Shown: positions 1 to 26,851 of the stretch, piece after piece
Position numbering within the stretch: the first letter of the stretch is position 1
How the letters are laid out: each line of letters begins with the position of its first letter
Virus record (IMG/VR): IMGVR_UViG_3300011439_000040
Span: 1-26,851 of that record
Direction: 5' to 3' (one strand)
From: a virus
Taxonomy: Duplodnaviria > Caudoviricetes
DNA: 26,851 nucleotides
Position numbers and translations under genes: made by a program
The notes under the pieces: model-generated
Databases searched by the model: none
What the model saw: the letters and a program-made list of their open reading frames with translations, nothing else
Told to the model about the DNA's origin: nothing

Positions 1-1
1 C

Positions 2-721
2 ATCGCCAAGCGGGAGTCAGGAGGCAGGGCCACGGCCTACAACCCCGACCGCTCGACGGGCGACGACAGCTACGGCCTCTTCCAGATCAACATGCTCGGC
101 GGCATGGGTCCCTCCCGGCGCAAGCAGTTCGGGATCAAGCGCAACGAGGATCTCTACGACCCGCTCGTCAACGCCAAGGCTGCCTTCCAGATGTCGAAGG
201 GCGGCAAGGACTTCGGTGCCTGGGGCGTGGGGCCGAACGCCTACCGCAAGACTGCGCCGCTCGACTTCTCCGGGTGGGAGCAGGCGGTGAAGGTGAAGGC
301 TCCGCCTCACGGGGCGAAGAGCCTCGCGCCCATCGACAACGTGCTGGAGGGCGGCGGCGTCGGAGCGCAGGCGGTGCGGCAGGCGGCGACCCAGCTTGGC
401 GACCCGTACCTGTTCGGTGCCACCTCGGTCGGTGCCGACCCGAAGAACTTCGACTGCTCCTCGCTGGTGCAGTGGAGCTACGCGCAGCTTGGCGTCAAGA
501 TCCCACGTGACACGTGGGGCCAGCAGAAGGCGCTGCCGCTGAAGTCGTGGTCAGACCTGCGGCCCGGCGACCCGATCTACCGCAAGAGCGGAGGCCACGT
601 GGTGATCTATGCGGGAGGCGGCAAGGTCATTGCCGCCCCCCACACAGGGACTGTGGTGCAGTACCAGCCCCTCACGAACTTCCCGCCCTCGGGCTGGGAG
701 GTTCGCTCGATCAGTCGCTAG
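2..721 (+). CDS. Virion-associated peptidoglycan hydrolase, lysozyme/SLT-like domain + C-terminal NlpC/P60 (5'-truncated)
   Basis: Frame open from base 2: IAKRESGG..SYGLFQIN..LYDPLVNAKAA (SLT motifs), then GDPYLFGA..FDCSSLVQWSY..GHVVIYAGGGKVIAAP (NlpC/P60 Cys-His). Confidence 0.85.
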   Translation: MAKRESGGRATAYNPDRSTGDDSYGLFQINMLGGMGPSRRKQFGIKRNEDLYDPLVNAKAAFQMSKGGKDFGAWGVGPNAYRKTAPLDFSGWEQAVKVKAPPHGAKSLAPIDNVLEGGGVGAQAVRQAATQLGDPYLFGATSVGADPKNFDCSSLVQWSYAQLGVKIPRDTWGQQKALPLKSWSDLRPGDPIYRKSGGHVVIYAGGGKVIAAPHTGTVVQYQPLTNFPPSGWEVRSISR

Positions 722-935
722 GGTCCCCCACCCCAGCGCCCTTCTCTGGTCGGAGGGTACGCCCCGCCCCGCTTAGATACCCCTTCTCGACCAGAGCTTT
801 GAGGTGCTGTTGCACCGTTGCTGTTGATGCGTACCCGAGGATCTCGCAGATCTGCCTGACCGTCGGCGGGTACCCGTTGTCATCGATGAACTCGGCCACG
901 CAGTCGAGGACGCGCTGCTGCGAATCGGTGATCAC
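711..935 (-). CDS. LexA-type winged-helix DNA-binding domain protein (no peptidase domain)
   Basis: MITDSQQRVLDCVAEFIDDNGYPPTVRQICEILGYASTATVQQHLKALVEKGYL matches the LexA N-terminus. GGAGG SD; the GTG start overlaps the upstream TGA. Confidence 0.85.
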   Translation of the reverse strand: MITDSQQRVLDCVAEFIDDNGYPPTVRQICEILGYASTATVQQHLKALVEKGYLSGAGRTLRPEKGAGVGDPSD

Positions 936-1669
936 GATGCTGCCACCTCCCTGATGTCGGCGATGAACTCGGTCCGGTGCTGCATCGCCCAGGCGAGGAC
1001 GGCGACCATCGTGTGGTAGCGGACGAGGCGCTGGGTCACGTCGGTGCCGAAGCCCAGCACCACGGCGAACTGCTCGATCCACTCGTCAAGCACGTCCGCT
1101 CCGACCTCGGCGTCGTCCGGCACGATCAGGGTGTACGTCTTCGAGCCACGCTTGTGGCCCACCGCCCTCTTCACGGGCCGCGTGTAGCCGCAGGAGTCAC
1201 ACTGCTGGCCCGGCTCAAGGTCGAGGTGACCGTGGGCGGTGGAGCGTGTCTCCACCTTCTGTGCTGCGTGGACGGCACGGGTTGCCACCGGATCGACGGG
1301 TGCCTCCGACCAGGGCTGCGGGTGGAGCAGACCCTGATGGATCCAGCCTCCCTCCACGACGAGCGACTCGGCCTCCAGCCAGATGAACGTCTCGTCCGAC
1401 TCCAGTCGGATCATCGCCGCGTGTCCGCCGATCCCTCCGGTCACGTTGTTGTGGTGGCGCATGCACAGCCCGATGATGTTCGAGATCACCCGCCCCGACG
1501 GCAGCCGGACCCAGTCGTAGGGCTGGCCTCGCAGGAACGAGCGCGACCAGAGGTGGTGCCCCTGCTGGCTCAGGCTGATGCAGCCGGGGGCGCAGCAGGT
1601 TCTCTCGACCGGGCGAGGCTTGCCCTCGACGCCACGGATATCCGGGTGGACGGCGGGAGCGAGGGTCAC
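932..1669 (-). CDS. HNH-like endonuclease / Zn-binding protein
   Basis: CCAPGC..GHHLWSRS..NIIGLCMRHHNNV pattern plus CDSC; coupled to both neighbours by overlaps. Confidence 0.6.
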   Translation of the reverse strand: MTLAPAVHPDIRGVEGKPRPVERTCCAPGCISLSQQGHHLWSRSFLRGQPYDWVRLPSGRVISNIIGLCMRHHNNVTGGIGGHAAMIRLESDETFIWLEAESLVVEGGWIHQGLLHPQPWSEAPVDPVATRAVHAAQKVETRSTAHGHLDLEPGQQCDSCGYTRPVKRAVGHKRGSKTYTLIVPDDAEVGADVLDEWIEQFAVVLGFGTDVTQRLVRYHTMVAVLAWAMQHRTEFIADIREVAAS

Positions 1670-1857
1670 CGGATCAGCCCCTGACGCAGCGCCAGCGCCA
1701 CCGCCTGGGTGGTGGTGACCGCGCCGAGCTTCTCCCTCACGCTCTTGGTGTGGGTCTTCACCGTGTGAGGCGAGATGCCGAGGTGCCAGGCTGCGCCCTT
1801 CGCACTACCGTGGTCGGCGACCGCCTGCAGGGCCTTCGCTTCGGAGGGCAGGATCAC
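1666..1857 (-). CDS. LuxR-type HTH stand-alone regulator
   Basis: AWHLGISPHTVKTHTKSVREKLGAVTTTQAVALALRQGLI is a typical LuxR/GerE C-terminal domain. Confidence 0.9.
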   Translation of the reverse strand: MILPSEAKALQAVADHGSAKGAAWHLGISPHTVKTHTKSVREKLGAVTTTQAVALALRQGLIR

Positions 1858-2048
1858 CGCAAGCTCCGCAGTTGATTGAGGACGGCGAGCGAGGAGAGCA
1901 GGAAGACGAGCGCGAAGATCCCCAACACCGGGGAGGTGAAGATCGTCCCGAGCAGGGAGCAGAGGGTGAGCAGGACGAGGATGATCAGCACCACCGTGAG
2001 GTGGGTGATCTCGCCCAGGTTCTCCGCTCCGTAGTCGTCGTCACTCAC
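1854..2048 (-). CDS. Small membrane protein (2 TM)
   Basis: Two long hydrophobic stretches; overlaps both neighbours. Confidence 0.75.
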   Translation of the reverse strand: MSDDDYGAENLGEITHLTVVLIILVLLTLCSLLGTIFTSPVLGIFALVFLLSSLAVLNQLRSLR

Positions 2049-2271
2049 TGGGTGGGACCTTCCGCGAGAACCCCATCGGTCCGTCCATGCCGGGACCGCC
2101 CATCGGGATCGAGGTGATGGCTACGCCGTCACCCTGGAAGGTGGACTCGGGCATCGTCTGGAGGATCTCCAGCGCGGACTTGACCACCTCGACGCGCTGG
2201 TCGGGTGGGCACTCCAGCGACACCGAGGTGTGACCCACCGTGCGCTGGACGTAGATCCGAACCTTGCTCAT
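2041..2271 (-). CDS. Hypothetical protein (76 aa, MSKVRIYVQR...)
   Basis: TGATG coupling with the upstream gene; GGAG SD. Confidence 0.65.
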   Translation of the reverse strand: MSKVRIYVQRTVGHTSVSLECPPDQRVEVVKSALEILQTMPESTFQGDGVAITSIPMGGPGMDGPMGFSRKVPPSE

Positions 2272-2474
2272 CAGAACTCCACGTCCATCTCGTCGATGGG
2301 GCGAGGGGTGATGCCGCGCATCGCCGCCTCCTTCAGGATCTCGTCGCAGCGCGGGACGTTGACCTCGGGACCACCCTCGATCAGCCCGTACAGCCGAGCG
2401 GACTCGACGGCGAGCATGAAGTAGGCAGCGTCGGCTGCCTCCTGCCACTCGGCGGGGGTTGTCGGATCGTTCAT
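2271..2474 (-). CDS. Hypothetical protein (67 aa)
   Basis: AAGGTGAG SD, ATGA overlap, typical codon usage. Confidence 0.7.
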   Translation of the reverse strand: MNDPTTPAEWQEAADAAYFMLAVESARLYGLIEGGPEVNVPRCDEILKEAAMRGITPRPIDEMDVEF

Positions 2475-3427
2475 AGCTCACCTTCCATAGCGGGACAGAC
2501 CTTGCGCCAACCGCAGTTGGTGCAGGGGCTGAAGGACATCGACCAGTCCGCGAACCTACCCATCGTCGGCCACGTCTCGTCGGGACCGTAGGTCGTGTAC
2601 ATCCAGGCGATCATGTTCGCGATCTGGGCTGCGGACTTGATCACGTTCTCGGTCTTCACCTCGTTCGGCGTGAAGACCATGTCCGGGGACTCAAGCCCGG
2701 TCGTGATCTTCGGCGTCTTCGCACGGGAGATCGAGTGATACTCGACAGGCAGGCTGGTCATCGCCGAGTAGAGCGTGGCCTGCAGCATCCACGACGGCTT
2801 CAGCTTCGAGACGGACTGCTTGCCCGTCTTCGTGTCGATCACCCGGTCCGGCACCCAGATGTCCTCTCCTCCCCCTTCGAGGTCGGCATCCAGGTAGCCC
2901 GTCCGCACGTCGATGTAGCCGAGGATCGGCACAACCAGGCGCGGGTCACGGATGTACAACTCCTCTTCGAGGGCGAGAGGCTGGAGCCGGGGCACCACGT
3001 CTTCGTGGTAGCGGATCAGGATCCGCTCGGCGTCGAGCCGCATCGTGTCCACTCCCTTGACAGCGTCACCGCTGTCCCAGGAGATCTCGTCTGCACCGCC
3101 CTGCTCTTCGAGGACCTTCGGGATACCCACGTCCTGCAGGTACTCGACCACCTCGGCGGTCGGTCGGTCCACGTGGCTCTCGATCTTCTGGGCGTAGTTG
3201 AACTCGACCCCTTCGTGGAAGGCGGAGCCGATCACCAGTCCTTCACCAGGCCGCTCCTTCTCGCCGAGGATGTAGCGGTGGCGGAACTGCTCGGGGCAGC
3301 GGCGGAACATGCCGATGCTCGTCGCGCTCAGGTGGCGGATCCTGTCCGGCCACCCGAGCGCAGACGGAGCTTCCTCGGGCGGGGCCACGGAGGCAACCCC
3401 ACCCAGGAACTGTTCGAGGCTGCTCAT
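2471..3427 (-). CDS. PD-(D/E)xK exonuclease, RecB/AddB/Cas4-like with probable Fe-S cysteine staple
   Basis: HLSATSIGMFRRCPEQF, GSAFHE, GYID..IDTKTG, QATLY, C-terminal CTNCGWRKVC. Start taken at MSSLEQ (ATGA overlap). Confidence 0.85.
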   Translation of the reverse strand: MSSLEQFLGGVASVAPPEEAPSALGWPDRIRHLSATSIGMFRRCPEQFRHRYILGEKERPGEGLVIGSAFHEGVEFNYAQKIESHVDRPTAEVVEYLQDVGIPKVLEEQGGADEISWDSGDAVKGVDTMRLDAERILIRYHEDVVPRLQPLALEEELYIRDPRLVVPILGYIDVRTGYLDADLEGGGEDIWVPDRVIDTKTGKQSVSKLKPSWMLQATLYSAMTSLPVEYHSISRAKTPKITTGLESPDMVFTPNEVKTENVIKSAAQIANMIAWMYTTYGPDETWPTMGRFADWSMSFSPCTNCGWRKVCPAMEGEL

Positions 3428-3639
3428 GCTGCAGCCCCAATCTGACTGCGGAGCCAGCGCACCGCATCCTCGGAGCCGAGGCCGACGGTGGCCTCCGGGG
3501 CGTTGGACTTGATCGTCCAGTCCCCCCTCGTCCCGAGCTTGCGGAGACGCTCGATGGCTTCGCTGCACTGGTCGCAGCAGGACTCCAGCCCGAGGCTGAT
3601 CGCCCTGTCTCTGATCTCGACTGCTTCTCCTACGGTCAT
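3424..3639 (-). CDS. Hypothetical protein (71 aa, CCDQC)
   Basis: ACACGGAGGT RBS at 3645-3654. Confidence 0.75.
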   Translation of the reverse strand: MTVGEAVEIRDRAISLGLESCCDQCSEAIERLRKLGTRGDWTIKSNAPEATVGLGSEDAVRWLRSQIGAAA

Positions 3640-3752
3640 GGCTTACCTCCGTGTTTGGACTTGGCCTTGCACTTGTCACAGAAGGGCGGCTTCGCCGGGT
3701 CAGCGCTCGGCTCGCAGCGGTTGTAACAGTGGGCGTTAGAGCAGACGGTCAC
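3636..3752 (-). CDS. 38-aa Zn-finger mini-protein (not in ORF track)
   Basis: MTVCSNAHCYNRCEPSADPAKPPFCDKCKAKSKHGGKP; GTGA overlap at its start and ATGA overlap at its stop fill the gap exactly. Confidence 0.7.
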   Translation of the reverse strand: MTVCSNAHCYNRCEPSADPAKPPFCDKCKAKSKHGGKP

Positions 3753-4003
3753 GCCGCCACTTCGTACTGGAAGTGGTCATCGACCAGCAGCACCTCGCAC
3801 TGCATGTCGGCCTTCGACTTCCCGCTCCTGGTCGAGTACTGAGTGCGGTCGTACCAGCGAGCGCCAGCACCCCGCGCCTGGAGCGCCTCGACCAGACCCT
3901 CGTTGCGCGTCATCACCAGCACGACCGTGCGGTCACGCATGTAGGTGAGGAAGTCCACCTTCGGCGAGGACTGAAGCTGCGCGACGAACTCCTCCTTCGT
4001 CAT
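3749..4003 (-). CDS. Hypothetical protein (84 aa)
   Basis: TGATG coupling with the ssb-like gene. Confidence 0.7.
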   Translation of the reverse strand: MTKEEFVAQLQSSPKVDFLTYMRDRTVVLVMTRNEGLVEALQARGAGARWYDRTQYSTRSGKSKADMQCEVLLVDDHFQYEVAA

Positions 4004-4737
4004 CAGAACGGGATGTCGTCGTCACCGGGGGGCTGGCTGTAGCCGTAGTCGGCGGGGTTCTCGTACCCCTGTGCCTGCTGCTGCTGCGGCTGGGCCTCGG
4101 CAGCCTGGTGCTGCTGCTGTCCCTGCGGCTGCGGCGGCTGCACCGGGTTGACGTTCCACTGCACCCCGGAGTCGAAGTACTTGACGAGTTGCTCCGAGAT
4201 CGCAACCAGGGAGGCGAGGTTCTGCTGGTCGGGCTGCAGGTACTGCAGCAACTGGACCGACACCTTGGCTGCAGCCTGGCGGTGGATCTGCTTGGTGCGG
4301 AGATCCTCGGTCGGTTGCACTTGCGGAACCTGCTGCATGACAGGCTGCTGCTGCACGGGCTGCGGCTGGAACGACTGCGGCTGCATCACCGGGGTCGTCA
4401 CAGGCTGCGGCGACTGGATCGGCTGCGGCGGCATGAACTGCTGCGGCTGGATCTGGGTCGGCGCACCGACGAGATCCACCTGTCCGAAGGCGAGCGCCTC
4501 CAGGTAGCGGTTGGTGTACGGCTGCCCGTTGTGCGGGTTGATGTTCGTGGAGTCCTGCTCGTTGTAGCCAGCGGTCACGACCTGCCCCATCATCTGCTGG
4601 GCGAGGCCGATCAACTCCTGCCGCTTGGTCGAGAGCTTCGTCGGATGCTCCCTGCCCTGGGCGTGGATGGCGACGGCTACCCAGCCGCCATTGCGTTGCT
4701 CAAGACCAGTGATGGTCCCGATGATCTGCTGATCCAT
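4003..4737 (-). CDS. ssb: Single-stranded DNA-binding protein-like, with Q/P-rich linkers
   Basis: Beta-rich N-terminus, acidic C-terminal tip PGDDDIPF, near the exonuclease; ACACGGAGGA RBS. Confidence 0.7.
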   Translation of the reverse strand: MDQQIIGTITGLEQRNGGWVAVAIHAQGREHPTKLSTKRQELIGLAQQMMGQVVTAGYNEQDSTNINPHNGQPYTNRYLEALAFGQVDLVGAPTQIQPQQFMPPQPIQSPQPVTTPVMQPQSFQPQPVQQQPVMQQVPQVQPTEDLRTKQIHRQAAAKVSVQLLQYLQPDQQNLASLVAISEQLVKYFDSGVQWNVNPVQPPQPQGQQQHQAAEAQPQQQQAQGYENPADYGYSQPPGDDDIPF

Positions 4738-4738
4738 G

Positions 4739-5368
4739 TCACTCCTCCGTGTTGGTGGTGTCCGGCATTGTACCGAACAACTGTGCGGCTTGCACTGGCG
4801 CGGGTAGGCGTGGGCCTCCCGCGTACGTCCGGTTGAACCTGTTCAGGTACTCGCTCACGATTGCCACCTGTGCCTGGTTGCAGTCCGGGCACGGGGCGTA
4901 CACGTCGTGGCCGTGCCGCTCGGGGATGTACTTCGAGGGGTCGGTCAGCCACTCCGCTGGCGGCTTCGCCTTCGGCTTCTTCGCTGTCTCTGCCATCCAC
5001 GCCGTCAGTGTCGGCTGGCGGTAGCCAGCATGGACGACGCGCAGCCCATCGCACGTCGTGCAGTAGGCGCGGTCGTGGGTGACGTAGGTGGTCGGCGCGG
5101 TCTGCGCCTCCAGCATCCCGTCGAGGTTCGGCCAGTGCTTGGCGAGGGCGGTGGGCGTGAGCAGCGCACCGTCCATCACCTTACGGTACGTGTTGGCCTT
5201 GGCCTCGATGACGAGAGCAAGCTCTCCGTCGTCCAGGTCGGTCGTCGCCGAGCGGATGTCGGCGAGGGCCTTGTTCAGTGCGCCTCGGGCGGTCGGCGTC
5301 AGTGCGGTGATGTCGATCCCGCACACCTCGGCCAGCTTCTCGAAGCTGAGATCACGTTCACGGGCCAA
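4739..5368 (-). CDS. Hypothetical protein, possible replication initiator (helical domain + CxxC..CxxC)
   Basis: TPTALAKHWPNL, CTTC, CPDC; adjacent to ssb. Function inferred from position only. Confidence 0.55.
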   Translation of the reverse strand: MARERDLSFEKLAEVCGIDITALTPTARGALNKALADIRSATTDLDDGELALVIEAKANTYRKVMDGALLTPTALAKHWPNLDGMLEAQTAPTTYVTHDRAYCTTCDGLRVVHAGYRQPTLTAWMAETAKKPKAKPPAEWLTDPSKYIPERHGHDVYAPCPDCNQAQVAIVSEYLNRFNRTYAGGPRLPAPVQAAQLFGTMPDTTNTEE

Positions 5369-5561
5369 AGAGATCCCCCTGTCCTGTTGAGCCGCTGTAC
5401 TTGCGGCGGGTGTGGCACTGCTCGCACATCACGGTCCCGGTCAGAGTGCGGTCGAAGACCGTTCCCTTCCCGCCCTTCGACCAGCCGATGATCTCCCACC
5501 AGCCTTCGGCGTCACGCTCGATCACGTTGCCGCACTGCGCGTAGTTGACGCAGCGGGTCAT
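5358..5561 (-). CDS. Zn-finger protein (67 aa)
   Basis: MTRCVNYAQC...MCEQCH; ATGA overlap at the start. Confidence 0.7.
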   Translation of the reverse strand: MTRCVNYAQCGNVIERDAEGWWEIIGWSKGGKGTVFDRTLTGTVMCEQCHTRRKYSGSTGQGDLFGP

Positions 5562-5980
5562 CGGTGATCGTTCAGGCCGAAGCGGCCCTCCACCTGGATC
5601 GGCTGCTTCACCTTCAGCTTGATCGCGTCGAGCCTCTCCTCGGCGTACTCCTCGCCGAAGATGTGGACGAGCATCGACTCGTAGCGGGTGCCGTGGTTCT
5701 CCCAGCCGAGCAGCCACACCCCCTCACGCCCCTTCACGTCACCCGCTGCGAGCAGCGGCATCGTGGTCGGGTCGTACTCGTTGGCGAGGAAGAGGTAGAT
5801 CTCCGACGCTGCGCCGGGACCCCAGAGATCCTCATCGATCTGGAATCCCTCGATGGGCATGTCCTCCATCCGAGAGGTGAACCCCTCGGGAACGGCGTAG
5901 CTCGGGTTCACCTCGACGGGCAGGCCGACCGGGTACTCGCGCCGCATCCGCTTGTCACGCCAGGCGTCGATGTTGCTCAT
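5558..5980 (-). CDS. Hypothetical protein (140 aa)
   Basis: ATGA overlaps on both sides; typical codon usage. Confidence 0.75.
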   Translation of the reverse strand: MSNIDAWRDKRMRREYPVGLPVEVNPSYAVPEGFTSRMEDMPIEGFQIDEDLWGPGAASEIYLFLANEYDPTTMPLLAAGDVKGREGVWLLGWENHGTRYESMLVHIFGEEYAEERLDAIKLKVKQPIQVEGRFGLNDHR

Positions 5981-6990
5981 CGGTCCCAGTTCCAGACCCG
6001 CTGCTTCACGATCAGGTCAAGGTCCTCTGGACCCTTGACGTACTCACCGATGTACTTCTGCTTGTGCCGTCCCTCGCTCGGGTACCACTGGTTGCGCCAG
6101 TGGCCGGACACGATCCAGCGGTGGGTGTACTCACGCGCTGATCCGTTCTCGCTCTGCTCGTCGCCCTCCTTGGCGGAGCGGCGGCGGCGAAGCTCGATCA
6201 CCCGCAAGATCGAGGGCGGCAGCTTGAACCGCTGCGCCTCCCGCCGGGCGGCACGTCCTGCCTGGCGAGGGTCGGACTGCACGATCTTCTCGGCCATGAG
6301 TTTCTGCATGACTCTCCAAAAGAGGAGCCAGCTTGCGTTGCGGTCGCCCTCGCCTGAGATCTCGCGCTCGTCCGACATGTAGCGGAGCGGGATCGCCGTC
6401 GCATGCGCGATCCCCCACTGGAACGCGAACCGCTCCGGGTTGCGAAGCTCGGCGGTCAACTCCGGGTTCTCGTCGGTGAAGTCGTCGTCGTCCCAGACCC
6501 ACGACGCCTGCATGAAGCGGACGCCAGCCTCTGGCTCGCCCTCCATCGAGAGGTCGTAGGTGTAGCCGATGGGACCGGACTCGTCGTTGACGAACTTGAC
6601 CATCGGGTCGATGGTCTTCCAGTACAGGATCCGCCAGCCCACGCTCTTGCCGTTGATGTCCGCCGACAGGAACGGGTGAGGCAGGACGAGGAAACCGTCC
6701 TTCAGGAAGATGTCATCGAGCAGGATCGGCTCGGTCGGGTCGAACCCGTACATCGCCTTCTGGCACAGGTCCATCATCTCGGTCGTCATCCAGAGGATGT
6801 CGGTGTTGACCGCGTCGATGGCCGCGTGTTGGAACGCGACCCACGACGGCATCGCTGCCGTCTCTCCGTACTTGTTGTCCCGGTCGGTCAGCCAGGCATT
6901 CATCATCCCCTTGAAGTCGGGGTGGCGGACGAACTTCACGTAGTCCGTGTGCGCGTAGACCGCGTCGTCGTACGTCTCGAACTTCAGCAT
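5977..6990 (-). CDS. Conserved phage protein with C-terminal VxGHWR motif
   Basis: HRWIVSGHWRNQWYPS..YIGEYVKGP resembles a recurrent phage protein family of unknown function; ACACGGAGGA RBS. Confidence 0.8.
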   Translation of the reverse strand: MLKFETYDDAVYAHTDYVKFVRHPDFKGMMNAWLTDRDNKYGETAAMPSWVAFQHAAIDAVNTDILWMTTEMMDLCQKAMYGFDPTEPILLDDIFLKDGFLVLPHPFLSADINGKSVGWRILYWKTIDPMVKFVNDESGPIGYTYDLSMEGEPEAGVRFMQASWVWDDDDFTDENPELTAELRNPERFAFQWGIAHATAIPLRYMSDEREISGEGDRNASWLLFWRVMQKLMAEKIVQSDPRQAGRAARREAQRFKLPPSILRVIELRRRRSAKEGDEQSENGSAREYTHRWIVSGHWRNQWYPSEGRHKQKYIGEYVKGPEDLDLIVKQRVWNWDR

Positions 6991-7004
6991 TCCTTCCTCC
7001 GTGT

Positions 7005-7280
7005 TGTGGTCTTCGATCCATGATTCATGGATCGTGGATCGTGGTACGGGTGTCTTTCCCTGGTAAGGATCGGGGGCTAGAGGCTATAGCTCCAGCGTCC
7101 AAGGTCTAGAGGTGGTTCCCAGGCTCTTACTCGAATGATCCCCTCTTGCAGTCCGGGGCACTCGCGGTGACGCTTGCGCTCCGCTTGCCAGATCCCTTCC
7201 TGCTCACCCGCTCATCGGTGTCCTTGAGTTGCGGGATCCAACCGATCATCCAAACCTCGACTCGGCTCTCGCTGGAGATG
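7005..7280 (-). ncRNA. Candidate long structured 5' leader (leader C)
   Basis: Shares GGATGATC..GATCCCG (7232-7251) and TGGCAAGCGG (7181-7190) with elements A/B. Same operator abuts a candidate -10. 10-bp perfect inverted repeat at 7014-7034. Confidence 0.4.
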
Positions 7281-7284
7281 TCAG

Positions 7285-7314
7285 ATGGTGGCTGCCAGTT
7301 GCTCCTCCCGTCGA
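7285..7314 (-). promoter_or_regulatory. Candidate leftward promoter with operator GCAACTGGCAGC
   Basis: TCGACG-N18-CACCAT; the 12-mer at 7291-7302 is identical to 16229-16240 and has the same register against the -10. Confidence 0.45.
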
Positions 7315-7330
7315 GTAACGACGGGGCTTG

Positions 7331-7339
7331 TGGCATACT
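7331..7339 (+). promoter_or_regulatory. Candidate extended -10 (TGG-CATACT) for a rightward sRNA
   Basis: TGn-CATACT flanked by inverted repeats 7320-7326/7342-7348 and 7307-7313/7319-7325. Confidence 0.45.
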
Positions 7340-7345
7340 CACCCC

Positions 7346-7420
7346 GTCCTTGATCAGCGTCTCGGACATTAGCACGAAGGCCCAGTCTTCACCTCCGTGT
7401 GGCTGGGCCTTCGTCGTTCA
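7346..7420 (+). ncRNA. Candidate trans-acting antisense sRNA with anti-RBS loop
   Basis: Perfect 12-bp stem 7374-7385/7403-7414 plus 2 more pairs. The 13-nt loop UUCACCUCCGUGU is complementary to the ACACGGAGG(UG) RBS motif. Confidence 0.55.
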
Positions 7421-7807
7421 TCGCTTGAGTCGGAGCAGAGCTTCGCTCCCTCGCTTCGCTCCCGTCTCCTCGACCACGTCCACGAAGTCGGAGACTCGGC
7501 GACGGATCGACTCGACCCGCGCTCGCTCCGCCCTCCCGTCGGGACGCACCCGCCCGTAGATCACGATCTCCGCGATCTCGGCTCGGGTGAATCCCTCCGG
7601 GTGGTTCGGTTCATTCGCCTTGATGGCGTCGAAGACGAGCTTGCGGTCACCCTTCAGGTCCACCGTGAACGCGGCCTCATGGGAGGTGGCGGGGTCGGTC
7701 GGCCTGACGATCTTCGAGGGGTCGGGCCTGCGCCCGGATCCCATGCAGTACTGGCAGATGTCGCCTTCGCGCACACCTGTCCCGCCGCACTGGCCGCAAT
7801 CACCCAC
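7418..7807 (-). CDS. DnaJ-type Zn-finger repeats + probable winged-helix protein
   Basis: CGQCGGTG..CQYCMGSG, then RPTDPATSHEAA and FTRAEIAE..IRRRVSDF. Confidence 0.75.
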   Translation of the reverse strand: MGDCGQCGGTGVREGDICQYCMGSGRRPDPSKIVRPTDPATSHEAAFTVDLKGDRKLVFDAIKANEPNHPEGFTRAEIAEIVIYGRVRPDGRAERARVESIRRRVSDFVDVVEETGAKRGSEALLRLKR

Positions 7808-7994
7808 GATGCACCTCCCGTTCCGCCGCCCTCCGGGCGAGGTCGGTCCAGCCCCGCACCTCTCGGTGCCGAGCGTGGAACCTGATCACGTGCTGGATCA
7901 GGTCGTCGGGTGGGCGAGGGACATCCTTCCCCTCGGCCCACTCGATGACCCAGCGGCGGTCCTTACACGGTTGGCAAGGACAGTCGTCCGCCAT
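7800..7994 (-). CDS. Hypothetical protein (64 aa, CPCQPC)
   Basis: AGGAAGGGG SD; overlaps neighbours. Confidence 0.6.
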   Translation of the reverse strand: MADDCPCQPCKDRRWVIEWAEGKDVPRPPDDLIQHVIRFHARHREVRGWTDLARRAAEREVHRG

Positions 7995-8415
7995 CGATCA
8001 CCCCTTCCTGCTCCAGCCTGTCGGCCAGGGCGTAGATGTCCTCTTCGAGGTCGGCTGTCACTCTCGCAGCGCAGGTCGAGATCGAGCGCTGCCCGATCCC
8101 GTGCTTGCCTGCGTAGCGGTAGGCCAGCATGGCCTCCAGCCCTGCGTACTGGTTGATCCGACGGTCGTCGGTTGGCAGGTACGAGGGAGCCGCCATCGCC
8201 ACCAGCACCGCGAAGGGATCCGTATCGAGGCAGTCCTCTTCGAGGAGACAGATGGGCGAGCGGACGGGTATCCCCCGTACCAAGCCGGGGTACAACTGAG
8301 CGCAGTAGCGCGGGACCTTCGTCCACCCCTTCACCTGGAGCCGACGCACTGTCAGTCCCAGGTGGAGGGCGACGGAGGCGTGGGTAGCCTCATGGATCGC
8401 GGTCGGGCTAGGCAC
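7963..8415 (-). CDS. HEXXH metallopeptidase, M41(FtsH)-like stand-alone domain
   Basis: TAIHEATHASVALHLG resembles FtsH TAYHEAGHA; C-terminal IYALADRLEQEGVIDG also resembles M41. Start approximate. Confidence 0.6.
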   Translation of the reverse strand: MPSPTAIHEATHASVALHLGLTVRRLQVKGWTKVPRYCAQLYPGLVRGIPVRSPICLLEEDCLDTDPFAVLVAMAAPSYLPTDDRRINQYAGLEAMLAYRYAGKHGIGQRSISTCAARVTADLEEDIYALADRLEQEGVIDGGRLSLPTV

Positions 8416-8596
8416 CAAGCCTCTGGCTGAGGTCGTGAAGCTGGACGTGCTTCGTCCTGATCTTCGAGCGGACGCTCGCCGACAGCGTCGAGTCCTGCGA
8501 ATCCTTCTTCGCCGACTCGCCTGCCTGGACGACCGCCTCGCGTACGAGGTCGAACTCGACCGGGTTGAGCTTGATCGTGACCGTAGCTTCGGCCAT
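8408..8596 (-). CDS. Hypothetical protein (62 aa, MAEATVTIKL...)
   Basis: ACACGGAGGT RBS at 8606-8615. Confidence 0.75.
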   Translation of the reverse strand: MAEATVTIKLNPVEFDLVREAVVQAGESAKKDSQDSTLSASVRSKIRTKHVQLHDLSQRLGA

Positions 8597-8637
8597 AGAT
8601 CTGACACCTCCGTGTCGTTGATGGTGCAGAACCAGCA

Positions 8638-8668
8638 GCACCTGGCGAGGGGAGCAAGCTCCCCCACC
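8638..8668 (-). repeat. Intergenic hairpin element GGTG-GGGGAGCTTGCTCCCC-TCGCC (copy 1)
   Basis: Near-identical to 10744-10777. Confidence 0.8.
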
Positions 8669-8670
8669 AG

Positions 8671-8817
8671 CTACTTCCGCTTCTTCGCTCGCGCCCGGCA
8701 TGCCTCCATGCCGATGCAGTAGCGGTTGCCCGTGAACCGGGAGTACACGTACTGGCCCTCCCGCACCCTCTTACCGCAGAGGGCGCAGGAGTAGCCAGCC
8801 TTCGGCTTGGCAGCCAC
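8671..8817 (-). CDS. 48-aa basic Zn-finger mini-protein (not in ORF track)
   Basis: MAAKPKAGYSCALCGKRVREGQYVYSRFTGNRYCIGMEACRARAKKRK; starts 1 nt after the upstream stop. Confidence 0.7.
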   Translation of the reverse strand: MAAKPKAGYSCALCGKRVREGQYVYSRFTGNRYCIGMEACRARAKKRK

Positions 8818-8818
8818 G

Positions 8819-9925
8819 CTACTTCACCGCCAGAGCGACCTTCTCCCACGACTTCTCGGGCATCTGAGCGAGGGACCAACCGAGGCCCTCGATCTCCGCC
8901 TGACGGTCGAAGGACTCGACCGTCTTCGCGGCTGCCGTGAAGGCGTTGAGCATGCCCCACTGACCCTTGCCGATCCCGTTGGGATCCGCAGCGAGGGAGA
9001 GCATGACCGCCTCTTCCTCGGCCTCGGAGAGGCTGAACTCCTTCGCCAGCACCTTCGTCGCAGCCACCGGGCTGACGACCTCGATGCCGGACAGGCCCTG
9101 AAGCTGGTCCACGACCGTGTTGAACGCGGCCTCGGAACAGGTGTGACGGAGCGTGTCCCGAGCGGCGAGCCAGAAGGCGACATCGTCCGCCGCCAGGGCC
9201 TCGTTCGAGAGGACTCCCTCGTCCTCGCGCTTGCCAACGTGGCGAGCGTTGAGGGCCTTCGTCGTCGTCATCCCGTTGGTGCAGATGAGGACGAGCATGA
9301 ACCCGGAGATGGTCAGGGAACCTGCCCCGATCTCGGAGTTCTTGATCTCGACGCCCCACCGGACGGTGTCGCCGACCGACTTCACGTCCCGCTCCAGAGC
9401 GGGGAACAGTGCCCGGATGTACAGGCGCTGCTCGGTGACGGCAGCCTGGTGGAACTGCACCTCGGTGCCGAGGTTGTCGAACTCGGGGAGCAGGGTCCGG
9501 GCGATCTCGATGTGATCGAGACGGCGGAAGCGGTCGGACATCCAGCCGCGTCCCGTCATGTTCCCGGTCGGGTTCGTGTAGCCCCGGATCATGCGAGCCT
9601 TCGGCTCGTTCATCATCCAGTGCCGCACGTTCTCCTCGAAGAGGCCAGGTGCATCGACCTTCATCCGGTCGAAGTACCGCTTCGGGATCCCCAGATCAGT
9701 GCTGATCTGGCCCTGCATGTGATCCGTGAGGTTGAAGTAGCGAAGCTCGTCGCCCGGCGTGTCGAGCGCAAGCTCGACTTCCTTGGTGACCGAGCCGTCG
9801 TTCCTCGGGACATCCACGACCGAGACGCCCATCGAGCGGGTGTCTGCGATCACGTCGTACTTGCGGCGGTCTTCCGCCACGATCCTCGACATCAGCGCGT
9901 CGAGGCTCTCGACTGTGCGAGTCAT
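8819..9925 (-). CDS. DUF932-like protein
   Basis: VGDTVRWGVEIKNSEIGAGSL..LICTNGM..RHVG and QWGMLNAFTA are characteristic of this family; ACACGGAGGT RBS. Confidence 0.75.
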   Translation of the reverse strand: MTRTVESLDALMSRIVAEDRRKYDVIADTRSMGVSVVDVPRNDGSVTKEVELALDTPGDELRYFNLTDHMQGQISTDLGIPKRYFDRMKVDAPGLFEENVRHWMMNEPKARMIRGYTNPTGNMTGRGWMSDRFRRLDHIEIARTLLPEFDNLGTEVQFHQAAVTEQRLYIRALFPALERDVKSVGDTVRWGVEIKNSEIGAGSLTISGFMLVLICTNGMTTTKALNARHVGKREDEGVLSNEALAADDVAFWLAARDTLRHTCSEAAFNTVVDQLQGLSGIEVVSPVAATKVLAKEFSLSEAEEEAVMLSLAADPNGIGKGQWGMLNAFTAAAKTVESFDRQAEIEGLGWSLAQMPEKSWEKVALAVK

Positions 9926-10182
9926 GCTGGTGTTACCTCCGTGTTCGTCGTGCGTTGGACGGCTCTCTGAGCCGCTGGTGTCTGAAGAATGGCGAGCTTG
10001 TCCCAGAAGGCGTAGCCTCGCTCCAGCTTCAGGATCGGCTCGGGCAGCGAACCCCGAGCCACTGCGTCGAAGACGCTCTGCGGGTTCCGGTAGCCCATCA
10101 CCTCGGCTACCTGGAACGAGTCGAGCAGGCGGTCCTTGACCGCCTCCGCAAACTTGGTCGTACTGATTGGCCTTGGGGCCAT
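9922..10182 (-). CDS. AlpA/excisionase-like HTH regulator
   Basis: LLDSFQVAEVMGYRNPQSVFDAVARGSLPEPI..FW; AAGGAG SD. Confidence 0.75.
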   Translation of the reverse strand: MAPRPISTTKFAEAVKDRLLDSFQVAEVMGYRNPQSVFDAVARGSLPEPILKLERGYAFWDKLAILQTPAAQRAVQRTTNTEVTPA

Positions 10183-10231
10183 ACTCCTTCCCTTCGTCGT
10201 CGGGTCAGTGCTGAACATCCGCACTGGGCAA

Positions 10232-10266
10232 CTGCCATCTTACCAGATGGCAGCACCCACTGTCGG
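10232..10266 (-). promoter_or_regulatory. Extended -10 promoter (TGG-TAAGAT) buried in palindromic operator CTGCCATCT-N4-AGATGGCAG
   Basis: 9-bp perfect inverted repeat at 10232-10253; the 12-mer at 10243-10254 is the reverse complement of 11699-11710. Confidence 0.65.
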
Positions 10267-10271
10267 ACGTA

Positions 10272-10700
10272 CTAGGCCGGGACCTCGGTCTTCGACCGTT
10301 CGACATGCCTTCGGAACTCGACGGCGCTGTCATCCAGTTTGCGAGTCACGTGCCGCTTCAAGAAGCTGGTGCGCGACTCGTCCTTGAACGATGCGTTCGT
10401 GGACAGGCCGATGTGAGCGATCACGTCTTCCTTCGTGATCGGCATGTCGCCGTCCTGGTTGCGGAGCGAAGCTCCGTAGAGGTCCTCGACCAGTGCGATC
10501 CTGGCCCAGACCTCGGCGGCGTTGTCCTCCGTGATGCGCCCGATACCCGTGTTGAGCGAGTGCCAGATCAGCGCGGTCGTGACGGGGTTCCAGAGCTTGT
10601 CGCCCTTCTTCGTCCCGTCCGAAGGCCAGTCCTGCGTGGCGATCACAGTCGTGACCGTCTCGTAGTCCTTCACATCCTTCACTGACCAAGTCAGTGCCAT
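10272..10700 (-). CDS. Hypothetical phage protein (142 aa)
   Basis: ACACGGAGGT RBS in hairpin CATCAC-ACGGAG-GTGATG. Confidence 0.8.
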   Translation of the reverse strand: MALTWSVKDVKDYETVTTVIATQDWPSDGTKKGDKLWNPVTTALIWHSLNTGIGRITEDNAAEVWARIALVEDLYGASLRNQDGDMPITKEDVIAHIGLSTNASFKDESRTSFLKRHVTRKLDDSAVEFRRHVERSKTEVPA

Positions 10701-10743
10701 GCGTCATCACCTCCGTGTGATGTTGGGTGATGCGAGACGTACC

Positions 10744-10777
10744 GCACCGGGCGAGGGGGAGCAAGCTCCCCCCACCC
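10744..10777 (-). repeat. Intergenic hairpin element (copy 2 of 8638-8668)
   Basis: GGTG-GGGGGAGCTTGCTCCCCC-TCGCC. Confidence 0.8.
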
Positions 10778-10789
10778 GCTGTCGGACGG

Positions 10790-11335
10790 CTAGTTGTCCT
10801 CGTCCTCCGGGTCCGGGTTGGCCGGGGCAGCAGCGAGGTTCACAAGACCCTCGATCCGCTGCGACTGCTCTTCGAGCCGCGCCTCCAGGCTGGAGACACG
10901 GGACCCGAGGGTGTCCACGGCGTCGAGAACGACGATGGCGGCGCGAGCGATCTCGCCCCACTCCTCGTCCTCCCGCTTCGTCCCGGCGAACTCCCCGAGC
11001 GTGATGAGAGCCTCGCTGAAAGACGGAAGCTCCGTCTCGACCTGCTCGACCGAGTAGCTCACGTCCTCGAAGACCCAGGTGAAGCTGTTCTGGTCCTCGA
11101 CCTCGTTGCCATCGGAGATGGCCTCGCGAGCCTTCTCCTCCGCCTCGTCCTCGTCGTCCGCCTCGATGACGAGGAGGACCTCGCCTCCAGAGGAGGAGAT
11201 CTCCTCGGACGACCAGTACGAGTCGTCGCTCTCGACGGTCACGCCGTCCACGTCGTTGATCTCGCGCTCGATGTTGCCATCGAACTCGATGGACGTGCCG
11301 AGTGAGAACGTGACGTTCACGTTGTACTTGGGCAT
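10790..11335 (-). CDS. Highly acidic protein, candidate DNA mimic
   Basis: About 48 D/E vs about 10 K/R in 181 aa (manual count); RBS in hairpin GACAC-ACGGAG-GTGTC. Confidence 0.75.
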   Translation of the reverse strand: MPKYNVNVTFSLGTSIEFDGNIEREINDVDGVTVESDDSYWSSEEISSSGGEVLLVIEADDEDEAEEKAREAISDGNEVEDQNSFTWVFEDVSYSVEQVETELPSFSEALITLGEFAGTKREDEEWGEIARAAIVVLDAVDTLGSRVSSLEARLEEQSQRIEGLVNLAAAPANPDPEDEDN

Positions 11336-11354
11336 GTAGCTGACACCTCCGTGT

Positions 11355-11686
11355 GTCGTCGTACGGAACCGTTATCGGCACCGTGGGCGAGGTCCGTTCG
11401 GAGCGGACCCCACCGATGGTGTCGCATAGGTTGAGTGGTTGGCAGCGTCCGGGCTTCCCCCGGCGGCTTCGTCACGACGTTGCCTCTCGCACCCCCTGCC
11501 TCTCCGCCTAGTTCGCTGGCCTACGCTGCCCCATGGCTCGGAGGAGGTGCGGTCGGCGATGCTGACCGTGACTCACTCGCTGCTGCAGACTCAAGGCTCG
11601 GGATCAGGCTGCTGGGATCATCCAGGGCCGGAACCGCTTGCCTCCTCCGCCGGAACCCCGTTCAATCGGGCCGACTTCGGTGCTGC
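11355..11686 (-). ncRNA. Large structured RNA / 5' leader, copy A
   Basis: Collinear 12-17 nt identical blocks shared with 15818-16216, compensatory changes, no credible ORF, upstream promoter. Confidence 0.75.
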
Positions 11687-11692
11687 CCCACC

Positions 11693-11762
11693 AATGTAGC
11701 TGCCATCTGGCCGTCGTCAAGCAGTCCGAACAGACTCCGAACAGGCCAGCAGCAAGCTGCTG
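11693..11762 (-). promoter_or_regulatory. Promoter A: TTGACG-N16-TACATT, operator CCAGATGGCAGC, upstream 11-bp-period direct repeat and hairpin
   Basis: TCCGAACAG at 11725-11733 and 11736-11744; hairpin at 11747-11762; same layout as promoter B. Confidence 0.7.
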
Positions 11763-11795
11763 AAGGTGCGGGTGAGTCGTGAAACGACCGCGCCC

Positions 11796-12119
11796 TCAGA
11801 CGCTCGCGTCGTGATCCGTGTGGACGTACACCTTGTCCGTGGCGCGGAGCATCAGGTCGAAGACCTGGCCCTTCTCGCCTCGAAGCTCGACCAGAATCCG
11901 CTTGCCGAAGCTCTCCTCGAAGAGGACGACGAAGCGCTCCCCACGACGATGGATGACATCCCCCCGCCGAAGGCGGTAGGCCGACTTGAAACCGCTCCAC
12001 CCGTCCATCGAGCATGGATCGCAGATCCATGACATCTCGTCCGGGTCGAGCATGTAGACCTCGCATCCGCAGATGCCGCAGGTCGAGAGGACTCCGTCCT
12101 CCACGTGCCCTTCGTGCAT
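11796..12119 (-). CDS. Zn-ribbon + beta-rich protein (107 aa)
   Basis: MHEGH..CGICGC..CDPC; ACACGGAGGT RBS at 12124-12133. Confidence 0.75.
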   Translation of the reverse strand: MHEGHVEDGVLSTCGICGCEVYMLDPDEMSWICDPCSMDGWSGFKSAYRLRRGDVIHRRGERFVVLFEESFGKRILVELRGEKGQVFDLMLRATDKVYVHTDHDASV

Positions 12120-12169
12120 GTGTACCTCCGTGTTTGTGGGACGACGGCGGGGCCTCGAAGGCCCCACCG

Positions 12170-12553
12170 TTATGCCACCCGCACGTCCTTCGGATCGAGC
12201 GCGGTGCAGTGGTTCCACCGCTGACCTTCGGTCTGGTGCGCTCCACCACCGGGGATGTCGCATTCCACCTCGACGCCGTACGGTCCATTCGGACCGATCA
12301 CCTTGTAGGTGCCGCCCCAGTAGTGCGACCAGTAGGTCGCCCCGATCACGTGACCCGTGGGAGCAAGCTCCTCCTCTTCACGATCAGAGATCGTGAACTG
12401 GATCGTAAGCTCCTCCGGGCTGCACTTCTCGAAGACGCCGGAATCCCAGCGGACTGAGATCAGTCCGCTCCGCAGCGTCCCCTCCACGGTGCCGAGGTGA
12501 CCACCTCGGGAGTCCTCGATGAGGACTCTCATGCCCCGCTCGAAGCCCCTCAC
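12170..12553 (-). CDS. Hypothetical protein, SH3-like beta barrel(s)
   Basis: GMRVLI..GTVEG..ISVRWDSG pattern; GTGA overlap. Confidence 0.65.
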   Translation of the reverse strand: MRGFERGMRVLIEDSRGGHLGTVEGTLRSGLISVRWDSGVFEKCSPEELTIQFTISDREEEELAPTGHVIGATYWSHYWGGTYKVIGPNGPYGVEVECDIPGGGAHQTEGQRWNHCTALDPKDVRVA

Positions 12554-12864
12554 GACCGCACCGCCGGGATCCGTTCGATCCGAATAGCCACTACGTGGCT
12601 GCCGAGGATCTCCTTCATCGCGGCGATCTCGTCCAGCATGTCTTCGAGGTCCATCTCATGCACGTCGCTGGAAGCGACGACCTTCCCGAAGAAGCCGTAC
12701 TCACCCTGGACACCGTTATCGACGTAGTCGATCCGGGTCACGATGCTGCGGTCGGCGACGAAGTCGCAGTAGGACTCGAACTCCTCGCAGCCGCACTCAG
12801 GGCAGTGGTCACTGCCCTGGCGGTGAGTGCCGCAGTGGCAGTGAGTCCATGTGTGCTTGCCCAT
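12550..12864 (-). CDS. Zn-binding hypothetical protein (104 aa)
   Basis: CHCGTH..HCPECGC; ACACGGAGGT RBS at 12870-12879. Confidence 0.75.
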   Translation of the reverse strand: MGKHTWTHCHCGTHRQGSDHCPECGCEEFESYCDFVADRSIVTRIDYVDNGVQGEYGFFGKVVASSDVHEMDLEDMLDEIAAMKEILGSHVVAIRIERIPAVRS

Positions 12865-12879
12865 CTCACACCTCCGTGT

Positions 12880-12940
12880 GATCCTCCGTTCCACCGGAAC
12901 GGAACGGCAGAGCCTCGAAGGCTCCACCGACCCCATCCGC
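12880..12940 (-). repeat. Two-hairpin intergenic cassette R1
   Basis: GCGGA..TCGGTG[hairpin]TGCCGT[CCGTTCC-GGT-GGAACGG]..ACACGGAGG. Confidence 0.85.
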
Positions 12941-13251
12941 TAGAGATCTACGATCTCGAAGTCAGCACCCTGCCGGGTCCTGAACGCCTTGATCGGCTTC
13001 AGCGCTGCCTTGTAGGCAGCGGGAGTGGCACGGTCGAGGTTCTCGCGAGCCTCCCACGTACCGTCGCCCTCGATCAACTCCTGCAGCTTCGCTGCAGCCC
13101 GGCAAGGCTTCGGCCAGTAGGCCCAGCCGTCCGAGTTTCGATTCGTCCACCGCTCCAGGTTCTGGAGCGTCTCCGTGGCGGGACCGAGGACCGGGTGAGC
13201 CGCGAAGCGGCTTCGTGCCTCCTCGATGTCCCAGGTGTTCATGAAGCGCAT
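12940..13251 (-). CDS. Hypothetical phage protein (MRFMNTWDIE..NSDGWAYWPKP)
   Basis: ACACGGAGGT RBS at 13257-13266. Confidence 0.8.
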   Translation of the reverse strand: MRFMNTWDIEEARSRFAAHPVLGPATETLQNLERWTNRNSDGWAYWPKPCRAAAKLQELIEGDGTWEARENLDRATPAAYKAALKPIKAFRTRQGADFEIVDL

Positions 13252-13266
13252 GCTGTACCTCCGTGT

Positions 13267-13324
13267 CATCCATTCCACCGGAATGGAACGGCAGCGGCTC
13301 GAAGCCGCCACCGACCCTGTCCGC
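13267..13324 (-). repeat. Two-hairpin intergenic cassette R2
   Basis: Same layout as R1 with compensatory changes (CCATTCC/GGAATGG; GCGGC/GCCGC). Confidence 0.85.
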
Positions 13325-13710
13325 TAGATCTCCTCTTCGAGGACCCCGGCCCACTGAAGAAGCTCGACATCCCCGTTGGGGATGAACATCGCCAGGCCCT
13401 GAAGCTCGGCGATCTCTCCGTAGGAGATGCTCTCGGCCTGGATCACGGAGCGAAGCTCCTCCAGCCGCTCGGGGATCGTCCCATCCCCTTCGGGGATGAT
13501 GATCTCCTTGCAGGCCATCAGGCCGCTTGCCAGCCGAGGGATGACGTAGTCATCCAGGGTCCAGCCAGCGTTGTCCTCGCCTCGAATCAGGACGACGAGT
13601 CGTCCTGTGCCGCCGTCGGGGAACCGATGTCCGTAGACCTCGTACCCGCTCGGCAAGTAGGCGGCGACTTCGTCGCTGCGCCTTGCTCCGCTCACTGCTG
13701 CATACCTCAT
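13324..13710 (-). CDS. Hypothetical phage protein (GEDNAGWTLDDYVIPRLASG)
   Basis: ACACGGAGGT RBS at 13716-13725. Confidence 0.8.
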   Translation of the reverse strand: MRYAAVSGARRSDEVAAYLPSGYEVYGHRFPDGGTGRLVVLIRGEDNAGWTLDDYVIPRLASGLMACKEIIIPEGDGTIPERLEELRSVIQAESISYGEIAELQGLAMFIPNGDVELLQWAGVLEEEI

Positions 13711-13725
13711 GTCCTACCTCCGTGT

Positions 13726-13783
13726 CCACCGTTCCACCGGAACGGCACGGCAGGGTCCAGAGGACCCCACCGAACCCATCCGC
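13726..13783 (-). repeat. Two-hairpin intergenic cassette R3
   Basis: Same layout; first hairpin GGGTCC-TCT-GGACCC. Confidence 0.85.
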
Positions 13784-13792
13784 CGGGTCGTT

Positions 13793-14566
13793 CTATCGAA
13801 CGAAGCCGCTCGTCCGATCCTGCCGGGCCTTGCCCTTAGCCTTCAGCCCGACGATGACCCCAGAGGGGTCAAGGAACCGAAGGTCTGACTTGTCACCGTC
13901 GAAGACGGGACGCCCCATGTACTCGCTCGGGACGCTGTGGAACACAGCGGCGACGTTGATCCCGTTCGCCAGGGCTACCGATGCCTTGGCATCGTTGTTC
14001 TCGGCGAGGGAGAACGTCAGCGAGTAGTTCGGGATGTCAGAGACATCCCGGTCGGGGTGCTTCGTGTAGTCGTAGAAGACCACATCGGGGTGACGCTCGA
14101 AGAGCGTCTGGCCCTCCAGCTTGATCGACTCCCAGCGAAGATCGCTGGTGCCGTTGAGCCGCACGGCAGGCTGAAAGCCTTTCCGCGCCGCTCTCCGCTT
14201 GTGGGTGGCGATCTCGGCGTCCAGCACCTGGAGGAACTCGTTCCTCCGAGCGAAGTACCACGCCGTCCTGAGACGGCGTTTCCTCTGGATCGCGTTGTCG
14301 GCTTCGCCCTTGGCGAAGATCCCGCCACGCCCTGCAGTGTTGAGACAGGCTGCTTCGCAGCCTGCCGTGGCGTTGCTGCAGACCTGAAAGCCAGAGGCTT
14401 TCGCCGGGGCCAGGTGCATGATGGCTGTAAGCCATCCGTCCTTCTCGCCCTTCTCGACCTTCTGATTCGTGGTCAACAGACCACGGATGGCACCGCCGAA
14501 GACCTCTTCGAGGTCGTACTCGACTCCACCAGCCGTCGCCAACCGCTGAAAGCGGTCAATGTCCAT
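13793..14566 (-). CDS. GP88-like protein (3-Cys, radical-SAM-like fold suspected)
   Basis: CSNATAGCEAACLNTAGRG, VRLNGTSD, FYDYTK, DGDKSDLRFLD, VGLKAKG. Start placed by spacing from the RBS at 14577-14585. Confidence 0.75.
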   Translation of the reverse strand: MDIDRFQRLATAGGVEYDLEEVFGGAIRGLLTTNQKVEKGEKDGWLTAIMHLAPAKASGFQVCSNATAGCEAACLNTAGRGGIFAKGEADNAIQRKRRLRTAWYFARRNEFLQVLDAEIATHKRRAARKGFQPAVRLNGTSDLRWESIKLEGQTLFERHPDVVFYDYTKHPDRDVSDIPNYSLTFSLAENNDAKASVALANGINVAAVFHSVPSEYMGRPVFDGDKSDLRFLDPSGVIVGLKAKGKARQDRTSGFVR

Positions 14567-14608
14567 ACGCACCATCCCTCCGTGTACACCGCTCCACTTG
14601 GAGCGGAA

Positions 14609-14662
14609 GGCCAGTCCGGGGAATCGAACCCCGGCTCCCAGAGGGAGCCTGCCAAGGCTGGC
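14609..14662 (-). ncRNA. tRNA-like element (acceptor + T arm, no D stem, no CCA)
   Basis: GCCAGCC/GACTGGC acceptor (one C-A mismatch), CGGGG-TTCGATT-CCCCG T arm, middle stem GCTCCC-TCT-GGGAGC. Confidence 0.55.
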
Positions 14663-14668
14663 TGACGA

Positions 14669-14758
14669 TCACCGCTTCGCGGCGGTGACCATGGCAACTC
14701 CGACGTTGCCGAGATTGCTCTTCTGAGCAATCAGGTTGAGCAACTGCACACGGGTCAT
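14669..14758 (-). CDS. 29-aa peptide MTRVQLLNLIAQKSNLGNVGVAMVTAAKR (not in ORF track)
   Basis: Own ACACGGAGGAAGGAGG RBS (14764-14779) preceded by a UUCG hairpin. Confidence 0.7.
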   Translation of the reverse strand: MTRVQLLNLIAQKSNLGNVGVAMVTAAKR

Positions 14759-14795
14759 CTGACCCTCCTTCCTCCGTGTCGTGACCCCGAAGGGG

Positions 14796-15281
14796 TCAGC
14801 CGTACAGCTTCGAGATCACTTCGGGATCGAAGATCCCGAGGCCCTTCCCGAACACGCCGACGCTCTTGCACATCTCAACCAGGGACTGGTTGAGGCCCTG
14901 CTTGGGGAACTGCGATTGCGGCAGCCGAATCCTGACGGCAGAGCCGTCATCGAGCATGCCGAAGCAGTAGCTCAGGTCCCACATCGGGAAGTCCCGATCC
15001 GTCACAAGGCGAAGCCTTGTGATCCGCTTGATCCGCTTGTCGCCGAGGTTGACAACCTCGGAGGCTCGCATCTGGAGGAGCTTCTGCTCCTCGGTGATCG
15101 TGTTGACCTCGACAGCACCGTAGGTGCTGGTCACCGTGCCGCCACCGACGTAGTCGGTGTACTCGGCTTCGACCCGAGCGTACTCCGAAGCGACTTCGTC
15201 GCTTGTCACCTTCTCGGCGGCGACTACGTCGTCCCACATCTCCCGCTCTGCATCCTGCAGAGCATCGCTCCAGCTAGGCAT
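14796..15281 (-). CDS. Hypothetical phage protein (161 aa, WDLSYCFG)
   Basis: ACACGGAGGT RBS at 15286-15295. Confidence 0.8.
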   Translation of the reverse strand: MPSWSDALQDAEREMWDDVVAAEKVTSDEVASEYARVEAEYTDYVGGGTVTSTYGAVEVNTITEEQKLLQMRASEVVNLGDKRIKRITRLRLVTDRDFPMWDLSYCFGMLDDGSAVRIRLPQSQFPKQGLNQSLVEMCKSVGVFGKGLGIFDPEVISKLYG

Positions 15282-15352
15282 ACGTACCTCCGTGTCAATC
15301 CCTTCACCGAAGGGATTCGGCCAGGCCGCGCTGTGTCGGCCAGACCGAATCA

Positions 15353-15592
15353 CTACTGTGATTCGCCGAGCAGAATCGCCCGGCAGGAAGTGCAGTCCAC
15401 CCTTTCAGGGTGGCCGTAGCCCGTCGCCGAGCCGATGCCCCAGAAGCTCTCACCGCAAGCGGTGAGGAACGTGCGCTTGTCCTCGCGGTGTGCGAGGTGG
15501 GTGCCGATCACATCTTCGATGTGAAAGGAGGCCAGGGGCACCTCGGCGTGGACCGAACCGTCCCGCCAGGGCCTCAGAATGAGGCCATGCAC
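15353..15592 (-). CDS. Zn-binding hypothetical protein (H..TACG..VDCTSC)
   Basis: TAGTG coupling with the upstream gene. Confidence 0.65.
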   Translation of the reverse strand: MHGLILRPWRDGSVHAEVPLASFHIEDVIGTHLAHREDKRTFLTACGESFWGIGSATGYGHPERVDCTSCRAILLGESQ

Positions 15593-15801
15593 TAGACCCT
15601 CACTCCCTTCGGGAGTGTCCGCTTCCAGGCCCGAAGGGCCTTCGCAGCGTCCTTCTGCATCTGCCGGGTCGCCATGGCGACCTGATCCGAGACGCCGACG
15701 ACCTTCGGTCGTGGGGTGCCATTGAACTGACCCCTCATCTCGACCCGGAACTTCCCCTCCTGACCGCCTACGGCGGTCCCGAGCTTCGCTGCCTTTGCCA
15801 T
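15592..15801 (-). CDS. Basic hypothetical protein (69 aa), first gene after RNA copy B
   Basis: ACACGGAGGAGG RBS at 15806-15817. Confidence 0.75.
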   Translation of the reverse strand: MAKAAKLGTAVGGQEGKFRVEMRGQFNGTPRPKVVGVSDQVAMATRQMQKDAAKALRAWKRTLPKGVRV

Positions 15802-15817
15802 GCTGCCTCCTCCGTGT

Positions 15818-16216
15818 GGTGACCTACCAGTGCCTTCGGCACCGTGGGCGTCACCGCGTCAGAGGAGACGACGGCTGGCAGAAAGCCAAGGCCGAAGCTC
15901 CTACTGCGCGGTAACACCGATGGTGTCGCATGCTGTAGTGAGTGTTTGTGTCAGCGTCCGTCCTCTCGACGGCGGCTCGACGCGGCATTGCCTTCGGCAC
16001 CCCCAGAATCTCCGCCTAGTTCGGCAGGGCCTGACTGACTTCGTCAGGTTGCTTTCCCCATGGCTCGGTGGGGGAGACGAACGCAGAACTGAGCGCATCT
16101 CCCTCGCTGATCAGGATCACATTGAGGCTCGGGATCGGCCTTCGGGGATCATCCCTCGGCGGAACCGCTTGCCACCTAACCGCTACCCCGTCGGAACCGG
16201 GACGGCTCGGCGAACC
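15818..16216 (-). ncRNA. Large structured RNA / 5' leader, copy B
   Basis: Homologous to 11355-11686 with hairpin expansions and covariation. Confidence 0.75.
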
Positions 16217-16222
16217 GATGCC

Positions 16223-16292
16223 AACCTAGCTGCCAGTTGCCAGACTGTCCAGCGATCCGAACAGAACCCAAACAGGCCGGAGCAAAGCTCCG
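16223..16292 (-). promoter_or_regulatory. Promoter B: TGGACA-N17-TAGGTT, operator GCAACTGGCAGC, upstream direct repeat and hairpin
   Basis: TCCGAACAG at 16256-16264 and CCCAAACAG at 16267-16275; hairpin at 16278-16292. Confidence 0.7.
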
Positions 16293-16365
16293 AAGGCGCG
16301 TGAAGCAAAGCTGGTGCGCGTAGCGAAAGCGCATACCTAAGCGGTTCCGGGTGTACACTGGAGCT

Positions 16366-17124
16366 ATGCGATCAGGTGACCCGAGCCTTCCGCCGAGTGG
16401 CGCACCGGGCCTTTCAGGCCCCGCGCACGACTCACATGAGGATCTCCTCCTCACTGCCGACGGAGCCTCGGGTGACGCACAGGGCGAAGCCCTGACGCAG
16501 GCGGAAAGAGCTACGGATCTCCTCACCGAAGGTGGGCTGCCAGTGGTGTCCCAGCCTCCCTTGCTCCTCTTGGCGGGGGGAGCGGAGGAGAGCGAAGCTC
16601 CGCACGACCCTGTGCGAGAGGTGGACCGACGGAACGGCAACGCTGCCAGAGCCAGGAAACAGGCTCTGAAAGAGCCTGGGGTCGTTGAGGATGGCGAGGG
16701 GAACATCCTGCTCAAGGCTAAGAGCCTTGTGATCCCTGAGGAGAAGCGATGCCAAGCCTTGACGGTCCACGGTCGGCGCTGCCGCTCAGGGAAGATGCGC
16801 GGGATGGAGGTCTGCGTCTTCCACGCACACCGGGCGCTGACCGACGAGGCCCTTGCCACCCTTGCGGACCCCGAGGTGAAACCTCGTCTAACCCCCAGGA
16901 AGGCACTGCAGGCTGTGGTAGCCCTACGGGCTGGGGAGCTTGCCGAGGCGGCGGTTGGCGGCGCTCTCTCCGCTGATGGAATCAGCGCCACCCGCGCTGT
17001 GATCAGCCTGATCGACTCTGTCGATCCCCTGGTCCAGTCGGAGGAGACGCTGACCCTCTCTAGAGAGGGTGCTGAGACGGCGTCCTACCGCCAACTCAGG
17101 GCCTTGTTCAGCCCTTCGGGCTGA
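16366..17124 (+). CDS. HGGxSTG-like Zn-knuckle protein, candidate terminase small subunit
   Basis: RCQALTVHGRRCRSGKMRGMEVCVFH followed by a helical region; TACACT at 16354-16359 suggests a leaderless start. The TerS call is inference. Confidence 0.55.
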   Translation: MRSGDPSLPPSGAPGLSGPAHDSHEDLLLTADGASGDAQGEALTQAERATDLLTEGGLPVVSQPPLLLLAGGAEESEAPHDPVREVDRRNGNAARARKQALKEPGVVEDGEGNILLKAKSLVIPEEKRCQALTVHGRRCRSGKMRGMEVCVFHAHRALTDEALATLADPEVKPRLTPRKALQAVVALRAGELAEAAVGGALSADGISATRAVISLIDSVDPLVQSEETLTLSREGAETASYRQLRALFSPSG

Positions 17125-17455
17125 GTACCAGCCCTACCCTCCCTCCCCACCACTACGTGGTGCCAAGGGAGACAACAAGGAAGGGTCGCATGCCCAGCAC
17201 TAGCCCTTGGCTAGTACTGGGCACGTGCGTGTGCCTGCCCCTAGCTCCTAGCTAGGGGCAGGGGGGCCTTCCCCCGGTCGGGCATGCATGCGCGGGTCCT
17301 GTCTCGGGGGTGTCGTCCCCGCACCAGCCCCTCACAGCGCGATTCAGCCCGATTCGGGGCCTCCTGCGGGTCCTCTGCCCCGGATTCCGGCCCTGAGGGG
17401 CCTCTCTGCGCCCCTGAGAGTGGATTTAAGCGCTATTTGCGGTTAAATCGGGGGT
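17125..17455. other. Non-coding palindrome cluster, candidate packaging site / genome terminus / origin
   Basis: Inverted repeats at 17191-17223 (15 bp, 1 mismatch), 17234-17262 (13 bp perfect) and 17423-17449; clustered CTAG. Confidence 0.45.
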
Positions 17456-17653
17456 CTAGTCCCGATATCGCGGTCTTTCCAGGTTCACCAGCGTCCAGGT
17501 CGGGTATCTGCGGCAGCCTGGGCGCTCACAGCGGTTGTAGGTGGCGATGTAGCGGACGCCTCGCACCGTCTTCGGTCGATCCATCGCATCCCAGCGGTGA
17601 AGGCCGAGGAAGCACCACGTGGACTGCGGCGGCTTGACTGTTCGTCTGGTCAT
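17456..17653 (-). CDS. Small Zn-binding protein (CFLGLHRW..RC..C, DUF1660-like)
   Basis: Motif only; start uncertain. Confidence 0.55.
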   Translation of the reverse strand: MTRRTVKPPQSTWCFLGLHRWDAMDRPKTVRGVRYIATYNRCERPGCRRYPTWTLVNLERPRYRD

Positions 17654-17693
17654 CGGGGTAGGCTCATCATCACCTACGAGACGGAGGCTAGCC

Positions 17694-17786
17694 ATGACGT
17701 TCGGGACGCAGGACATCTGCTTGCTGATCATCGCCGCTGCTCTGGTGCTGATCTTCCTCTTCGGCATCGACGTGGTCGGCGGCTAG
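17694..17786 (+). CDS. 30-aa single-TM peptide (not in ORF track)
   Basis: MTFGTQDICLLIIAAALVLIFLFGIDVVGG; ACGGAGG SD and TAGGCT -10 at 17659-17664. Confidence 0.7.
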   Translation: MTFGTQDICLLIIAAALVLIFLFGIDVVGG

Positions 17787-17902
17787 GTTCACGCAGTCCC
17801 AGGCTCCGCAAGGGTCTGTGTCGATCCCGTGCCTGCAGACGCAGATTGCGGGGTCCTCCCGAACGACGGATCCCGACCCGTCGTCACTCCTCCTGTCCCC
17901 GC

Positions 17903-18394
17903 TCACGGGGTGAACTCCCCTTCCGGCCCCCGTCCCACTAGCGATCTCAGCCAGTGCCTGTACCTCTCCTCGTTGAGGTGCCACCAGCCCCGGCTGTCTG
18001 TCAGGTTGAAGACCCAGAGGTCGCTCATGTCCCACCTGAACAGGACGACCCAGGCTTTGCAGCCCAGCCGTCGCGCCACCGTCACCGCTGTCTCTCCCTG
18101 CACGTCGCGCTGGAACCGCGTCAGCACGTTGGCGCGGTAGCTGTCGGGGACAGGGATGTTGCCATCGACGCGGGTTAGCTCAAGCACGGCCACGGGCAGC
18201 CAGACGCCCTGGTGCAGACGCCACTCGATGTTGTCCACGTCGGTGACTCCCCCGATCCCCTGCACGTACCTCCAGCTTCGGTAGGGAGCGACCCGGTCTA
18301 CCTGCGAGGAGAGGGTCTTGGCCGAGTTCCGCTCCGCCCAGTCGTCCGGGCAGCGGCCACAGGTCGGGCACTGCTCGATCACCCCGTCGTCCAC
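17903..18394 (-). CDS. Possible PD-(D/E)xK-fold protein with N-terminal CPTC
   Basis: TDVDNIEW..VAVLELTR..Q..VARRLG pattern. Start may be 18382. Confidence 0.55.
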   Translation of the reverse strand: MDDGVIEQCPTCGRCPDDWAERNSAKTLSSQVDRVAPYRSWRYVQGIGGVTDVDNIEWRLHQGVWLPVAVLELTRVDGNIPVPDSYRANVLTRFQRDVQGETAVTVARRLGCKAWVVLFRWDMSDLWVFNLTDSRGWWHLNEERYRHWLRSLVGRGPEGEFTP

Positions 18395-18813
18395 GCTTCT
18401 CTCTCATCGCGCACCTCCCAGACCTGGAAGACGTGGTCTTGCTCTTCCAGGTTGACGTAGAACTCGGGCTGCGGCAGGAGAATGCCGACACAGATGTCCA
18501 AGGGCAGCAGGCGGTAGCGAGCGACCTTGATCTCGTCCCAGGTCGGGTGTCGCGAGGGAGTGGAGATCGTCAGGTGCCAGAGCAACTCTCGGTTCCTGCC
18601 AGCAGGCTCCTGGCCGACGAAGATGTCGCACACGCCCATCCGGTAGATCGTCAGGTCGTCGGGCTTCAAGCCGTTCGCGATCAGCGCGTTCGCCACGTGC
18701 GGCGGCATCCGCTGCTCGATGATCGGCTGCTCCTTGAAGCCGTAGCTGACGGTGCCGGGGATCCCCTCGATCTCCTTCACCGCGCTCTTCCGCTTCACCG
18801 CTCCTCTGCTCAT
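18379..18813 (-). CDS. Conserved phage protein (WHLxIS..PTWDE..YVN family, DUF7694-like)
   Basis: WHLTISTPSRHPTWDEIKVARY..LLP..YVN; ACACGGAGGA RBS at 18817-18826. Family name from recall. Confidence 0.75.
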   Translation of the reverse strand: MSRGAVKRKSAVKEIEGIPGTVSYGFKEQPIIEQRMPPHVANALIANGLKPDDLTIYRMGVCDIFVGQEPAGRNRELLWHLTISTPSRHPTWDEIKVARYRLLPLDICVGILLPQPEFYVNLEEQDHVFQVWEVRDEREAWTTG

Positions 18814-18859
18814 CGCTCCTCCGTGTTTTGGTGTGCCAAACAGTTGTATGCTACTCGGC

Positions 18860-18976
18860 ATGAAGGTACAGGTCTACGTCAAGAAGGAAGACGAGGAGAA
18901 GCTGAAGGCCAAGGGCCACGACCCGGCCAAGTGGGTGCGGGGCCTCGTCCAGCATGCGCTGAAGAAGGTGGCGTGA
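18860..18976 (+). CDS. 38-aa ribbon-helix-helix-like regulator, leaderless
   Basis: MKVQVYV (alternating strand) + two helices; TATGCT at 18847-18852 and no SD. Confidence 0.65.
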   Translation: MKVQVYVKKEDEEKLKAKGHDPAKWVRGLVQHALKKVA

Positions 18977-19377
18977 GCGAGTACGACTCGCTGATCGAGG
19001 GCTATCCCGGCCTCGATGACCCGGCCAACGATCCGGGTCCTCTGAGCGACGAGGAGAACCAGGCGCTCGAAGAGATGACCTTCGGGATGCCCGTGATCAT
19101 CGAACCGGAGATGGACGGCGGCATCATCGCGGTCACCGAGCTTCGCGCCCTGAAGCCCGACCAGCGCCCGGTCAAGGGGCAGCACTACGTGATCTACAAC
19201 GGCAAGCCGATGCCCGTCATGCGCGACATCACCGCCACCGAGGACGAGTTCGTCCGCTCGCAACTGGACCTGTCGGACACCCTCAAGGACCACGATGGTC
19301 AACGGCAGGTCCGAGCGGATCGGACGCTGAGAATGCGCTATCGCGGGTATGTCTGCGGGGAGATGTCCTCGCTCTGA
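18973..19377 (+). CDS. Hypothetical protein (MSEYDSLIEG...)
   Basis: GTGA overlap; AAGGTGG SD. Confidence 0.7.
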   Translation: MSEYDSLIEGYPGLDDPANDPGPLSDEENQALEEMTFGMPVIIEPEMDGGIIAVTELRALKPDQRPVKGQHYVIYNGKPMPVMRDITATEDEFVRSQLDLSDTLKDHDGQRQVRADRTLRMRYRGYVCGEMSSL

Positions 19378-19414
19378 CGAGGGCATGATGTAGGCGACAT
19401 CGAAGGAGGTGAAC

Positions 19415-19687
19415 ATGACCGAAGAGACGAAGGATCCAGAGGTGGTCGTAGAGCAGACCGCCGACATCCCGAAGGACGAAGACCCGGAGGCGTATGTCGA
19501 GCGGGTGGAGGAAGCTCGCGACGAGGAGGCGCAGCGAGCGCACGACGAAGAGAACATCGCTCGCTCCCGCACGGGTCGGGCCTCTCTCGAAGAGGAGGCC
19601 GAGGCAGAGGCTGCAGCCGCGAAGGAGGCGGAGGCCGCTGCCAAGAAGCGCGAGGCCGAGGAGAAGAAGGCCGAGAAGGACTCGTAG
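19415..19687 (+). CDS. E/A/K-rich coiled-coil protein
   Basis: AAGGAGGT SD. Confidence 0.75.
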   Translation: MTEETKDPEVVVEQTADIPKDEDPEAYVERVEEARDEEAQRAHDEENIARSRTGRASLEEEAEAEAAAAKEAEAAAKKREAEEKKAEKDS

Positions 19688-19741
19688 CGTCGTGGGGGAG
19701 GGAGTGGCCCTCCCCCGCCTCAACCATGACGAGAGGATCCG

Positions 19742-20020
19742 ATGGAGGACCTGTTCACGAATCGCTCCCCGAACGAGGCTCAGGCAGAAGCGCTCAACGC
19801 CGTCACGATCCAGATGCAGGAGACGGCGGAGATCATCGAGGCCCTGCCCCCGAGCCGCTTCCGCTCGCTCGCGATGACGAAGCTGGAGGAGTGCAGCATG
19901 TGGACCAAGAAGGCGGTCGTGTTCACGTTCGCTGTCACACCCGAGGCTGCGCTGGAGGATGCCGTGGCTGCTACCGCAGCACCTTCGGAATCTGGAGACG
20001 CATCCCCTGAAGGAGGCTGA
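19742..20020 (+). CDS. Acb2/Tad1-like helical-hairpin protein (candidate cyclic-nucleotide sponge)
   Basis: PPSRFRSLAMTKLEECSMWTKKAV matches the R-x-S-L-A-x-T-K-L-E-E-x-x-M-W signature. Confidence 0.65.
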   Translation: MEDLFTNRSPNEAQAEALNAVTIQMQETAEIIEALPPSRFRSLAMTKLEECSMWTKKAVVFTFAVTPEAALEDAVAATAAPSESGDASPEGG

Positions 20021-20366
20021 ACTCCAGCGGGACGTGATCGAGATGGCCCGTTTCTTCGGCTGGCGGGTCGCTCACTTCCGCACGGCCCAGTCGAAGAAGG
20101 GCCACTGGATCACTCCCGTCGGCGGCGACGGCAAGGGGTTCCCCGACCTCTGCCTCGTCCGCGAGCGGGTCGTCTTCATCGAGTTGAAGGTCAACTACCG
20201 GGGCCTGGGTCCCGAGCAGGAAGCGTGGCGAGACGCGATCCGCGCTGCTGGCGGAGAGTGGCACCTCCTCACCGACAAGGGCTGGGAGAACGGCAAGGCC
20301 GAGGAGATCCTCCAGCATCCGCACACATCCGTTCGTTCCGTCATCATGGGGGACGATGCGCTATGA
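19959..20366 (+). CDS. VRR-NUC nuclease
   Basis: EAELQRDV..GW..GFPDLCLV..VFIELK..LGPEQEAW. True start probably near 20007. Confidence 0.85.
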   Translation: MPWLLPQHLRNLETHPLKEAELQRDVIEMARFFGWRVAHFRTAQSKKGHWITPVGGDGKGFPDLCLVRERVVFIELKVNYRGLGPEQEAWRDAIRAAGGEWHLLTDKGWENGKAEEILQHPHTSVRSVIMGDDAL

Positions 20367-20456
20367 GCAACGCAACTGCGGAACACCTGAGCCAGACGCT
20401 GGAGGCCGATCTCCTTCTGGAGGCGTGGCTGATGGCTGTCCTGAAGGAGGCTGACG

Positions 20457-20756
20457 ATGGGCGTAGAGACGAAGACCGTGGTCAAGATCACGTGCGACAA
20501 CCCGAACTGTCCGGGGAATGACCTGGACCCGAAGAGCTACGACAACTGGATCCGGGTCAGCGCGACGACCCAGTTGGCACCACCCGTCGCTGCCGGGCAG
20601 CCCAGGAGCGGCCCCCCTTCGTTCACGATGCCGATTGCGATGGCCGAGAAGATCTTCTGCTCGGCGGACTGCTCCGCGTCGATCAACGAGACGATCACCG
20701 CCGTGCAGGAAGCGAGGAAGCTGGAGGCCGACGCCTCCCTGCCGACCCCTGCATGA
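20457..20756 (+). CDS. Zn-finger protein (CDNPNC..FCSADC)
   Basis: AAGGAGG SD. Confidence 0.75.
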   Translation: MGVETKTVVKITCDNPNCPGNDLDPKSYDNWIRVSATTQLAPPVAAGQPRSGPPSFTMPIAMAEKIFCSADCSASINETITAVQEARKLEADASLPTPA

Positions 20757-20805
20757 CCGACGACCCGCTGTACGCTTCGCCCACCTTCGACACATCGAGG
20801 CCCTG

Positions 20806-21582
20806 ATGGCAACCATCGCGAAAGCAGACTTCCCCTACACCGGGCCGTACTCGATTGACGGCAACGGCAAGCACAAGGGGAACACCGCGCTCGCCCTCAA
20901 GCGAGCGATGTCCCGGCTCGGCCACCTCCCATGGGAGCCAGAGGTCTGGGACAACGCCTTCAACAAGAAGCTGGAGGCCGCGCTCGACGCCTGGGATCCG
21001 GGCAAGAACGGGTACGCCGAGGGCCGCTACGACAAGATCAGAGCAGCCGTCGTGCCCAAGGGCAGGACTCACGCAGGCGAGCAGGCGCTCGACTCCGTCT
21101 GCATCAATCAGGTCCAGACCGAGTACGCCTCGATGCAGGGATCGAAGGTCCCCGCCTGGGGTCCGGTCGAGTCGGGCGGCTGCTCGCTGCTCGACTTCGC
21201 GCTCTCCCACGCCACCAGCGGGATCGCTCTCTTCCCCGCCACCGACACGATCTGGACGAAGGGGACGGCGATCCTCGCGCCCGAGAAGGTGAAGGTGACG
21301 AAGGCGTCAAGCTCGAACCCCGGTGACGCCTGCTACCTGATCGGGGTGGACTCGGAGATCGAGTTCTGGATCGGCCACATGGTCGAGGCCCCTGCGGTCG
21401 GGAAGATCATCAACAAGGGTGCGACCATCGGCAAGGTCGGAGCCTGGTCGGGCTACACGCCTCACGCCCACATCGGCGTCAACGTCGAGAACATCTGGGG
21501 CAACGGCAAGGAGTTGAAGCACGGCAACAACTACTCCGTGTCGGGGATCCCGACGATGAGGAAGCAGTTCCAAGACCACTGA
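20806..21582 (+). CDS. Endolysin candidate: N-terminal peptidoglycan-binding-like domain + M23-like peptidase
   Basis: GTAILAP, IGHM, KGATIGKVG, TPHAHIG (HxH). The HxxxD motif is atypical. Followed by a holin-like gene. Confidence 0.7.
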   Translation: MATIAKADFPYTGPYSIDGNGKHKGNTALALKRAMSRLGHLPWEPEVWDNAFNKKLEAALDAWDPGKNGYAEGRYDKIRAAVVPKGRTHAGEQALDSVCINQVQTEYASMQGSKVPAWGPVESGGCSLLDFALSHATSGIALFPATDTIWTKGTAILAPEKVKVTKASSSNPGDACYLIGVDSEIEFWIGHMVEAPAVGKIINKGATIGKVGAWSGYTPHAHIGVNVENIWGNGKELKHGNNYSVSGIPTMRKQFQDH

Positions 21583-21607
21583 CCGGGACGCCAGCCATGC
21601 TGTCTGA

Positions 21608-21880
21608 GTGAAGCAGCGAGGGACAGAATGGGTGGCGCTGGTCATCGCCGTGGGCTTCGTCCTCGGATTCAACATCTTCTGCTTCGCCGTCCTCTACACG
21701 GCGATCCAGAACGACGCGCCCCTGTCGGAGAACGCGACCCAGGTGCTGACCGGGTGGGGCGGCGGCATGGTGGGCCTGCTCGGCGGCTTCGTCGGAGGAG
21801 GCACCATCGGCTACAGATGGGGCAAGAGGAATGACATCCGATCCCCCGGTGGTCATCTGGATGACCAACAGGAGGACTGA
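21608..21880 (+). CDS. Holin-like membrane protein (2 TM)
   Basis: Two hydrophobic helices and a charged C-terminus, directly after the lysin. Confidence 0.6.
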   Translation: MKQRGTEWVALVIAVGFVLGFNIFCFAVLYTAIQNDAPLSENATQVLTGWGGGMVGLLGGFVGGGTIGYRWGKRNDIRSPGGHLDDQQED

Positions 21881-22269
21881 TGCCACCACTGACCGCAGCC
21901 AAGGAAGCGAGCGCCATCACCCGGCTACCGGCAGGAAGGCGGACGGAGGCGCTCAACAAGATCAGCGCCAACGCGAACGCACCCGGTGGCTCGAAGGAGA
22001 AGAACGGGCGCTCCCAGCAGGCAGGTCTGCAGCGCCTCGCGGGGACGCTCGGGATCTACGCCATCGAGTCCGACCGGACAGGTGCGCTCGCCTTCAACGT
22101 CGGCGGCGCTGTCCCGGCCTCGATCACCGTCGAGTCGGGGACTCCCGGCTCCACCGCCATCGCCACCAACGAGATGGACCCGGTCACCTGGGCCGCACCG
22201 GGGACGTACAACCTGACCGTCCAGGTCAGCAACACGCTGGCCGGGAACGCGAAGATCGGAGTGACATGA
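21880..22269 (+). CDS. Hypothetical protein with Ig/PKD-like C-terminus
   Basis: VTWAAPGTYNLTVQV; AGGAGG SD. Confidence 0.65.
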   Translation: MPPLTAAKEASAITRLPAGRRTEALNKISANANAPGGSKEKNGRSQQAGLQRLAGTLGIYAIESDRTGALAFNVGGAVPASITVESGTPGSTAIATNEMDPVTWAAPGTYNLTVQVSNTLAGNAKIGVT

Positions 22270-22502
22270 GTCCATGCCCGACCTGTGTCGAGCGCCAGGC
22301 CACTCTTGGTGACCCGTCCGAGTCGCGCTGGATCGGACCCGACGGAGGCGAGTACTGCTCGCTCCACTTCATCCAACGCTTCGGGCACGGCGAGCCTCTC
22401 GTCCGCATCGAGGGCTTCCAGGCCCCGACCAAGCGGAAGGCCCCGGCGGCGAAGAAGCCTGCCGCGCCGAAGTCGAAGGAGCAGACCGAGGTCAAGGCGT
22501 AG
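22266..22502 (+). CDS. Zn-binding protein with K/A/P-rich tail
   Basis: CPTC..YCSLH; ATGA overlap. Confidence 0.65.
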   Translation: MSPCPTCVERQATLGDPSESRWIGPDGGEYCSLHFIQRFGHGEPLVRIEGFQAPTKRKAPAAKKPAAPKSKEQTEVKA

Positions 22503-22714
22503 TGCCCTGCGTGGCCCTCGCACGGGGGATGCGGCAGTCCGCTCCCCACACGGGCGTCCCCTTCAACGACGCGATCAACAACAACCCCTGCGGGGCCAAG
22601 ATCGTGCAGACGGTGAACGGGGTCAGCGTGGCGGCGGAGAACCTGTGCGCGTTCCACTGGCAGTTCCTGCACGGGCAGCGTGACTACGTGCTGCCCGTCG
22701 TCATGGAGACGTAG
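22502..22714 (+). CDS. Hypothetical protein (C..C..CAFH)
   Basis: TAGTG coupling. Confidence 0.6.
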   Translation: MPCVALARGMRQSAPHTGVPFNDAINNNPCGAKIVQTVNGVSVAAENLCAFHWQFLHGQRDYVLPVVMET

Positions 22715-22999
22715 GTGCCGCTCTTCACCGTCCTCAACCCGACCGACGAGCAGGTCGGACCGTACGAGCCGTTCTCACGCGAGAGCGGCGTCAACCTGAA
22801 CAACAACCAGGCGGGGCAGCTTGTCGCCCTCGGCCTCGTCGTGATGCCCGACAACGGGAGCGGGGCGAGAGCAGCCTTCGCTCTGCTCGCCGCTCTCACC
22901 CCAGGACTCTCGACTCCATACGAGCGCGAGACGTACCGACTTAAGGCTGGTCTTCAAGAGTGGCAGACTCTACTGCGCCTGCTCCGCTCGGTGGACTAG
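22715..22999 (+). CDS. Hypothetical protein (94 aa)
   Basis: GGAG SD; abuts the upstream stop. Confidence 0.6.
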   Translation: MPLFTVLNPTDEQVGPYEPFSRESGVNLNNNQAGQLVALGLVVMPDNGSGARAAFALLAALTPGLSTPYERETYRLKAGLQEWQTLLRLLRSVD

Positions 23000-23631
23000 T
23001 AGTCCGTCGCGCTCCAGTGGTGGCCGTCCCGCCCCGTGTACCTCATGTAGCCAGCCGTTATGGCTTGGCCCATAGGGTGCGACCAGCTATTCGCTGACTG
23101 CGGGACGATGAAGCCCCGGCTCCGCAGATCAGCGAACGCGGCGTGGCTGTAGGCCCAGTACGTCGAGGACATGAACTGCATCCAGCCCCCGCAGCCGCTG
23201 CCCTGGCTGTTCATCACGAAGCGTCCCCATCCGCCCTCGCGGCTGCTGATCGTCTTCAGCCAACTCGACGTTCCGGGGTAGACGCGCTGCACCAGACGGA
23301 CGGAGGTGAGCCAGTCCCAGTTGGCGGGGAGGGTGCGTCGCGACAGCGTCCGTTCGCAGCCGCGCTCCCGCTTCTTCCAGAGGTTCACCGTCCAGCGACG
23401 GTAGGGAGTCGAGGCGGGGAGTGCCCAGATGCTCTCCGACGCCTTCGAGCGTGTGACGTTAAGGGCATCCTGGCACTTCCAGGTCTGAAGCCTCAGGTAG
23501 CCGATCCTCTTGGCGAGCGCCTTCTGCTCTGACTGGCGAGAGATCTCACTGCTCAACGGCTTCGGTTTTGCCATAGCGGTAGGGACGAGCAATGCTGCTA
23601 GAACCGTGGCGGCTAGTAGAATCATCCGCAT
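22996..23631 (-). CDS. Secreted lytic transglycosylase (SLT/Rpf-like)
   Basis: Signal peptide MRMILLAATVLAALLVPTAMA; ISSREGG, GWMQFMSSTY, QAITAG, HHWS. Confidence 0.75.
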   Translation of the reverse strand: MRMILLAATVLAALLVPTAMAKPKPLSSEISRQSEQKALAKRIGYLRLQTWKCQDALNVTRSKASESIWALPASTPYRRWTVNLWKKRERGCERTLSRRTLPANWDWLTSVRLVQRVYPGTSSWLKTISSREGGWGRFVMNSQGSGCGGWMQFMSSTYWAYSHAAFADLRSRGFIVPQSANSWSHPMGQAITAGYMRYTGRDGHHWSATDY

Positions 23632-23761
23632 CGGGTCACCTCCGATGTGTCGGGCGAGGGCCAGGGTCTTCTAAAGAGGCACCAGTGCGTAGCGGCGACG
23701 GGTCACCTCAAAGGCGACCCTGGCTCACGTCTGTGTGGGTAAGGGCCTATCCTAGCCCTAG

Positions 23762-25378
23762 ATGACGACGGTCGAACTCGGAGAGCAGCAGGAAGCCTAC
23801 GAGATCGCCAAGGTCCGCTTCGAGAAGATGGAGCGCGAGCGGGAGGCGGCGAAGCTCGCTCCACAGTTCCTGCTCGAACACGCCTCCGCCACCGACGCGA
23901 GGACGGGCGAGGTCTTCAGCTTCGACTTCGGCGACGACTCGGGCTGGGCCTGGCAGGGGGACGTGCTGGACGACTTCCGCATGCACCAGATCACGCTGGC
24001 CCTGAAAGCCCGGCAGCTTGGGATCTCATGGATCGCCATCGGCTACGCGCTCTGGAAGGTACTGACGACGCCGGGCACCAACGCGCTCGCCGTCTCGATC
24101 AACGAGACGGAGGCGTCGGTCCTGATCAACCGCGCCTGGGACCTGTTCGAGTCCCTCCCCGAGCATCTCAAGTTCGAGGTCGAGGTGATCCGACCACAGA
24201 AGGGCAGGCCGTCAACGAGGATCGAGCTTCGCCACCCGAACGGGCAGATCTCCTCCCTGATCGCGATGCCCTCGACCCCGAAGGCCGGGCACGGGCAGGT
24301 CGCCACGCTCGTCATCCTCGATGAGCATGCCCGTCACGCCTACGCCGAGGAAGGGTGGAAGGCGTTCGTCCCCGTCATCGCCGACGGCGGACAGATCATC
24401 ATCATCTCCACCGCCAACGGGATCGGCGGCACCTTCTACGAACTGTGGATGAACGCCGACGACAGAGGCGTCCACACGATCTTCCTGCCCTGGAACTACC
24501 ACCCCAGACGGGACGAGAACTGGTACGCGAGGGTGGCGAAGGCGCTGCCCGAGTTCGACCGCGCCGAGCAGTACCCGCTCACCCCCGCTGACGCCTTCCT
24601 CGGCACGGCAGGCTGCTGGTTCGACTCCGAGGCGCTCTCCTGGTACGCGGCCAAGACGCGCAAGCCCGAGTACCGCTTCCGTTTCCACGTGGAAACGGAC
24701 GGCAAGAAGGCGTCGGTGGTGCGGTCGAAGGACGGCTGGATCCACCTCTTCGACCAGCCGATCCAGGGCCGCGAGTACGCCCTCTCCATCGACGTGGCGA
24801 CCGGGCGCGGCAAGGACTACACGTGCATGTACGTGATCGACCTGACCAACGGGAACATCGCGGCGGAGTTCCACGCCCGGATCGACCCCGACCTCGCCGC
24901 CGAGCAGGCCCACTTCCTGGGCAGAATGTTCAACACCGCCCGGATCGCCCCAGAGATGGGCGGCGGCTACGGCGAACCCGTGGTCTTGAGTCTTCGGGAT
25001 GGGAGGAAAGGACGGCCTCCCTACCCGAAGCTCTACCGCCACCGGATCGAGGACCGCCCGGACTTCAAGCAGCACATCACCTACGGGTTCCCGATCACCA
25101 CCAAGACCCGGCCTCAGATCATCAACCAGGCCGAGCAGTGGATCCGCGAGCGCACCTTGCCGCACATGCCCGAGTCGCTGATCCTCGAATGCAAGACCTT
25201 CGTCCGCCGCGACGTGAGTCCCTCGCCGAGGGCTGCCGACGGCGCGAATGACGACCGCGTGATGGCTCTCTGCCTGGCGCTGGAGCTATATCGGATCTAC
25301 GGGCACCACGCGCACGACAACCGCAAGCGGGTCAAGAAGCGGCGCAAGCAGTATCGTTCGCAGTACGAGTGGGAGTGA
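23762..25378 (+). CDS. terL: Terminase large subunit
   Basis: LKARQLGIS (Walker A), VILDE (Walker B), ISTANG, IDVATGRGKDY, NDDRVMA. Confidence 0.95.
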   Translation: MTTVELGEQQEAYEIAKVRFEKMEREREAAKLAPQFLLEHASATDARTGEVFSFDFGDDSGWAWQGDVLDDFRMHQITLALKARQLGISWIAIGYALWKVLTTPGTNALAVSINETEASVLINRAWDLFESLPEHLKFEVEVIRPQKGRPSTRIELRHPNGQISSLIAMPSTPKAGHGQVATLVILDEHARHAYAEEGWKAFVPVIADGGQIIIISTANGIGGTFYELWMNADDRGVHTIFLPWNYHPRRDENWYARVAKALPEFDRAEQYPLTPADAFLGTAGCWFDSEALSWYAAKTRKPEYRFRFHVETDGKKASVVRSKDGWIHLFDQPIQGREYALSIDVATGRGKDYTCMYVIDLTNGNIAAEFHARIDPDLAAEQAHFLGRMFNTARIAPEMGGGYGEPVVLSLRDGRKGRPPYPKLYRHRIEDRPDFKQHITYGFPITTKTRPQIINQAEQWIRERTLPHMPESLILECKTFVRRDVSPSPRAADGANDDRVMALCLALELYRIYGHHAHDNRKRVKKRRKQYRSQYEWE

Positions 25379-25431
25379 GCCGTCTGGCTGCTTCCCTACG
25401 ATCAGGCTGATCCCGAGACTGAGGAGTGACC

Positions 25432-25821
25432 GTGAGCCAGATGATGGATCCAGCCATGATGGGACCACCACCGGAGGCTCCGATGGAAGCCCCGATGGGT
25501 CCGCCCCCGGAGATGGGTGGTGGTGGCGGAATCCCCGAGCAGCTTGCTGCCGCGCTCGGTGGCGGCGGCGGGATGAACTCGACCGACCTGCTCGCGCAGG
25601 GGCCGCTGGCAGGCGAGGAGCAGTCAGCCGAGGACGAGATCGCCGAGGAAGACCCGCTGACGATGGTGAGGGACGCCATCGCGCTGCTTCGCAAGGCGGG
25701 TGACATCGAGCCGGACGACCAGCGCAGCCACATGATCGACAAGGTGCAGGCGGATCTGCAGAAGATCCTCGCATCCGAGTCGCAGAAGACGGACAAGCTG
25801 CGGTCTGCGCTCGGTGGCTAA
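25432..25821 (+). CDS. Hypothetical M/P/G-rich protein between terL and portal
   Basis: GAGGAG SD 5 nt before the GTG at 25432. Confidence 0.7.
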   Translation: MSQMMDPAMMGPPPEAPMEAPMGPPPEMGGGGGIPEQLAAALGGGGGMNSTDLLAQGPLAGEEQSAEDEIAEEDPLTMVRDAIALLRKAGDIEPDDQRSHMIDKVQADLQKILASESQKTDKLRSALGG

Positions 25822-26851
25822 GGAAGACCTCACCGACCCGTACGAGCCGACTCTCGAATACCGAGACGCTCTCTCGATGGTCGTCGCGGCGCAGGAGCAG
25901 GCCGAGCAGTTCTCGCAGAACTACGTGGACAAGGTCGAGCGCCGCTACCGCGCCTACAGGGGCATGGCCGAGTTGAAGGTGGCCGAGGGCGAGGAGTGGC
26001 GCTCCAACCTGACCACGCCGTACATCCTCCAGACCATCGAGGGGATGATCGCGACGATGCTCGACCCGAACCCGATGTGGAACGTGACCCCTCGCCCCCA
26101 GCCCTTCGAGCCACTGGAAGTGATCATGGCGCGGCTAGGCGGGGGCGAGATCGCGAGCCAAGCCTTGCAGTGGGCGATGGACAACGACGACTTCCCGATG
26201 AAGCAGCGGCCCTTCATGCAGCAGGATCTCGTCGCCGGGAAGACCGTCGCCAAGATCGGCTGGCGCACGAAGAAGACCAAGAGGATGGTGCTGACTCCGG
26301 TGGAGGCGCAGATCCTCGACCAGTTCGGCGACGTGATCCACAGCTTCCCCTCCACGCAGGAGGAGGAGCAGATGGTCACCATCTTCGACGGCCCGACGAT
26401 GACCGTCCGCGACGTGCGCGACTTCTTCCGGCCCGAGTCGGCGCACAACATCGATGACGCCGCCTGGGTGATCGACCGCTCCTGGCAGACCTATGACGCG
26501 CTCTACAAGATGCAGGTCGCCGGGCTGTACAAGAACTGCGAGCAGTTGAAGGAGACGCAGAACATCGCCGCGCAGACCGGGTACGGGGAGCGCGAGCAGA
26601 TCCTCAGAAACCAGGACCGCACCAAGGGCCTCGTTGAGGTGCTGGAGTACTGGACCGACGAGCGCGTGATCACCGTCGGCAACCGCCGCGTCGTCCTGCA
26701 GGACATCCCGAACCCCTACCGCCACGGGCGGAAGCCGTTCGTCGTCACCTCGGCGATGCCGGACGCCTTCCAGATGGACGGCATCTCGGTCGTCGAGGCG
26801 CTCGCGCAACTCCAGCAGATGCTCTGGACGATCCAGAACCAGCGGATCGAC
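25814..26851 (+). CDS. Portal protein, P22-like (3'-truncated; absent from ORF track)
   Basis: Open to the window end: MAKEDLTDPY..YRAYRG..WRSNLTTPY..DLVAGKTVAKIGW..VEVLEYW..NPYRHGRKPF..GISVVEALAQLQQ; follows terL. Confidence 0.85.
   Translation, partial: MAKEDLTDPYEPTLEYRDALSMVVAAQEQAEQFSQNYVDKVERRYRAYRGMAELKVAEGEEWRSNLTTPYILQTIEGMIATMLDPNPMWNVTPRPQPFEPLEVIMARLGGGEIASQALQWAMDNDDFPMKQRPFMQQDLVAGKTVAKIGWRTKKTKRMVLTPVEAQILDQFGDVIHSFPSTQEEEQMVTIFDGPTMTVRDVRDFFRPESAHNIDDAAWVIDRSWQTYDALYKMQVAGLYKNCEQLKETQNIAAQTGYGEREQILRNQDRTKGLVEVLEYWTDERVITVGNRRVVLQDIPNPYRHGRKPFVVTSAMPDAFQMDGISVVEALAQLQQMLWTIQNQRID

Follow-up and report, generated by a model that had tools for sequence, protein, structure and literature searches.

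Why does one nine-letter sequence, ACACGGAGG, stand before so many start codons of a single phage, always in the same orientation, and what reads it? We address these questions in a window that is the whole stretch of DNA analysed, the 26,851 nucleotides of IMG/VR record IMGVR_UViG_3300011439_000040. The phage belongs to a SU10-type uncultured family; its best terminase matches are at ~27%, and a megablast of 2-20 kb matched no cultured relative. Coordinates of the tag copies and of the other features discussed are collected in Table 1.

Table 1. Tag copies, candidate control elements and associated genes, by position in the window.
Feature	Position	Strand	Remarks
Tag	3646..3654	-	before 71-aa gene 3424-3639
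Tag	4744..4752	-	before 244-aa gene 4003-4737, acidic C-terminal tail; product presumably SSB-like
Tag	6996..7004	-	before 337-aa gene 5977-6990 (phrog_15934)
Candidate extended -10 box TG-G-CATACT	7331..7339	+	6 nt upstream of predicted +1 G
P1 hairpin	7346..7367	+	begins at predicted +1 base; loop UCAGCG in 6/7 orthologues
Candidate antisense small RNA, ~75 nt	7346..7420	+	P1, linker, P2; both ends putative
Candidate extended -10 box TGCTAATGT	7366..7374	-	putative convergent leftward promoter, start ~7358
P2 hairpin	7371..7417	+	12-17 bp stem, displays loop
Loop TTCACCTCCGTGT	7388..7400	+	startless 17th copy read on + strand
Startless 17th tag copy	7392	-	inside loop of conserved hairpin
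Tag	8607..8615	-	before 62-aa gene 8408-8596
Tag	9936..9944	-	before 368-aa gene 8819-9925 (phrog_1362)
Tag	10710..10718	-	before 142-aa gene 10272-10700; within 6-bp hairpin
Tag	11346..11354	-	before 181-aa gene 10790-11335; ends second long leader
Tag	12125..12133	-	before 107-aa gene 11796-12119
76-nt two-hairpin intergenic repeats (x3)	12865-12940, 13249-13324, 13708-13783	-	family D1
Tags	12871, 13258, 13717	-	each terminates one 76-nt repeat
Tag	14577..14585	-	before GP88-family gene 13793-14566
Tag	14771..14779	-	before 29-aa gene 14669-14758
Tag	15287..15295	-	before 161-aa gene 14796-15281
Tag	15809..15817	-	before 69-aa gene 15592-15801; ends first long leader
Tag	18818..18826	-	before DUF7694 gene 18379-18813
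134-aa Arg-rich protein	18973..19377	+	fold not recognised; candidate protein reader or RNA helper

Distribution and kinship of the tag

An exact count on both strands of the whole window finds 17 copies of the tag on the minus strand and none on the plus strand, every one at the coordinate given in the original prediction, where 0.34 copies are expected by chance and the maximum in 100 dinucleotide shuffles is 3. For 16 of the 17 copies a start lies 4-12 nt downstream, in each case an ATG. The tag had been said to mark leftward genes only, and this is borne out by the gene calls (16 of 35 leftward genes versus 0 of 17 rightward ones); late genes have ordinary Shine-Dalgarno (SD) sites. Tagged genes had also been described as mostly uncoupled from their neighbours, and indeed 14 of the 16 lie at least 37 nt from the next called upstream gene. 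An uncalled 38-aa ORF at 3636-3752, if real, lowers this count to 13 of 16. All 13 one-mismatch tags deviate solely at the terminal first base, and none shows a C-to-U or A-to-G wobble change. A one-mismatch site at 17679 belongs to a rightward 30-aa ORF.

The pattern is conserved. Among relatives fetched with the phrog_1362 gene as anchor, the two complete ones carry 15 versus 0 and 16 versus 0 copies by strand, with none in their structural genes. The proposal of a shared early address holds in this respect, that the tag is confined to the early arm and absent from structural genes; CsrA, which had been named as its reader, is poorly supported by the evidence given below.

Such a distribution might arise with no regulator at all, if the tag were a strong, unstructured, AC-rich ribosome-binding site (RBS) spread by recombination via cassettes, and the hairpin at 7371-7417 a two-way terminator with a captured copy. 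The mobile PeSL regulatory cassettes of T4-type phages are also repeated intergenic modules of a hairpin plus SD, set among small early genes whose order is shuffled; the present case differs in that no promoter is seen in each module and that the tag is found outside the module as well. Recombinational spread would fit the 76-nt repeats that terminate in the tag, the gene order shuffled between relatives, the startless relic tag copies of other clades, and the sister clades themselves, each of which has homogenised a different tag composed of its own AC-rich extension plus an SD. However, most tagged sites have unrelated flanks around a fixed core, positions -12 to -1 being variable, and sister-clade tags accept inner variants whereas ACACGGAGG does not. 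The behaviour of the hairpin, described in the next section, also bears on this explanation, which we regard as unlikely.

The tag is a newly found representative of the start-associated sequences (SAS) known from cluster K mycobacteriophages. In the passages of PMC3203893, PMC12699233 and PMC11373665 drawn on here, the cluster K SAS is an asymmetric repeat present in 11-19 copies of one orientation on the non-structural arm, a few nt upstream of starts that are mostly ATG, with an SD core plus bases unable to pair with 16S, and 17-bp inverted repeats (ESAS) lie upstream of about half of its sites. The tag of this phage likewise has one orientation, stands a few nt before the ATG of non-structural genes, and mostly precedes genes more than 50 bp from their upstream neighbour (12 of 16 by the gene calls of this analysis). 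Cluster K had been mentioned originally as a parallel with another sequence, and our comparison agrees: because the tag differs from the cluster K 13-mer, it is the same kind of element but not of the same family, and it occurs in an unrelated SU10-type phage. Where cluster K has ESAS inverted repeats, the upstream elements seen here are RNA hairpins with G-U pairs. No SAS reader has been known since the 2011 description (PMC3203893), and in the corresponding passage of PMC11373665 it is still 'not known'.

The phage is tentatively linked to its only candidate host family by one 53% homologue in one MAG; a search of GTDB genomes did not recover the terminase, the lysin homologues carried no host names, and no tRNA was found in the phage sequence. 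We reject the tag as a generic RBS of that family, because its 41 actinobacterial genomes contain only 0-6 tag-plus-ATG sites each, a range unchanged without the unpublished G026 and G034. An unusual host 16S tail is rejected as well, since 13 of 14 full-length 16S sequences of this candidate family have the canonical end, CCTCCTTTCT, and none ends in GUGU. The tag combines an SD core with conserved bases that cannot pair with that tail, in keeping with the earlier placement of ACAC outside the 16S pairing.

A conserved hairpin around the startless copy

The copy at 7392 had been listed without explanation. It is not the RBS of the ORF at 7127-7375, from which it is at least 17 nt distant and whose frame is not conserved; rather, a conserved hairpin, P2, carries it as its loop. 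Read on the plus strand, the loop is the complement of the tag plus TGAA, its first bases forming a YUNR-type UUCA. All 13 of its columns are invariant across 7/7 orthologues, and it is found in 8/8 loci that reach that place, whereas only 11 of the 60 remaining ungapped columns of the element are invariant and the stem arms have just 2-8 of 12 letters in common between orthologues. Despite this turnover, the stem is kept: among the 7 orthologues 12/12 outer pairs change on both sides with 99% of cells paired, a result matched by 0 of 500 shuffles, and the fold has z = -6.2 within the window. The hairpin adjoins the stop codon at 7418-7420, as a terminator might, but a terminator loop need not keep 13 nt while all stem pairs change.

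Because the startless copy is oriented like the other tags, in contrast to the situation in cluster K, a separate antisense transcript is needed if its loop is to face them. The whole element, 7346-7420, folds better on the antisense strand than on its complement in 7/7 orthologues, with 24 versus 7 G-U pairs, while control leaders favour the early strand instead (48/74; 95 G-U versus 20 A-C). Within P2, the antisense reading gives 9 G-U versus 1 A-C cells, a bias that shrinks to 6 G-U versus 3 A-C in a strand-neutral count of orthologues that are not independent; P2 alone favours the antisense strand in just 5/7 orthologues, and its early-strand fold is also good. P1 begins at the predicted +1 in 6/7 orthologues and two bases later in L001. 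Upstream, GGCATACT is invariant in 7/7 orthologues and the TG of the extended -10 is present in 6/7, although a strict scan of 7000-7700 found neither a full sigma-70 promoter nor a terminator, and because GCATAC recurs at other control regions the box at 7331-7339 may be an operator. Judged from sequence and folding, the hairpin at 7371-7417 probably belongs to a ~75-nt small RNA transcribed from the opposite strand. The box at 7366-7374, whose TGnTAnnnT pattern is retained in 7/7 orthologues, is a candidate for the leftward promoter of the replication-side genes.

An alternative is that the tag acts as a DNA operator or stoperator-like site for a phage repressor such as the LexA-type protein (711-935) or the 38-aa protein (18860-18976). 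Single orientation, restriction to the early arm, the presence of DNA-binding genes in the phage and the overlap of the startless copy with a promoter-like box are consistent with such a site. We nonetheless consider it extremely unlikely, given the fixed 4-12 nt spacing to ATG, the full GGAGG core, the position of the startless copy in a covarying stem, which is an RNA signature, and the variable distance (19 to 22 nt) from that copy to the leftward -10.

A covariance model of the hairpin, run over 816,555 bases, gave strong matches only to the 7 training loci and one near-duplicate, and a viral pattern scan returned the two known relatives and 7 unrelated matches lacking the hairpin. For the sister-clade tags we found no matching hairpin in G003, G004 or G047-G051; L056 is the single case of a hairpin counterpart, an unconvincing one because its tag is the generic SD. 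No case was found of tag and loop changing together inside the tag clade.

Candidate readers of the tag

As RNA, the plus-strand loop, UUCACCUCCGUGU, resembles the 16S tail but ends in GUGU, and the 5' limit of tag conservation falls exactly where the loop has its 3' edge. The median loop-target duplex is -18.2 kcal/mol at 42 tagged starts versus -9.5 at 151 untagged ones, and the advantage of the loop over the 16S tail is -7.3 at tagged versus +0.8 at 55 untagged strong-SD starts, both differences arising partly by construction; 6 untagged starts pair with the loop as well as the weakest tagged start does. Pairing should moreover put up with wobble changes in the tag, so their lack among the one-mismatch copies speaks against the loop as reader. 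This antisense loop, which the original prediction missed, is our best candidate for the reader of the tag address.

We therefore favour, with a probability of roughly 0.5, a reading in which the tagged early genes are repressed as a group by an antisense RNA that the phage encodes. A putative rightward promoter (box 7331-7339, +1 at 7346) would make the small RNA, and its loop would copy the 16S tail AUCACCUCC, ending GUGU instead of UUUC. By virtue of that end it would prefer ACAC-tagged over ordinary SD sites, and the tag would carry ACAC because the loop ends in GUGU. At tagged sites the loop could outcompete the 30S subunit, likely blocking translation jointly, so that early expression would end while late and host messages would be spared. 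When this might happen is a guess, either at an early-to-late switch or in a dormant state.

The reader originally proposed was host CsrA/RsmE, binding the tag such that early messages are repressed or titrate it. The supporting counts are accurate, in that the CsrA/RsmE consensus, taken from the text of that prediction, matches the primary sequence of 16 of the 17 tag copies, and the ACGGAG hexaloop hairpin forms at both places named (10704-10722 and 11342-11357). However, the hexaloop is limited to these two copies, 10710 and 11346, where the closing-pair probability is 0.96-0.97, compared with at most 0.04 in the other 15, and orthologues of the 10710 copy often have T first and a tetraloop fold. 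The T that follows the tag also lengthens SD pairing, and sister-clade tags are without the CANGGA core and hence the consensus. CsrA itself was detected in none of the 41 genomes that represent the sole candidate host family (genomes incomplete, host uncertain; control 3/14) and in 0 of 5 phage records. We find this proposal very unlikely.

Alternatively, the reader may be a phage protein that recognises the tag in the mRNA and works either as a nuclease, like RegB, or as a repressor, like RegA; on the early strand the startless hairpin would then be a site of high affinity or of processing. According to the passages of PMC3014915 drawn on here, an early translation-start signal permits joint shut-off of early messages in T4, where RegB cleaves early SD sites at GGAG and ~30 mRNAs are under repression by RegA. 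GGAG is likewise present in intergenic early SD sites here, but the T4 readers are proteins for which we found no family match in 5 phage records, a weak negative since the controls were silent. A candidate exists in the 134-aa protein, whose gene occurs in 4/4 tag-clade relatives and 0/7 others and which is invariant at R111, R114, R117, R124 and Y126; the lack of wobble variants at inner tag positions and the good early-strand fold of the startless hairpin would also suit a protein. Against this, the protein has no PDB sequence or fold match and only Atlas matches below 0.8, several further genes are equally clade-restricted, and the startless element leans to the antisense strand. On balance we think a protein reader rather unlikely.

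Relation to known regulators and implications

A small RNA of the favoured type would have familiar features. In the passages of PMC4152353 drawn on here, the sRNA features described include YUNR loops and C-rich loops able to pair with SD sites, and the Gram-positive RNAIII, RsaE and FsrA present a C-rich hairpin loop complementary to the SD sites of several mRNAs. Unlike these, the candidate described here is phage-encoded, targets the phage's own genes and would draw its specificity from a private 4-nt extension on every target; it has no Rfam match at gathering score, with two sub-threshold matches. A search of open-licence PMC and bioRxiv returned nothing relevant on antisense RNAs with which a phage targets an RBS tag common to several genes.

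The same logic may extend to cluster K. Pope et al. describe one reversed SAS copy without a start, and the cluster K passages drawn on here propose no antisense RNA (PMC3203893, PMC12699233, PMC11373665). We find that in the cluster K phage Anaya the sole reversed SAS sits in a hairpin loop; the loop of the reversed copy is kept in 3 of 7 cluster K phages checked, with no strand preference. It is possible, if somewhat doubtful, that phages write a private RBS extension across a regulon and encode a retuned 16S-mimic sRNA as a protein-free master switch of early genes, and that this also explains the cluster K SAS.

If the antisense reading is wrong, the tag still stands as a clean new SAS, accompanied by a candidate protein that is restricted to the clade. 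The candidate reader put forward here is an invariant 13-nt loop in a fully covarying hairpin, and it accounts for the bases that the ribosome cannot pair. If it is correct, the phage would direct a multi-target antisense switch against its own regulon, and the system could serve as a natural template when orthogonal control of translation is designed for actinobacteria.

The tag and its place on the leftward arm

All 17 positions predicted for the shared 9-nt extended ribosome-binding site, ACAC plus a GGAGG core (the tag), are exact copies, and they lie on the minus strand only, against a chance expectation of 0.34. The predicted association with starts and with leftward genes also holds: 16 of the 17 sit 4-12 nt ahead of an ATG, and tagged genes make up 16 of the 35 called leftward and none of the 17 called rightward. 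The window is a 26.9-kb fragment of an uncultured phage (55% complete, 65% G+C) for which the phage collection holds no cultured relative, and its leftward arm is presumably 'early', judging by gene content. The two complete relatives, G001 and G002, carry 15 and 16 copies, on the early strand only and never in the structural arm; a third relative, G005, carries 8. Across 152 exact copies at 18 clade loci, flanking sequence varies at positions -12 to -1; the tag is followed by T in 79%. Among 126 intergenic GGAGG-led starts from 12 of these loci, ACAC is present in 96, a further 13 deviate only in their first base, and the remaining 17 are other sites, in some cases the extra GGAGG of an already tagged start; the true tag core is CACGGAGG.

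The tag is not the generic ribosome-binding site, the reading that the original prediction had named as fatal to it: 41 genomes from the candidate host family (1.4-5.2 Mb each) carry 0-6 tag-plus-ATG sites apiece. Because 13 of 14 full-length 16S copies there have the canonical tail end CCTCCTTTCT, ACAC falls outside anti-SD pairing, as claimed, and is without a ribosomal partner. The host assignment remains a candidate one, drawn from a single homologue (53%) in an Actinomycetota MAG and from the lysin's nearest Atlas cluster, whose make-up is mostly Actinomycetota, 2 members having a known phylum.

A startless copy in a hairpin loop

No start codon lies within range of the copy at 7392, which is the loop of a hairpin, P2, in 8 of 8 loci spanning this place (7 distinct). 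The 13-nt loop is invariant, outer pairs are changed on both sides (12 of 12), and only 2-8 of 12 stem-arm letters agree between orthologues; 99% of stem cells are paired, a level reached by none of 500 shuffles that ignore relatedness, and pairing in slid controls is 33-46%. Tag and hairpin together are a real feature. The plus-strand sequence of the loop is UUCACCUCCGUGU: eight letters match the 16S tail, and the GUGU that comes after them complements ACAC.

Pairing between loop and tag is possible. Opening the loop costs ~3 kcal/mol, and median pairing energy is -18.2 kcal/mol at 42 tagged starts versus -9.5 at 151 untagged ones, a difference partly true by construction, as is the loop's advantage of 7.3 over the 16S tail on tagged sites (no such advantage at 55 untagged starts with a strong SD). 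The weakest tagged start is equalled by six untagged ones, and steric constraints make a full 13-bp helix within a loop unlikely unless the stem opens. Gram-positive sRNAs are known whose C-rich loops likewise pair with and occlude SD sites, with pairing sped by YUNR loops (PMC4152353). We put at about even odds an antisense switch in which a candidate RNA of ~75 nt, with both ends approximate, would be transcribed from the plus strand and would repress the tagged genes through loop pairing, with a timing that is likewise presumed. No phage antisense RNA against a shared ribosome-binding tag was found in the open-licence PMC and bioRxiv literature.

Evidence that the element is encoded on the plus strand is moderate. 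An invariant GGCATACT lies 5' of P2 and the small neighbouring hairpin P1, with TG ahead of the hexamer in 6 of 7; by common -10 and +1 rules, a G, the predicted +1, stands six bases past the -10-like box, and P1 begins at that G in 6 of 7. In each of the 7 orthologues the P1-P2 unit has a better fold than its complement (G-U pairs 24 vs 7), whereas 48 of 74 tagged-gene leaders favour the early strand. P2 alone prefers the antisense strand in 5 of 7, and strand-neutral counting yields 6 G-U against 3 A-C, with the control running the opposite way at 95 against 20 (p 0.003, not independent). At 7366-7374 a leftward extended -10 is conserved as well, and thus the site looks like two convergent promoters; GCATAC is also found at other control regions, and a strict scan around the hairpin site returned no full promoter or terminator. 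Since the candidate RNA overlaps the first 13 nt of the leader at 7000-7358, it may also act in cis.

Features of the window and of related contigs and phages
Feature	Location	Details
Leftward arm	18.8 kb to 0.7 kb	Small unknown genes, GP88 gene, PD-(D/E)XK nuclease, LexA- and LuxR-type DNA-binding genes
Rightward arm	from ~18.9 kb	Acb2/Tad1 gene, VRR-NUC nuclease, M23 lysin, terminase, SU10-type portal
Acb2/Tad1 hairpin-domain protein	19742-20020 (+)	PF24729, E 3e-12; likely anti-CBASS/Thoeris signal sponge
Leaderless 38-aa gene and 134-aa Arg-rich gene	18860-19377 (+)	Back to back with tagged gene 18379-18813; 38-aa product presumably ribbon-helix-helix-like, no family match
Near-tag	23625-23650 (-)	One insertion; ahead of leftward gene 22996-23625; loop pairing -18.8 kcal/mol
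Near-tag	17679-17687 (+)	One mismatch; ahead of rightward 30-aa ORF
Candidate antisense RNA	7346-7420 (+)	P1 7346-7367, P2 7371-7417
Leader of leftward promoter	7000-7358 (-)	Alternative 1:2 and 2:3 pairings around SD and 4-5 codon mini-ORF, then conserved non-coding block also in G004
Paralogous non-coding leaders, ~450 nt each	15830-16290, 11360-11760 (-)	Each behind promoter-like box that has TGTTCGG-type repeats in tandem; structured blocks conserved among most relatives; no Rfam match; possibly undescribed structured RNA
tRNA-like mini element	14610-14662 (-)	Directly before tag 14577; weak mascRNA match (34.7 bits, below 42.5 cut-off); similar stretch in G001; possible RNase P/Z processing signal
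Two-hairpin modules, 76 nt	12865-13783	Sit between single small genes
Tagged starts locked in small hairpin directly after SD	L063:573, L068:5689, L070:1308, L071:6126, L072:5317	
Clade tag CACCCACGAAGGAG	G003, G004	Strict cassette array, L029:7700-12700 (G003), L031:7900-14400 (G004): stop, G-rich hairpin, TCCAGGC, second hairpin, tag, start; ~15 units in G004
Clade tag ACACGAAAGGAG	G047, G048	
Clade tag CCGACAG(A/G)(A/G)AGG	G049, G050	
Clade tag CCCAACGAAAGG	G051	
Clade tag TCAACCCGAAGGAGG	L073	
Startless AGAAAGGAGAAGA	L056:6530-6565	9-bp hairpin loop beside terminator-like stem
Reversed SAS, Anaya	JF704106 59850-59920 (L169)	In hairpin loop of 10 nt, which BarrelRoll and LilPharaoh retain

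Possible readers and origins of the tag

Tag sequence differs by clade across the phage family; each sister-clade tag is nearly confined to one strand and consists of an SD with an AC-rich extension, and these tags tolerate inner variants. The original prediction had CsrA as the reader. Its hexaloop hairpin forms at 2 of the 17 copies and not at the rest, the core is absent from several sister-clade tags, and CsrA was found in none of 41 candidate-host genomes and none of 5 phage records, for which reasons we rate this reader low. By analogy with the protein readers T4 RegB and RegA (PMC3014915; see also PMC1702504), another protein may possibly read the tag: the distribution of the 134-aa gene coincides with the tag clade (4 of 4 vs 0 of 7) and its product has invariant arginines, but the predicted model (mean pLDDT 77) has no fold match in the PDB.

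Uniform tags may also have arisen by homogenisation of cassettes, with no antisense reader at all. Repeated 76-nt modules favour this origin, as does gene order, which is unlike between the window, G001, G002 and G005, suggesting repeat-mediated cassette shuffling at the modules. Neither a covariance model nor three scans turned up a P2 counterpart in the sister clades (G003, G004, G047-G051), and only one case is seen beyond the tag clade, contig L056, which has the 368-aa gene alone in common with the window and whose own tag, a generic one, has a single startless copy lying in a hairpin loop. Tags can therefore be homogeneous without a visible antisense hairpin, and homogenisation stays alive beside the antisense switch.

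Cluster K mycobacteriophages carry start-associated sequences (SAS), whose role is still described as unknown in PMC11373665 and PMC12699233. In phage Anaya the single reversed SAS lies, on the transcribed strand, within a hairpin loop; among 7 cluster K phages examined this loop is kept in 3, diverged in 1 and missing at that place in 3, with no strand preference. By the definition in PMC3203893, SAS are recognised by orientation, arm, distance, ATG bias and conserved non-pairing bases, and the tag agrees with them on each. It is a newly found member of the SAS kind.

What the first reader, a model, noticed from the sequence alone, without database searches (positions are those of the whole stretch)
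7331..7420. Candidate master antisense sRNA displaying the complement of the shared RBS in a hairpin loop
Seen: the only motif copy not positioned at a start codon forms the loop of a strong hairpin, ACGAAGGCCCAG(TC)-TTCACCTCCGTGT-(GG)CTGGGCCTTCGT (7374-7414). About 35 nt upstream on + is an extended -10 (TGG-CATACT, 7331-7339). Inference: a ~70-75 nt rightward RNA whose unpaired loop UUCACCUCCGUGU pairs 9-12 nt with all 16 RBSs and would silence the early arm at once, as one RNA key for sixteen locks. It could act as an early-to-late switch or as immunity in a phage with no full CI in view. Known analogies (P1 C4, P4 CI, P22 sar) regulate one or a few targets. Alternative: read on the minus strand, the loop is a decoy that titrates a protein binding ACACGGAGG.
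Basis: partly seen in the sequence, partly recalled or inferred. Interest (0 to 1): 0.92.

Follow-up and report, generated by a model that had tools for sequence, protein, structure and literature searches.

The report
Phage RNA mirroring shared ribosome sites
An uncultured phage puts the same nine-letter tag in the ribosome-landing site of 16 genes and carries one mirror-image copy in a conserved hairpin behind a predicted promoter, so it likely makes a single small RNA that would turn all those genes down together, though no transcript has been seen.

Summary
ACACGGAGG occurs 17 times (0.34 expected), all on the minus strand. Sixteen copies precede an ATG; the seventeenth lies in the 13-nt loop of a 14-bp hairpin.

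In four close relatives the loop is invariant, the stems change in compensating pairs, and GGCATACTC is kept on the opposite strand. More distant relatives use three other tags. Each carries one extra copy of its own tag, mostly at the same gene position, with an opposite-strand -10 (21 of 21 elements, against 6 of 168 ordinary tags). Tetraloop and G-U polarity point to the antisense strand.

Best reading: a trans-acting phage sRNA of about 70-100 nt that blocks translation of a tagged early regulon, probably as a lytic timing switch (no integrase in five complete relatives).

Against: no RNA data; two relatives with tags lack an exposed copy; distant members hide the seed in a stem; only about three independent tag changes.

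The cultured phage Adephagia has its one reversed start-associated sequence in a hairpin loop where late transcription starts, which offers a test system. The scan noted similar elements before in other phage genomes.

The parts
7307..7325 (.). Inverted repeat upstream of the -10 (possible operator or cruciform); a palindrome is present here in all five close members
7320..7348 (.). Second inverted repeat (GACGGGG / CCCCGTC) centred on the -10; possible operator
   Evidence: similar palindromes surround the -10 of another promoter-like site of this phage family (read by eye)
7331..7339 (+). Predicted extended -10 (TGG-CATACT)
   Evidence: GGCATACTC invariant in 5 of 5 close members, TG extension in 4 of 5
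7346..7425 (+). Predicted small RNA; start inferred at G7346 (six bases after the -10), 3' end uncertain
   Evidence: G at this spacing in 5 of 5 close members; fold
7346..7367 (+). Weak 5' hairpin of the predicted RNA
   Evidence: a 5' hairpin is predicted in 5 of 5 close members
7374..7414 (+). Main 14-bp hairpin
   Evidence: 50 of 50 cells paired, 7 of 10 pairs changed on both sides
7388..7400 (+). 13-nt loop UUCACCUCCGUGU, the complement of the shared tag; includes the anti-Shine-Dalgarno core UCACCUCC
   Evidence: invariant in 5 of 5; anti-SD table in PMC10783764
7418..7807 (-). 129-aa ORF whose stop codon abuts the hairpin (context)
7963..8430 (-). Open frame of an HExxH-motif protein; the synteny marker for the element in three clades
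3646..3654 (-). Tag before ATG 3639 (71 aa); 10 bases pair with the loop
4744..4752 (-). Tag before ATG 4737 (244 aa); 9 bases
6996..7004 (-). Tag before ATG 6990 (337 aa); 9 bases
8607..8615 (-). Tag before ATG 8596 (62 aa); 11 bases
9936..9944 (-). Tag before ATG 9925 (368 aa, phrog_1362); 10 bases
10710..10718 (-). Tag before ATG 10700 (142 aa); 12 bases
11346..11354 (-). Tag before ATG 11335 (181 aa); 11 bases
12125..12133 (-). Tag before ATG 12119 (107 aa); 10 bases
12871..12879 (-). Tag before ATG 12864 (104 aa); 11 bases
13258..13266 (-). Tag before ATG 13251 (103 aa); 10 bases
13717..13725 (-). Tag before ATG 13710 (128 aa); 10 bases
14577..14585 (-). Tag before ATG 14566 (257 aa, Pfam GP88); 9 bases
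14771..14779 (-). Tag before ATG 14758 (29 aa); 9 bases
15287..15295 (-). Tag before ATG 15281 (161 aa); 10 bases
15809..15817 (-). Tag before ATG 15801 (69 aa); 9 bases
18818..18826 (-). Tag before ATG 18813 (144 aa, DUF7694); 9 bases

Best explanation
The phage carries a conserved hairpin whose loop is the exact complement of a tag in the ribosome-binding site of 16 leftward genes, and it likely transcribes this hairpin from the adjacent predicted promoter as a small RNA that would pair with those sites and block their translation as a group. Shown: the tag, the hairpin, the conserved -10-like box, the strand polarity of the structure, and the joint change of seed and tag between lineages. 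Inferred: transcription from about 7346, pairing in trans, repression rather than activation, and timing. Timing is most likely a turn-down of early proteins during lytic growth, with the inverted repeats over the promoter as a possible on/off control. The anti-SD core would start the pairing and the phage-specific four or more extra bases would favour phage messages over host messages.
For: (1) The loop is invariant in 5 of 5 close members while 7 of 10 stem pairs change on both sides and 50 of 50 cells pair; 0 of 500 shuffles reach this. (2) An opposite-strand TAnnnT or CATACT lies 25-85 nt from the motif in 21 of 21 elements, against 6 of 168 start-linked tags and 403 of 9238 background windows; TAnnnT alone is found in 16 of 16 distant members. 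(3) Fixed spacing: ACAG begins 6-7 nt after the -10 in 11 of 11 clade C members, and G follows after 6 nt in 5 of 5 clade A members. (4) GNRA/UNCG tetraloops read on the antisense strand 14 times against once on the sense strand in the elements, but 8 against 23 in hairpins before ordinary tags; the antisense strand folds more stably in 19 of 21 elements against 79 of 153 controls. In clade A the second pair is U-G on + in 4 of 5. (5) There are four tag types and the extra copy always matches its own genome's type; it lies within about 550 nt downstream of the HExxH gene in 13 loci of clades A, B and C; type D is nested inside clade C, a joint change of tag and seed. (6) All 16 distant seeds are the AAAGG variant, whose UUU complement pairs with the A and G variants alike, while only 38 of 111 of their tags are; A>G is the commonest substitution, 77 of 193. 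(7) Exact tags are confined to the early-arm strand in the window and in two complete clade A genomes. (8) Outside this family, Adephagia's single reversed start-associated sequence is the loop of a long hairpin between genes 92 and 93, the interval where PMC11373665 section 19 places the start of late transcription.
Against: No expression or functional data. G001 (99% complete, 15 tags) and G012 (94%) have no exposed extra copy; G001 has at the syntenic place only a one-mismatch copy inside a UUCG hairpin. In clades B-D the seed is mostly paired within the RNA (mean unpaired probability 0.14-0.68, below 0.45 in 15 of 16), so strand displacement must be assumed. The extra copies of G008, G009, L120 and L133 do have a start codon and open frame downstream. 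Tag types follow clades, so there are only about three independent changes, and the P values treat relatives as independent. Eight of the 21 elements were first seen through a -10 search, three more came up in a listing partly filtered on the -10, and CATACT was admitted after seeing clade A. The A>G bias falls within the SD stretch, where 16S pairing would give it too. The loop also pairs at -16.1 kcal/mol with the site of rightward gene 19415, close to the weakest tag. The clade A RNA has no U-tract. In cluster K the reversed site is intact in only 2 of 6 phages examined, degenerate in 2 and absent in 2, while all 6 keep the forward tags.
Confidence: 0.7

Rival explanations
1. The RNA or its promoter acts mainly in cis: antisense transcription and pairing control only the neighbouring message (the gene behind the promoter, or the read-through transcript), and the match to the other tags is a by-product of copying the nearest tag.
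For: In most clade B-D members the -10 abuts the tag of the next gene. The seed pairs with a sense-like ACAG segment in the same RNA, which on the other strand could form alternative leader folds.
Against: In clade A the nearest downstream tag is about 390 nt away (7004 against 7392) and the seed is displayed in a loop. The seed differs from the commonest tag variant in several genomes (L108 0 of 9, L134 0 of 9, L110 0 of 6 tags are AAAGG), which fits one partner for all variants.
Confidence: 0.12
2. The functional strand is the minus strand: a protein (host CsrA/RsmA-like, or phage-encoded) binds the tag, and the hairpin is a decoy or high-affinity site that titrates it.
For: 16 of 17 window copies fit the Rsm consensus (A/U)CANGGANG(U/A) quoted in PMC4353343 (passages; copies). 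The minus strand also folds well, z = -4.3.
Against: No CsrA gene in 5 of 5 complete relatives (the host is unknown and untested). The seeds of clades B-D do not fit the Rsm consensus. Tetraloops, G-U pairs and the -10 all point to the other strand. A single site is a poor sponge for 16.
Confidence: 0.08
3. It is only a terminator or an emptied gene cassette (hairpin plus tag whose gene was lost), kept similar to the other tags by recombination.
For: Many tags have a hairpin just upstream. The hairpin abuts the stop codon at 7418. Four extra copies keep a start codon.
Against: A terminator does not need an invariant 13-nt loop while its stem turns over. Cassette hairpins have the opposite tetraloop polarity. 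The opposite-strand -10 and fixed +1 spacing are unexplained. The frame starting 15-24 nt after the clade A loop motif is not conserved: 82, 167, 19, 6 and 72 codons.
Confidence: 0.06
4. The RNA pairs with ribosome-binding sites but its main job is different: general shut-off of host messages with strong SD sequences, or an adaptor that helps ribosomes use tagged phage messages.
For: The loop holds UCACCUCC, part of the anti-SD listed for Thermoleophilia and Acidimicrobiia in PMC10783764 Table 1. It also pairs with an untagged strong site at 19415.
Against: The phage-specific extension changes together with the phage's own tags, so the phage's own messages are the selected targets. Covering an SD normally blocks initiation (established knowledge).
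Confidence: 0.04

Closest known systems
Start-associated sequences (SAS) of cluster K mycobacteriophages and cluster EF Microbacterium phages (PMC3203893, PMC11373665, PMC7302621; passages read, plus section 19 of PMC11373665)
   Same: Over-conserved asymmetric motif containing an SD core, a few bases before mostly ATG starts, one orientation, non-structural arm. The K1 phages also have one copy with no gene start. The function is stated as unknown, with an RNA or protein partner left open.
   Different: Different sequence and an unrelated phage (SU10-type capsid and portal). Here the odd copy has the same orientation as the tags, so its complement needs its own opposite-strand promoter. In Adephagia the odd copy is reversed and lies in the interval where late transcription starts. 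No partner RNA is described in the passages read.
c4 antisense RNA of phages P1 and P7 (passages in review PMC12197685)
   Same: Phage-encoded, trans-acting, seeds in loops, pairs at a ribosome-binding site and blocks translation; seed and target differ between related phages.
   Different: c4 controls the antirepressor message for immunity in temperate phages. This element has one seed and up to 16 dispersed targets, no Rfam match, and relatives have no integrase.
Bacterial sRNAs with C-rich anti-SD loops: S. aureus RsaA, Listeria LhrC, alphaproteobacterial cuckoo RNAs (search listing; abstract of PMC4615179); RNAIII and RsaE (recalled)
   Same: C-rich anti-SD motif in a loop with variable stems; several targets through SD pairing.
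   Different: Those are host RNAs with a generic C-rich motif. Here the seed carries a lineage-specific extension and the targets share a near-invariant private tag that changes with it.
CsrA/RsmA sites and CsrB/RsmZ decoys (consensus from passages of PMC4353343)
   Same: The clade A tag fits the consensus and sits in the RBS.
   Different: Single site, opposite strand polarity, no fit in clades B-D, no phage CsrA gene.
T4 RegB and RegA (recalled; search listing of PMC3014915 only)
   Same: One phage factor turning down many early messages at their ribosome-binding sites.
   Different: Those are proteins; here the predicted factor is an RNA.

Membership tests
SAS-type start-associated motifs | Repeated asymmetric motif with SD core a few bases before start codons, one orientation | tested here: met
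   16 of 17 copies 4-12 nt before ATG, all on the minus strand
SAS-type start-associated motifs | Restricted to the non-structural arm | tested here: met
   No exact copy on the structural-arm strand in the window, G004 or G005; one or two start-linked copies on the other strand in G007, G009 and G010
SAS-type start-associated motifs | Cluster K consensus sequence and ESAS inverted repeats | tested here: not met
   The motif differs from the consensus given in PMC3203893; analogous, not homologous. ESAS-like repeats were not searched for specifically
c4 antisense RNA (P1/P7) | Match to the Rfam covariance model | tested here: not met
   No such match in the window at E <= 1 or in 6 relative loci at gathering score
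c4 antisense RNA (P1/P7) | Controls an antirepressor operon in a temperate phage | tested here: not met
   No antirepressor family among 43 window and 101 relative proteins scanned; no integrase in 5 of 5 complete relatives; plasmid-type lysogeny not excluded
Trans-acting base-pairing sRNA with anti-SD seed | Own promoter and defined strand | tested here: met
   Predicted only: conserved -10, +1 spacing and polarity
Trans-acting base-pairing sRNA with anti-SD seed | Accessible seed complementary to target RBS | tested here: inconclusive
   Loop in clade A (unpaired 0.56); mostly paired in clades B-D; 9-12 bases complementary
Trans-acting base-pairing sRNA with anti-SD seed | Expressed as a discrete RNA | not testable with these tools
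   The one run search listed no RNA holder
Trans-acting base-pairing sRNA with anti-SD seed | Represses targets with compensatory rescue | not testable with these tools
   Needs reporters
CsrB/RsmZ-type decoy | Many GGA-loop sites on one RNA | tested here: not met
   One site per element
CsrB/RsmZ-type decoy | CsrA/RsmA present in phage or host | tested here: inconclusive
   Absent from 5 of 5 phage genomes; host unknown
Intrinsic terminator | Hairpin followed by a U-tract, loop sequence free to vary | tested here: not met
   Not listed by the scan; loop invariant; terminators without U-tracts occur in high-GC hosts (recalled)

The most novel reading that the evidence does not exclude
A phage builds a private translational regulon: it stamps one tag into the ribosome-binding sites of its early genes and keeps one co-evolving small RNA as the master key. 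The tag and key are rewritten together between lineages, which insulates related phages from each other. The same logic explains the start-associated sequences of cultured actinobacteriophages, whose role has been open since 2011.
Probability: 0.5. Interest if true: 0.88.

Novelty: new variant of a known kind. Interest (0 to 1): 0.74.

Why it matters
Antisense control of a ribosome-binding site is known, but in phages it has been described for one or a few targets. One RNA with a dozen or more purpose-tagged targets would be an RNA counterpart of a transcription-factor regulon and a new way to time phage development. It gives a concrete, testable answer to the open question of what start-associated sequences do, with Adephagia on M. 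smegmatis as a ready system. It also offers natural orthogonal tag/key pairs for multi-gene translational control in high-GC bacteria.

Tried and rejected
Sequencing runs: no RNA holder listed for window 3400-13300; this is no evidence either way, and read laying was therefore not used.

Megablast of window 1-25000 against cultured phages: no match; protein matches were all under 60% identity.

Pattern scan of viral contigs for loop plus -10: 8 hits, 2 already known, 6 without a tag family, treated as chance. HExxH-alignment scan: 5 loci, 4 already held; L180 not examined.

Rfam: nothing on the element. ARAGORN: no tRNA. CsrA, tyrosine integrase and resolvase families: 0 of 5 genomes each.

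A leftward ORF using the loop copy as RBS: rejected for clade A.

Automatic orphan/CDS/start classification was too noisy in high-GC DNA and was replaced by a curated list of 21. Left out of that list: L118 and L137 (variant seeds; both have a -10), L131 and L093 (near-duplicates), L056/G001, L062 and G012 (no clear seed), G003 and L098 (contigs end before the site), L087 and L096 (a loop-like hairpin that lies in coding sequence).

The cross-pairing matrix (21 of 21 seeds best with their own clade) is partly circular because targets were picked by motif; it is not counted as independent evidence.

Cluster K generality: inconsistent.

Literature: searches listed no paper describing such a phage RNA. 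Only titles and abstract starts were seen for unread papers, and most subscription journals are not held. Supplements of PMC3203893 (Fig. S3) and the RNA-seq figure of PMC11373665 were not seen and could bear on the Adephagia claim.

Full report
Setting. The window is a whole 26.9-kb contig of a 65% GC phage. A leftward arm of mostly small unknown genes runs from about 18,800 to 700, and a rightward arm holds the terminase. Complete relatives of about 48 kb have SU10-type capsid, portal and adaptor genes. No cultured phage matches at the DNA level. The host is unknown; a relative at 53% protein identity lies in an Actinomycetota MAG, which is weak support for that phylum.

Observation. ACACGGAGG has 17 exact copies, all on the minus strand, against 0.34 expected. 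Sixteen lie 4-12 nt before an ATG. The copy at 7392-7400 has no ATG, GTG or TTG within 14 nt and lies in the 13-nt loop of a 14-bp stem, 7374-7414. The region folds at z = -5.8 on + and -4.3 on -. TGG-CATACT lies at 7331-7339. The + strand loop pairs 9-12 contiguous bases with each tag. The loop is predicted to be only partly open (0.56), and no U-tract follows.

Close relatives (clade A). Scans with two neighbouring proteins gave relatives with the same tag. Five distinct elements (window, L001, L002, L088, L092) share the loop letter for letter while the stems differ. On ten ungapped pairs, 50 of 50 cells pair and 7 pairs change on both sides; no shuffle of 500 reaches this, and slid controls give 24-58% paired. 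GGCATACTC is invariant, followed after six bases by G. The second stem pair is U-G on + in 4 of 5, which would be a mismatch on the other strand. The minus-strand frame after the loop is not conserved, so the loop copy is not an RBS and the conserved ATG-containing stretch is better read as a -10.

Distant relatives. Other members of the family use other tags: ACACG[AG][AG]AGG (B), CGACAG[AG][AG]AGG (C) and AACG[AG]AAGG (D). Of 11 whole records fetched, 8 have one extra, structured copy of their own tag in the early arm. G003 ends before the site, and G001 and G012 have none exposed. In 13 loci across A, B and C the element lies within about 550 nt downstream of the same HExxH gene. Read on the antisense strand, the distant elements run: -10, 5' hairpin whose 3' arm holds the seed, short linker, strong terminator-like hairpin.

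Tests of strand and promoter. An antisense -10 lies 25-85 nt from 21 of 21 elements, 6 of 168 ordinary tags and 403 of 9238 background windows. Part of this is circular: eight elements were first seen through a -10 search, three more in a listing partly filtered on it, and CATACT was admitted after seeing clade A. It is not circular for the whole-record listing or for L110, L128 and L134, found by motif alone. In clade C the RNA would begin with ACAG 6-7 nt after the -10 in 11 of 11. Stable tetraloops read antisense 14 to 1 in elements but 8 to 23 in hairpins before ordinary tags, and the antisense strand folds more stably in 19 of 21 elements against 79 of 153 controls. Relatives are not independent, so the nominal P values overstate the case; the directions agree across four kinds of evidence.

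Tests of pairing. Seed and tag change together. On a tree of the 368-aa protein, A and B are separate groups and D is nested within C, so there are about three independent joint changes. All 16 distant seeds are the AAAGG form, against 38 of 111 of their tags. A UUU seed pairs with A or G at these places, and A>G is the commonest difference between seed and fuzzy tag copies (77 of 193). The 16S tail would allow the same changes, so this is only suggestive.

Mechanism. Most likely a host sigma-A-type promoter, possibly gated by the inverted repeats that overlap it (7307-7325, 7320-7348), makes a 70-100 nt RNA. Its anti-SD core nucleates on the tag, the private extension adds specificity, and ribosome loading on up to 16 early messages falls. 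Five complete relatives lack tyrosine and serine integrases, and the only repressor-like matches in the leftward arm are short DNA-binding domains such as a LexA-type domain. A lytic timing or dosage brake is therefore more likely than prophage immunity. Transcription, pairing in trans, repression and timing are all inferred.

Against. No RNA data were available (one search listed none). G001 has 15 tags and no exposed key. Four extra copies retain a possible start codon. The seed is largely paired in clades B-D. The loop pairs nearly as well with one untagged rightward gene. The clade A tag fits the Rsm consensus in 16 of 17 copies, which keeps a protein-decoy reading alive, although no phage CsrA was found and the distant seeds do not fit.

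Known systems. The tags behave like the start-associated sequences of cluster K mycobacteriophages (PMC3203893, passages) and cluster EF Microbacterium phages (PMC7302621, passages), whose role was still stated as unknown in 2024 (PMC11373665, passages and section 19). Cluster O repeats are not start-linked (PMC4351075, passages). In Adephagia the one reversed site is the loop of a long hairpin on the gene strand between genes 92 and 93, the interval where late transcription is reported to begin. I did not see where the start lies relative to the hairpin. Among five more diverged cluster K phages the reversed site is intact in 1, degenerate in 2 and absent in 2, so this is a lead and not a general rule. 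In mechanism the nearest analogues are P1/P7 c4 (review passages) and C-rich loop sRNAs such as cuckoo RNAs (abstract). Rfam has no model for the element. Seven literature searches listed no description of a phage RNA aimed at a shared RBS tag. The scan's own notes list similar candidates in other genomes; these are unchecked and are not counted as support.

Verdict. A real, conserved, strand-polarised RNA element that co-evolves with a private RBS tag. It is probably a multi-target translational repressor (0.7). It is a new variant of antisense control, with interest 0.74.

Noticed in passing
window 7030-7285 (minus strand); L053 13130-13385, L054 13280-13525, L092 8895-9200, L056 13810-14060: A second conserved non-coding element of about 250 nt lies right beside the predicted promoter. 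It has a long-range closing stem; 21 of 46 predicted pairs show a change on both sides. No Rfam match. It may be a separate structured RNA or an origin, and it is kept even in G001, which lacks an exposed seed.
   Followed up: partly
window 14610-14662 (minus strand): Small tRNA-like fold with a T-arm-like hairpin just upstream of the GP88 tag; weak Rfam mascRNA match (34.7 bits, below the gathering score of 42.5); not called by ARAGORN.
   Followed up: partly
window 11469-11758 and 15977-16289: Two long diverged non-coding repeats (families D6, D10, D12) in the leftward arm; one holds the only sigma-70-like promoter found in 1-14000. Possibly duplicated early leaders.
   Followed up: no
window 18846-18860: Overlapping divergent -10-like boxes (TATGCT on +, TAGCAT on -) between the tagged 144-aa gene and a short rightward ORF starting at 18860 that looks leaderless; similar small genes with promoters occur in L057, L121 and L140. 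A possible early/late switch.
   Followed up: no
window about 10230-10250 (minus strand) and many relatives: A conserved extended -10, often centred in an inverted repeat, precedes the small gene upstream of the 368-aa gene across the family; the homologue in G004 has a weak HTH_17 match. Likely autoregulation.
   Followed up: no
L214 30660-30715 (Adephagia, between genes 92 and 93): The reversed start-associated sequence forms the loop of a long hairpin on the gene strand.
   Followed up: partly
L056 5100-11600 (G001): Each tagged gene is preceded by a second shared motif (CTCCAGG) and a hairpin, giving a uniform cassette leader.
   Followed up: no
L181 19546-19815 (G004): An ORF with an Acb2/Tad1 hairpin domain, a possible anti-defence sponge protein.
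   Followed up: no
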